Origin: Isurus oxyrinchus
Taxonomy: Eukaryota
Direction of reading: 5' to 3'
NCBI GenBank assembly: GCA_026770705.1
Contig: JANJGN010000034.1
Span: 4,898,001-4,962,000, forward strand
DNA: 64,000 nt
Shown here: positions 1 to 64,000 of the stretch, in pieces
Layout: the number at the start of each line of letters is the position of its first letter
Position numbering within the stretch: the stretch's first letter is position 1
Notes under the pieces: generated by a model
What the model saw: the letters and a program-made list of their open reading frames with translations, nothing else
Database searches by the model: none
Told to the model about the DNA's origin: nothing
Translations under genes and position numbers: made by a program

Positions 1-860
1 ATTAAAAGCAGTAGCAAAAAAAATGCATTAATATTGAGCCTTCAACGCAATTATGTCTTTCATGGTGCTTAAGACTTTTAGAATACTCCTCCTAGAAGCA
101 TATTGCGGTGTGACCCCTTGGCATACCAGATTAATTCATAATTCACCTTGCATCCATATTCGGCAGTTCATTGTGAATTTATTGAAGATTGATTTCATAC
201 TGGGTAAATTGTATTTCCTGAGAATGTACATGTGCAGCAGTGAAGAAGATTTACAGAAGATTGTTCGCTTATGGACAATAATAACTGGAAGGGAATTAAA
301 GAGATATGGCAAGCAGACATGTCATGGGGCGTTTACAACCCCGTGTCGCCATTGTATTGCATTTCTTGCAATTTAGGCAGCACAGTACAGATGTGTCCAA
401 CGCTTTATCAGTTGTTCTGTTGATTATGAAACTGGAGGAATAAATATCTGGCAATTATATTGGATTCATGATTGATTGTTGGACAATCCAGGTGTGTTTT
501 CGAGGACCCGAAAGATGCCATGATTCTAGAGCATAACTTCACCCACTTAGTACCACAGCTTCACTGCAAGGCCGGATGGGAAATTGTTTAACATATTTAT
601 CGGAAATCATCTTTCTCTCTCAAATCCAAAAGCTCCATATCAAACTGGAAAAAAAAAATCCACTTTCAAGGCATCCTTTCAATGAATTTGACATAATGAG
701 CTATCGACTCTATTTTCAACGTGGCTGCGTTGACATGAAGACTGAAAAAAAAGTTTTTTAAAGCGTTGATTAACTGGAAGCCTTTCATTTACCACATAAG
801 ATGGGATGTCTAGTAAAATTTCCTATACTAACTCCTGACAAGGAAGATGTAACCATAGAT

Positions 861-1010
861 AAAAAAAACTGAGGATGCTGGAAATCTGAAACACAACCAG
901 AATTGCCTGGAAAAACTCAGGAGGTCTGGCAGTTCTGTGGAAGGGTCATGAGGACAAAAAACTCGTTTCTTCTCCGCTGATGCTGCCCGACCTGTTTAGT
1001 TTTTCTGGGT
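861..1010. repeat. Penelope-terminus-derived short hairpin element
   Basis: ggaaaaactcaggaggtctggcag ... ctgcccgacctgtttagtttttc are mutually inverted; similar to the Penelope end at 53120-53250. Confidence 0.65.
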
Positions 1011-1143
1011 AAAGATGTAACTACATGTCTACTGATCCAGAGACAATGGAACTGGTGGATTTATTTTCCATTTTCAAAGCAGGCAAGTGTTAGCATAAAG
1101 GGTTCACCCGTTTATGACCAATGCTATGGTTTTATCTTCTCAG

Positions 1144-1170
1144 CTGATGATATTAAAATCAGAGAAGAAA
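1144..1170 (+). CDS. Micro-exon 1 (27 nt, phase 1-1) of unidentified micro-exon gene; (x)DDIKIREE
   Basis: ttttatcttctcag|CTGATGATATTAAAATCAGAGAAGAAA|gtaagt. Confidence 0.8.
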
Positions 1171-1319
1171 GTAAGTATTCAGCCGAAAACCTAATTGTTC
1201 AAGAATACGTGTATATTTTGAAATAATTATCAGACTGTTTTTTTTTTTACATTTTAACAAGGAAGAGCCCTAATTATTGTTTCTTTTTCATTTAATATAT
1301 TTTTTTTCTTTTCCATCAG

Positions 1320-1346
1320 AACTGAAGAAATGTCTGGACGTGCTCA
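1320..1346 (+). CDS. Micro-exon 2 (27 nt); (K)LKKCLDVL
   Basis: long pyrimidine tract, ccatcag|AACTGAAGAAATGTCTGGACGTGCTCA|gtgagt. Confidence 0.8.
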
Positions 1347-2849
1347 GTGAGTACTTTTTGCAGAGATATATGTGTTCCCTTTTACATTACTCGAGCACAT
1401 TTTTCCCTGCACATATGTTGTGAATGAAGTAATTAAATGCAAGGCTAGAACATCAGATTATTTTAAATTTAGATATACACAAGGAATTGTGAGCAGATAA
1501 GCTCTTAAAGGCCTTTTGGGGATTCCAACTCACTCTATGTTAGCAAAGCAAAACAATGGATTTCGATATGGCCGACCATTATATGCAAATTTACAATGAG
1601 AACTTTTAACAATATAGCGAGCAAAAAACCCTTAGAGACTGCTGTGGAGCAATATAATCTAAGCTTTTAGAGAACAGCACATAACGCTATATTAAAGAAG
1701 CTGAGCAACACTTTTGTCAAAGAGCATTTAAAGAGAATTTAATAGGATGGATAACAGGCAGAAATACAAAGACCACAAACATGATAACATCAGCGCTTGA
1801 GGGCAAAAGAATTGAAGACATTCAACAATTGGGCAGTGAGATAAGGATTATTATGGAGCCAGAACTGGATGAGTGAACGTAACAGTGACAGAAAGTGGGT
1901 CATCATTTTGTTTCAGCATAAGATTTTGGCACATAAAATTTGTGGAATATTAACATTTAACGGTGAATTATTTGCCCCTGCTGACCTGCTGGTCTGCCTA
2001 AAAAGAAAATGAAATACAGAGGTAGCATGGATGCAGTAGGGGTGTTGAGCAGTGTTGTGCACGTGTATGGGAGGGTGGGTGGGGGGGGGGGGGGGGGGCT
2101 GGGGGGGAGTGGGTGCTGCAGGCGGTGGAAGGCAGGGTGTGAAGCTTTGCTGAAGAATGCCGAGCTCACTGGCGATTTCATGTGAAGTTGAGCAGCAGTG
2201 ACAGGGCTATTGAACTTCAGCTACTTTCTGCACAGCAATCTGTGTTTTATGCTTACTGAATGAGCAATCCCGTTCCATACGAGTAAATGCATTGGCCAAT
2301 ATTGAAGAAAACAATTAAATGAATTTTACCGGCATAAGAGGTCTCCTATAAATGCGATTTGTCTTGCCACTCATTAGGCCATCCAGAAAAGAATGTAAAT
2401 TTTAAAGTGGGCAAACTTTCGGACTGCACAAGGGAAGGGTGCTTTAGATGGGAAGTAATCAATGATTTGCAGGTGTGTTGCCATGGACGATCCACAAGGT
2501 AACTGCTAACATTTGCTTAAAATCGAACGAGTCATGTCAGTTTTGTTTGGTCAAGGCATTACTACTGGGAAAGAACAAGGGAATGGAAGTCACCAAAGTT
2601 CTGGTTTAATTGATAAAAGACGCAATGCAATTTCTGATTGCAATGAAGTGGGCCATGTATAAGCATATATGGAGCTTTTAATGTGCGTAAGTGAACTACA
2701 CTGTGAGCCCTAGTGATAACCGTAAGTTGCTGGTTAGTGTAAGTCTTATCACAAACAGCATTATTTAATAGGTGCTGCACGTCGCAGAAGCAAATCTAAT
2801 GCTGGACAGCATATTTGACTTTTCCAAGCATGTGTTTTTTTGGGTATGG

Positions 2850-3289
2850 TCACCATTTTGCCTATTGTGAACAGTCAAAGGGAAATGTTGTTTGATATAA
2901 TTCATCTTGGGCCCTAAAATACATAATATATGCTAGTTAATATGATATCTGCCGTCGGGAAATGCTGGGACATGTAAAGGAATATTCTGGTATGTTCAAA
3001 CAAAGAACATGTCGTTTTATGAAAGGAAATTTTGTTTGGCAGAATCATTATGATTACATTTTATGTTCGGACTGGTAAAATAAAGGGAAATAAGTAGATT
3101 TCGCCTTTCTGGGCTTCATAACTGGATTATTTAACGTGCCACAAAAAAGCTCCAAATACAAGATAAAGGCTGGTGGAGTTAACAGACAAGTAAAACGGTG
3201 TATCCACAAAACAGCATCTTACACTTCCCGTTCTACAATCAATGAAGTCTAAGTGAATACAGTGCTGAGGCAAACTGACAGTTTATTTA
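2850..3289 (+). mobile_element. Highly decayed CR1-like LINE RT fragment
   Basis: Residual similarity to CR1 ORF2 (gttttatgaaaggaaattttgtttg..., aagataaaggctggtggag); no ORF. Confidence 0.4.
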
Positions 3290-4723
3290 TATTAATGAGT
3301 ATGATGAATACACCGAAAATGGTATGCCAAGTTGTGAACAATGTAAGATTATATGTAGATGTATGATTTGAGGTGTTAAGTGCATTAAACAAAGAATGCA
3401 TGTTGGTGACAAGAACACATCAGTACGGTAAGTAATAGGTTAGTTAGCAGTTTTTCCTTTCCATCTGACTCAACACTAGGCCATTCATCCAAAATATTTC
3501 GTAAGAAAATAAACATCCTGATAGTTTTCTTGGTCGAGTTACAGTCTAAAGAAGAGAATGAACACAGGGAAGTTTTAGGTTCATTAATTAAACTTAACAG
3601 GTTAAACAAGATATTAACTAGAATTTTATGGAGTTAATGAAATGTTTTCCCTCGGCCAAAGGAGTTGAAATCTCTTGACTCAAATTGCTGGTCAATGTGT
3701 GATTTTCAGGACGTTTCAAGTGGCTTGGGTTACAAAAACATTATCTGTGGTTGCTTGAGTTGGAGCTCATAACTTCCGAGATCCTGGGAATCAGGAATGC
3801 CTGCGTAGCATCATGGAGTATGATAGATTCTCATGCCAAAAATTGAAGGGATTTGTCAGCCCACAGAGAGCGATAGTTTATAGAGACATGGTGGTCAGTC
3901 AAAAGAGCATAAAAAAGCACAAAGTGAAGTATTTCTGACACCTTTCTCTCGGAACTGGAGAATGTTGTTAGTAACAGGACCCTGTTCTTGGCATTGGGGG
4001 CTCAAACATGTTTAGCAGTTAACCTTGAAGAGTCCAACTGCAAGCGTCTTAGGACATTTCATTATGATAGCGATATTAATGACTTTTTTAAAGACTTTTT
4101 TATGCTCTTTTGACTGACCACCATGTCTCTATAAACTATCGCTCTCTGTGGGCTGACAACCTCCTTCAATTTTTGGCATGAGAATCTATCATACTGCATG
4201 ATGCTACGCAGGCATTCCTGATTCCCAGGATCTCGGAAGTTATGAGCTCCAACTCAAGCAACCACAGATAATGTTTTTGTAACCCAAGCCACTTGAAACG
4301 TCCTGAATATCACACATTGACCAGCAATTTGAGTCAAGAGATTTCAGCTCCTTTGGCCGAGGGAAAACATTTCATTAACTCCATAAAATTCTAGTTAATA
4401 TCTTGTTTAACCTGTTAAGTTTAATTAATGAACCTAAAACTTCCCTGTGTTCATTCTCTTCTTTTAGACTGTAACTCGACCAAGAAAACTATCAGGATGT
4501 TTATTTTCTTACGAAATATTTTGGATGAATGGCCTAGTGTTGAGTCAGATGGAAAGGAAAAACTGCTAACTAACCTATTACTTACCGTACTGATGTGTTC
4601 TTGTCACCAACATGCATTCTTTGTTTAATGCACTTAACACCTCAAATCATACATCTACATATAATCTTACATTGTTCACAACTTGGCATACCATTTTCGG
4701 TGTATTCATCAGACTCATTAATA
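3290..4723. repeat. Long inverted repeat: arms ~3290-3917 and ~4095-4723, spacer ~177 bp
   Basis: Arms are reverse complements with only scattered mismatches; the same peptide appears in ORFs 3385..3609(-) and 4428..4628(+). Confidence 0.95.
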
Positions 4724-5199
4724 ATAATTATATAACTGCCTTTGTGAATCCCGAATGCAGTTACCTTCCTCTATGTTTCCAATGGAAATGACATCTGGAG
4801 AGGCATGCGGGAAATCTGCGGGGCAGTATGATATCTTTGCTGAAAGACCTATTTCCTAAAAACATATTTTGATAGCTGTTGGGCTTTATCAGTAACATTC
4901 AGTGCCGTAATGGGAAAGGTGGCATGTAGAGACTATTAATCCACTCTTTCAGGATTCCTCAAATTGCGGGTCGTTCAGGAATGCATAACTAAGACCATAC
5001 GTGTGATGATTAATTGGCAATGTTCATGGTGAGTGAGAGGAGCATTCATATTATTGGGGGGTATTGACAACGCTTAGAGCAGGACATTGGCAATCGGTCA
5101 CACACATTGCACCTATGGGTCCTGGGGCCTATGTAATCAGGAATACTTTTACTCTCTTAGTTAGAAAGGGTTTACGTTGAATTTCCAAATTGTTCGTTA

Positions 5200-6620
5200 C
5201 TTATTCAGGGAATGTAGGCAACACTTGCTAAAACAGAATTCGTTGTCCATCTATAATTGTCTTTGAGAAATGCCAGTTGCATCCTTGAAATGCAGCACTG
5301 CAGATTTTGCAGGTGCACACGATGCTGCTCAGAAAGATGGTGATACCTGTGGGGACACCTCTTTCAATTATTTCTTTAATTACCCATGACTCCTCACAAT
5401 TTGACATGGTAGTGCAACAAAGCATAGATCTAATTTGTTGACTGTGGGATCAATTAGCTTTGCCTATTGCATTCTACGTTCGCTGCTTGGCATGCTTGTA
5501 GTTCTGTGTTTTACCTTCACCAGGCTGACAGCTAGTTTTATGGTCCTGCGGCTGATATGATCCCCAGCATTCTTCATTGTAGCATAGTTGATCCGCAGTG
5601 GTGAGGGTAATGGCAGGGCTCGAGATATGCCTGGGCCAATGGGTTACAGTTTGTGATTGTATATGATTCAGCTGCTGCTTAAGGCCCACAGTGCCTCCTT
5701 TGCGAGATCTCATCGAAATGTATCCCACTTAACACTCAGGAGGTATCAAAAAATGCATTGTAGAGTATCCTCATCGTGACGACGTGACTTCGTCCCCTCA
5801 AGAATTGTGCAGTGGTCACTTCTAACCAATGCCATCTTGAACAGATGCATCTTCGAACGTATTGTTAGTGCTGATCAGGTGAGTTTTGGTTTCTCTTTTG
5901 TTTATTCCCTCAAAACTTCCCCTGAACCAGTCGTGTAGCCATGTCATGTAATATTTTCCCTGCTCATTCAGTAGAAGCTTTATTGAGACACTTTTGATGA
6001 AAGACATTGAGAGCCCCGACGGAGGACACATTATGTGCTGAAACCATTCACGTTGCTTGGCCCAAGTGGTACTCAACATGAACGTGCACACATTCTTCAT
6101 CTGCTGATGTTTCTGTCTTTGGATGGTTGGTCAGAATCAGGAAGATGTTTCCTTGCACTTGTTATTGCAGATGCCAATGGACTCCGTGGGGTCTCGATTC
6201 GATGTGGAGAAATTGAAAGTAACTCCTTCCCAAATTTATAACACTGCGCCTCACCACCTGCGTGGATATCGTCATTTCGATATAAGACATTCAAAAGGAT
6301 TGTGATTTTGGTGCCTGGGAAATTGTTAAGCATGATCTTGTACGTATTATTAAGCCAGGCTGTTGTTTAACTAGGCTGCAGGACAGCTCTCCCAATGTTG
6401 GCACAAGGATGCAAATATTAATGAAGAGGGCTTTGGAGAGCCAATGTCGTTTCCAGCACCTTGGTCAATGACAAGTGTTCCACACATTTGAATTGGTTCT
6501 CCTGGGCTTTGCAGTTCTTCCGATACAACTGGTTGATTTGTGATGCTTTGAGGGCAGTTATGTGCCAGACACGTTACTCTCGGTCTGCTGAAACATGTAA
6601 TCCGGCCGGTATCCTTCCGT
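5200..6620 (-). mobile_element. Decayed RTE-clade LINE (RT C-terminal part)
   Basis: Minus-strand remnants VVSEELQ (cf. VIELQYADD), NVFHQKCL (cf. FHQRCLR), HISSPAITLTTADQL (cf. IPSIEALTTLDQL). Confidence 0.45.
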
Positions 6621-7759
6621 GAATGACATTGGTGAACCAATTTGTTTTCTTTTTTTGCGACAGTCCATGTTCGTTTCATTGTCACTCTTACCGAGACTAG
6701 GGGCTTGATGAGAGAGATTTCCAAGGGCCTGCTAAATTTTAGTTCTGTGGAATGCACACTTCCGCCTCCAGTCTTTAGGCCCATCACCTTTTCTTAGAAA
6801 AAATGGAATACAAAATGATTTCAATTTTGTAAAATTTTAACTGTTATCATTCAAATATTTCAATATACTGTCACAAGCATTAACGGAGGTGATCAAGCTG
6901 GTGCATGAACTATGGTGAAAGCAAGTGGCATATTGGCCTGCATTGCAAGATGTTTGGAGTGCCAGACAACAGGAATCAGGTGTAATAGTGATTGGATTGT
7001 ATGACACCACTCGAGGTGTACTCAAACGTCTTCTAATCTTAATATATAAGTAGCAGCACGTTTGTCCATGATTGGGCACAGCAAATGTTCACTTGATTGG
7101 TACCGGAGATGAGTTTGTCGACGAAGGGAAATACAATTTTCATATCTTCCCGAAGGATTTCAGAGGAAGTGAGGTGATCTCGTTCAGAAATAAAGGCGAA
7201 TGGAATAATTTACAAGCGTAAATATCAGAGTTTCTTTGCACTGACTATGGAGTTCAGAGCAAGTGTAAAAGCATCAGCGCATTTATTGGAAAACATGAGA
7301 CAGAGATGGAAAACATTCCTTCTTATAAGACGGTGATTCTTTGGAATTTTCTGCACCAGAGTTTAAATTTTTCCCCGAATTAGAGAAAATGCAAGGCTGA
7401 CATTAATAGCTTTCCAAAACTTTAGGAACGATCTGTACCGGGAATGGCTTTAAAATAAGACAGATGTACAATCTCGGCCTTGATTGGAAGTAGACTCATG
7501 GGAACATTTGTTTTTCTTTTCATGTTCATATTTCTTCTGTTAGTATGTGTTTAGAAGAATTGTAAGCAAGTGCGAGATTAGATCAGATGCTTTTTTGTTA
7601 TTAACTTTGGACTATTAGGCGCATTGTTAATGCTGTAGAGTTTAAATCCTATTTGATCTCTGATCTTCCATTCATGCGTATCAAGGACATTATAAATCTA
7701 AAATGCAGAACTTCGTTCATTCATGTTGGTAATCTCACTGATGTTCAGTCATCTATATT

Positions 7760-7880
7760 ATGGAAAAACTCAGCAGGTCTTGCAGCATCGGCGGTGAAGA
7801 AAAGAGTTGACGTTTCGAATCCTCATGACCCTTCAACAGAACTAGATGTTTTGGATTTCTAGCAACTGCGGTTTTTGTTA
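7760..7880 (-). repeat. Penelope terminal fragment with hammerhead-like motif
   Basis: Reverse complement of the 53120-53220 Penelope end. Confidence 0.7.
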
Positions 7881-8239
7881 TAACTTCAATATTATGGAAC
7901 TTTTTCTACATATTTTGTTGAACTAATCTACCTTATTATGAATTCCTGTCTATCCTCTTATATCTAGATACAGTTTATCCATCTTACTTGTGAAGCCTCT
8001 GTACCTTTCATGAGATTCTAGAAAATCTGGCGAGGAGCCCTTTGTGTATCTTTTGCACAGCCAAAACATCAATCTTTGCATGGCTTGCCCTATTCATTTT
8101 CTGAAATCGTGCACTCACATCGTTTTCACCACTAGAGTTCCTTCTTTCCATTTACATCTGTATTAAACTTGAGCTGTCTCGCTTTCGGAATTTCTGCGAG
8201 GGGTGGATAACATTCTAATCGATAACATTACACCATTAG

Positions 8240-9205
8240 AAGGACATATGTGTGATCATGGGTCTTGGCTGCAGAGAATAATTTCAAATTTTGTGGATGG
8301 TTCAAAGCTTGGTAATATTGTAAACCGCGAAAGGGACGTTTTGTAAATTAAAAAGTGGTATATGCAGGCGGGTGGAGTGGACAGATAGGTGGAAATTAAA
8401 TGCAGAGAAATGTCAAAGATGATGAATTTGGTAGGAAGAATAATGACAGACAATATAAAGCAACAGATGAAATTTTGAAAGTGGTGCAGGAACAGAAAAA
8501 ACGTGGGTGGCTATGTAAATATATCATTCAAGGTGACAGGACTGTAGGAGAGAACTGTCACTAAAGCAAATTGGTTGCATTAATAGGAGCACAGAATACA
8601 AGAGCAAGGACGTTTTGCTCAATTTATATAAGACACTCGTTCGGTATCAGCTGGAATAATATGTGAGGTTCTGGGCGCCACATTATACGAATGACGTGAA
8701 AACATTGAAGAGTGTGTAGACGGGGTTTACAAGAATGATACCAGAGATGAGAATTTTCAGATGTTAAGATAGATTGGAGTGGTTGGAACTGATCCCCTTC
8801 TAGGGAAGGGGAGTAGGAAGACATGTCATAGTGATGCACAAAATCATGAGGCGACTTGACAGAGTCCATAGGGAGAAAATGTTCCCCGTCGTATAATGAT
8901 CAAGAACAGTTGGGTACAGATTCAACTTGATTTGCAAAAGAAGCAAATGTGACTTAAGAAATAATTTTTTTTCACGCTAAGTGTTGGTTTGGTCATGAAA
9001 CCATTGCTTGTTATTCTGGTGGGGCCAAGATTAATCGAGGGATTCAAGAGGGCATTGGATAATTATTTAAATGAAAAAATGTGGAGTGATACGGGGAAAA
9101 AGCATGTCAATGACAGCAAAACATAATTCACGTATGTGGGGCCTGTGCACACACGATGGGCCGTACAACATCCTCCTTTGCCTTTACAATTATGTGAATC
9201 TGTGA
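8240..9205 (+). mobile_element. CR1-like LINE 3' fragment, decayed
   Basis: LYKTLVRYQLE..V.FWAPHY remnant and CR1-type 3' tail; paralogous to 55691-56173. Confidence 0.8.
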
Positions 9206-9477
9206 AAAGCCTTGCAGAATGTTACGCCAAGTGGCAAGTATTTGGTCTGATGTTCAGCTCCATTGGGAACCACCCTGTAAAGTTCTGCATTCAGTCACAC
9301 ATCAATTCATAACGAAGAACACCTTGAGTCAGACGTGTCTAAGCCTAGGTTTCAGCGCAGAGATTCGAACAAGTAATCTATCTTGATGTCCCAATCAATT
9401 GTTTGGTTGCCCGGCACAGCCCGAGACGCCATGATTCGGTTCTGATGCTTTTCATCTCAGATGATTTAAAAAAAAAA

Positions 9478-9800
9478 CATTCATGGGATGTAGGCAACGC
9501 TGGCTAGGGCAGCATATATTGCTCAATCCTAATGCCTCTTCTTCAGGAGATATTTAAGAAATAATGGCATTGTTGTTAGGTCTGGATTCACATGTTGGCT
9601 AAACCAAGTATGACAACCGACTTCCTCCCCTAAAGGACAAGTGTGAACCGCATGTTTTTTTTTTTGCCAACCATCGTGGTCATCATCAGAATTTTAATTC
9701 CAATTTTCAACTGCGTCCAATTTTCACCGCTACTGTGGTGGAATTTCCCCAGAGTGTTACCCTGGATCTCTGCGGCAGTGGACCAGTGACAATGTCTGCA
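9478..9800 (-). mobile_element. SINE fragment (elasmobranch-type)
   Basis: attcatgggatgtaggcaacgctggctagg...; similar to 35220-35560. Confidence 0.55.
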
Positions 9801-10077
9801 TGCCAACCAATCAGAATTGGTTACATAACAGTTGTAAGATTGGCAGGAATGTATTTGCCAATAATTCTCATCACTAAATCAACACTTAATAAAAAATGTT
9901 TGAGGAAGGCATGGCATTCTATATTGTTGCTTAGAGAGGATAAAAAAGTGACAGACTTTCATGAAAGTACAGTTTCAAAAACTCTGAACCTATTTATTTT
10001 TGGAATGTGAAGTACTAAATGATGTTGTTTAATCGAAAGGTTGTAAGTTATTTTCCATGCATGAAATTTCACGAACT

Positions 10078-10594
10078 TGTGGTATGATGTGGTTTCTTTG
10101 ATGGGCGGATCACAGGAGAATCAGGTATCAGTTACGTGCATTTATTCGAGCAATTGCACGGGGGCACTATCTCAGTGCAACCTGAGGCACTGCTCTGTTA
10201 AACTACTAGTGTTCATCATATTTATAAATTTTTGGTCACGTACAAGAACAGTTTCCAGATTTCGAACCTGTGAACATACATGTTTACATTAAACTTACAA
10301 GTTTGATTTCTCTATTTTCTTCTCACCAAGGCAGAGACCCTCTCTCATACCTAAACTAAGATAAGACCGTCTGCTCTTTCCCTATCTGCTGTAAACAGGC
10401 TCAATTTTAGTTGTTTTCCAAACTAAAGCTCCAATGTAACTCTCAATATTCCCAATCTAACATATTTACAAATGTTTAGATTTCTGCCTGTCCAGACTGA
10501 CCTTTAATGGTTAACTGCTTATGCAGAAAGGTTCTGCCTGTTTGGCTTTTTAAGTACTGATTCCATTCAATAAATTTATGCCTGCACGCATTCA
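10078..10594 (-). repeat. 3' LTR of ERV
   Basis: Direct repeat of ~18476-19040; TG...CA ends; minus-strand AATAAA at 10141-10146 and TATA-like motif near 10220. Confidence 0.85.
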
Positions 10595-10607
10595 TTTTTT
10601 TCCCCTC
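10595..10607 (-). other. Polypurine tract
   Basis: Minus-strand GAGGGGAAAAAAA directly before the TG of the 3' LTR. Confidence 0.75.
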
Positions 10608-10847
10608 GTATGTCCCTTGCCTTAGCCCAAGTTATCCAACTACAGTGGTGTTGTATGCTCCCCCTTTCCCAGCCCAACGCCCCCTCACCCCCGCCCCCCA
10701 CCAAAAAAAACGTTATGCACTGTTACCAATTGATGCTGGTCATTTATTCAGCTTTGTCAGGTATAGGCTATGGGTACTGGTCAAACCATCCGTATCGCCT
10801 GGTCCTGTAATCCGAAACTCTGGCTAACCAAATTCCTACTCCACTGA

Positions 10848-12700
10848 CTAAAACTCCTCCAATGTCACCTTTTTTTGTATTCTCCGGGTGCGAAGAAGGA
10901 AGTATGTTAAATACATAATCAATATTATCTGAAGTATAACTAGTACATCGGAGATAATCTGAATACACGTCAGAATCTGTACGTTTGAGCCACAATGCCA
11001 CGGGTCCTCCCCCCATGTAGAATAGTGTATTTGTTCAATATGTTTTTAAGGCTCTATCCCTTTCCTGCAGTGTATACTAACTTTTGCATATCTGCTGAGC
11101 CTGTCTCTGAATTGCACTGAGATGCTCTGGTAATAGCGAATTTCATAGGAGAATTGGTTAAAATACTCTTTCAGGTTATCCTTAAGACTTTCCTTAAGCT
11201 GAATAGTAGTCGTTCCTCTCTTGTAAATTTCAACCAGTTCCCCCCCCCCCCCCCCCCCCACCCCCCCCCCCCCCTTGCTGGCACCTGTGGATGCAAGCAC
11301 ACCTACTTGATTGTAGGTGGGGCATATCTGGTTATCTCCTTCAGGAATATTTCCTGCCATGCGGTAATGCAATATCTCCCATTCCCTGTATATGCAACGT
11401 GGCAAAGCTCTTTAGCAGCCATTATAGTTTCAATTGACAGTTTGTGGGTGCTTTAAATCACACTTCGTTTCCTGTGTCTCATATACCGGCTGTGCACATG
11501 CTATTGCAGTGACTTCTATCCTGCACCCTTCTAATGTGGCAATATCTATGTTTCCTTCTATGTGTACTGCGTAAGGCCGAATAACGTGATACTTAATATA
11601 GTAATTCCCCCATATAACAACAATAATTTCTACTCTATATAACGTCCTGCAGGGTGTTGAGATAGGTATGACAGGCGTTAGTAATACAATGCCTATCAAC
11701 ATATTCCAATGCGCTATAATTTCAACATTCATTCTCTATATGCAAGTAAAAACTCTAAGTTGGTAACAGGTAAATTCATGAATCTCGTATCGTGAGAGTT
11801 TCAATAAATGCTCATTAGTTACTCAGATATGAACGACCCCTTTAATAATCTGTCTTCTATTTTCTCGGGCTTGTTCCAACGCCGAAGTTCCCTACATGCT
11901 GCAAAAATGATTTCTCCTGCTTCATCTGAAATAGTTTCCCTATTTCAAGCAGCTTATTGATAGTCCCTGCATGGCTTTAAAGCACGGTAACCAGACTTTG
12001 AATTAACCATGTTATGTCCTGTTCCGTATCAAACTGTCTATCCTGGATACTCTTTCCCCACCTAAAATCTCCTTAATCCTAAAGCTCAGGATAAGGGAAT
12101 TTTGATCTATAGTTGCTATATCAATGGAATTAACTAATGAAGTATCTGTATTGAATAACATGGCAGCGTCATTTAGCAGGCTGCGCTTATCTCGTTCCCC
12201 ATCTGTGCATGATCACATCTCACCCATAAACCAGTCTTCTTCAGCCATCAAGTCTCTCGTCAGAGCCGTACATAGTTTTTGGGTGTCGTTTTGGCACCAC
12301 TCTGCTGTCCGACAAGGGATATATTCAAGACTACGGGTAGATTATCGTATAAAAATTTATTTTGGTTGATAAATACATGTCTATTTGTTGGCCCTGGATA
12401 CATGATCGGACAAGCTGGGTCAGTTGGTGGAGGGGTAACCGTGGGCTGGGGATGGGGGGGACGGGGGAGAGGGGATGGTGGACGGAGGATGGTACTGGTA
12501 TCGGTATCTTCCCTTCGAAAGATCAACCACTTCCATCTTTTGTCACCGCTCTTTTCCCAAGTCGATATACTATCCTTCGTGCTACACATGTTCCATTTGG
12601 AATCTCCGACATGAGAATGAGTAACAATGTTGCGTGTTTTTGCACATGTTCAATGAAAACGGCTTCCTACCGTCAAGCCAAAGCCGAACTGCCCAACACC
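10848..12700 (-). pseudogene. env: env, frameshifted; class I fusion glycoprotein with early cleavage site
   Basis: RDKR at 12183-12194 followed by SLLNDAAMLFNTDTSLVNSIDIATID; Cys-rich region 11300-11730; TM IQIISDVLVILQIILIMYLTYFLL at ~10890-10965. Confidence 0.8.
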
Positions 12701-13049
12701 CTCCTTATACTTAAGACACACGGTAGTTAGATTTGGGAATATGAGCACCATCTTTTGCATCTGTCAACCACTGACTTCTCATGAAATGATGCCTTAAATG
12801 ACGCATGCACATACTACAATACAAGAGCTTTTGTGCTACTACTGTTACAGTGATTATTCCCCGTTGTGAGGCACAATCGGCCTTGCCTCTGCTGTATCAA
12901 TGTCCCTCCGGTGGTGCAGTTGTTGCCATCATCACCATGCTCACGAGGGTTGACATTCTTGTTAACATTCTCTGAACTCAAGCAGCTAGGCATCCCAGGC
13001 CGGTTGTTGAATTTATTCGTTTGGGTAAAAATCAGTTTGTTAAATGCTT

Positions 13050-16000
13050 CAGCTGTGACCCGTGTTTACAGCACCACTTGCTCATCACGTCCACTCATGT
13101 GCACGTATCACTGGCCATTTTTACTTCATATGTTCCCAGCTAGCTGGTTGCAGACCCAGGGTTTCCGGGGGAAATCTTGACATTTACTTTCTCCCCCACG
13201 CCATGCGATTTGGCTTGATCTTATCTGACCTGCCCTTCCAAGTCCCATAAAATCTGATCATCCCTGGCTTCCTTCTTTAGTCTGTGAAGCTGTTGAAACA
13301 GCTCCCTGATGAGTTGGCTCATTATCTCCCTTACTGGACCCATCTCCTCGTTGCAAGTTATAACATATCCCAGCAACCTCATTGGTCTCCCTGCCATCAA
13401 CTCATAAGTGGTTAACACCATTATTCTTTGAGTTTTGAGGGCTGCCCCATAAGGATGTTGGCAATAAGCCTGCCCAACCTTGCTTTGTATTCTTGATGGC
13501 ATTTAACAATGCTCCTTTTAGGGTCCTATTCATTTGTTCAACCATGCCTGAGCTATGTGCATGACAAGGGGCATGGACCATCTGTTTAATTCATAGCCAC
13601 TTACATATTAATTTCTGTCCACGCCCTGAAAAATGAGCACCTTGGTCTGAATCCAACTGCAAGCGTATTCCTCAGTGTGGAATCACTACTTCTAACATTT
13701 TTGTGCCACAGTTGTGGATGAGCCATTCCCTGTGGGGAAAGCCTTTACACTTCTTGAGAATTGATCATAATAACCAGGAAGCTTTTTTTCCCCCTCCACT
13801 TAACATGAGGGGCACTTTAAAGTCTACTTTTACCTGTTTCTATGGACCAATCGATCGGGGTTGGTGTGACATGCGAAATTCCTGATGGGCCTACCTGGAT
13901 TAAGTTGGGCACATATCAGTCATTGTTGACATTATTTAGATACACCTCTTCCGATTGCCCACCACCATCAGCATCTGCCCAACCGCCCAAACAGGGCTTC
14001 CCTTCCATGATGCCCGTTGCCATGGAATATTCTCATAAGTTTCCGTTGATTACAATGAGATGCTTCCAGCTTCTCGACTTTTTGTCACACCCCATTCGTT
14101 TTTTTTTCCATAGCACCATACCACTTCCACTGTTCTCGTTGCACTTTCCTAGCATCTTTGTGTAAATTCGCTACCTTTATTTCGTCCAGACCCACAGATA
14201 CTTTGGCCGGTAGCTGGGCCTCTTTACCTGATTTATCCACATGCTGGTTGCCCAGCTCGATGGAGTCTGGTACCTTTTGATGGACTTTAACTTGAATTAC
14301 TGCTTCTTCTATGTGTTGCTTAGCAGCTTCAACTATGTCTCTAATTATTTCTCTATGGTGTACCGGTCCTCCTCCCTGCCGTAAATAGCGCCTGCGGCTC
14401 CAACCTGTTACATAGTCATGCATTAATCTGAAGACTTATCTACTGTCTATATAAATATTAACCCTTTTCCATTGTGCTATATGTTGAGCCTCTTTAGTGC
14501 CACTAACTCTCATACTTGAGCTGATAAATTACCCAGCAATTTTCTCCAATGCACAATCTGACCTTCCCCATCCATTATCACCAACCAGTGGAACTATATT
14601 CACATATCTACCGGACCCGTCCACGAACAAGGGCAGTTCTGCACCTTCTAAATCCTTTTCCCGCAGTGCCCTTGGATTCTCCTCGTTTACCTCCCGGAAG
14701 CACTTATGTTCGAATTTGTTGACAAATTCCTTTCCATCCAGCAGCAGCCCTTCTGCTGGTTTAGTCCCTAAATCGTGAAGTATTACAATCAATTTATTTT
14801 GTGGCAGTTACATTGCTACCCATGCTGCTCCACTACTGCCTTAAATTGTTCTTAACTTTCCCGTGTTAAGCAATACTGCTATAGTGTGTCTGTTGTGTAA
14901 TATCAGGTCCCCTGTCATCACTATCAGCTCAGAAAGCCTCGTAGCTGAGGACATGCAGTCAATTGCTGCTATGGACCAAGTCATCAAGCTGGCTACAGGC
15001 GACTGTCCTGTTGATAAATTCTTTACAGTTCTCATTCGATGGCCATGCTCTTGGGTCACCACCGCACTGTAAATTCCCCCCTTGTAATGGGTTTAGAGAT
15101 TAACTAACTTCCCTATACAGGGCAACCCTAAAGTTGGCACTTGGGTAATTCAATAATGGCTTATATGTTTCACCAACCCATTCTCTTGCCTTCTCCCCGT
15201 AACCTTTGATCCCCTTACCAATCAAGAACCTATTTATCTCGGCCTTCAATGCACTCAGTGACCTGTCTTCCACAGCCTTCTGTGGCAATGAACTCCATCG
15301 ATTCACCACTCTTGGCTATAGAAGTTTCTCATCATCTCTGTCCCGAGAGGTCTTCCCTTTATTCTGATGCTGTGCCCTCGGGTCCTAGTATCTTCCCCCA
15401 TTCTCTACAATCCTGCGACACTTTCCCCCATTTTATCAATTATTGCATTGGTGCTGCCCACATCGAAACATCCTCCATAAAATCCCTACAGTAATTAACC
15501 CATCCAATGATTTGCCTAACCCCTCAGACACGTACAGTTCTTCGCATGCATTCTATAGCTTTTTTCCGACTATGGGGAATTTATTTTTTCCCCTGTGATA
15601 TTACATAACCCAAATACTGCACCTGCCGTTTTCCCAGCTGAGGTTTCTTTATACTAAGTTTAAATACAGCCATTTCCAATAATTTCAGAATATGCAAGAG
15701 CGCCCCTATGTGTCCTTTTGTTTCGTCTGAGGCAATCAAAACATCATCCAGGTATTGGTTCACTAGGCTGCACTCATCAATTTCTGCGCAACTCAATGAA
15801 TCGCACATCACCTGGTGAGAAGTATTTGGACTATTGTGGAAACCCTGAGGCAATCGTATCCGAATGTCTTCTCTGTACCCGATCATAAAAGCAAATTAAT
15901 CCTGGGACCCCTCGTACAATGGTATCGCCCAAAATGCTTCAGCTGCGTCTAGGATCGAAAAGATTGTGCGGTTCGGCCCTCGATTATTGAAGATAGTGGT

Positions 16001-16720
16001 AGGCCTTGCAACTATTGGCTATTACCTCGGTGCTATCTAATTTAAAGCTGTATAGTCAATCGTTAATCATTATGAATCGTCCGGTAACTGACCGGGCCAA
16101 ATAACGGAATTGGTGATGGACTGAGACCTTCTCCCTATCCCATCCTTCTCTGAGCTCCGTATTATGGCCCTCACCGCATCCCAAGGCTCTGATTTAGTGG
16201 GTTACTGTTTCCTGGAAAGGTGTTCCAAACCAGGAATATCTATGGGGATCATATTAAACTTACCACAGTCGTGTATACACCTTGCATAAATTCAGGCAAA
16301 TTGCCAACACAGGACCCCGTATTCCCCGCGTTGTCTCCATTGGACTCTGTTGCTGCTGCCACTGCATAGGGAAATCGTCAATCCATTCTTCTAAAGTGGA
16401 CCCTGCATAATAAACTTACGATTGTGTGGGTTAATTACTGCCCCAAATCTTTTTAGATTCTCCAGCCCCATAATAAGACCCACATTAGTTTGTCCTACCC
16501 AAATGCGAATAGGACAACCAAACTGCCTATTTATAAGGGGATAACCACACTTTGTCTCACCCACTTGTGTATTCTGGTTATTCCTCTCATTTTGATGGTA
16601 ACGCTGGTAGTTGGTAGTTCCAGGTTCATAATTGAAATGGACGCCCCTGTGTCAGTTAGAATGCCGCAAAACCGCCCCCCAAGCAGTGCGTCAACAAACA
16701 TCTGTGTGCCCCCGGTCCTG
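13050..16720 (-). pseudogene. pol: pro-pol (protease, RT, RNase H, integrase), multiple stops and frameshifts
   Basis: ILTDTGASIS at ~16642-16653; LTIDYTALN; RLPQGFHNSP; QYLDDVLI at 15743-15754; LFVDGS ~14620; GNQHVD; LDSDQGAHF ~13645; SSGMVEQMNRTLK. Confidence 0.9.
15150..15390 (-). mobile_element. CR1-like LINE 3' fragment nested in ERV pol
   Basis: VNRWSSLPQKAVE...KAEINRFLIGKGIKGYGEKA, a CR1 ORF2 C-terminus, interrupts pol. Confidence 0.85.
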
Positions 16721-16799
16721 CATATCCCAAAGGCCAGCTATGGCTGGCTTGACAGGTCCCGGAATAGCCTCCCAGCATCGGCATCCTCGGGAATACCTG

Positions 16800-18056
16800 G
16801 GGCCCTGTCCTTCTCGCCCCCCTCCTGAAGCCCAACAATCACTCCGGAGCTGCCTTGCCTTCGTACAATTAGTACATTGCAGCCCCATTTCTGTCAGTCC
16901 CCTCTGTCTGCTCCAACATTGTGTGGCTATATGCCCCTCCCATCTAGTTTGAAAAAAGTCAAACCTCCGATTATCCGGAGCCACAGGAGCCATGGTTTTA
17001 TGCCCCTGTGCCTCCATCTCCGTGGCCCAGTGCATAATATCCGTATAATTCCTTCCTAATGAGAGGCACATTCTGAAAACGTTCTGGTGTTCGATATGAA
17101 CCCTTCCTTCAAAATTTTCAAGAAGATTTCATCATCCCACAGAGGATGCAGCTGTCATGAACATTGCACATATGTTTCCCAATTTCGCTCCAAATACTCT
17201 ATTATGGATTTACTTTTCCTCTGTACCACGAAAGTTATTCACCAAAAATCTGTCTCCCTCCCCCAAGGGCTTTCCTAACTGGTCTCTCAAACTCCCTTTG
17301 CAGGTTTTCTCCCAGGTTTCACTCAGTCACCACTTCTAAACTGTAGTGGTAATCTTCCCCAAGTATGCCATTGGCATGTAGCATTCACCAATACGTGAAT
17401 ATCGAGGGGATGCATTCCATGGAAATCTTGCATATCCCGCAGTTTGGTTCAAAAATTTGAATTTTTTTTTGCTGAGTTCACGTCTCGGCAATTCTTTAAG
17501 CAAAACCTGCCTTCCCCCCGGCAGAATTTTATGTGCTTAACCTTCTCTAATTCCCTCTCAAATTCCTCATCCACTCCCCATCTCCAGGACCCCTCACTCC
17601 CTTCAGGTTCTAATTCATCTCTCCTGGCTTTACTTTTCTTAACCGTTATTGCTATAGGGGCTATGGGATTCAACGTGCACATTGGAGTGGTTGGTTTATA
17701 TAAGGCCGAAACTGCCTCAGCTCCTTCAAAAGTTTCTACTTCGGAGCTTTCCTGCTCTTGATCAGTGTCAATGCAGGCTGCTGCTGTTGCCACTATTCTG
17801 ATCTATCCTGGATCTGACTTTTTCTCTCTCTAATCAACTGGAATTTACTGTTAACCCTTCTGCACAACTCAAGCTAAATTGTGATGATAATCATCATCCT
17901 TTCTATTCCTTATCTTTTATTTTTGCTCTAAACACCACTGTTTTTGTTCTCTGGGTGTTCCCTGTGTGTTCCACAGAATCTTCTCCATATCTGTGATTAC
18001 TTTTCACTGATGTTCCGCTATGAACCTTGTAATGGAATCTCCGGCTTTACAGCCAT
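16800..18056 (-). pseudogene. gag: gag, disrupted
   Basis: Candidate ATG at 18056; zinc-knuckle remnants ..EGHIATQCW and CTNCTKARQLRSDCW upstream of the protease. Confidence 0.7.
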
Positions 18057-18475
18057 GTTACTTGGCGCTATGTTGTTTCCCTGATTGCATTCTGCTGCTA
18101 TTTATCTCTGAACGGTACGTTCACATGATCCTAAAAACTTAGTTATCTGAGGTAAGTATATGCGGTGTCACTGAGGTCTGGCCTCCATACAAGGCTTCGG
18201 CCAAAGTTATATTTCAAACTCTTACCCGCTTGCACCTTTCCACCCTCTTCTAACAGGGTTCTGATGCGCCTGCGCAGCTTTGGTCCCGCTAGCTCCCCCT
18301 GCACTGCTCCGCCTATTACACCTGGCCCCTCCTTTCTTCTGTCCTGAGTCCTCATTGATACTTGACTGGACCGTTCGTGGGTAGGCTTGCTGCACTAACT
18401 ACGGGTGTTAAATGAACATACTCAACCACTGTGCAGAGCAGCCCTGAGCGTCCATTCCAAGCATCCTGACAACTA

Positions 18476-19040
18476 TGCAAAATTGATGTGGTGTCTGTGA
18501 TGAACGGACCACAGGAGACTCAGGTAGACGTTGTGATCGTTTATTCAAGCAATTGCAAGGGGGCGGGGGGGGCACTCTCTCAATGCAGCTCCACATGGTA
18601 CTCTGCGAAACTACAAGTGTTAATCATATGTGTGCATTATTGGTCATGTACAAGAAAAGTTCCAAGATTTCAATGTTGCGAACATATAGGTTTAAGTTTA
18701 ACTTAAAAGTCTGATGTTCCCATTTTGTTCTCACCCAGGCAGGGACAGTCCCTCGTACTTAAACTAGGACAAAACCAACTGTTCTTTCCGTATCTGCTGT
18801 ACACAGGCTAAACCTTAGTTGTTTTCCAAACTAAGGCTCCAGTCTGACTCCCAAAACACCAAATCCAGCATATTTAACTTCTTCCTCGTCCAATATGGCC
18901 TTGCTGTTTCTCACAAGCACCAGAAATGTGGAAGCTTTAGACTTCTTTCTCTCCAGCCTGTGCTTTAACTGTACGCTGCTTACGCAGATTGGTTGGATTT
19001 TTAAGTATTGATACCCTTCAATAAATTCTTGTTGCATCCA
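18476..19040 (-). repeat. 5' LTR of ERV
   Basis: Direct repeat of 10078-10594 (tgatgtggtgtctgtgatgaacggaccacaggagactcaggta...); exact ends uncertain by a few bp. Confidence 0.85.
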
Positions 19041-20066
19041 GAAACTGTACCGCTTTATATCCCCCAGCTGGCATATTGGGAATTATGTGAATGCAGCAAA
19101 TGCATATCCCTCTCCAGCAGTCATTTATTTGAATCTGATGTCAAGTTATAACATCGTGGCCAGCTCTGGATCCATGTTATTTTTAATGCAATATATTGTA
19201 CGTTAGGTGAGAATTCCGCCGGTATCTTCAGTTACACTTTATTGTACCTATACAACATGGTCAAATCTTGACTGGTAATGGGAGTAGAACTGATCCAAAG
19301 TTAATATCAGTACGAAAATCAGAATTACATTATCAAGGAAACCATATTTAAATTCCAGCTTAGTTGCTTCTGTCACTGTGAGAGTCAATGCCCTGTTTGC
19401 ACGTTTTTCTACGAGATTTGTTTGTTACTCCTTGAACTCTAGAAGACACAACTGAAGTAGGCAATCTAAATACTGAAGCAGTGGAAATTCAACCTTTTAT
19501 CCTAAAGGCATTATCTGAACTTGAAAACAGAGCCTGCTTATCGTCATAAACAATGGTTGCAAACCTTGCAGGGTAGCCTAACAATTGTCTGGATTAGCCA
19601 ACACAATCGACAAGCAGAATTACTCCACGTGATGAGTTCAGGTATAACAACATGATGCTGAGAGGAAACCTGATGGGTCGTTGCAAGTTTAAGTAAAATA
19701 AAATGTGGGATTACAACAATAAGTCCAGAGACTAATAAAAAATAAATTGCAAACACGCTTCTATGGTAACATCTGCATGAAACTTTATCCATTGGTTCTT
19801 AGCGAAAAATAAATCAAAACAGCCTTTCCAGTGCACCAGTTCCAAGGTGGTCACGCATTTATGGAAATATTTTGATGCAAAAAAAAAAAGAAAATTCTCC
19901 TAAGTTATCATTTTTGTCGCTTGACTCTGTCAGTCTGAATCGAATCTTCCTTTCTAGTGGGCTATTTAGCGTGACCCGAGCCTGACATTAAAAACCAATC
20001 CTCGAATTACATACTTCTTTGTATCTGAATCTCACAAAATCAGGCCATGCACATTTTTCTCTTCAG

Positions 20067-20099
20067 CTAATTGCGATCATCCAATTGATGAGAGCAACT
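20067..20099 (+). CDS. Micro-exon 3 (33 nt); (T)NCDHPIDESN
   Basis: tttttctcttcag|CTAATTGC...GAGCAACT|gtaata; weaker donor, frame-preserving. Confidence 0.55.
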
Positions 20100-20393
20100 G
20101 TAATAACTCTCTTCTGTGAAAGAGTAGAATTCACTGTATCACACGTGGAATTCAATAGCCTCTCTCACACTTGCCAAAATAACAGCTAATATTGTCCATA
20201 TCTGATATCACAAATTAATTTGGAAAAATTGTTCCAGGTCTTTAAACGGAATAATCCGATTAGAAATGTAGCAAATTTTGAATTTAAAATCAATTGGGTT
20301 AAAAATGCAACCCTTCATATAAAAGAGAGGAGACTTGAACTTGACATTCTTGGACATGTTATCCAAATATATAATTCTCCTGTTCTTTCCCAG

Positions 20394-20441
20394 TCAGTCC
20401 GAAAACAAAATTCTGTCAGAAGTTATATCCGATGGAATTTT
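20394..20441 (+). CDS. Micro-exon 4 (48 nt); (F)SPKTKFCQKLYPMEF
   Basis: tgttctttcccag|TCAGTCC...GGAATTTT|gtaagt. Confidence 0.7.
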
Positions 20442-20826
20442 GTAAGTATATTGATCACCCTTTCAAGAAATACTTTGTGGAGCATATAAAAATGGATCTG
20501 CACAAATGGTTCATGTTGCAGTATTGTGCTATTGGATAACGTTTGAACCTGATGCCTCCCAAAGATATCCGCAGAGCTTCCGTTACCTTTATTGTTAAAC
20601 AGTGCAGATTGAATCGATACAGTATTGAATTTATCCCGAGAATGTCCAGCGGTGCTGTCAAGAAATATGCATTTACGTTATGTGGTGTGGAACTGCATTT
20701 GATATTATATGTCAATTTAAAGCATGCAAACTGAAGGAGATGATTATTCTATGGTCATTAGAACAAAACGAGTACATGCTTCTTTGGCTAGAATATCAAA
20801 ATATTGAACACCTTAAAAATATCACA

Positions 20827-20829
<3 letters not shown>

Positions 20830-20875
<46 letters not shown>

Positions 20876-20889
20876 TATTTATATATATT
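20830..20889. repeat. (TA)n microsatellite
   Basis: Visible directly. Confidence 0.95.
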
Positions 20890-21082
20890 ACACGCTGTGG
20901 ATGCTGTTTGTCTACTACATTCTAGTGTACATATATGAAATAACAAAAAAGTATCATCTCAACAACACCTAAATTATATGTGTTGGAGAACAAAACCCCT
21001 GCGCTTCAAAACACACCTACATGTAATAAAATAAAAAAAAAACCCTTTGCAAAAGAAAACTAATTTCGTTCTGTTTTAACAG

Positions 21083-21118
21083 TGATAGAACATGTGGTGA
21101 AGAATCGTCGTAGCCTGG
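21083..21118 (+). CDS. Micro-exon 5 (36 nt); (L)IEHVVKNRRSL
   Basis: ttctgttttaacag|TGATAG...GCCTGG|gtaagg. Confidence 0.75.
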
Positions 21119-21827
21119 GTAAGGACAAATTCATCTTCATTAACATTAAAAATGAATCATTTCAAATATACCGTCATATATATTAGGGTGTTGAAATCAT
21201 TGTGCCCTGCTACATGATTTGAGTGAGGACATCAGGTTGTCTCGGTGACTTATTTTATATTAGGAAATGTTTGAATGGATTATCATTGACATAAATTTTA
21301 TATTTAATAAGGTACATAATAACAAGAGGTCCTACATCTTTTACATGTGAAGTAATTATACATTATGTGCGATATATATAATGCAATTCAATGCATGCCC
21401 TCTAAAGGGGATTCGAATTGTTCTTATAATGCTCGCCACACTTTTAGCAAAGATGTGAAGCCACTTGACATGATGCAATGTAGGTATATTAATTTATTCA
21501 CCCCCAAAACACATCCAAGGGCAATGAATTCGAAATTGGTGGTATGCCTTGTATGTATCCAAGCTATACTCCTTGGAGAACGTATATTGATGACATTTTT
21601 GATAGAGGCAAAGGTGTAAAATTTGGAATCAGGTTTGGTTTAGATAGACAATGATAAGTGTATACCATTGAAAGATTTTGCAAGAATCAGAGCTCTTTTG
21701 CAGAGGAGTACGGAGGTTTGATGGAAAAATAGACTGCCGTACCAATGGAACCAACATTTTCATTAAGAGAAATTTCACATTTGTGCCAATGTTCGATAAT
21801 TACTTCCTGTCATTTTGCCATTTTCAG

Positions 21828-21854
21828 AAAAACAAATCAAACAGAAAGAGAACG
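21828..21854 (+). CDS. Micro-exon 6 (27 nt); (E)KQIKQKEN
   Basis: ccattttcag|AAAAACAAATCAAACAGAAAGAGAACG|gtaaat. Confidence 0.75.
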
Positions 21855-21970
21855 GTAAATCATATTGCTCAGTAACTGTAAGTTGGATTGTTGGACGAAA
21901 TGGTACGCCTTCTGTAAGTTTTTTTAGGTTGAGTGATTCTAAACTTGTGTTAAATTGACATTTATTTCAG

Positions 21971-21997
21971 AATTAATGGGTTACGTGATCACAAGAG
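21971..21997 (+). CDS. Micro-exon 7 (27 nt); (E)LMGYVITR
   Basis: tttatttcag|AATTAATGGGTTACGTGATCACAAGAG|gttagt. Confidence 0.75.
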
Positions 21998-23309
21998 GTT
22001 AGTAATGGTAGCTTTTGGAGGTAGCTTTTGAAACATTTTGTTACAATTTTTGTAGAGTTTTGCCTTTCAAAAACGAACTATAGTTCATTATATACATTTT
22101 GCTCTTTTATTTCTGATTTGCACATACATAGAAAGATCGCCATAACAGAAAATTGTTCCATTAAAAATTGTATTCACATGACGGTGGCATAATTTCAATC
22201 CAGTGATTAAAAACCGCCAATTCTTGAAAGATCAGCAGAGTAACATTTTCACAACTTGCAACTGGTATTTTTCGCTGAATAAAAACTGTAACTTTACAAG
22301 TTTCACATTTTAATCTTGAAAATAAAATTTGAAATTTTCCATTGCAAATAATCCATTTTTCAAATGATTGAAATTTATGGCAGAAAGTAATGTCATTTAT
22401 TCAATCCTGCCAGTGCGCCTTCTCTTAAGTAGTGAACAATAATCCCCCTCAGAAATTCATATTCCATAGCCTTGCAAACATCTGTTTGTGTTTCAGTTTT
22501 ATATTTCATCGAGGTGCAGTTTCATTTTGAAGTGTACAACTGAACTACCATGATAATAACAATATTCTCCGGAAGGCAAAACTTTTCACCCACCCCACCT
22601 CTCCTGGGAGTTTTATGCATCATCTTTCGATAGGAATTTTTCCTTTCTTGTCTAATGTTTGAAAATTAGCCCCCCCCCCCCCCCCCGATTTTATCACACG
22701 TCTTTAATTAAAACCCAATAATGAAATAATTGCCTAAGAAGGAGGTTGCGCAATGAATGTGCATTCACAGATTTCTAGCATCCAAACGTATCAAATAACT
22801 AGTTAGTAACAATGTACAAACATATTTATAATTTATGTTTGTATTTGTGTGATAACCATCGCTAAATCTGCCCCTAGATTCATTTAGACATTTTTTAAAA
22901 ACCAAGAGCTGGGTGCTACGCCGTCTGGAGGCATTCATTGTACACAAACACTTAAATTAGGTTTTGCAATCAATGAAGTGAATAAATTAGTACAATGGGA
23001 ATAGATCCTTAGAGACTTTAGGGGGGGAAAAAAGTAGAAAAAAAAGTCCGTGCTGTCACCTAGCTACATGGGTCCAGGGGGAGAGACACGTGCGGGTAAT
23101 ATCAGGTGGTCATTCCGTCAGTGTATGCCTAGCATAACTGAAGAACTCACCTATCTCCCTAGAAAACCCTTCAAGACTGCTAGAGAATCGATCATAGGGT
23201 GATTTCCCGCTTGCTCTGAATTTAAAATAACAATACAGTTATGAAATAATTGATCCATTGACTGCTTCATTAATTCATTTATGTTTGTTTGTATGCATGT
23301 AGACATGCA

Positions 23310-23690
23310 GCTATCTATCTATTGATCTATTTAACTAATTATTAATCCACCACCTACCAATCCACCAATACATCTATCCAACTACCTACGTATGTATATA
23401 TGTATGGATTTATCTAACTATCTATCTGTCTGTCTATGTGTCTATCCAGTACCCAACTAACCATGGAACCATTCATCCTTCTATCTTTCTATTCCCCTTC
23501 TATCTATCTNNNNNNNNNNNNNNNNNNNNNNNNNNNNNNNNNNNNNNNNNNNNNNNNNNNNNNNNNNNNNNNNNNNNNNNNNNNNNNNNNNNNNNNNNNN
23601 NNNNNNNNNNNNNNNNNNNNNNNNNNNNNNNNNNNNNNNNNNNNNNNNNNNNNNNNNNNNNNNNNNNNNNNNNNNNTATCTATCTACTTA
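23310..23690. repeat. Degenerate (CTAT)n-rich simple repeat containing an assembly gap (N at 23510-23676)
   Basis: ctatctat units on both sides of 167 Ns. Confidence 0.85.
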
Positions 23691-24183
23691 TTTTCCTTTT
23701 ATTTATGTATTTACTTGGATGCTTACTTACTTATTGGGTGGCTGGGATTTGTATCAAGGATAGATACCAGCTGATAGAAAAACCTCCACTGTATGCTCAG
23801 AACCCGATCAGAAGAAACCTTGTTTGTCCCTGTGCCCGCGCAAGCAGGTATGCATCGGGTTCTGATTCTGGTAAATATTGATTGTGGGTCTGTGCTTGTA
23901 ATTAAATTTTTGGGATCACAGGAATGGCGAAAACGTATCAACTTCTGATGTTTGTTTCGAAATTTTTGCAACCCTTATGCAGAGCCTAGTGTTTTTTTTT
24001 ATATATACAAATGTTTTGTTGGTTATGTTAAATATACACAGTTCATTTCGTGTGAATATGTTCTGGAAATGACGTCCACGGTTGTTATTTTAAAAAAAAA
24101 CAGGCCAAGTTAAAACTAACAAGCGAGGTTTTATCTGTGACATGGATTTTCCATTGTCAACTTCAGCTGGGATCTTAACAAAA

Positions 24184-24201
24184 TGTCGGCTCTTCCGGCA
24201 A
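24184..24201 (+). other. Degenerate tRNA-Pro primer-binding site
   Basis: TGTCGGCTCTTCCGGCAA vs TGGGGGCTCGTCCGGGAT (13/18), 3 nt after the LTR CA. Confidence 0.6.
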
Positions 24202-27200
24202 TTAAAACCTTTTAAATTGTTTGGCAACTGCGATTTCATCAGGAAACGGGCATGCAGAGGTACTGGGCTTTAGAAAGGGATCTGTTTTGAAGTAGTTTAT
24301 ACTGTTTTGAAATCAAAAAATGGCTTTACCCGCTCATAAGCTTTTTCTGGGAGTAAAAGCTGCAACTGTAAGCTATTTGAAATCCTTGACTCAGGCTAAA
24401 CTGAAAGAGTTATCAGACACAGTTAAGTTTGAAATTACTTCCGGATTTCGTAAGGATGATATGATTCACCCTAGCATTTACAATAAAAAGGTTATAAATC
24501 TGAAGTTAAGTGCGCACATCAAGACTAAGCGAAAATTCAGTTTGAGATGAAGAATGTTCAATTAAAGAGAAACGAAAACATAAAAAGGAAAAACGTCGAG
24601 CAGTAAAAAAAAGAGGAACAGGAAATATAAACATTGAAAGAACCGAAAATGAAAAAGCTTTATCTCGAGTTTCAAAGAAGTAATAAAGTAATAGTGAATG
24701 GATTGGCGCGAGAACACTTCAAATTAAAGAAATAACGGGGCGATAGTATTCAAATGAAGATTCTTATTTCACTTAGAAATTGGACTTCAGTAAGCTTCTT
24801 CGTTTAGTGACCAGGTTTATAGAGGGTGGAGCTGAGAGGAGCTGACATGGCACAAATGTACCATAATGTTTACAGTGTAATCTCATAGGTACAGGTAAGA
24901 ATGTGATCACGAGCCTGTCAAACAAGCAGTCTGCGCATGGTATAGTGGTTAAAAAACAAAATATTCGATGCTTATGACAGTGTTCTTGAATGTTCTCAAA
25001 TAAGGGTTAGGAGCATGGAAGGAAAACTAATCAGACACGTGTAAAATTGTCGAGAGAACATGAAATGCTTCAGGATAAGTGATTTTTAACACTGACCTGA
25101 TAGAAACATAGGGACATGGGGGAGATTATTAATATGGGAGAATTGGCAAATGGTATTACTGGAATCATAACAGTCATGGATTCAAATTATATTTCTCAAG
25201 CAATAGTTACATCTGTGGAAAGTGTCAATTGGGAACTACAAAGAAAGTAAGCGGATTCCAGACGCTTAGGATGGAAAATGTACTAGTTCTCTGGAACAAG
25301 CAGAAGGTTGACAAATGAAAAAAAAACGGGCAAGGAACAAAAATTAATGCAAGGAAAATATTATACATCTATTGTAATAAGGCTGGATATGCAAAAGATA
25401 GTTGCAGGAAATTAAATGGGAGACATATTGCAACGGTAGGTACGTTTAACAAAATTTAAAAAAAAGGTTCTACCAGGAAAGAAAACCATTATTAACGTCG
25501 TAGTAAGTGAAACATTTTTTTTATACCTGCAAATCAACTAGGAACAGAGATATAGATTAAGATAGCAGGTCAATATTCCCCGAATACTGCTAAGGAGCGT
25601 TAGGCCACTGGAGGTTCTCTATGATTTAGCAAGAACGCAGATGTGTTCCCTTCCAACTCCAAAGAAAAAAAAAACAAATGATAGAAAGGTTTGTTACGTT
25701 TATCAAGCAGAGGTATTCTCTTATCTTCCTAGTCAGACATTTTTTTTTCTATTGGCCATGGTTGCATGTCACCAGTGTCACAAATTCGGGAAGACCCAAT
25801 CAACAATTTAATCTGTAACCATAATTCCGATGCCAGCTTTTGATGAAACGTTTATCAGGGCCTTACTATATATTGTGTCGGACCTCGAAGTAAAGACAGA
25901 AATACTAATCAGAATCTTCCAACAGATATGGATGTGTCAGTACGTTTTTCTTTTCTGAGACAGTGTATTTGGGGAAAGTTACAGTAGAATAGTTGTGGAC
26001 ATCTTAGTTCATGTGTTTACAAAATATGGAATAAATCAGGCAAAATCAATTAGATCAAAGCCAAATTATAGATTGTATCGCATCATTCAGGTAATTTGGG
26101 ATAAGCTGACTGAGCCAGAATCTTGTACTCTAATTTTCACAGTAACTGCATAGTCCATGTGAACCAATGGTACCCTGCGATCAGATACACCACACCTGTG
26201 AAACTAATTTACAGATGCCACCTCAAGCAAAGGCTATCGATCCATGTTCAACTCCACCCACAGGCTTTTCGCACCATGAACCAGCCTGTCGCAATGAATT
26301 TCCTCCTTCAAAGAAGGGAGTCTAATTGCCATTCTCCGGGTCATTGCCTTAGAATCTTCCAAAAAAACTGATGTTTTTCTTCAGGCACATTCCACAAGGG
26401 TTCACCATCAGTGTATCATTCTCTCCTGGTGATGTTCATCATCCCTGAGTCACCATATGCATTCAGGCAGTCTTCCATGCAATCTCACTTTCCACAACTC
26501 AACCTTAACAGTGCATCATTTCTTCACATGTCCATATCAAAGAATAACAAACATTTATTTGTCTCGTTGAACCTTCTTGCTTCTTACAAGATGTTCTTAC
26601 CTCATATCTGAAGTTTGGTGCCTTCTTGTCCTTCCTAAGACTAGGCTGTCTTATTCGACATTTTTCTCCGTCTTCACTGATCTTTTTTCTTTTCGGTTTT
26701 TTTTTCCCTATCTTGGGGCGTTTTTGTTACTATGCGAAGTGTCCAGCTTCCTGTCACCTTGTGCAATATCTCTGGGTCCTGTCTTCAATTGGAAGTTCAC
26801 TGGTGCTTTCTGTGGGTGGAGCCTCACTATAAGTCTAACTGTTGCTAGGAAACGGCATGGACTTCTTTTGTTTACTTGCACTTCATAGGTGTCATAACCG
26901 TCTCATTTTAGTAGCAATCATCCTTTTAATTGAGACTTTAAATCCATTTGAACTTTATTAACACAATGATACTGAAATATAAATCAAACTTAAACTGCAA
27001 AGCAAAAGCTTATTCTGAAATCCCACAATGGCAAGTATTACATACTTAACCACATTTCCTTACTAACATAGGCATGATTCTAACGAGCAGAGAGATTTCC
27101 CGTGGATTTCCATTGACTCCACTTGTTACAGGGCTCCTTGATGCCACATTCTTTCAAATGCTACCTTGATCTCAAGGGTAGTCACACTCACCTCAGTTAT

Positions 27201-28354
27201 TTCACACAGATTCAATGTAATAATAGATAGTCCCGCAACAAAACAATTTAAGCATTAAACAGGTAATCCACAGTTGCCTGCAGCAATAGAATGATGGCAT
27301 CAAACTTCAAAGACCATGATTAAATGATGTTGTCAATAATGTCCCTTTAATAGGATAAATAAATTCTATTTTTGCGGTTGCCATGATATTCCCCCTGATA
27401 AGTCAACAGGATTCAATCCTTTTGAACTGATATCTGGGCGTAGATTGAGAGGAGACCCTAAAGTTGTTAACAAAAATGTTACAAACAATGCCTTGAGAGC
27501 ACATTTGACCTATGTGCCCAAAGTCCTTGAAATGATAACCCAGGTATATGTGCTGGACAAAAACATTGGAATATTGCTCAACAAACAATAGAGGCTAAAA
27601 AAGATTAAAACGGCCACAGCTCGAAATTCTATTGCCCGATCACTGCCAGAAGTTCGGAAATGTGGCGAGCCAGCCAAAGGTTGTATGACATCAGCAAGAT
27701 TGGAAGAACACGCTGGCGAGAGGAGATGTAACATTCCAGGTCTATTGTTACCTGTCTCTGATAAAAAGTTCAAAGCGAAATGCACAGGCCCTTATCAAAT
27801 CAACAAGAAACTTAATTGAGAAAATGATATATTCAGTGCACCAAGCAGAAGGAAATTAAGCATGTGTATCACGTTAACATGTTGGAGCGATGATATAAGA
27901 TGGAAGTTAGCCAGCACAGGCGTGTGGTTACAATATGGAATGAATTAGGGAGTGAAATTATAGAACCAGGGAGATTGGAAAATTAATAAGGAGTCGAATA
28001 TTCTGAAATTCACCCTCCAGTGATCTGATTGGATAATACGGAGATGTTCAAACATATAGATGCAATATTGTGCGAAATTCCACAAACGTGTTGAGGTGGC
28101 TTACAAACGCAATTACAAACTCTTCAGTCGACTTGCGCAAATCGGCCAGGGGCAAACAATTTGGAAATAAATGATGCTTATGTAGGGAATGTATCAATGA
28201 AGGAATAATTCCTTTAGAGGTAAATTTCAAGTGTAGAGCATGTGTGAGGGAAGGGATCACGTTCATCACTTAAAATATGCATTACTCCGAGCAGATTGAG
28301 TTCAATTATTACAATGCTACCAAAAGCAGATTTGTAACAAAATATTTTGATATG

Positions 28355-29150
28355 AAAGCAAAATACTACAGGCACAGCAAATATGAAATACAGACATGAA
28401 GTGTTGGGAAAAAAATATTACTCCACAGTTTCGACGTCATCTGTGGAGAGCGAAACAGAGTTAACGTTTTGAGTCTGCATGACTGTTCTTAAGATCAAAG
28501 GACAAGTAAGCAATGCGATGGGCTTTAAAGTGCTAAAGAAGGGGGGGAGCTGATGAAGCAAGCACCAAGGTCATAAATAAGTGGGTGTACAGAGAGATTG
28601 GCTATAGCTAAGATGCCATCGAAAAAAAATGGAGTACGAATGGCAGTGGTAAGTTCTAAATATGTTTCTGATGGTGCCAGAATGTGTTAATCGCAGAACA
28701 AACGTGAGTGTTCCGTGAAAGCCCAGCAGAGAATCAAATGACACATCACGTGGAGGGGGGATGGAGGTTTTGACTGAAAATTATTAATAATTATGAGTAA
28801 ATGAATGAATATAAATAAAGTATTAATTAAGAAAAATAATTATAGCAATTGAAATAACAATAAAAGAACAAAGGAGTAGAAATAGAGGAAAGATTTCATG
28901 GTCCTAAGTTGTTGAAATCTATGTTAAGTATGAAAGGCTTGAAAGGATGACATCGGGCCATGGCTGGTGAGGAGGATGGAGATAAAGAGGCAGTTTTCGC
29001 AAATTCTGTGATTTCCTGGAAGGTGGCAAAGGATGGGGGAAGGATTTGGCAAGAAAGGGGGCTGAGTGTGCTGTTGACTATGGTGTGATGGAGTAACTGG
29101 TCCATGCAGAACTCTTACAGATGTGCTGTGGGGAGTTGTGTTTGGTGGCA
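28355..29150 (-). mobile_element. Penelope-like 3' fragment inserted in Gypsy RT (copy 1)
   Basis: tgtggagagcgaaacagagttaacgttt terminus; minus-strand LNIDFNNL similar to the end of 51012-53250. Confidence 0.7.
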
Positions 29151-31129
29151 TCATGCAAATTCAATACAGTGACAAAAAGTGGATCCATGAACAATTCAAA
29201 GATTTGAAGCTTCTATTGAAAACAATGAACAAGCAAGTTTTGTTACAATCATTAATCATTCAAATGTTATCGGTAGGTTCCTTCGACTGATTTGCACAAA
29301 TGTGTATCAGCTTTCATAACATGAATGGGCATTCTCACTGTAAGTAAAAGCCATTCGGAATGAAGAATGTAACAGCGACTTCTCCAACATGAATAACTAA
29401 TGTCATTGAAGGAGCATGTATCTGTGTCGCACATTCAACATTTGAACAAATTGCTGGAGCAGCTGCAAAGTGCCAATTTTGCTTAAAAAATGGCAAAAAC
29501 TGATTTTGCCCAGGCAAAAGTAAGTTAGTTGTACGACAATGTAGGACAAAGCCAAGTAACCCCGAGAGATTCAAAAATGAGAAAAAAAATGTTCTTTGAT
29601 TTACCACCGTCTAAAATATAATGAGAGGTTTTATGGCATTTACACGCTTTGAAATGCATCTGGAGCTCCTTTTTGAAAAATGTCTCCATTTTAATGCCTC
29701 TCTTGAAGACCTTGTTAAATAAAGGAAATGTATTTGAATGACAGAGGAGTGTCAAATTACCTTTGACAGCTTGGGTGCTCTGCTGACGACTGTATGGACA
29801 TCAGAAGCACCTAATCATGCTAAGGCATTTGAACTGGCTGTTGATGCCAGAAAAGTAGGTATTGGGCACTATTATTACAGGAGGACACGAAAAGGATCGA
29901 ACAGCCTATCAATTACTTTTCTCACAAGGTCAATCCTTGTCAGAATACAGATGCAACTGCGGGGAAAAAATTGAGCCCGGTGTTGGCTCTATAGCTGGTT
30001 GATCTGTATATTCAAAAGCTCTGCAGAGAATCATTTCTACGCACAACAATCCTGTAACATATTTTTAGAAAATTTTAATATCTAGAAGCTGAGAATGTTT
30101 CGTTGGGGTTTACTTCTGCAACAAGGTAATTAGAAAATTAATCATGGAATTGGAAGGGGCAATACAATACCTCATGTGTTATCAAGTGCAAGTGTGGAGG
30201 AACATGAATGTCATCATCAACATTGACTTTTGTGGGCTATATGGGCATGGGTTGAGAGGAGGGTTAAATTTGTTAATAAAAATGTTACAAACCAAGCCTA
30301 TAGACCTCATATTTGATTAAGGTTAACCAGGTTGTTGAGCAGCGCAAACAACAGTTGAATATCACCCAACAAATAATGGAGGCTAAAAGAGATTAAAAAG
30401 ACCAAAACTGGGTATTCTATCGCACCTTCGTTGCGGGACGTGCTGAAATGTGGTAAGCCAGCCCAAGGTCCTTTGACATTCGTAGAACAGTGAGGCGGGA
30501 GGGGCCGTAAAACTCTACATGTTACCTGTCTCTGGTGAAACGTTCAAAGCGAGATTCACTTGCTTTATCAAAGCAACAGGAAACTAAATGAGCTAAATTG
30601 TACAGTCAGTGCTCCAGGCAGCAGGAAAGTGAGCGTGTGTATCACTTAACGTGTTGGACCAATATTATGACTCGGAGGATGGCCAGCACAGGCGTTTGTT
30701 CACAATATGAAATGAACTGCGCAGTGAACATACAATATCAGGGAGATTCGTGAACGAATCAGGAGTCGAATATTCTGATGTTCACACGCCAGTGACCAGA
30801 TTGAAAAATAGCCAGATGTTTTAAAATTTAGATGCAATTTCGTGTGACTTCCAATAATGGGTTGAGATGGCTTACAAGCGCAATTACCAACTCTTCAGCT
30901 CACTTGCCCAAATCAGCCAGTGGCAACATATTTGGCAATAAATGATGCAAATGTAGTGAATGTGTCACCCATAAAACAAAATCCTTGCAGGCTAACTTCC
31001 AGGGAATGATCATGTATGGTGGAAAAGCGCAACATCATGATCGAAAATATACATTAATCAAACGAGTCCGAGGAGATGGAGCTCATCTATTGCAATGTGA
31101 CCAAAACCAGATTTGTAACAATATTTATT

Positions 31130-32200
31130 AATATGAAAGCAAACTACTACAGTTGCAGGAAAGCTGAATTACAAAGAAGAAATGCTGAAAAAAATATCAG
31201 CAGATTTGTTTGCATCTGTGGAGAGCGAAACAGAGTTAATGTTTCGAGCCTGTATGAAGCTTTTTTTAAGAGCTAAGAACAAGTAAGCAATGCGAAGTGC
31301 ATTTCAGTGTTTAAGAGGGGTGGAGCTGATGAATCAAGATCCAAGGATAGGCATAATTGGAAGCTCAGAGAGATTGGAACCAGCTAAGATGCAATGGATC
31401 AATGGAAAATGGAGTACGAATGGCAGTGGTAAGTTTTAAATAAGTTTCTAATCTTGCCAGAATGTGTCAGTAGCAGAACAAACGTGAGTACTTCATAAAC
31501 GTCCAGCATTGAAACAAGTGACAGATAGCATGGCGTGAGGAGGGAGATTTTGCTTAAAACTATTAATAATTATGTGAGCAAATGAACGAAAGCATTAATA
31601 TAAATTAAGATAAATAAGTATAACACTTTAAATATCAATGAAATAACAAAGGAGTAGAGATGGAGGAAAGAGTTCATGGTGTGAAGTTGTTGAACTCTAT
31701 GTTTAGAATGGAATACTGTAAAGTGCCGAATCAGATTAGTTGTTCTTAATGCAGGTTACATCGGGTCTCACTGGACTTTTGCAGCATGCCAAGGACAGTC
31801 ATGTGGGCATAAGTGAAAGACAATGTGTTGAAATGGGAGAAGTCATGGAGGTCTGTGTCATTCGTGCAGAGTACGCAAAGGTGTTCTACGCAGCAATAAC
31901 CCACCCTTCCTTTTGTCTCCCCAAAGTATAGGAGAATGCATGAGAGCAAATTAAAGGAAGTGCGAGTGAAGCACTGCCCAGCTTGAAAGGAATGTTTAAG
32001 GCCTTGGACGATGAGGAGGATGAAGCTAAAGTGGCAAATGTCCCAAATTGTATGATTCACTGGAATGTTGGCATGGGATGGGGATGAGGATTTGGCGTGG
32101 ACGGAGGCTGGTTGTGTCGTTGACTAGCATGTGATGGAGGGAATGGTAAATGCAGAATGCTGACAGGTGTGGTTAGCTAAGATGTGTTTGGTTGCACTAT
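31130..32200 (-). mobile_element. Penelope-like 3' fragment inserted in Gypsy RT (copy 2)
   Basis: Paralogous to 28355-29150; retains more of the GIY-YIG region. Confidence 0.7.
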
Positions 32201-33447
32201 ACAAACTCCATGCGGTGATAAAGGTGGATTCATACCCAGATTCAAGAATTGAAGCCTCTATTGAAAACAATGGAATGCGTTGCTTATTAAAATAATTGAA
32301 TCAATAAAGTGTTATTGCCAGGTGCTTTGACTAATTTGCATACAGGCGTGCGAGCAGTCATAACGTGTATGGACATTCTCATTGCAATTAAAGGCCTTTT
32401 AGAATGAAGAATGCAACAGCAACTTCTTCAACATGAACCAATGATGTCATTGAGCGAACATGCACCTGTGTCACATTTTCAAAATTTGTACAAATTGCTT
32501 GAACAGCTGCGAAGAGCCAATTTGCTCATAAAATTGGCGAAAAATGAATTCGCAGATGTGAAAGTACCTTAATTGTTCAACTACGTGGGACAAACCAAAG
32601 TAGCCTCGAGAGAATCAAAAATTAAGATCTGCTTTGATTTACCACCGCCTAAGACATAATGAGAGGCTTTATAGCATGTATGCAAGTTTGAAATTCATCC
32701 GGAGCTCCTTTTTGCAGAATTTCACCATTTTAGTTGATCTGATGAAGATCTTGTTGAATGAAGGAAATATATTTGAATGGACAGAGGAGTGTCAAATTAG
32801 CTTTGACAGCTTGGGAGCTCTGCTGACGACTGCACCGGCATCAGAAACACCAAACTATGCTAAGCAATTTGAACTGGCAGTTGATGCCAGAAATGCAGCT
32901 GTTGGGCAGTATTATTACAGGAGGACACAATTGCGATGGAATGGCCCATCAGTTTCTTTGCTGGAAAGCTAAATTGTTCGCTGCAGAGATACGCAACTGG
33001 GGGAAAAATAATTTTGAGTTCCGTGTTCTCTCTACAGCATTTAGAACTTAATATTCAACAGCTCTTCAGATACTCATATTTCTACGCCAACAATCCTCTA
33101 ACATGCTTTTTAGCAAACTTTAATATCAAAAACCTGAGAATGTTTTATTAGAGTTTAATGCTGCAACAAGGTAATTTGAAAATTAATCATGTAATGGGAA
33201 GGGGCAATAGAATAGCTGATGCGTTAAAAAGTACAAATATGATGGGTCATGAATGTCATGTTAAATGTTGACTTGTGTGGGATATAGGTATGTTAGATTA
33301 CTATCCAGTTGATGTAAACATATTGCTACTACCAGCGGAAAAAGAGCATTAGTAAAATGGAAATAGTGAAGACAGGAGATTGAAGTAGTAAAGAGCAATG
33401 CCTCTTAAAAGTATCTTTTCTTGTTTTTCTTTTCTGCTGGGCGATAT

Positions 33448-34322
33448 TGTAAAAAATGTATAACATTCCATTTAATTTATATGTGCAAAGAACGGCAAGA
33501 GCAACATGGTATTAGCTTGATTTATATATATATATATATTACTTGCCCTGAGCTGGATGTCGAGACGTCTAAGGCCCTGTTCTCATGAATATACTCTTAG
33601 TGTGGTTTCTCATTTTGTTGTGACGAGATGGCTGATAAAAGTGTTACTAGTGACGCGAATTTAGTGAAAAAATCATACTATTGACAAAAAATAGCGTTGT
33701 TGACTGGTGTGTCAATTGTGCAGGCTCACGCAGGGCCACAGGGGAATGATGCTGGGCAGTCACTATCTGTCTACTACAGAGTGAAAGCAGAAACTCTCAG
33801 CTGTCTAGTAAGAAGCCTGTCATGACTTCTGAGAGCTCACTTTGAGTAAAATATGTGGGTGCTCTGAGCGGAAACAGTGGGGACGTTAGATTCTGGGCTT
33901 TCAGGGGGGTGTCACGGCCAGACTTTGCGGCTGATTGAAATTGTCCCATTAAATACTCAGAAATGGGCTGGGAAGGAAATAAATACTCTGCCAGGCCAAG
34001 CAAGAGGCCGTAGTGTTATGGTACAGTTAAATTCTCGGTGCGGTTTGTGTTCGTAAGAGCACTGTTGCGGTAAAATGTGTGATATGAGTTTGAGTCTTAT
34101 TGCAGGTGTTCGGACTGATATCTTTCCGAACTTCCTGTCGAGTATAATGTAATTCATTTCTTCCTGCTTAACAAAGATGTAGAAAGTACACTGTCGGGCT
34201 CTGGTGAATATGTTCAGGAACTGACCTCCAGAGATTCTAGAAAAAAAAAGTTTGGGTCTATCAAACCAGGTTTCACCCTGGCATCTGACTTACGCAGTAT
34301 TAACATCAGCTGGGATCGTATG
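33448..34322 (+). repeat. Putative 3' LTR of Gypsy element
   Basis: 34200-34320 aligns loosely with 24050-24180; 5' boundary uncertain. Confidence 0.5.
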
Positions 34323-35054
34323 AAAGTTAAACGTTCTATGCTTCATTGAAACACTTGTCATCAATTGAAACTTGTGATACCAAGATTTGCCCTACTTTTT
34401 ATTTCTTTGGTCATTTCAAATAAATTAACATGGATATCTAATTTTTATTAACAACTTTTTAAGAAATCATTGCACAACTGTCAAACAATACTTTTGTTGC
34501 TGGATGCATTCTTAATATTCGTTCCTGGCTTCTGTGCTCCACACTGCTTAACACATCTTAAAATTATTTTGTCATTTTTAATTTGACTCATAGTTTAGAA
34601 TTATTGTAGGTTTAAATTATTACACATATTATTTAACTGCGACATTCTTGTCCACTCTGTTCCAAATTTGACAGCATTCCACCGATCTATGATGTGAGCC
34701 CCCGTGAATTATTGACAACACTGTGTCCTTGTTAGTCAGCAGTTTGAAGCAACTGATTTTTTTTTTCTCGAGCACCAGCCACCACTCACCTACCACAAGC
34801 CCCAACCCAGTACAAACACAAAAGCATGTAAACTATAGCATTAGATGAATTGTTTATGTCTTTATTCCTGGAATCACAATGTACTGTTTCAATATTACCC
34901 GTAGATTAATTAATTTACATTGGCAAGACGTTCGTTCAGATTGCAATGCATTCCTCGTTATGTTAATACTCCTGCTCAACTAAATTAAAGCACACGACCA
35001 GGCCAATCATGGCTGCCACCAAGAAGGAATTGAAATTGATTTTTTATTTTACAG

Positions 35055-35081
35055 CAATTGGACGCAACGAAGCTTCGACGG
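35055..35081 (+). CDS. Micro-exon 8 (27 nt); (A)IGRNEAST
   Basis: tttttattttacag|CAATTGGACGCAACGAAGCTTCGACGG|gtaagc. Confidence 0.75.
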
Positions 35082-35219
35082 GTAAGCTGCATTTTGAGTT
35101 GATTGGACGTTATCCTGAATGCAAATATCAGAAGTGAATGAATAATACATTCTAATGGGTTGGAAAATGATTGGCGAGTGGAGCAACGGAAGCCTATCTT
35201 TCTTTGGCATGATCATATT

Positions 35220-35560
35220 TTTATTCACACATGTTATTTGGACGTCGCTGGCTGGGCCCAGATTTTGTATCCATTCTAATGGTCCTTCTTCAGAGGGAAA
35301 TCAAGGGTCAACCACCTTTGTGTGGGTCTGGATTCACTCGCAGGCCAGACGGAATAAGGCCAGCAGATTGCCTTCCCGAAAGAACATGAGTGATCCAGAG
35401 GTATTTTTACAGCAATTGGTTTTGTGGTCATAACCAGACATGGATTACAATATTGTATTGAATTAAAAATTCACCATTTACCGAGGTGGGATCTGAAGCC
35501 GTATCCACAGTGTTTTAGGGAGAATCTCTGGGATACTAGTCCAGTGATTACACCAATATT
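35220..35560 (-). mobile_element. SINE fragment
   Basis: Similar to 9478-9800. Confidence 0.55.
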
Positions 35561-36649
35561 TAGAAAATTTGGTATAGCTCTATTGCTGCTCTCTCCAACC
35601 CATTCTAATCCGTGTTTTATTATAAGGGAATTAAAATTGCCCATTTTGAATATTGTTTTCCTCTATTCATCGCAATAGTAATGAAAAAAAAAAAACATTT
35701 TGCAACGACAACATAGGAACTCTGGCCAAATGCGGAGAGCAAAAGGGAATGCAGATGATCATAGAGTGGGAACTGACATCTGCAAGCCTTGCATTTTAAG
35801 TTTACTCCAGTCATACTTTGGAAGAGTGATAACATTGGTTTTATGTATATACTGTTTCGTCCTCTGGCTGGAGATACATTCAGCTGATTGAACTTTCCTT
35901 CAGCAAGTTCGTATCGGCTATGCTTTTAGTTGCTGCATTCCATGTCATAACAACTTGCTTTGTAAATGTCTCTTCTCACATTATTTTTTTCAGTGCCTGA
36001 AAACTTGGATGTTAGCTTGTTGATAGTGAACAGTTAACATGCATGAGTACAAATACCAGACGTTGAGCAGCCCGGTGTAAATGCCTGCCTTGGGCAGCAC
36101 GGGAAAACTGCATTTTTCTTACTTGTCATGAAAAATGAGGATGCTAAAAATTCATTTTCAATGCCTGTATTTGCAGTCGCCATTTTACGAATTTTCATCT
36201 GGACCAATCAATGTTCACTAACTCTGTGGTTGTCTGCTACAGAAAAGTCATGGGACTTTCATGATTAATTGAATTGCAGCACATAGAAATATTCTCGACA
36301 ATACATAAGGAAAGCTGGCATTTTGGTTGCTTCAGTACCTTTCGCTAGTACAAAGACAATTCCGGAATTGTAAGAAGGATTGGCAATTCTGCATCAATCT
36401 TTTTGCTCACTTGACATATAACCCTGGGCCAAACCCTGCCAATCACATTCAGATCACGAACCTACTCTTTATGTTTTAACGTAGCACAGGAAATCTTCGA
36501 TTTTTTTTTGTCTGGAAGTCCAAATCGGATATATTCAGAAATGTGGAGGGAGACCAATATCTGAGCTTCTCCTAGCAGAGCAGGTTCATATGGGAAACCA
36601 AATCCACGCCACCTCTTGTGGCCAATGACACGTTAAAATGCTTTGAAAC

Positions 36650-37700
36650 AGTTAAATAGTTTTTAACTTTCTTATTGAATGCGTGTGAGTGAGGTAGGTG
36701 TATCGGCTGCTGGGTTGGTAGGCTGGCATGGTCGTGTTTGGGAGAGTGGTAGTTGTCGATCTGTCAGTTTTCAGCGTGTTAGGGTAGTAGTGTGCGGATG
36801 ATGGTAGAGTCATAATGGTAGCAGCTATGTGGGGTGGAAGATTGGCAGTGTATTCAGGTGTCACAGTAGAATACTGGTGGGGTAGACTGTGATAACTGTA
36901 TGGAGGGTGGAGGAGGTCGTGCCAGGTCAGGCCAATGTGGAGTCAAAGTGTTGGGGGAAGTGGAATGGAGAGCTGATGCGTGTGTTCCAGACTTTCGGGA
37001 GTATGCGCACTTCATGATGCAGTCGGATGTTGGCATGGAGTCCAAAGCCAGCAGGGAGTTTGGTAGGCCGAGGGGCAGGGTTTCGCTGGAATCAGAGAAT
37101 CGGTGATATTTGGAATGCATTTGGAATTGGAGATCCACGGATTCAAGGGGTAAGGGAAGATTTCGAATTGCCAACGAGGTCAGCGGACAAGGCGAGTTTG
37201 AAAGTCAAGAAGCATGGTCCAGTCCACAGAGTTTGAAAGACAGAAGCACATTTGGGGAGAGGAATGTCCGGGGAGGAAATTGACAGTCAGAATGAGTCGA
37301 GAGTCAGTTAATGGTATATTTCTCCAAGATGCAGGAATCTTTACCATTTTCCTGACTAAAACCTCCTCAGTAACTATTCTGATAATTGGCTCAAAACGTG
37401 AGGACATAAGCTTGTTTTCAAAGGGTTCCAGAAGCGGGGAATTCTCAGTCGGAAAATTAATATTCCTGGCCTTTACTCAGAACCTTTCTATTTGGACTTT
37501 CGCGGGGTCCACGAGCACAATTTGCACCGTTACTTCGGGATAAAATCATCTGGAGGCCGGAAGCTCTGGGCACAAATTTGTGAATACACGTTCGATTGAA
37601 ATACGGCTCCAAAGAAACACTGTTGACACTCAAATTGTATCAGTGATTTTCAAGCTGAAGATTCACATGATCTTAGGTCGTAATCACAAATCGGTTTCAA
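36650..37700 (-). mobile_element. Penelope-like 5' ORF fragment, decayed
   Basis: Minus-strand LQFQMHSKYHRFSDSS and SRFEPII..; resembles the N-terminal Penelope ORF; low certainty. Confidence 0.4.
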
Positions 37701-38004
37701 TCTTCACAGAAACAGATCCTCAATGAATGATTGTTCAAACGCGGATGCAAGCAACTGGCTAAACAATGACCACAAGTCATTGCGCCTGCACATTCTATTG
37801 GGCCACCTCTTATACATACTAGATGATATTCGAGTTTTGTGAAGCCATTTGACTTAATTTACTGGCGTGCTTTGTGGCAAGCAGATAAAGCACGGCCTGC
37901 TGTTTAAGGCCACTGCAATTTCTATGGAATGTGAGGTGATATTTTTTGAGAGCTGTTCATCTTCACTGTAGTCCTGAATGATGGAAGGAAATTTCTTGTT
38001 TCAG

Positions 38005-38040
38005 AGTTGGATACACTAAAAATGAACCTGAATATCTCAA
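38005..38040 (+). CDS. Micro-exon 9 (36 nt); (E)LDTLKMNLNIS
   Basis: tttcttgtttcag|AGTTGG...ATCTCAA|gtgagt. Confidence 0.78.
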
Positions 38041-39254
38041 GTGAGTAACAGCAAATCAGTCTGCATTATTAATTGTACAAAATGACTGCACAATAAGCCG
38101 AAGTATGATTTGGACTATCTGCTGATCACTTGCAATGAGTGCAAAATTACGGGCAGCATGAAACATGTCACAGCATTTTATTTTGTAGTAAACAGTAGCC
38201 TTGACTTGCTTTGTGTTGCTTGTTGTTGTTTCTTAACATCATCGTTTTGTCTACCAAACCTCATTCTCCTTTCTGCCTTTCGAATGCTAATGTTGCACAC
38301 TGATATTTTAAATGGGTTGACGTGGTTATGAACATCAACCTCGAATCGCAAATCATAAAGATGAGCCATTCGGTCCATTATGCCTGCTCTTAGTCTTTCA
38401 CAGGCATGTGCACCATTCTGAAGACAGTGAGCTATTCCACTAGGCAGCCCACATTTCCTTCCTCGACAAAAATATAATTTCATTTCGAAAATAGCTGTTG
38501 AATTTTCAAAGTTTATTTATTCCATGGAGGCAAATTTTGGAAGCCAATCTGGTTCTTTGGCAATTGTCGTGGAGTCGCCATTCTAAAACCCTTAAAGCAA
38601 GGATGTCAATTTGACCCATCATGACCATGCTGACCCGAAGCATGAACACCACGTTTCCTCTTAATCATGCGTCTTTATCTCCGTCATTTATAAACGTTAT
38701 CTTTTCAGGTAATTATTATTCTTTCTTAGCAAGAAATCGAATGAATCTACTGCAATCATAATCTTAGACATTCCATTCCATATTTTCAACACTCGCTTTT
38801 TAAGAAGTGTTCCACGTCGCCGCTGCTTCATTTGCAACAATTTTGTTCAGAAATATTTTTTTTCATTTTTTGTTGTCACCATCCGAATTAAGATTTGGAA
38901 AACCTCAAAAAAACGTTATTATCATTTTTTCAGTTCCACGGATACCACTGCCACCATGCTCCAGCCCCGCACACCAGGCCCACCTTCTGAAATCTAACCA
39001 GGAAGCTGAGATCCTACATCACTGGAAGCATTTTTGTGAACGTAATGATTATTGCAAAGGCAAAACCAAGACAAGGATTTTGACCTGCCCAAAGCGTTTC
39101 GCTAATTTACCTGTGCCTGACAGAATTGAGGGTTCACAAGGAACGCTTATTAGAACATTATCCTTGACAGGTCGGAACAAGTGGAGGATTATTCAGCTTT
39201 ATGGACCCTTCATTAAGTCTGTGGACTTTTCTTTTTTGTTTTGCCTTTGAACAG

Positions 39255-39281
39255 ATGTTGAGCACGACATTAAATCAGCCG
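39255..39281 (+). CDS. Micro-exon 10 (27 nt); (N)VEHDIKSA
   Basis: ttttgcctttgaacag|ATGTTGAGCACGACATTAAATCAGCCG|gtaagt. Confidence 0.8.
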
Positions 39282-39502
39282 GTAAGTTAAAAAAAAAGAA
39301 CTATGGACATTTGCATAGATGATGTTGCTTATTTTGTTACTAGAAAAAAAATATATTAGCCCTAATTTAGCCTGCGCAAGTTCAGGCACATTTTTAAACT
39401 AATTTCCAACTAGCGACCGGAACAGACATTATATCTTAAGTTGAAAAACACTTTACAACTTTCACGTAAAGTAATTATGTGACCTGTTTTTATTTTATGC
39501 AG

Positions 39503-39529
39503 AACTGAATAATTGCAAGAAGGTTTTTG
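39503..39529 (+). CDS. Micro-exon 11 (27 nt); (E)LNNCKKVF
   Basis: tattttatgcag|AACTGAATAATTGCAAGAAGGTTTTTG|gtgagt; resembles exon 2. Confidence 0.8.
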
Positions 39530-40399
39530 GTGAGTGGAAACTATATGAATTTGACGCTAAAATAACGCTTGTGAGGTCATTCTGAATATTTCAGTTCAAG
39601 AGAACAGTGGCTGTATTATTAAGAACAACAATTCGGTATGCTCAAATTATTTGTGTTAATTGATTTCAGTTATTGTCTGAGGAAAAAAAAACTTGTTGGG
39701 AATGTTGTTAGACTGTTCAAAGTTTCTAATGACTCGTGTCTTCTCACAGTTAATTCAGAACAATGTCTTCATCACACCTTTACTTATGGCCTTATAGTTA
39801 GAAGTATATCCTATGTAGTCTTAGAGGGCTAATCCAAATACAAATTGGATATAATTATAAAAGTGTAGTCGAACTCCCATAAAACTGCTGAGCTTACATT
39901 AAATGTATATGTTGCGTTTCCTCAGCCGTCATAATTGACGTGTGCCTTGCGCTCTCCTGGGCAGGGTGGGATATTTACATTCTTACTGAAATAGTAATCG
40001 AGAGCCCATGTGAATATTGTATGTAACCAGATATATAATCCTGCCCGAAAGTTAGTGGCATGCAAATCCAATTAGGCAATATTTATTGAATTAGAAGCAT
40101 GAGAATGAAATATCGGATTGCCATTAAAAAAATGAACAAACAATTACAGAAAAAAGTAAATCACCTACATTGGTCTCCGGAGCAACTTTGTGCAAATGTT
40201 TCCAATCTGCGCACTGGATTGGCCTAGGAAGCCATTCAGTGATAAGAAACAGCTGCAGAAATTTGGAAAGCAACAAAACCAGAGATACCACGCTCTTTCG
40301 TCAAAGCCCGTTTGGAAAGTAGAAGTTCACTCCCTTCAATCGATCCAATGTTTTTATTCTTTCGAACATCTGAGGATTTGTGGCAACATTGAATGAATT

Positions 40400-42130
40400 C
40401 TCCCACAGTTTAGTCAATAAAAGGCAGACAGAGCAATACTCATTGAAGCTTATCGATCAGCCAAAGTCCCAGGCATCAGCATTTTTGGCCGTATCCTGAC
40501 CCAGCAGAGGAAGATAAACAATGTTTGTGAAGTAGTCTCAGTGGGAATTCTGACATTGTGAACGTTAGAGGATTAGCCTCAGGTCATCACTTCAAACATA
40601 GAAGCCAGGCGTGTTGGTTACGGCAGAAGTGATTATTCAACTAAAGAAGCAAAATCCTGCAAAATTGAAATCACATAGAAAGACCAATGAGGATAGAGTG
40701 GGCAGAAAATATACTCTGCTTGGTCCATTTAATTGGTCTGCACCAGGAACTGCTCTGTAGACAAATGCTGACCAAGATTGCAGAGTCTGGAAGGGCATAT
40801 CTGTCAAAATAGGTCTCCAAAATCTGGAGACCGTGCAGGCAAGAAGGAAAGAAACTTTACTGATGTAACACACAACAATATGCTTGTGGCAGATGCATCT
40901 GTGTGAAACATTGTTGGCAGGTGTAAGAACTCAAGAGCCCTTGGCGAGGTGAAATCCAAAATCAAACTGAGTTTGCTGAGTTTTGTGTTGTTTAGCACTG
41001 TCATCGTGCTAATCATGATAGTTTCAGGGCAGAAATAAGATCTCTTACCTTAATGTTCCATGAGGTTTTTCATCGATCAGCCGTACAGAGAATGTATTCA
41101 ACCACAACATTTCACCTCAACGTCTGCTATAATCCTGCATCTTGCAACACCTTAAAAGGCAAGATAGCAACCCTGGTTCATTGTGCAGTGCAGTGTATAT
41201 CACAATGTATAACTGAAACTGAAGTTCGACCCTGGCTGAGCTAAACAACAGGATTTTATGTGTGACAAACATCAGGCTGTGCACCCAAGGAGCAAAACTC
41301 ATGCATCCCAGAACCAACAGAGCAGGTAGAAGATCACCATTTCTGCCAAAAGAAATCGATAAAATGTGCTTGAAAGTTCAGCAAAAACAGTGCATGTGGA
41401 GCCTCTAAATATATCCTCGAGGGGAAAGATGGGGGTGACAAGTACTTTGCAAAACAAAATCAGCATAAAAGTAGCTCAACATGGAAAGGCCGTTGGGGAG
41501 TGCACACGGGACCAGTTATCCAGAACCCTTGGTTAATGACTTTGGGATAACAAATAATGGAATTTGAATTTAATAATCATAATTTGGAGTTAAGTCTAAT
41601 GATGACCATGGCACCATTGTTGATTGTCGTAAAAAAAAATGTGGCTCCCTCATGACACCTAGGGTAGGAAATCTCCTTACCTGGTCTTCCCTTAATGCGA
41701 CTATCAAATGCCTGAGATGTACACCGTCTTCTCAAGAGCATTTAAGGATGGGCAATGAAATAAACTGCCAAACGAACGACCCATTTCACCATTCTGATCT
41801 TGCGCTCTTGAACACAGATGTCTACATTCATCCATTGCCAATCAACATAGCTTAGGCATTGGATACTGCAAATTTGATGAGCACGGACAACATCCCAGCA
41901 AACGATACTAAAGACTTCAGACCTAGCTATGTATGATGCCAGTCTTTTCGAATAGACCTACAACACTGACATCTAACTGACAAAATGGAGAATTGCCCAG
42001 TTATGTCGTATGTTAAAAATAGGAAAAACAATCCTAACTCTTATCCACTCAATTAACACACATTAGTCGCCTCTCTATCATTACTAAAGTTATGGAAGCT
42101 TTCATGGTCAATGCTATGAGGGATTAACAG
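40400..42130 (+). mobile_element. Decayed LINE fragment with SINE insertion (~41540-41780)
   Basis: Remnants such as ggacaacatcccagca.., caaaatggagaattgcccag..; SINE core atgaccatg..ttgtcgtaaaa..aggaaatct. Confidence 0.45.
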
Positions 42131-42759
42131 TGAAAACCATCCTGTTCAATGATGATCAGTTTGTGTTCCAAGACCGCATGGTGTGTGAATTGGAGGGTAA
42201 TTGTGATGTGAGAGTGTCCCCATATTATTGCTCCCCATTTTATATCTACATGATACACCGCACTGGTGTTCGAGGCATTATAGGAGGAACTGTTTCAAGT
42301 TACTGCAATGGTTGTTTTATGCTGCCCATGTCGGCCAATCTATGCCGAAGGTGTTTCGGGTGAATTTCTCTTGATAAAGTCATGGCGCACGTGGGAGAAC
42401 CAACTTATATTGTGGAGGATTTGGGACATTGTCTGTGAAGCATGATTATATGAGTAATAATATGTCGGGCTGCATTATTACTCATCTTGAGACAGCGATT
42501 CTAATTTTGGCACAAATCCCCATTTGAAATTTAGAAGGACTTTGTTAATCATCTGGGGAGGACACGTTGGAATCGTTTCGGGTGCCTATGCAAATAGATT
42601 TTTTTTGGCCTGTGCCAATGTAGCTTGGTACTTATGACCAGCTTGCCATGTGATTTCGGAACCCACATATAATATGACTCAGCGACATTGATAATGAATA
42701 AAAAAGAAATATCAGCAGTTATGAAGCAAAGTTCCACAATTGAAGCATTTTTACAGCGC

Positions 42760-45700
42760 AGAAGGAGGCCAACTGGGAACGTGAGCCTCCGCCATCATTC
42801 TGAAACAATAACTCACCTGGAGCAAATTCCGCGTTGTCAGCCATGAACGACGAGACCTCCTCAGAAATTTTTTCAATTCCATCTCGAGTACCTCAATTGA
42901 TCTGTTGCCACGAGGTTCTCAAACAGTGCGGTACACATCTGAGCAGCTGACTGCGTAAAACAAAATGTCCCATTGTCTCCATTGATTCTGCGGACAATTA
43001 TCAAAAATGCATCCCATTTTGTTTTTTTTTTATATCTTCCCAGCAGCTGGATCAGCTGTTATCTCAGCCCAGACAACACACAATTCCTAATAATTCAATC
43101 AGATCTCGTCTCAAACTTCTCTTCTTGAAAGAAAGTTGTCCTAATTTCTCCAGTCTATCTCGCTAGACAATGTTGCTCCTACCTGGGCCAATTGTCATTG
43201 TTCTTCTCTGCAGTCTTTCTGCATTCTCATATCCCCTGAATTACTGCTCCGGCCCAATTGAGATAAAAACTGTTTTTCATACTAAGTCACACTTCCTGCA
43301 CTTTTATATTCTTCCCCTAACAATCAAGGCTAGTTTGTCAACCGCTACCCTCAGGTCTGGTGCTACCTCCATTGAATTGGGTACATGTATTCCCAAACCG
43401 CTGTTTATATACCAGCCTTTGCAAATGTACCCTTCACTTTATCTTGGCTCACCGGCTTCTAAGTAACAATGTGTATCACTTCACAATTCTTGAGCCCAAC
43501 TTCACCTGTCACTTGCCTGGTCATACCTCTTTCGCTCTACAGGTAGACTACAAGCATTCGTTCATTCCGAAATTCGTCCATTAATCAATGCTCTTTATTT
43601 CCTGACCCTCATCCCCTGGTTTCCACGAGTTACACATCTGCTTTTTGGTATGTTGGGAAACAATCTATCAAACACCGACATATTTCCCTCAGAAGCCCTC
43701 TCTCTTTGCTCTTCCAATAACTCCAACAAGTTCTTCAAAATCGATGCCACCTTAGCAAATGCATCCCGGTTTTCCTTTATTATCCCGTTTTTGAACAGGT
43801 GACAATGACATTTTTTCCAGAAGCTTCCACAGCAACAAACCTGTATTTGCGAGGCTTAGCTTTAAACACTTTTTGATCCAGTGTTCCATATGTCCAACAT
43901 TTCTGTCCTCTGGAATAAACAAAAGTCGGCGAAAGGCTGACAAAATCTGGCTAGACCCCGTACAATTTCTACTTCACGTTTGCCAAGTCCTTTTGGGTGC
44001 ATCTCAAGCCCTTCTGGCTCCTTAGCAAACGTCAGTGCAAAATACCTATCCAGTTTCAATTTAGCAGAATTCAAGTACGAGCTGTTTCACCATGAACTAG
44101 GCCGCATCTTCTTTATTTTTAAAGAAAAATGCCAAGTATTCATTTAACACATCAGTAATTCCAGATTCCCCGATGTGTAATTCAGACATTTACTTTCGAG
44201 TCAGCCCCACTTCAACCTTTGCCGCTTACTTAATCTGGGCATGCCTATAGAACACTTTAACATTATTTTTAAGGCAGATTCCTGTTAATTATCATAATTT
44301 CTACCATATCCCGTATGATTTTAGATTTCCTCTCTGAAACATTTATATTCAGCTGTCATCACAGCTTTTTTTTTCAGTGCGCATCTGTATTTCTGTGATC
44401 AACAATCGACTTTGGATTGGCTTCATCCCTGTTTCCACACCACCGGAAAATAGATATATTTCTCCACCACCACCCTGCACCCATCCCCCCTCCCCCAGCA
44501 GAACAATCCCTTCTTTAAGATGGGGCCCATTATTGAGTTAGATTATTTCATGTGAATTTTTGTTTCCGTTTTATCCACCATGACATTTTTTTTTTGTATA
44601 CCACTGAAGAAAGTTTTAACCTAGTTGGCTATTTGACTCAGGATCGTATTTTGTCATTGTCCTTAGTCAATTTGAAACTTATAGTAGATGTATCACTGCC
44701 CTCTGTAAATTATCCACTGTTGGTACTTCTTTCAACCAGGAATTGATTCTAGCAGTGCCTATTTCTCGTTGGACTGGAAACATTTATCAATATACAACTT
44801 TACTGAATAGACACCAGGAACTTTGGCTAACTCTTCCTTTTTACTACCCTGACTTACTTTTGGATAACTAAAGTTCAACCAATAGAACTATTTTGCAATC
44901 GTTGTTCCTTGTTCTAATGATTTTGCAAATTTCTTCTGCTTCTTCGTTCCCATTATTTGAGCTCCTATAGACTGCATTCGGCAATATAATTGCACTTCCT
45001 TTGATCTTCAGCTCTAGCCAAATCGACTTTGTCTATTACCTCCCCTAGTCAGCCTCACACCTTGCCTTTCTTCCTTCCCTGTTGTTGCTGAGGATCTTGC
45101 TGCGTATTGCATTTTTGTTGAGTCATGTCTCTTTTATAACCACACATAATATTGTGAAAAGGTACTCTAAAACTGGATCTCAGCAACAGTATTGCCCACA
45201 CCCGATCCCTTCGCATACATGCAAGGGAATACTGATGCAGAATTACCAAATTTATCAATTAATCAGAATCCAGCTCATAACATGCAATTCGCTTATTTAG
45301 TACAATTTGTACATCCTATTATTTCAACCACCTCTGTCTTCATCCCTGAAAATATCTCCTGGATTCTGCATCCCTGCTAAATCATTGCCCAACTTCCCCA
45401 ATGGAACTAGGAATTCCCATAAGCAACACTCCTGGCTTGCACAGTACCAAACACTTGCAAAAACGGTTCTAAGTCACAAACATTCAGTCAAAACCTTGAT
45501 GCTGGTAACAGGTGGACAATCCATTCTCTTGAATCCAGGCCTGAAGGAACACCCTCCCATTTCCAGAAATTTCAAATGTCCAATCACGTATGTTCTTGCA
45601 GTCTTTTTCAAGTCACTCAGTTCAGCTGAGCCAGCTGTGTGCCATGGAATTAGCACTGCCTGTATTCGCTAGTGAAGCCATCAGTTGCATCAGTATTTGT

Positions 45701-45900
45701 AAATGGATGATGGTGGAAGACTAGAAAACACCCGTTGGATATTTGCATGACCAGGCGATATCCTCCTGGAGGTCCGTTGGTCAGCATTCTCGATTTCCCA
45801 ACTTGCCCTTAAGCTTCATGGTGAAGACACCTATAAATGGAACGATCAAGTTGATGGATGGAATACCGTAATGCCAGCTGCTGCCCAAACTCTAAAAACT
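42760..45900 (-). mobile_element. Long, heavily decayed CR1-like LINE
   Basis: Scattered minus-strand remnants (NSAKLKLDRY, PVQKRDNKGKPG); no intact frame. Confidence 0.45.
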
Positions 45901-46824
45901 GACTTCAATCTGCTGAACCTTACAACAATTGCTGTAAAATAAAAAAAATCCAGAAGGCATGAAGGGACCGGCGTTCCTACATAAGACAATATGTGGCCAC
46001 CGGATTTTGGAACAGCCATGTCATTTCCAATCTCTTTAAAAAAAATAATGATTTTGAATACAGCCAGCATTTCTTGTTCCTCCTTAATTGCTCTTGAGAA
46101 GGTGTTGGCGAGCAACTTTATTGAAGCTCAGTGCTGCTTCTGGAACTAATTTCTTGGAACAAGTCGTAATGGTGATAATGAACATGACGAATATTCATTT
46201 GTTATTAATAATAATAAGCAATGCTAATAATAATGAACATCAATTCAACTATTGACATGGCTTAAAACAAAATAAAACCAGCGGCAGTCAATCACTTCGC
46301 TTCTGCTTAGGTCAGTTAAATATTAGGAAGTTAGCTAAATGTTTCATTTAAATTATCAACGTTCTTTAGCGTCCAAGTTGTTTTAACTCTGTCCCTATCT
46401 TTGCAGAAAGGGAAACAAAGCAATCAGTTTCACCAGCTAATCAACTGATGTCTTTCTTGTGGTGACACGTTTTATTTGATGGGAAAAAAATCCAGCTAGC
46501 CACCGGAAGATGCTGCTTCTCCATTTTCCTCCTTTACTTAAGTGCTAGGCCTTGATTCTAGATATCAAGTTGTCTTCCTCTCTGTTCTCCGTGCTCTCCA
46601 CTGCTCATAGCTGGAGAGCTAAATTTGGGATGACATTATGTTTACTGATGGAGAAAGGTAACAGGAGAACAGGAGCATTTCGAAAGGTAAACGAGGGAGA
46701 AACTGGCATCATTTTGTGATTAGATTTTTTTATAAAAATGGTAATATGCAAAAAAAATAAAAAAAAAATAAGTTGTGGGATTTGGCCTCATGGGTACATA
46801 ATTTATATTAATTCATATTTTTAG

Positions 46825-46851
46825 TTCTGATGCATTTCAAAATGAATGCAG
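46825..46851 (+). CDS. Micro-exon 12 (27 nt); (V)LMHFKMNA
   Basis: catatttttag|TTCTGATGCATTTCAAAATGAATGCAG|gtaaat. Confidence 0.7.
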
Positions 46852-47685
46852 GTAAATGATAATATTTCAATTATATTATATTGACTCATCTGATGGTTGA
46901 AAAATATCCATATTTTTGTTCAGGATATTGCTGAATAAGTATACATTTCATATATTCGTTTTGCAGCAACTTAAAATGAGTCTTAACATATTGCTTACTT
47001 GATCAGCATGTTTCGAGGAAGTTAAGGCTTGATTACCGTTTCATACCAGCTATGATTAATGATGATGGTGAAAGGACATTACATGGTAGCAGTAGACCAG
47101 TGTCGTTATGAAGGGCTTCTTATGCTCCTGAAGGAGAGATCAGCATCATTAACAAATTGTCACCATTCATGACCCACCCGATCTCCTCCAGGCAACTTCC
47201 ACCTAATCTTGTATATATTTTAATGTCTTGGACCAAGTTCCCTAAAAGAAATCTACATGACACAATTGCTACACTCATAGGTCAGCGATCCAGTTCCCTT
47301 GCCACGGTATCCACAGAGTAAATATCCTTCACGGCCGTTTGTGAAACACGTCATAGTCTAAGGAAAACAAGTCTTGTCTAAAGATTCTAGAGTTCCACTC
47401 CTACGTAGTTTCAATTAATGTGCGCCAATGTTTGTGGAATTCCATCAACATTACGTGAGGGACACTATAGACGCCTCTATTTATTCTATATAGCTGTACC
47501 AGTTCAGATCTAGTATAACTGGAATATCGAGGCTAGAATACTGGTTGTCGGCGGTGGGGAAGGTTGGGAATATGGGAACATTACTCTGAGTCGATTTTGG
47601 CAATATTCCCTTCACATGGAATGTTTTCAAATTGTGGCACTCAAACGTATATTTACTTTTATTCTTGCGCTTCCTTTATTTTCAG

Positions 47686-47712
47686 AAAATGCACTGAATC
47701 AAATGAATGCAG
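47686..47712 (+). CDS. Micro-exon 13 (27 nt); (E)NALNQMNA
   Basis: ttcctttattttcag|AAAATGCACTGAATCAAATGAATGCAG|gttagt; shares 3' AAATGAATGCAG with exon 12. Confidence 0.75.
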
Positions 47713-48322
47713 GTTAGTTGTTTACTCTCATATGTTGTGAATCGTATCTATGCATGTTTCGACTTGCTGTGTTAAGGCTGAAAGGGCAAAACGACATGTG
47801 AACGTGAGAAAAACAAATTTGAAGTCAAAAAGAAAAAAAAAAAACTATAACGTTATATCAATGAATGGCATCTTATGTTCCCCAATCCATGTTGAAAAAT
47901 TGAACGTGAAGATTTCAACTGACGCCGCTCTGCTATTCAATGTGTTTTTAAAATACAACCTCATAATATTTGGAGAACAAGGAAGTCTTCATAGGGGCTT
48001 GAACAACAATGATTACTCAGGCCATACTATCACAAAAAAGCTACTTGTTCAATCCTCCATCGGAATAAGCTTGAAAGTACTTGGTCTCTGTAAGTGTAGC
48101 AACAATTAGATCATTTCATTGGTCACGCTGTACCAGCTATTGGATTTAATTAAATATAACAAAGCTGATTGCTACATGGGATATATAACAGGCTGCCGAT
48201 GCAACACAATCTGTTTATCCCTATGGACGAGAGGATATGATTTGTTATGCTTCCATAAAAATAAAATATAGATGTATGTATAGAAATCAACGAAGGGACT
48301 GCTTTCGGGCAGTGGAGTCACA

Positions 48323-48518
48323 AATGAATGAATGAATTAATTAATTAAAAATGAATGGATGATTCAAATAAAGAGCAACTGAATGCAAGAATTAATGAAT
48401 AGATGAATGAATGAACGAATGAATGACTTAATTAATTAATGGATGAAGGAACGAATGAATGAAGGGATGGATAAAAGGATTATTGAATCATTGAATGAAT
48501 GGGCGAATGAATGATGAA
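48323..48518. repeat. (GAAT)n-like degenerate simple repeat
   Basis: Visible directly. Confidence 0.9.
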
Positions 48519-48659
48519 CGGTCAGCTAGTAATTAGCACTGAGTAACACAACAATTGAATTGTAATGCTGAACAGGTCTTTATGTCTTGTTCACCGTGAG
48601 CAAATCGAATGTCTCAGACAATGCTACTGACTGTTCATGTTGATATGTTTGTTTTTTAG

Positions 48660-48680
48660 TTCCAAAATTACCTCGCACTG
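48660..48680 (+). CDS. Micro-exon 14 (21 nt); (V)PKLPRT
   Basis: tttgttttttag|TTCCAAAATTACCTCGCACTG|gtaaga. Confidence 0.7.
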
Positions 48681-51011
48681 GTAAGAATTTCATGCAATGG
48701 CACTTTTTTATGTCAGGGTGCTGATCCTGTAGATTCCCGTTTGCGACCAATCATAATATACAAACTCACCAGAATTATTACAATCCATGGTAGAAATATC
48801 TGGAGGTTGTAATATTAGACGAACAGCATTATTTTGCTCGTCATACCAAAAAAATTGGACAGTGCTATGGAGCGATTGGGGAATCAGAGAATGCCCTACT
48901 AGAGAAGAAAAATGTTAAAACGGGCTTAATGAAGACATTTGTCGTTATGAGTAGTTTACTGGAGATAATTTGCTGTCCTTGGTAAATTATACATTGGCGA
49001 TAATTCATCGATTTAAGGTATTTGTAAAAATACCTGGGGGAAGTGAAAATAACTTCCCCAGACTGGAAGCTGTTAGTTACTTGAATTCGCAGTCAGGAAA
49101 TATTGTTGAGTAGGATTGATCTTAAAGACAATTACACCAAGCCCTGAAGGCAGTGAATTTCCCGGGCTCAGGGACATAAAATGTGGTCATGCTGCAAAGA
49201 AGCAATCATGAAGAACGCGATTGTGCTATTTTGAGCAACTTCAGAACATTCCCTAAAATCGCATGCATAGTTTACAATGCATAGACAAGGCAACAGTCAT
49301 ACACACACAAAAAATGATTCCAGGTAATTCGAATCTTGTTCTTCAACACACTGCTTCAAATCACCCGCTAATTTTACAATTGTCTTCATAAAAGATTGTT
49401 CAAATTATTTGCATTCAGTTTAACTCTCGAAAAGTATATAGGTACATCACATGGCTGCAAAATGATTTGCATAGGGAGGGAGAATGCATTCCTAATGCAT
49501 TTTGGTTATCTCCCGAACTCAAAACTGCCTTCTGTGGACAAATTGATTCTGAACCCAGTCGCTAATCTCTTACGATCGATCATTTTTTTCTTATTTAAAT
49601 TAAACTGTGAAAAGTTTTTTACGTGAAGTATTATGTGTTGGAATGAAATTTACGATGTTAGTTGAATCCTGGGAAGGCGTCCGTTGGGGGCGGGGGGATT
49701 TGAAGAGACATATAAAAGTGCATAGTGCTACATAACATTTCGGACACAGGAAAAACGATTCGGCCTATCGAGTCACTCCTTGCATCGAAGGTTCTCTCCT
49801 TTCATGCGTCATACTTCCTCGCCTACACATATAATTATAATCATATTCTGTTTTCCCTGGGAAATTTACGTATATTGTCTTTAAATGCATACATGTTATT
49901 CCATTAGTCTGGTACCTATGGGAGCTTCTTCCACATTCATAAAAGTGTATCTTAAACTACATTTTCTCAGAATTCCATGTTAGTTTTATTGGTGTCATTG
50001 TTATACGTTTGACATCTCGTCTTGTTCTTCACCAGAATGGAAAAATCCTCTTTGAATTCTTTGCAGCAAGATCCACATGTTCTTTAAAACTCCACTAGAT
50101 CATCCCTTAGACAGACAGTGAATATGGGAAGGAGGGAGATAAAAAAAATGTTTCATTTTTTTCCCTGAAGCATTTACCAAGCTTCTCAAGTATCTTCTGT
50201 TATCCCTCGCCAATGTGTTGATTACAGAATTGTTTAAAGTTAACAGCTGCTGTTACGCTCATGTCTGTTATCTGAATGAATAACGGGACTGTTGATATTC
50301 GACCCCATTCCCCATCATCATCTCATGTATTATTCTATGAAAAAAATATACGTTCATACAAATGAACATGCGATTTAGGAGGAGAGTAGGCCAGAAGGCA
50401 CCTCGAGCATGCTGCGAAATTCGACAAGATTACTGTTGATCTGATGGTGGCTTCAACTCCTCATTTATTCTACACTTGACACCATCAATTCACTTATTGG
50501 TCAATCATCTATTCATCCCTACGTTAACCAAAATTGAATCAGTCTCTGCTGATAACGTGAAGAGTATTCCAATGATTTACGAAAATCTTGGATAGCAAAA
50601 AATATTGTCTTCTCCATCATGAATGGGAGGCCCATTATTTTCAAACTAAGAGTCTTATTTCAAGACTCTCCAACAAGGAGACATCACCATTCAATACCCA
50701 TTCTGTCATGTCCCTTCAGTGTATTTTATGTTTCAATGGCGTCACGTCTCAATCGTCTAATTCCGATGTGCACTTTCTCCAAGGGCAGTAGTGTCAATTT
50801 CTCAAAACTACCTACTTATTTCAAGTTCATGGTCACAGTATAAATTCACTGATTTTTTGCTTCTCTCCTCCTAATGTCTTGATATCTTGCACAAAGTTGC
50901 CGACTAGAACTGGACACAATACTCCAGTTAAGGAGAAAACCGTGTATTTAACGATTTTTCCATAACCACCTTAAGCGTGTAGTTTGTGTGCCTTTGAATG
51001 CAACATAGGTT

Positions 51012-53250
51012 TCTCCTACCTATCCCTGGACCATGACGCCACTGCTGAACATCAAGCCACTTTTTCCATGACTATCACTGACCTCATCTCCTCAAGAAAT
51101 CTTCGTTCCACAGCTTCCAAACTAAGAGTTGCCCAACCTCGGATGGCCCGCTTCTATCTCCTACCCAAAATCCACAAAGAGAATTGCCCCAGTGGACAGT
51201 TCATGTCAGCATGCACCTGTCCCACTGAACTCATTTCTCGTTATCTTGACTCCTTTCTCTCTCCCCTTGTCCAGTCCCTTCCCACCTACATCCTTAGTTC
51301 CTCTGACACCTTACGTCACATCAACAATTTCCAGTTCCCTAGCCCCAAATGCTTCCACTTCACCATGGACGTACAATGCCTCTACATCTCCATCCCCCAG
51401 CAGGATGGTATGAGGGCCCTTAGCTTCTTCATCGAACAGAGGCCCGAACCATTCCCATCCAGCACTACTCTCCTCCATCTGGCTGAACTTGTTCTCAAAC
51501 TGAACACTTTCTCTTTCAACTCCTCTCAGTTTCTCCAAATAAAAGGTGTGGTATGGTTACCCGCATGGGCCCCAGCTGTACCTGCCTCTTCAATCGGTAT
51601 GTGGAAAATTCCTTGGACCAGTGCTACTCCAGCCCCCTTCCACAACTCTTTATCTGGTACATCGATGATTACTTTGTTGCTGCTTCATGCTCTCATCGAG
51701 ACCTGCAAAAATCTAATAATTTTGCTTCCAATCTCCACCCATCCAACATTTTCACATGGTCCATCTCTGACATTTTTCTTCCCTTCCTTGATCTCTCTGT
51801 CTCAATTTCTGGTGATAGACTGTCCACCAATATCTATTACAAGCCTACCGACTCCCACAGCTACCTCAACTACAGGTCCGCTCATCCCGCTTCCTTTAAG
51901 GACTCCATCCGATTCTCTCAATACCTTCGCCTCCATCGCATCTGTTCTGATGATGATAACTTCAATAACAGTTCCACTGACATGCCCTACTCTTACTCAA
52001 CAGAGATTTTCCACCCACGGTCATTGACATTGTCCTCCTTCGTGTCCAGACCATCTCCCGCACATCCACCCTTATGTATTCTCCTCCCTCCCAGAAACAT
52101 GATAGGGTCCCCCTTGTCCTCACTTATCACCCCAACAGCTTCGACATTCAAAGGACCATCCTTTGCCATTTCGGCCAACTCAAGCATGATGCCTCAACCA
52201 AACACATCTTCCCTTCCCCCCCCCACCCCCCATGGCGGCATTCCGTAGGGATCATTACATCCAGGACACCCTGGTCCACTCATCCATTACCCCCTATTCC
52301 TCAAAACCACCTGTGCCACCACCCCATGCACACTCAAAAGATGCAACACCTGCCCCTTCACTTCCTCTGTCCTCAGCGTCCAAGGGCCCCAACTCTCCTT
52401 TCAAGTGAAGCAACATTTCAGTTGTATTTCCCCCAAATTAGTCTACTGCATTTGTTGCTCCCAATGTAGTGTCCTCTACATTGGAGAGACCAAACGTAAA
52501 CTGGGCGACCACTTTGCGTAACACCAGTGGTTTGTCCACAAGAATGACACAAACCTCCCTGTTGCTTGCCATTTTAACACTCCACACTGCTCTCTTGTCC
52601 ACATGCCTGTGCTTGGCTTGCTGCATTGTTCCACTGAAGCCCAAAGTAAGGTGAAGGAACAGAACCTCGTCTTCTGACTTGGCACTTTGCAGCCTTCTGT
52701 ACTGAATATTGATTTCAACAACTTTAGGTCTTGAATTCACTCCTCCATTCCAATCCCCTTTCTATTTCTTCACCCTTCCCTTTTTTACTAATCATTTATA
52801 TGGATTTTCCTTTCCCACGTATGTCTATTATTTTTAAAAATGTTATGCACTGCTAGTCTTCCACCCAACCTCCACTAGAGTTGTTCCTTGAGTCCCCTAC
52901 CATCTATTCTTAATTAGCACATTCGTTCTGATAACATCACCACCTTCAACAACTCTGTGTTCTTTTGTTCTTTTGTCTGTGACTTCTTTTGATTATCTGC
53001 TCCTATCACTGCTTGCTTGTCACTACAACCACACCACCCCCACCCCCACTTCTCTCCCCCCACACAACCTCCCCTCCACCTTAAACCAGCTTATATTGCA
53101 CCCCTCTCCTTATATTCACTCAGTTCTGTTGAAGTGTCATGAGCACTAGAAACATCAACTCTTTTCTTCTCCACCGATGCTGCCAGACCTGCTGAGTTTT
53201 TCTAGGTAATTCTGTTGTTGGTTTGGATTTCCAGCATCTGCAGTTTGTTG
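51012..53250 (+). mobile_element. Penelope-like retroelement, 5'-truncated (RT + GIY-YIG), frameshifted; inserted in an older minus-strand LINE
   Basis: RFYLLPKIHK, FTMDVQCLY, MGPS, WYIDDY, FLDLSV, IYYKPTDSHSYL; VYCICCSQCSVLYIGETKRKLGDHF. Confidence 0.92.
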
Positions 53251-55139
53251 TTATCATAGTTTTTTCCGTGACTCATGAACCACCCTTCTAAGATCTCTTG
53301 CCATATTCAATGACTTATGCACCAGTTCAACCAGGTCCCTCTGCTCAATCGGAGTTCTGCACTTTATTTTACGTGATGTGTCACTTTACGCAATTATTAC
53401 TAAATCGATCACAACTTTTCTTTTTTTTGCTTTCTGCTTCGGATTTCATCTGCCACTTGTCCGTCCATTCTACCAGCTGGCCAATGCCATCCTATACTAT
53501 CATGCTGAGAGTTCGCAATTATTTCATGTTTGATATCACACCTAGATTTGGTAAATGCTTCCTGTAATCCAAGCTGTAATCCACTAAGATATTTCAATTA
53601 AACAATATTTCCCAACACCAGCCGCTATGAATCTAATCGGCCAAATTTCCTCCATTCCTAAAAATAATACATTAACCACTGCTCTCTGTTTTTTGGTGAT
53701 CGAACTATTTACAATACTTATTGTTGATGCCTGCAGCATTCCCTGAGTTATAGATTTGTTCTCAATTGTGTTCTGAAATACTGCCATCTGATACATTTTG
53801 GAAAGTTTTATAAACCCTCTCTTGCCACGTCAAAGTCAGTCGAACAATTTGACTCAAGGCGATTTGTTTTTGATTTTAAACATCCATTCTGTTTTTTTTT
53901 TCTTTTTTTTTTCTTTTTGATTCATTACTCCACTTTCCCCTGAGGTCTAGTTAATTTTCCAACATTACTGTTTGTGATAGCTACTCGACGAGGCACTTAA
54001 GCTGCCAGCTTCTTATTTATCATATTTAACTTTGCACAGTTATTGAACAGATGTGTAATAATTTCAATTATCCGGTTGTCTGGCGCTACCCTGAGTCTGA
54101 GGAATAGTGGAAAGTAATAGCCACCGCCTCCAAAATTAATAGTCCCACAACCTACAGTTAGCTTGAATGCATTTCATCCAGTCGCGGTGCATAGTCATCT
54201 TTGCATAAAGGCACCCTCTTGAGTAACTTCTCTTTAACAGCTTTTTAATAACTTCGACTGTATGATTTGCCTCCTCTTTCAGCATGTCCTTGAATGAATA
54301 CTCTTCCTTGGAATGGCGGTTACAGGGAAAAAACCCTTTATAATATCACCTCCGAAACTTCAAATGTCATGCTATCTGCGGTCTAAGCACTTTTCGATAT
54401 GGGACAAGATCTTATTGGTATCTTTAAACTGTATTCCTATAGACAAAACAGTTGTTTGTTTTTTAAATGGAAGTGTTAGCCACTCACACTGCCTGAGGGA
54501 TAATTAAAATCTAGAACTTCGACTCATGGTTTCCTGCTCATCTAAGCTCGCTACGTTCAAGTAACTTGTGCGTTTCATGTTGTTTTTTTGCCAAAATATA
54601 AAACATTTAATATAACCGTACTGTTTCCCATTTTAAATTTATTGGTCTGTTTGCTATTCCTACACTGAATTGTTATATTACTTCCAATGTCGACTCTCCG
54701 TTTGCCAGTTCCATGACATCCACCTTCCCAATCCATTTTTGGAGCAAATGTTTAATCATCCGTTTTGAGTCAACTGCCAGTGTAACTTTTTTTTTTTCAT
54801 TCGTCCATGCTATGTGTTGGTAAGCTGCTTTCTTGAACCGCTAAAGTCCATGTGGTGTAGGTAAACCCATCTGTTAGTTGCAAAGTCCTAGTGTGATTCA
54901 CCCTTACATTTAAACAGATTTCAATCTCTTGTCGAGTGTATATGCTGTTATCCGTGCAACCAGAGACTTGTGCATTTAAAGTTATAAAACAAGCACATAA
55001 AGTTTAATAAGGCTCAGCAGCTATTTACATGTTAGACGTTAGAAGCTTTCAACGCAACTCATCTCTATTAGAGACATCAATTCTATGATTACTTTGAAGA
55101 TTTGCACTTTCCTAAAGTCGTGTAATTTTTGAATTTCAG

Positions 55140-55169
55140 GCAAAAAGTCGTGTTCTTTTCTGGAAGCAG
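55140..55169 (+). CDS. Micro-exon 15 (30 nt); (G)KKSCSFLEA
   Basis: tttttgaatttcag|GCAAAAAG...GGAAGCAG|gtaact. Confidence 0.65.
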
Positions 55170-55599
55170 GTAACTAACGTTAACTTTGGCTTTTCAATAG
55201 GATTTACTGGCTACGATGATAATTGTTGGACACATGACAACAAGCAAAAGGCCTCCTATGGCTGCCAAGTCATTGGGAATGGGTCCTCATCTTAACTCTA
55301 TAACAATCGAATTGAGGCCCTAAAAAACGGACCATTTGCTGTGGAAGAGTGCATTGATCAATCCATGCATCAATCCATGCACTAAATAGTTGTTTTATGT
55401 AGAATTACATCAATGCAAAATTATTTTTTATATTCAGAGACCAAATGTAAAGTTTCACTGTGTTAACTTAATTGCACTGGGAACGATGTAAACACCAAAT
55501 ATTATGTTGCTGAGGCTTTTCAGGAAAATAACTAATACTGTCTTTCAGAAATAACATTATCAGGTGATCGATAGGGGAAGGCGCGCCCTGACATACATC

Positions 55600-56575
55600 T
55601 AACCTAATAACGTAAGAGCAGGAGTAGGCAATTGAGCCCAGCGAGCCTGCTCTGCCATGCATTACGAGTGTGACTGACCTACTTTCGGCCTCAACTCAAA
55701 TTTCCTGCCCTCTCCCTACAACCTTTCAACCCATTATTTATTAAAAATCTGTCTATCTCCTCATTAAATTTATTCATCAGACCAGCATCCACTGCTTTCT
55801 GAGGTATTGAATTCCATACATTCACGACCCTTTGAGAAAAGTAATTTCTCCTCATTTCTGATTTAAATCTACCACTCCGTAGACAAAAACTATGGCCTCT
55901 AGGTCTAAAATGCACCAGCAGTGGAAACATCCCCTCCACGTCAACTTTGTCTGTTCTGTTTAGCATCTTATATACCTCAATTAGATCTTCTCTTATTCTT
56001 CTAAACTCTAGCGAATATAGACGTAAAGTGCTCAACCTCTCCTCATAAGACTCGCCCCACAACGCTAGACTCAATCTGATGAACCTCGTCTGAACCGCCT
56101 CCAGTGTAACTACATAATGCCTCAAGTAAGGATACCAAAACTGTGCACAGTACTCCAGGTGCGGTCTCACCAATGCCTTCTACAGATGCAACAACACTTC
56201 CCTATTTCCATACTCTATTCCTTTAGGCAAAAAATGGCAACATTCCATTTGCCTTTCTTATTACCTGCTGTACCTGTATACTAGGTGCCAGCGATTCATG
56301 CCCTAGGACAGCCAGATCCCCCTGCATTGAAGCATTCTGTTTTTTTCTCTCCTTTTAAATAATAAGACACCCTTTTATCCTTCTGATCAAAGTGGGTACC
56401 CTCACATTTATCCACGTTAAACTCCACACACCAATTTTTGGACCATTCACCTTACCTCTCCATATCCATTTGCAAATTTCTTGTTTCTTCATTACAAGTT
56501 ACTTTCCCACCTATTTTGCTGCCATCTGCAAAAGCAGCTTTAGTACAATCTATCCATGAATCCAAGTCATCCATA
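55600..56575 (-). mobile_element. CR1-like LINE 3' fragment
   Basis: ORF 55691..56173 VRPHLEYCAQFW...LYSLEFRRIREDLIEVYK...FSQRVVNVWNS. Confidence 0.92.
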
Positions 56576-57335
56576 GGGGTTGTGTATAATGACGGAAACA
56601 ATGATAATGCACGACCCTATTTTAAAGAATAATGTACGAAATTTCTTGGGAATTTGCTAATATTCTCTAAGACAATAGTTATCTTCTTCAGTGCTTGGTA
56701 GTACATTGCTGCCTTTTGGAAAAAGCCAGAGTATTTCGCTGTCACCTCTCTTTGTTTTTAAAAGAAAACAATTGCAATTTAACTGACGTCAGATGGTTTA
56801 CAAGTCCATTTAAGATTCAGGATTGCTACTTTATTGTGTCAGTTTCCTTACTAAGTTTCACACTCGTAATAAAACCAGTTTTATCCGAGTTAGCAGTGTA
56901 CTGTCCACACATTTGACGTTGTGCATCAACCATACGGCAAATCTTTTTTTTTTTTCCATTTTGCCCTCTCTATTCCAGACATACAATTATTGAATAAAAC
57001 CATCCGGGGACATGGTGAGTAGCAATTGCATGAGATCACTATCCGTTTTATGAAATAGAAAATGAACATGTTTCCCAATGCAGATACGAAATATGTCATA
57101 TTGATTAGATTTTTTGACCTTGACGTGCAATGCACAATAGATTTAAGATCTCATCCATTGTCACGCATGTAACGTATCATTCTGCACAGGGACAAGCCTT
57201 ATGACAAAAAAGAACGGTAAGCATTAGACTTTCAAAGCACATGGACGTTTTTACGTCAAGAGAAGTCGCTTATATTTGTAAAATATAATTCCAAATCATG
57301 TAGAATAACATTGCAACTCACTGTATTAATTTCAG

Positions 57336-57362
57336 AACTGAGGAAATTTGAAATTCATGTAG
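57336..57362 (+). CDS. Micro-exon 16 (27 nt); (E)LRKFEIHV
   Basis: taatttcag|AACTGAGGAAATTTGAAATTCATGTAG|gtaagt; begins AACTGA like exons 2 and 11. Confidence 0.78.
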
Positions 57363-58263
57363 GTAAGTGGCCTATTCTGAAATGAATCAACTGGCAACGG
57401 ATACCAGTTCCCGTGCACGATTGTGCATTTCAAATTTCAAGCACGGAAAGTAGAAGCACTCAAATAAATTCGTCACATGATTGTCTGTGGGATATAATTA
57501 ACCAGCCTTTTGGCATGAAGTAACACTGGACTGATCAGCAGTCACCGTTATTAGTAAAAATGTTCATGCAGCATATTCTGAAGATCGAATAGATGCAGCA
57601 GTGGGCACAAATCATGCAATTCCTTTCAACTTTGTCATGATCCTGCAAATGCTTCAGGAGAACATGTTTAGTGCAACTTATTCGGCATTTAAATCCTTAA
57701 AAAAATAAAGGTATATTAAAACAATCCACATTCATTTGCTGGACCTGAAGGAGATTTGAGGACTAGCACTTCCTTGCATAGACTGTCAAGTCGTTCCTTC
57801 TCCTTCAACAGGAAATGCTAGAAGATCATTTTTCGAGGTGTTTTAAAATCATAAAACGTTTTAATGATCAAACATTTCCAATCGCTTCACTTTCGTGAAA
57901 TGTATACACATTCAAAGTTATTGCCAGAAGCAGCACCTGTGGAATAAATAATGGTTTACTCAAAGTTCGTTATACCTTTGGAATGCACTGCCGCATAATG
58001 CACTGAATACAGCTCTGACCGTCACTTTCACTAAAGGATGGCATGATTTTATGTTGTGTGCAAGGTCAATACGTCTAGAACACCACAGTAAAAAAAACAT
58101 ATCTACATAAACGTAAATGAACTTCAAAAGATTTCAAAAGCTACAATATCATCTCCAATATTTTATATGCAATCAGCGAACACCTGCATACGCACTCAGT
58201 AACATTTCTTCAGATTTAGCTGTTTATTTTATGTCAGCTGCAAATAGCTTTACATACTATTAT

Positions 58264-58294
<31 letters not shown>

Positions 58295-60343
58295 ATCGCT
58301 CAGTTCACTGGCTATGTCAATGACATGCTACTTTCACATTTACTTTCTCGATTGGTGCATGGATTTCGGATGAAAGCAACATTCAAAAACACTTTCTGCC
58401 CTAGTTTTGCGTGTGCCATGCTGATCAACTATCATGGTGAATAAGTTCAGATGTAAGAAATTGATATCAAGGCATGTTGTGTGTTTTGGTAAAAGAATTG
58501 TCGATATGACTGTGGAAGTTAATCTACTTCCCTGCTCACCACCAATAATTCATTACTCTCTTGCAGCAGGCAGGTTTATTTAATTAAGACATAAAAGTAT
58601 TCAATTACAAACCATCCACTGGTCAGCGGGAGATCATTTCATCTACTACGAGCCAACCGAAAGTCAAGTTCCTCCTCACCTTTGCCTTAAGTGGGAGAGA
58701 CCCTATTTGTAAATCGAGTCTCGTGTGTTTCCTCACCAAATAAGCTGAAAATCCGACGGGCATTAGTAAATGTAATGATTAGACAAGAGTTCGTTCTCCG
58801 CTGGACATACAAAACAGGTTATTACCCTTTGGTTTACAAACCTTAGCAATTTTTAACATCAACAACTAAGGAAAAACAAAAAGGAGAAAACTTTTGTACT
58901 AATCATTATTCCTGAATTGTAGATTTGCTTATCCCTTGTATTCGTTGTTCTCACCCATGTAATCTTCATGTCTGATTACCATTGTGTAGCTGCATGCGTG
59001 GTCTTCAAAGAGTGTAGCCTTTATGGTTAAGAACTAGCCTCCAAGTGAATTTCCGAGTTGCAGAGCTGTTGATTCTGAAACAGTGCAATTATCACAATGT
59101 TTGTTCAACTTTATCTTGCCTTGGTCTTGTTAGTGGAATTAAAGACGCCTTCAATATCACCCTGTTGTCATTTATACAGGAGAGTTCATGGAAAAAGGCC
59201 TTGCCCAGTTGATGAATTTCATTGTGCAATGTTTCAATGACGAAACAATGAGAAAAAATATTTTAAAGCGATACCCAATTCGCTCCACTGCCATCCTAGA
59301 TTTCCAGAGCCATTGACATATTTACATTTCAATGTCCTTTCGAAGTTTATTGCTGGTTCAACTTTGACCGCAGGTCTAGGCAGTGTACATCTCCGAGAGA
59401 GAAGGGCCTTTGCAATCAAGGTTAAGAATGCATATTGGCTTCAATCATGAACAGGTCATTCAGCCTTCGAATCAGATATCCCATTGCATCGTTATTAGGT
59501 CAATTCGCTGTTTTTGTTCTTCAAATGACTATAAAATTCTTAACTGAACTTTACTATTAAATATGCATTAGTAAAATATGAGGCAGCAAATTCTGAATAC
59601 AAGCCAAGCATTGCTTGAATTTCACTATTTCCTCATCTTGCTGTTGAACTTCCGTGCACATTTTTAAATCTGTACATAATGCCCGGGGATCCTTCAGCGA
59701 TATGAAACCATTTGTTTATCAAAAACGCTTCATGATTTTTATAAACACTTTGATTAGTTCTCCTTCTAGTCTTCTCTGCTACACAAATGAAAACACGATT
59801 GGTGGTCAATCCAGGGGAGTGTAAGCTCCCAAATTTCCTTCAGGTCTAGCAAATATAAATCGCATTATGATTATATCTTTATTTTGTTCCTAACGTCATT
59901 ATGCCTTGAGCGTAATGGGCAAAATTTTATGTCGGCGGGATCTTAAAGTATAAATCTCAATGGACTTAAAATATGGTGCAGTAAAATTCCACCAATATAG
60001 AATCTGAGTTCGAACTGTTCTTAAATATGTTTCCCAATACTTGCACACCATTTAAAAAGGGTGAAATAGATCTTCTCTCCCCATCCTTCTGCCTGAAACG
60101 GTTTATTTCTCGTTTTTTCCTGCTTTAATTTTCAACTGCCATATACCAATTCCACCATGCTCCTTATAGTATCTTGAAGAATAGTAATAACGACAGTCTG
60201 TTTATAACACTTCCATTTTTTTCCTTTCATATGCAAATGAAATGTCGTGCTTGGCCAAAAACCGTAACAACAAGGCCTCTTGGAGCAGCTTTTTTTAAAC
60301 TTGCATTCACTTAAAAAAAAATAGCCTTCCAATCGAACTTTCA

Positions 60344-60965
60344 GGGCAGAATTTAGCCCATGGTTGTGAGCGGGCCCCATTGCTGTAATGTTGACCTGGG
60401 CCATTTTGAAGGGAAGGACCATAATTGGCCCTCAACGCAGCCTGCGCGACTGTGTGGGGGTGGGGTGGCTGGGTGGTGGGGTGGTGGTAGAGGGAATCCC
60501 CAACTGTTGAAAGAGCGCGCTGCTCCATGAAGCACAGTGCTGAGTTTACTGACAGGTAAGTAAAGTCAGAGAAATTAGAAAATTATTGGCATGGCCCTCC
60601 CGTGTGATAATATTGGAAGAGATGGGACATGTTTTAAGAAACGCAAAAAAAACATATTTTATGTAATAATTACATGAAACTTCATCCGCCAGTGGATGAA
60701 TTTTCATGAATAATCTCGCTTCCCCTGGAGATCCTGACCTGCCCGTCAGCATTAATCCTTGACAGTCAGGGTGTCTAAAAACGTCAATGGGCTTAATTGG
60801 CGATTTGCAGGCCAGCGGGTGGACAGCTAATTTAGTTGTCCGCCGGCTTCCCTGAAGATTTAAATGGACGGGCTGATATCGGGGCGTTCCTGATGTCATC
60901 CACCGTCATTTTCCCATCGGCGAGCAGGCCTTGTCCCCAAATCACCGTGCAGAAAATCCTGGCCA
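60344..60965. mobile_element. Putative non-autonomous DNA transposon (MITE-like)
   Basis: Imperfect terminal inverted ends gggcagaattt / gaaaatcctggcc; GC-richer interior without ORF. Confidence 0.5.
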
Positions 60966-61344
60966 GTCTTCTATTTAATAGCCAATTTTGAATCCATGCG
61001 TTTACAGCGTTTTGTTTGTGCCCTGGTCTCCAGTTTTCCAAACAAGCCAAATCTGCAGTGCTTTATTAAAAGTGCACGTACACATGATGAAATACACCAA
61101 CGAGAGGGAAAAAAAATATCGTGTTAGTTCAACATGACTTTCGCTAAACAATAACTCATTTCTGACAGCTGCATGCAAATTCCAGTTTTTTTTGACTCTT
61201 CATTATTAACGATAAAAAAATTACGAGCATTATTTTTCTATCCATCGCGAACTATTTGTAAAATCAATTAAAGTATTTTAGAGATTTAAAATACCTGATG
61301 GTAATCTTGACAGTAAATGACCCATTTACATTTGACGTTGACAG

Positions 61345-61371
61345 AAAGGCAAATCAGTGCAACAAACAAAG
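61345..61371 (+). CDS. Micro-exon 17 (27 nt); (E)RQISATNK
   Basis: tttgacgttgacag|AAAGGCAAATCAGTGCAACAAACAAAG|gtattt; resembles exon 6. Confidence 0.6.
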
Positions 61372-61820
61372 GTATTTTTATTATTCCTATTTTAGACATA
61401 AACAGCAATGCCCCGAACATAAGCCTCCACGTTTTTTTTTTTGCGATTTGAAGACTGGTTGATAAATATTTGAATATGATGATCTTTAATTAGAATAAAT
61501 TAATATCAAATAAAGACAAGAACGAGAAAACAAGAAAAGTTATTTAGAGAGATGAAGAAGCTGGGAGTTTTCTCTTCAGTACACCGTCCTGGAACAGGCT
61601 ACATAATTGACCCTATTTCAGTTCAGAATGTCCTAAGCAATTTCCGTAATTAAAAATAAAATTGCTTAATCCTTTGCAACTTGGCCTCATTCAGGGATAC
61701 TCAGTTAAATCAATTTTTCATGAAGCGATATCACGCTCCAGGCTGAAATTCAACAAGGAAATCCAATCCTTCTGTTAGTATTTCACAATCATACCTGCAG
61801 AATATTGCTATTTTAATCAG

Positions 61821-61876
61821 GGAAATATCAATCGGCGTTCATTTCATACAACGGCGGGAAGAAGCAAGATGAGTAG
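61821..61876 (+). CDS. Candidate terminal coding exon; (G)KYQSAFISYNGGKKQDE*
   Basis: ctattttaatcag acceptor; phase-1 frame open to tandem TAG TAA (61874-61879); AATAAA at 61943-61948. Confidence 0.4.
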
Positions 61877-62449
61877 TAACCCAATATTGCGGCTTATAAA
61901 ATTTTAGTTGATCGAGTCACAGAATTATACAACATGTGCTGCAATAAATGCATAAATCCTTTGCTGCTGTACGAAGGAACTATTAAATACCCTCATTCCA
62001 TTCGCTTTTGACAAGTGGCCCAACAGATTTATGGATCTGCTTAGATAATTCGTTGTTGAAACTTAATATTGTGCCTTTAGCCCACTGCCACCCCGAACCA
62101 CAACACCAAAACTGCCACCAACTTTAACATCTCTGCATTCCACATGATATTAGGTCTCCAATTAGTCCATTTTTTGTTTCCTACTCGCCCAATATAAACC
62201 TACCCAAGAAAATAACAATATGAAATGCATGTGCATCCCTCAGTTATGTAATTCCCCTGCGATTGCTGAAGAACTGTATTCCCCTCAAACTCTGTATAAC
62301 TCAGTTGATAATTTCGAAAAACGTAATTTAATGTCCCTTTGACATTCTCTAGCTATGAAAACACAGAATGAATTGAAAAATCGTGGACATTTAATCCATC
62401 CTGCCTGAGCCTTATTAATTAGAAAACCAAAAGAAATAAAAAAAGTCCC

Positions 62450-63545
62450 TCATTGTAAAACTCGCTTTTCAGCATGTGGTCCCCAACATTGCGGATTTGA
62501 TCTGTTTAGGACTAGGTCCAGGGACCTTTGCAATGATATGCTGAGCGACTCTGCCATAACCAAAAATATGGACAATGATTTGAAAATGCCCTCCAACCCA
62601 CCAACCCTTCTACCAATCATCATGAATCTCTGATTCTGGGTAATTGTCTCCTTAGCTCTGGGAAACAGTTCACCCCTGTCCACCCTGCAAAGGAACCTCC
62701 TATTCACAAGACCTCAATATCATCACCCAAAGCCTCCTCGCTTGTGCAAAAAAAAAAAAACAACGAAGACAATGCATTCTTACTACATTGTTGCGATTTC
62801 AAAGCTCTGGAAACACGGTTATACATCTCCCCCAAAGTCTCTCTGAAACCAAATTTCCTTGTTGTACTTTGGCGAACAGAGCAGCGCACAAAATTCTAGC
62901 TGTGCCTGAGCAGCATTTTATACGTTTCCAGTACTAAATCCCTGCTTGTATAGTCAACGCTTCGACCAACGAAAATATTTAGCATGGTTTCTTTACCACC
63001 TCATGCACCTGTCCTAAAATTTTATGGGACAGACGGAAATGTACTCCACGGCCTCTCATTTTCTCTACACATCTTCTGTATATTGAATATGCTCCTGCAC
63101 TGCTTACCCTCCACAATGCGTTACCTCTTTTGATTCATGGATTGAATTGCATTTGCTTTTTCGCCACCCACTTAAACAAACCATTTATATAATTCTGGAG
63201 ATAACAGATGCCCCTTTCAATATCAACTGCACGGCCATTTTTTTTGTGATACAAGCACATTTCCTTATCCTGCCTCCGACATGCATGCCGAAATCATTCG
63301 TATGTAAGAAAAAAACAGAAACTACTTTCCTTTCCAAAGAAATATTCCCATCATTAACCTTTGTTTTCGTTGGGGAGGCAAATTTCGAACTTACTAACTA
63401 GTTTCTCCCTTTGGAATTTCACTTCTCTGTTTAGCCTGCTATTTAGGACCTCGTCAAATGGCTTTCTAAAATCCACAAGGGCAATAATCAATGCAATTTT
63501 AGCATAAATCAACGTAGTCACCTTTTTAAAAAATCGATTCAGTTA
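62450..63545 (-). mobile_element. Decayed CR1-like LINE fragment
   Basis: RVDRGELFP and related CR1 3' ORF2 remnants. Confidence 0.6.
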
Positions 63546-63599
63546 GTGACGCAGTTTTCTGTAAAGAAAACCGTGCATACTGCCCTAGCCGAAGAAAAA

Positions 63600-63790
63600 C
63601 AATCGTGAAATAATAGAAACTAAGCGCTGGAAATGTGCAGCAGGTTTGCAAGCATCTGTACAGAAAGAAATTGATATCGAAGCAAACTTCTGTTGAAGAG
63701 TCAACTTGAATTAAACTCTCTTTCTTCCTGACGAACTGCTGCCAGACTGTGCTGAGTTGTGTTCAATATCGGATCTTCAGCGTTCAGTAT
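63600..63790. repeat. Penelope-terminus-derived hairpin fragment
   Basis: agcaggtttgcaagcatctgt ... ctgctgccagactgtgctgag, inverted arrangement as at 861-1010. Confidence 0.55.
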
Positions 63791-64000
63791 AATTTGTTTT
63801 TATAACAGTCACTTTGTCTGACGGTGAGAATGTGGGACTGGATGAGGAGCGGCACCGATACAAAGATAGCAACTTTATGTGACGAGGCACTAAGAATGAT
63901 TACGATCACCCTCTGAAGTTTTTTTTTAATTGATTGATTAATAGGGAAGTGCACGTTTGTGTTAAAAATACGTATTGCATTTGGCCTATCAATAATGTTA

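Follow-up and report, generated by a model that had tools for sequence, protein, structure and literature searches.

Hundreds of phase-1 micro-exons in Isurus oxyrinchus point to a candidate giant gene for a putatively exported coiled-coil rod with a B30.2 tip

The analysed window, a stretch of 64,000 nucleotides from the Isurus oxyrinchus contig JANJGN010000034.1 (C34), is likely a slice of gene B, which spans C34:4.86–6.40 Mb (~1.54 Mb) and lies with four similar genes in a cluster of 4.8 Mb. A B30.2/SPRY exon closes each of the five arrays of the cluster. Between the 111-nt exon and the B30.2 exon of the gene, phase-1 segments of 21, 27, or 36 nt number in the hundreds and are strand-specific; hydrophobic residues occur in them at heptad spacing, and cysteine is found almost only at core positions. 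Judging from the sequence, we slightly favour the interpretation that the product of gene B is exported and forms a coiled-coil rod of at most ~4,000 residues, stapled by cysteines and bearing a B30.2/SPRY domain at its tip, and a parallel disulfide-linked dimer is predicted with similar, somewhat better than even, confidence. The initial annotation, which described 17 micro-exons across 60 kb, underestimated the scale of the gene ~25-fold, as the window comprises 4% of the ~1.54-Mb gene; its assumption that the 5′ part lies upstream agrees with the position of the window in the N-terminal section of gene B.

All 17 segments were recovered by a de novo scan of the window, with AG and GT at their ends and a total length of 501 nt (Table 1), and phase 1 was open in 17/17, as had been claimed. 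The stops named earlier are present in phase 0 of exons 2, 11, and 16 and in phase 2 of exon 1; further phase-0 stops were found in exons 5, 7, 9, 12, and 13. After joining of the 17 segments by script, the stops per frame amounted to 16/0/11. The splice sites were AG..GT in all 17, but the donor of exon 3 is weak (−2.1, with the other donors at 1.1 to 7.4). Likewise, the spliced peptide proposed earlier is composed of real segments but is incomplete, since two good exons, given in Table 1 as newly added, had been overlooked. The section of gene B in the window is more irregular than the remainder.

Table 1. Exons and candidate exons of gene B in the window (window positions) and the two exons that bound the array (C34 positions). 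Scores are acceptor/donor.
Feature	Position	Strand	Scores	Remarks
27-nt phase-1 micro-exon (1)	1144..1170	+	6.0/5.8	AG..GT, phase 1 open
27-nt micro-exon (2)	1320..1346	+	10.8/1.1	stop in phase 0
33-nt micro-exon (3)	20067..20099	+	5.7/-2.1	with proline; weak donor; least certain of 17
48-nt exon (4)	20394..20441	+	7.4/1.7	with proline; likely hinge; all three frames open
36-nt micro-exon (5)	21083..21118	+	5.4/3.7	sole open frame is phase 1
27-nt micro-exon (6)	21828..21854	+	6.0/3.1	
27-nt micro-exon (7)	21971..21997	+	1.5/3.6	
27-nt micro-exon (8)	35055..35081	+	7.9/4.8	
36-nt micro-exon (9)	38005..38040	+	2.0/5.1	
27-nt micro-exon (10)	39255..39281	+	5.5/6.4	
27-nt micro-exon (11)	39503..39529	+	7.9/4.4	sole open frame is phase 1
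27-nt micro-exon (12)	46825..46851	+	1.4/5.8	
27-nt micro-exon (13)	47686..47712	+	7.6/4.6	
21-nt micro-exon (14)	48660..48680	+	4.1/5.2	with proline; likely hinge
30-nt micro-exon (15)	55140..55169	+	3.8/4.9	
36-nt micro-exon	56979..57014	+	8.3/5.8	newly added; stops in both other frames
27-nt micro-exon	57190..57216	+	2.9/4.5	newly added; fills out 36-27-27 group
27-nt micro-exon (16)	57336..57362	+	1.8/7.4	sole open frame is phase 1
27-nt micro-exon (17)	61345..61371	+	2.2/2.8	
Possible 15-nt exon	55549..55563	+	6.1/4.7	uncertain; locus-trained splice scores
Possible 15-nt exon	63809..63823	+		uncertain
Possible 27-nt exon	34177..34203	+		uncertain
Gene B 111-nt 5′ exon	C34:4,859,457-4,859,567			outside window
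Gene B terminal B30.2 exon	C34:6,395,819-6,396,339			outside window

Chance controls were performed with a generic splice matrix. The comparison with the − strand and shuffled sequence that the initial annotation had proposed came out in favour of the array: the window contained 13 candidates of 21, 27, or 36 nt on the + strand vs. 1 on the − strand, while 60 local second-order Markov simulations gave a mean of 0.9 and a maximum of 4. For 27-nt candidates alone, the counts were 8 vs. 0 (simulated mean 0.35, maximum 3). When all lengths of 15–60 nt were pooled, no enrichment was observed (27 vs. a simulated mean of 16 and maximum of 27); thus, the signal is specific to 21, 27, and 36 nt. At a slightly looser cut-off, 15 key-length + strand candidates of the window had 9/0/7 stops across the three frames. 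With the same generic scores, stops in frames 0/1/2 numbered 29/1/24 among the 45 candidates of the 240-kb block around the window (45 on the + strand vs. 4 on the − strand), 82/4/55 among 122 in gene A, and 29/0/33 among 53 in gap samples; frame bias was absent at other exon lengths. A cross-validated model made 356 calls on the + strand vs. 21 on the − strand within 1.464 Mb. Exons with GC donors do not form a large hidden class (7 on the + strand vs. 6 on the − strand). Hundreds of exons, old and diverged ones among them, contain almost no phase-1 stops, which suggests that most are translated at least sometimes, and the window segments are almost certainly coding exons.

In the 64% of gene B that was read, 229 micro-exons were found above the decoy count. 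Extrapolation from this portion gives an estimated total of about 420 micro-exons (353–486), or roughly 4,000 residues, with a gene end other than B30.2 possible in the remaining 36%. Twenty stretches of 9.8 kb, sampled over 748 kb otherwise unread, all contained + strand exons (20/20; 69 on the + strand vs. 3 on the − strand), and scoring of 150 out of 283 candidates gave no second B30.2 exon in 4.817–6.396 Mb. The array and the B30.2 exon at 6.396 Mb very probably belong to the same transcription unit. Exons of 21 nt dominate one section of gene B (29/34 calls at +193 to +407 kb) and the start of gene A (32/41 calls); outside those sections, 27- and 36-nt exons dominate. Exons of 15 nt are recurrent in the 3′ half of gene B. 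The 111-nt exon is common to genes A and B, as are the exons at the start of the array, which follow the same order in both. The 240-kb block was rejected as a separate inserted gene, as the 111-nt exon and array exons at its beginning are homologues of those that open gene A; a deletion in paralogue C is the simpler reading. In paralogue C, the 111-nt exon is missing although its array exons are still open and its B30.2 is intact, a state that a simple one-gene-one-signal picture does not explain. No RNA run was listed as containing the last exon of gene B. Four of the 11 listed read runs were mapped to the last 10 kb of gene B: X1, X2, and X4 covered introns evenly at ~90–95% identity and thus represent DNA of a relative, and X7, guessed to be RNA, had zero depth on the B30.2 coding part, which has no bearing on expression either way.

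The helical rod of symmetric phase-1 coding-type exons suggested by the initial annotation was supported. Positions 1, 4, 8, and 11 of the 36-nt exons were hydrophobic in 89, 91, 73, and 44% of cases (100, 88, 69, and 50% in the block bearing the window), and 93/94 cysteines in 21- and 36-nt exons occupied core positions. In a regular zone of gene A, 36- and 27-nt exons alternated in 51/63 neighbour pairs; the alternation keeps the register and matters only if neighbours are joined, which counts against a short-transcript reading. The exon sizes may represent register units, with 21 nt corresponding to one heptad, 36+27 nt to three heptads, and 27+27 nt to an 18-residue heptad-plus-hendecad; exons could then be duplicated, lost, or skipped without breaking the frame and mostly without breaking the coil. 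The length variation by in-frame skipping that was foreseen earlier is plausible: the RefSeq isoforms known for relatives are set apart by blocks of 6, 9, and 12 residues.

Duplicated exons were intact in 29/43 pairs, which are not independent, vs. 477/1,613 control segments. Their identity by codon position was flat (0.785/0.764/0.750), with 75% identity in exons vs. 74% in the block. A young duplication in gene A had a dN/dS of 0.093/0.122, with 2/10 pairs with a lost donor excluded. The flat codon-position identity and this value suggest that the rod residues are weakly constrained. The dN/dS of B–C micro-exons (0.073/0.324) was dropped as biased, being based on 9/21 candidates chosen at an identity of at least 75%. 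The GT donor was lost in several duplicated exon copies; thus, not every copy is live.

The best PDB sequence match of the terminal B30.2 was the B30.2 of BTN3A1 (4n7i; E 8e-20), followed by TRIM58 (4e-19), and a fold search ranked TRIM7 first. In a tree of 33 rows, the B30.2 domains formed a chondrichthyan clade with nine database proteins (support 100/99); the 20 outgroup proteins were picked from 150 listed, one of them fell inside the clade, and no labelled BTN rows stood outside it, so that the tree shows a separate clade alone. The dN/dS values accompanying this clade were 0.31/0.94 for A–B and 0.043/0.095 for B–C. The recovered family proteins are short (129–460 aa), and no longer relatives were found by weak searches spanning 299–2,000 and 806–2,300 residues. 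The RefSeq names of the relatives (TRIM39, TRIM58, TRIM69, “A33-like”) are automatic and likely rest on the B30.2 domain. For the “A33-like” shark skin mucus protein (55 kDa; available text of PMC10707392), no link to the family was established, and it was set aside. A literature search, covering mostly non-subscription papers, did not find a description of the family.

The 111-nt exon of genes A and B opens with a hydrophobic run conserved in both and resembles the second half of the signal-peptide-like N-terminus of the skate relative XP_055510696.1, residues 10–11 of which match the exon start in a comparison by eye. The skate protein comprises a hydrophobic N-terminus, helices (17–57 and 67–105 in a predicted model with a mean pLDDT of 73), and a B30.2, and two of its segments match gene A exons. 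Such an N-terminus was present in 2/6 database relatives checked and missing from the other four models. Leaders were assessed solely by hydropathy: over 11 residues, the best gene A start candidate peaked at 3.05 and the skate protein at 2.93; over 19 residues, the values were 2.06 for the A candidate leader, 1.48 for the skate protein, and 1.33 for the B candidate. A good start exon candidate of gene A is located at C34:3,981,461. A loose filter gave 10 ATG-plus-donor candidates in the upstream gap of B and 12 in the corresponding gap of C; such similar numbers indicate that these starts arise by chance, and the start exon of gene B is thus not pinned. A 30-nt candidate leader exon at −45,275 was discarded, as an in-frame start was not found; for the candidate at −57,937, neither the start nor the donor is preserved in C, which fits decay or chance. 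On the whole, the product probably enters the secretory pathway.

The likeness to butyrophilin and BG proteins drawn by the initial annotation held as probable kinship through the terminal B30.2 exon, but a tail in the cytoplasm preceded by IgV and TM exons was not supported: no Ig domain or TM-like exon was found in the whole interval from the B30.2 exon of the previous gene to the first array exon. Ig, RING, and B-box domains were absent from 97/97 open frames of at least 75 aa, cut at locus borders, in the 5′ gaps of A and B, with the Ig search reaching 25 kb upstream beyond the 111-nt exon of gene A, and from 6/6 family proteins. No convincing Ig motif match was obtained in 1.264 Mb, and 1.86 Mb of + strand DNA contained no TM-like exon (phase 1, 60–150 nt, 19-residue hydropathy of at least 1.9, good splice sites); where a TM exon was sought, a likely split leader was found. 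BTN-type IgC exons cluster on another contig (C21), with 0/37 matches in C34:2.7–7.5 Mb when all 110 candidates of the C2-set_3 search were scored; the V-set genome search (150/3,319 candidates scored) was uninformative.

Several other readings were weighed. A cytoplasmic product of the same gene, namely a RING-less, Ig-less coiled-coil and B30.2 scaffold for the cytoskeleton or intracellular ligands, similar to the chicken zipper protein or the intracellular part of butyrophilins, is unlikely. The missing hydrophobic N-terminus in 4/6 relatives and the unpinned start exon of gene B would suit such a scaffold, as would the position of B30.2 after the transmembrane region in butyrophilins and at the end of most TRIMs (available text of PMC8813856); however, a hydrophobic run opens the 111-nt exon in both A and B, the 11-residue hydropathy peak of the A start candidate is close to that of the skate protein, core-only cysteines fit disulfide stapling, and the four leaderless models may be 5′-incomplete. 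It is quite unlikely that the array is an exon reservoir, with nearly all micro-exons skipped to give proteins of a few hundred residues, or with several units with alternative ends, and no giant protein. Phase-1 stops are nearly absent across hundreds of exons, the register-keeping alternation matters only between joined neighbours, and an Atlas cluster of SPRY proteins has a 1,579-aa representative (score 0.84; a lead only), although the short known relatives, the dead exon copies, the weak residue-level constraint, and the lost 5′ exon of C all favour a reservoir.

A type I membrane protein of the butyrophilin/BG kind, with upstream IgV and TM exons and a cytoplasmic tail, would account for heptad exons of 21 nt whose first codon is split, a trait described for BG genes in the available text of PMC5938342, and for BTN3A1 as the closest solved B30.2 by sequence. 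It is very unlikely given the lack of an Ig domain or TM-like exon between the previous B30.2 exon and the first array exon, the absence of Ig and RING from 6/6 family proteins, and the location of BTN-type IgC exons on C21. A type II protein, with the leader as an uncleaved anchor and the rod and B30.2 head on the cell surface, is highly improbable: the 19-residue hydropathy of the A candidate leader would permit an anchor, but those of the skate protein and the B candidate are below a membrane span. Decayed pseudo-exons or chance splice-like segments are extremely improbable. The exons are known from genomic sequence alone, and those of the window are more irregular than the rest, but the 240-kb block has 1/45 phase-1 stops vs. 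29 and 24 in the other frames and hardly any candidates on the opposite strand.

According to the preferred reading of an exported rod, two chains would pair in parallel and become disulfide-locked at core cysteines once in the secretory pathway. At a rise of 0.15 nm per residue, the full-length chain would reach about 0.6 micrometre, with a pair of B30.2 heads at the end. The protein could act as a long-reach extracellular tether or cross-linker with its length set by splicing, and it may have originated from a butyrophilin-type heptad-plus-B30.2 tail by loss of the Ig and transmembrane exons, so that the rod and B30.2 would sit outside the cell. In its fullest form, the proposal is tentative and somewhat doubtful: gene B would be a single 1.54-Mb unit of more than 400 exons, the largest of the five in its cluster and part of a chondrichthyan family, encoding a secreted disulfide-stapled ~0.6-micrometre fibre with B30.2 heads, that is, a butyrophilin-type intracellular tail turned inside out, with its reach tuned by skipping of register-keeping micro-exons.

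Chicken BG genes contain IgV and TM exons and 27–37 tail exons of 21 nt, with no B30.2 in the available descriptions (PMC5938342, PMC8813856). As far as these go, the shark genes share with them a long heptad coiled coil distributed over numerous tiny exons whose first codon is split, exons of 21 nt (in one section only here), and copy-number and splice variation; unlike them, the shark genes have hundreds of exons, mostly of 27 and 36 nt, a terminal B30.2, and no Ig or TM found. Butyrophilins such as human BTN3A1 similarly have phase-1 heptad micro-exons ahead of the last exon and, after the heptad region, a C-terminal B30.2 (PRY-SPRY) in one terminal exon, but have an IgV-IgC-TM arrangement, few heptads, and an intracellular B30.2; the shark's own BTN-type exons lie on C21. 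TRIM proteins also combine a coiled coil with PRY-SPRY, whereas RING and B-box are absent from the 6/6 family proteins and the 5′ gaps. Enterophilins, which are cytoplasmic and mammalian, have many heptads and B30.2 with no known Ig, and vespryns are secreted B30.2 domains with no known rod.

Several megabases of shark genomes belong to a hidden gene family, apparently reduced by annotation to short “TRIM-like” stubs, likely because the exons are shorter than aligner seeds. An exported heptad-plus-B30.2 protein, if true, would give the butyrophilin/TRIM domain pair the opposite of its usual topology and would suggest that cartilaginous fish have a new extracellular fibre or long-reach binder. 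If spliced as one unit, gene B would rival or exceed titin in exon number, almost wholly with micro-exons, and would offer a natural system in which to examine how exons of 21–36 nt are processed by the spliceosome in their hundreds and how exons arise and disappear when a structural register has to be kept. Titin/connectin, an unrelated yardstick, is likewise giant and modular, with exons in the hundreds and a length that depends on which of them are skipped. In the available text of PMC6279932 and PMC12241362, human TTN has 364 exons in 293 kb, the most in a mammalian gene, and elephant shark connectin has 300 in 238 kb; gene B has an estimated ~420 exons in 1.54 Mb.

Scanned de novo, the window yielded all 17 segments described in the initial annotation at their reported sizes (501 nt in total), and each had the claimed AG and GT boundaries and an open phase 1; the third has a weak donor. 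That exon set was incomplete, as two further good exons had been missed. With a generic splice matrix, 13 candidates of 21, 27, or 36 nt were found on the + strand versus 1 on the - strand, and 60 simulated windows averaged 0.9 such candidates and never exceeded 4. When all lengths of 15–60 nt were pooled, the window count was not above that of the 60 simulated windows. Stops per frame were 9/0/7 among 15 key-length candidates obtained with a looser cut-off. The feature in the window is real and looks coding. Pairs of 27-nt exons with starts only 143–248 nt apart (other spacings, 0.2–19 kb) recurred throughout the gene, and each such pair may be spliced as one unit. A run of 167 N at window 23510–23676 could hide an exon.

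The DNA read from the 5-Gb source genome comprised 1.264 Mb gap-free around the window, 200 kb at 6.31–6.51 Mb and 198 kb at 3.99–4.19 Mb of the same contig (C34), and 40 further samples of 9.8 kb each. The array, a run of phase-1 exons of 21, 27, and 36 nt, occupied nearly all of it, except for gaps between genes. A cross-validated exon model made 356 calls on the + strand versus 21 on the - strand (1.464 Mb). The four closest paralogues of the B30.2 exon lying 81 kb upstream of the window, which belongs to gene A, were all on C34 (40–58% identity). Array exons were present in 18 of 20 samples from the other genes, always sharing the strand of the B30.2 exon next downstream; two samples had none. 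Thus, the B30.2 exons and the strand-matched array exons define five genes (A, B, C, D1, and D2), a cluster that is new. Calls in gene A exceeded decoys by 215 (701 kb read). A 7.45-kb tandem duplication in this gene (C34:4,625,475–4,640,371; 99.2% identity) repeats two exons and is either very recent or an assembly artefact.

Coordinates of the genes, exons, and repeated elements (C34, contig positions; window, positions in the window; signed value, offset from the window start)
Feature	Position	Strand	Remark
Genes D1 and D2		-	
Gene A	C34 about 4.0–4.82 Mb	+	
Gene B	C34 about 4.86–6.40 Mb	+	contains the window
Gene C	C34 about 6.46–7.50 Mb	+	
B30.2 paralogue exons	C34 2.71 and 3.47 Mb	-	
B30.2 paralogue exons	C34 6.40 and 7.50 Mb	+	
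111-nt exon of gene B	C34:4,859,457–4,859,567 (-38,543)	+	downstream of gene A's B30.2 exon
Terminal B30.2 exon of gene B	C34:6,395,819–6,396,339	+	
Additional exon	window 56979–57014	+	good candidate, missed earlier
Additional exon	window 57190–57216	+	good candidate, missed earlier
Close 27-nt exon pairs (start spacing)	window 1144–1346, 21828–21997, 39255–39529, 57190–57362	+	
Repeated-element remnant with long open frames	window 50975–53257		resembles retrotransposon reverse transcriptase
162-codon frame	window 55694–56179	-	between two micro-exons

The array exons of gene B begin at -29,226, after its 111-nt 5' exon. Gene A opens likewise: its 111-nt exon is 70% identical to that of B, and it shares the first array exons with B. 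No third copy of the 111-nt exon turned up in a DNA search. The N-terminal section of gene B, which holds the window and is far longer than that of A, is built from 36/27-nt exons, among which ones that contain proline appear occasionally. Exons of 21 nt then predominate (29 of 34 calls at +193 to +407 kb), before a long stretch returns to 36/27 nt and the B30.2 exon closes the gene. All 20 samples from the middle of the gene contained + strand exons (69 versus 3 on the other strand), and stops per frame among 53 candidates were 29/0/33. Calls exceeded other-strand decoys by 229 (993 kb read). The extrapolated total is ~418 exons (383–461 over six thresholds; 353–486 by bootstrap of the 20 samples), from a model trained partly on the same DNA, with the gap samples outside the training; the predicted product, also extrapolated, would have ~4,000 residues. 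Human titin has 364 exons, the mammalian maximum (PMC6279932), and elephant shark connectin 300 (PMC12241362); a 1.54-Mb gene with an estimated exon count near or above that of titin is new. At C34:5.90–6.17 Mb (stretches L171–L178), the same exon sets repeat every ~110 kb with small differences, which suggests large tandem duplications inside gene B.

Residue frequencies, to be read knowing that the exon-picking model favors such residues at exon ends, showed 36-nt exons (n = 150) to be hydrophobic at positions 1, 4, 8, and 11 in 89, 91, 73, and 44%, 27-nt exons (n = 195) to have a hydrophobic residue at position 3 in 73% and lysine at position 6 in 57%, and 21-nt exons (n = 79) to have a hydrophobic residue at position 1 in 89% and cysteine at position 4 in 35%. 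The 36-nt exons of the window's section (n = 16) had the same hydrophobic pattern. With junction residues counted, 36 + 27 nt correspond to three heptads and 21 nt to one, and 36 and 27 nt alternated in 51 of 63 neighbor pairs in a regular part of gene A. Cysteines of the 21- and 36-nt exons lay at core positions in 93 of 94 cases, the a/d labels being our assignment. In a parallel two-chain coil, disulfides between d-position cysteines are well tolerated.

In duplicated blocks, length, frame, and both splice sites were kept in 29 of 43 exon pairs versus 477 of 1,613 control segments. Duplicated exons showed flat identity over the three codon positions, at about the level of the blocks themselves, and several copies had lost the donor. 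These comparisons indicate that the rod exons are constrained in length, frame, and core and hardly at surface residues, and that exons are born and die. The dN/dS values of the B30.2 exons (0.31/0.94 for A–B and 0.043/0.095 for B–C) indicate purifying selection.

Gene C aligned with the gap upstream of B at ~78% and then jumped straight to B's 21-nt section; thus, 240 kb are missing from C, among them the N-terminal section, the 111-nt exon, and the window. Despite this, its exons (C34:6.43–7.50 Mb) are open and its B30.2 exon is intact and 92% identical to that of B. The 5' blocks diverge by 22%, far more than the B–C synonymous distance in B30.2, a contrast that may reflect gene conversion. 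In three DNA runs of a related species, the 3' end of B (L130:2500–5100) was represented by two forms with identities of about 95% and 90%, probably the B and C copies of that species.

Relatives of the gene B B30.2 domain, with one such domain each, were found in Chiloscyllium, Leucoraja, Scyliorhinus, Callorhinchus, Narcine, Cetorhinus, and Hemiscyllium under TRIM39-, TRIM58-, TRIM69-, A33-, or butyrophilin-like names given by their sources. Together with the five C34 domains they formed one clade (support 100/99; midpoint root, outgroups mostly unlabelled), the named members of which were from cartilaginous fish only. Six family proteins scanned for domains contained only SPRY or PRY. RefSeq isoforms of the relatives, which as a kind rest on RNA evidence, differed by blocks of 6, 9, and 12 residues, equal to exon sizes of 18, 27, and 36 nt. 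XP_055510696.1, a skate protein of 295 aa, combines a hydrophobic N-terminus with two long predicted helices and a B30.2 sandwich; two of its segments matched gene A array exons, and by eye its residues 10–11 align where the 111-nt exon begins. A candidate first half of a skate-like leader, of the appropriate size, lies 24 kb upstream of gene A's 111-nt exon: an ATG, nine codons that are mostly hydrophobic, and a donor in phase 1. No single equivalent stood out in gene B, and the leader was absent in four of six relatives checked.

The segments had been read as the helical tail or stalk of a BTN/BG-like or otherwise lineage-specific gene. The mode of encoding resembles that of the BG/butyrophilin heptad tail (PMC5938342, PMC8813856), but gene B did not classify as a BTN or BG gene, nor as a TRIM gene, and a true BTN/BG tail is improbable. 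Most of the best 150 SPRY matches fell in a very large B30.2 exon cluster on another contig (C21:82–118 Mb), interleaved with BTN-type IgC exons, which is likely the TRIM/butyrophilin cluster of this genome. According to a phylogenomic paper (PMC12841164), cartilaginous fish have butyrophilins and the number of heptads varies in squamates, and the sections of it consulted contain nothing resembling giant micro-exon genes; no description of this family was found in the literature searched.

What the sequence shows is the gene anatomy, the frame constraint, the heptad and cysteine pattern, and the terminal B30.2 exon; no TM, Ig, or RING exon was found in the parts examined. We somewhat favor, at a little better than even chances, an exported product: a single transcript would join leader exons, a chosen subset of micro-exons, and B30.2; the protein would enter the secretory pathway, and its chains are predicted to pair in parallel, stapled by disulfides, into a rod that could reach ~0.6 micrometre and would carry binding heads at its end. 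Such a rod could act as an extracellular tether or cross-linker, its length tuned by skipping. This case for export instead of an intracellular tail is new. A cytoplasmic scaffold, with which the relatives without a leader would agree and the core cysteines less readily, is the foremost alternative and an unlikely one. Slightly less likely again is a reservoir of exons yielding short products only; the known relatives are short, but phase 1 stays almost free of stops over hundreds of exons. A type II surface protein, in which the hydrophobic leader would stay as an anchor, is rated slightly lower than a BTN/BG tail. Pseudo-exons are very improbable given the open frame.

The repeated-element remnant in the window, which looks Penelope-like by its motifs, had no Pfam match. 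Several regional copies had ~70–83% identity to it, and a related 720-codon frame lies on the - strand at +487.5 to +489.7 kb. The 21-nt exon candidate at window 51530, which is false, lies inside this element. The 162-codon frame, also without a Pfam match, looks similar to the terminal part of a LINE reverse transcriptase. Within a 13-kb intron, window 27431–33286 contains old local duplications of ~1.3–1.5 kb with 74–77% identity.

Follow-up and report, generated by a model that had tools for sequence, protein, structure and literature searches.

The provirus in the window

The DNA analysed here, a stretch of 64,000 nucleotides (the window), is part of contig C34 of a genome of 4.98 Gb (G000), and this genome was also searched for related copies. 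On its minus strand, at about 10085-18876, the window carries a provirus with two LTRs and the order LTR-gag-pro-pol-env-LTR (Table 1). The first sign of the LTRs was a repeat pair at 10193-10468 and 18601-18876, which extends to both LTRs. The 5' LTR aligns only to the last ~390 of the 510 bp of the 3' LTR, and because its start is lost, no target-site duplications were identified. The exact 15-mer core of the primer-binding site is present upstream of several family copies and also in all three retrieved stretches called tRNA-Ser(AGA). Among 13 window fragments compared with Pfam, the reverse transcriptase (RT) alone was clearly matched. In the related sequences the remaining domains are better preserved: the intact relative P0001 contains RT_RNaseH_2, RNase_H, Integrase_H2C2, and rve, and the gag of family copy L029 encodes two CCHC zinc knuckles (zf-CCHC x2, E 3e-10, Pfam). 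The repeat within pol (query 908-1153) matches unrelated loci at 89-90% and is lacking in the family copies.

Table 1. Parts of the provirus and their positions in the window.
Feature	Position	Strand	Remarks
5' LTR	18484..18876	-	5' part missing or replaced; ends CA
Primer-binding site	18463..18480	-	14/18 bases match the 3' end of tRNA-Ser(AGA)
Decayed gag	16745..18036	-	located by tblastn with shark relative P0002; zinc-knuckle remnants only
Decayed protease	16391..16737	-	RVP E 0.1 in the window, E 0.003 in family copy L029
Reverse transcriptase	15527..16252	-	one frame, 8 stops; RVT_1 E 8e-12
Interspersed repeat, ~245 bp, inside pol	15148..15393	.	element inserted into pol
Decayed tether + RNase H + integrase	13060..15147	-	mapped via intact relative P0001
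env, N-terminal extension	12413..12968	-	signal-like start, ~160-aa domain, Pro/Thr linker
env, F2-like segment	12183..12412	-	ends in furin-type site RDKR
env, F1-like subunit	10848..12182	-	fusion-peptide/heptad helix, Cys-rich beta domains, membrane-proximal helix, anchor, short tail
Polypurine tract	10595..10607	-	abuts the 3' LTR
3' LTR	10085..10594	-	TG...CA, ~510 bp

The provirus is a dead endogenous retrovirus, and this copy makes no protein. Its env has 12 in-register stops, at least six frame changes, and a poly-G expansion at 11240-11273. An earlier note on this DNA had described a complete two-LTR element; the two LTRs are there, but the partial 5' LTR, the stops in env and RT, and the repeat in pol show that it is not complete. 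The LTRs share 77% identity over 383 nt (K2P 0.27), which would correspond to about 60 million years at the mammalian rate used in PMC4422223 and to a far greater age at the slower shark rate that the same study assumes. Because of this slower rate, all that we claim is an age of at least tens of millions of years.

The family is large. A DNA search of the genome gave 983 candidates (40 scored, 73-79% identity), and a protein-level search gave 2846 first-look env candidates (150 scored), so that the features of env are far beyond chance. In about 25 of 40 scored env copies, the matches jump from ~209 to 488-521, i.e., these copies share a deletion of ~280-310 nt in the N-terminal extension, which suggests a sub-family that spread after loss of the presumed receptor domain.

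Two further elements were seen in the window. A large, near-perfect inverted repeat at 3285-4728 has arms of 266 and 370 nt, complementary at 98-99%, around a core of 177 nt and resembles a young foldback or MITE-type element. On the plus strand at 50975-52245, two overlapping open frames of 350 and 253 aa contain a YIDD motif; they had no Pfam match at E 0.01 and by their motifs presumably resemble a Penelope-type RT.

The env region of the window copy

The earlier note had reported an env with the layout of a paramyxo/pneumovirus F protein and had named several motifs, all of which were found in the minus-strand translation: RDKR at about 12194-12183, SLLNDAAMLFNTDTSLVNSIDIATIDQ immediately after it, GCRIEVTAIACAQPVYETQETKC, and, in a different frame, HVAYTGNGRYCIT. 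The transmembrane segment was confirmed as a hydrophobic anchor at around 10955-10880. About 445 codons separate the furin site from the stop at 10848, in agreement with the ectodomain of some 400 codons described before. The distance of the furin site from the N-terminus had to be corrected from ~170 to ~260 codons, as env starts near 12968 rather than at 12700; in an unbroken paralogue, 284 codons precede the site. This paralogue contains neither CX6CC nor CXXC, consistent with the reported lack of a gamma-type motif. A gamma-type (class I ERV) Env was rejected on this ground and on two others: TLV_coat, which does match control gamma-type envs, was absent from 44 of 44 env family members, and gamma envs reached only background-level scores against the env profile.

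An unbroken paralogue and its predicted fold

One of the 150 scored env copies is unbroken. It is located on the minus strand of contig C40 (G000 C40:8928251-8930422; L051:763-2934; L066) and is called C40 env below. The search for intact copies proposed earlier thus yielded an intact env but not an intact provirus, since the pol of this copy is broken. The frame of 727 codons has a Met at codon 4, giving a protein of 724 aa with RDKR at 281-284, 18 Cys, and a single strong hydrophobic anchor near residue 690. It was used unaltered, as a natural sequence, for fold prediction.

With a 44-row alignment, AlphaFold gave a model of C40 env with a mean pLDDT of 57 and a pTM of 0.40; pLDDT was ~70-88 over most of residues 201-590 and below 50 for residues 1-178. 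The single-sequence prediction had a pLDDT of 34, and a fold search on that model is meaningless. In a Foldseek search of the PDB with the alignment-based model, the best match was RSV F (E 3e-11), 245 matches had E ≤0.001, and all PDB matches listed were paramyxo/pneumovirus F proteins. VIA-align superimposed the model on hPIV3 F with Z 12.3 (363 aligned residues, rmsd 10.7), the alignment spanning residues 210-666 of the model and 26-485 of the chain, i.e., the whole F0 ectodomain, and on Langya F with Z 12.3 (320 aligned, rmsd 5.6); for foamy Env, Z was 8.6. The BFVD matches included F-type proteins of fish filovirus, lispivirus, and baculovirus, the Envs of walleye epidermal hyperplasia virus 1 (2e-10) and walleye dermal sarcoma virus (1.5e-8), and feline foamy virus Env (3.9e-6). 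Residues ~203-670 of the paralogue are therefore predicted to adopt an F fold, in a model of middling confidence with a large whole-chain rmsd on F, and the protein is predicted to be an almost bare F0 preceded by an N-terminal extension of ~200 aa. For the window env, which shares 45-49% amino-acid identity with this paralogue, the prediction backs the F-like layout claimed before.

Like the F proteins of RSV, hPIV3, NDV, and the henipaviruses, C40 env would have a short F2, a furin cut, and a long F1. Unlike them, it has the N-terminal extension and a retroviral context, and identity to F is 8-13%. The extension gave a weak V-set match in two of 44 family members (E 0.045). Neither Fusion_gly (PF00523) nor Foamy_virus_ENV of Pfam matched any of the 44 family members, and PDB sequence searches with env and the env profile gave nothing below E 0.2. 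The proposed check against Fusion_gly hence came out positive for structure (F proteins in Foldseek, unbroken paralogue) and negative for sequence (0/44). A PF00523 search of the genome gave nine matches, and the eight translations listed are tandem heptad-like repeats and not env. Long tandem arrays with a 21-bp period on C2643 and at C6:11.55-11.56 Mb (L016-L020, L022-L024) are open in several phases, which accounts for these false matches.

Relatives of the env family

A HMMER search with the unbroken env against 1.84 billion proteins found 42 relatives, while a word-indexed search gave none among 7902 candidates. The named relatives come from sharks (Heterodontus, Mustelus, Chiloscyllium, Pristiophorus, Heptranchias) and frogs (Pelodytes, Mantella, Xenopus). 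As the closest named relatives are shark proteins, a cartilaginous-fish host, as assumed in the earlier note, is likely. Full-length open env relatives are P0037 (Chiloscyllium), P0041 (Pelodytes), and the P0070 cluster of 16 members (Mantella); the Mantella set appears young and multi-copy.

The env profile matched the TM region of all foamy Env ORFs compared (13 of 13), with whole-ORF E-values from 9.5e-8 to 2.9. In hhalign, the env of L068, a 10,688-nt record that we take by its length and layout to be snakehead retrovirus, aligned to the env family at 85% (E 5.8e-6, 348 columns). Judged by these profile comparisons, the env family is homologous both to the Env of foamy viruses and to that of the snakehead-like virus.

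Foamy Env has an F fold, with an N-terminal membrane anchor and a receptor domain of 330 aa within the core (PMC11468914). It shares with the family studied here the F-type core and a homologous TM subunit (E 9.5e-8; Z 8.6) and differs in that its receptor domain lies inside the core; in the family, by contrast, the extra domain stands ahead of the core, and the RT falls outside the foamy viruses. The earlier note had set a match to TLV_coat or foamy env against its reading; TLV_coat is missing and homology to foamy Env is present, but because foamy Env is itself F-folded, foamy env versus F is no true dichotomy. Since foamy Env has this fold and the walleye epsilonretrovirus Envs match as well, the F fold is no marker of lokiretroviruses either.

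Phylogenetic position of the reverse transcriptase

An RT tree was calculated with LG+G4 from 41 of 68 collected rows (27 were left out) and 231 columns, and a mixture-model tree from 40 rows, leaving out one long ERV-L-like row. The window RT was entered with X at its eight stops. The references were foamy and gamma/epsilon-type genomes, L068, Ty3/Gypsy outgroups, and loki-type proteins from fish, coelacanth, and frog, which were assigned by the similarity of their motifs to the published alignment and not by name; the sampling included no beta-, lenti-, or alpharetroviruses, fish foamy-like ERVs, or walleye viruses.

In the LG+G4 tree the window RT belonged to a clade of seven rows (98/94) together with two copies from the same genome, a Heterodontus protein, and three further relatives, and this clade was placed inside a branch (100/97) with foamy viruses, L068, and class I viruses, with the loki-type rows outside. 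The mixture model gave the same split between classical and loki-type rows at 100/98, the base of the classical branch being an open fork. Among PDB structures the RT scored best against foamy RT (137 bits), followed by MLV (115), HIV-2 (79), and Ty3 (76). Among 15 IMG/VR loci, L068 was the best match (E 3e-55, 39%), compared with 1e-40 for gamma types. A Ty3/Gypsy element (Metaviridae) was rejected in view of the RT trees, the PDB scores, and the tether plus RNase H of relative P0001. Taken together, these sequence comparisons place the window family as a basal classical retrovirus, pairwise nearest to the snakehead group known from sharks, of which it may be a member.

We give an even chance to the view that the family truly belongs to the snakehead-retrovirus clade (clade Huo, class III) and thus merely adds a member to a group known in sharks. 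L068 is the best viral match not only for RT but also for the Gag of shark relative P0002 (E 6e-11), and its env is homologous; Gag zinc knuckles and a tRNA-Ser primer site fit as well. SnRV-like ERVs are known from the elephant shark (CmiERV lineage I, PMC4422223), and clade Huo has hosts in every major lineage of vertebrates (Xu et al., 2018; PMC6001957). The likeness of the family to this clade, taken via L068, thus extends over RT, Gag, zinc-knuckle context, and env core. Against membership, L068 grouped with the family in neither tree, a constrained clade of the window RT with L068 and P0011 was borderline rejected (p-AU 0.0485, LG+G4), and the integrase scored low against L068 (76 bits). 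The two also differ in layout: L068 has an env of ~1130 aa and one knuckle versus 724 aa and two knuckles here, and its long integrase-side insert and 3' accessory ORFs were not seen in the family. The genome holds a second ERV family (L097-L104) with LP(Q/H)GFHNS RTs and 42-50% identity to L068; these RTs are nearer to L068 than to the window family.

That the family represents a foamy-like (clade Tu) ERV of cartilaginous fish appears improbable. Foamy viruses provided the best PDB RT matches and the top score of the env profile, and a constrained grouping of the window RT with them was not rejected (p-AU 0.11). Endogenous foamy viruses of cartilaginous fish are reportedly, by its title, the subject of a published paper, which we counted in favour of this view. 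In neither tree, however, did the family group with foamy viruses, and its Gag has CCHC knuckles (zf-CCHC x2 in L029), which foamy Gag is not known to have. Its env of 724 aa also begins with a signal-like stretch and has nothing inserted between the F2-like strands and the furin site, in contrast to the foamy Env of ~990 aa (PMC11468914).

The earlier note had called the element lokiretrovirus-like, which would make it the first lokiretrovirus in a cartilaginous fish. This label did not hold and in our view has next to no chance of being right. Resemblance to lokiretroviruses lies in the F-related env with RxKR site, heptad, and anchor, the tether plus RNase H, and the two LTRs (Wang and Han, 2021; PMC7947760), and by eye in a short motif where the F core begins. 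Lokiretroviral integrase groups with CGIN1/NYNRIN; in the family, the P0001 integrase gave BLAST scores of 102-113 bits against loki-type and 77-97 bits against foamy or gamma sequences, but scores against P0008, P0007, P0011, and L070 were higher still (119-187 bits). To our knowledge, the dual RNase H (tether plus RNase H) is common to all retroviruses. Constraining the window RT to the loki-type clade cost 64 log-likelihood units (p-AU 1e-6). The family copies have the RT motifs LPQGF(H)NSP and QYVDD, unlike all published Loki rows compared, which have PFGY and no Q before YVDD (PMC7947760 supplement). In env, ~200 extra residues precede the F core, compared with ~118 residues before the furin site in Loki-Xtr Env, and no smc gene was seen. 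An IMG/VR scan with loki-type P0014 gave no match. The best eight of 64 scored matches of the genome to loki-type Pol were nearer to SnRV-like RTs than to loki, in line with the original screen, which covered just six chondrichthyan genomes with none positive (PMC7947760); its small number leaves some room for a first case. On the RT sequences, the loki reading is refuted unless the loki reference rows are mislabelled.

C40 env as a candidate host gene

The provirus that contains C40 env adjoins H2B, H3, and H1 histone genes. Its LTRs are 85% alike over 413 aligned bases (K2P 0.17), and its gag-pol has many stops and frame changes, whereas env is unbroken. By comparison, all 26 other env copies examined by tblastn had at least two frame changes and 1-12 stops (stops being overcounted). 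Among 40 scored paralogues, none exceeded 89% identity to C40 env over a long match.

Private single-base changes were counted in triples and expressed as the ratio of amino-acid-changing to silent changes (N/S). For C40 env, N/S was 0.46 compared with 0.79-2.26 in 27 other copies, and 0.68 compared with 1.37-2.41 in the eight closest full-length paralogues (Fisher p 5e-4), on a private branch that includes any time as a replicating virus. C40 env had 43 private silent changes and no stops, whereas these eight paralogues had 17-34 silent changes and 4-9 stops each. The RT of the same provirus had an N/S of 2.09, with stops (p 0.024 versus its own env). Among 2846 candidates, the expected number of open frames surviving by chance ranges from 0.001 (14.75 breaks per copy) to 0.16 (7 stops and 2.8 frame changes), and intactness is therefore only suggestive, while the N/S deficit carries the weight. 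This deficit of amino-acid changes within a decayed provirus makes C40 env a candidate host-domesticated F-type envelope.

In public DNA runs, one organism gave a near-exact match to the C40 locus. Runs of a second organism contained pieces of the C40 flank and pol with ~96% identity (115 differences in ~3140 bases of eight listed pieces), which is consistent with an insertion older than the split of the two organisms; among the listed pieces, none bridges the LTR-flank junction. One C40 env contig of the second organism has a compensating pair of one-base gaps, and the share of env words found there was 0.39, a value to which paralogues can contribute. Two presumed-RNA runs gave short, mostly mismatched C40 pieces and were uninformative on expression.

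Whether C40 env is a host gene that purifying selection has maintained over tens of millions of years, derived from a basal classical lineage and built as a nearly bare F0 with an N-terminal receptor domain, is in our judgement evenly balanced. A somewhat doubtful but serious alternative is that C40 env survived by chance, or was renewed when it recombined late with a relative that was still replicating, and has no host role. Thousands of copies (2846 candidates) offer many chances of survival, and C40 has a distinct U3, so that part of its synonymous excess may predate insertion. In the related species, two of three differences at single-copy depth change an amino acid, which would also fit the lack of a host role, though these are too few to weigh. 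Against this alternative, C40 env has the most private silent changes of the nine copies compared and yet no stop, the RT of its provirus decays like a pseudogene, and no near-identical donor was present among the 40 scored copies. For the candidate host gene, the co-opted foamy env genes of geckos provide a precedent, as there, too, an F-fold env is kept by the host under purifying selection (PMC6669660).

Discussion

Our overall reading is that the window holds a dead ERV whose pol is classical and not loki-type, that env is predicted to be of the class I F type, and that the C40 env is likely kept by its host; we consider this combination well supported. In the ancestral virus, the signal peptide would have directed Env into the secretory path, where it probably trimerised. 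By analogy with F and foamy biology, furin cleavage at RDKR would free the fusion peptide, and the long heptad helix would then spring out and, as in F, refold to form a six-helix bundle together with the membrane-proximal helix. The N-terminal extension of ~200 aa ahead of the F2-like segment probably bound the receptor. If C40 env serves the host, blocking of a receptor against the once-abundant family with its thousands of copies would be its most likely use; cell fusion in the manner of syncytins ranks below such interference. Many sharks are live-bearing.

Published env surveys of cartilaginous fish would miss the window family because of their queries and filters: PMC12813294 searched with syncytin TM sequences and filtered for CKS17 and CX5-7C, and bioRxiv 2021.11.23.469661 used gamma- and beta-type queries. 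In the literature searched, which lay mostly outside subscription journals, we found no description of the env of this family as F-like or of a co-opted F-type env in sharks. An F-type env on a classical, snakehead-adjacent RT thus appears as a variant for which this literature gave no description.

The Loki study left open four scenarios for the origin of retroviral Env (PMC7947760). An F-type env on a classical RT, homologous to the foamy and snakehead-like envs, favours the presence of the F type in the common ancestor. Should a basal classical lineage with a nearly bare F0 be confirmed, it would, together with the loki, foamy, snakehead-like, and walleye Envs, make the F fold the ancestral envelope of retroviruses, with the gamma/beta type as a later replacement. 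By itself, the window locus is a single dead copy in a large family. The most valuable lead is the open C40 env, which may be a domesticated fusogen or entry blocker of sharks and can be tested as such.
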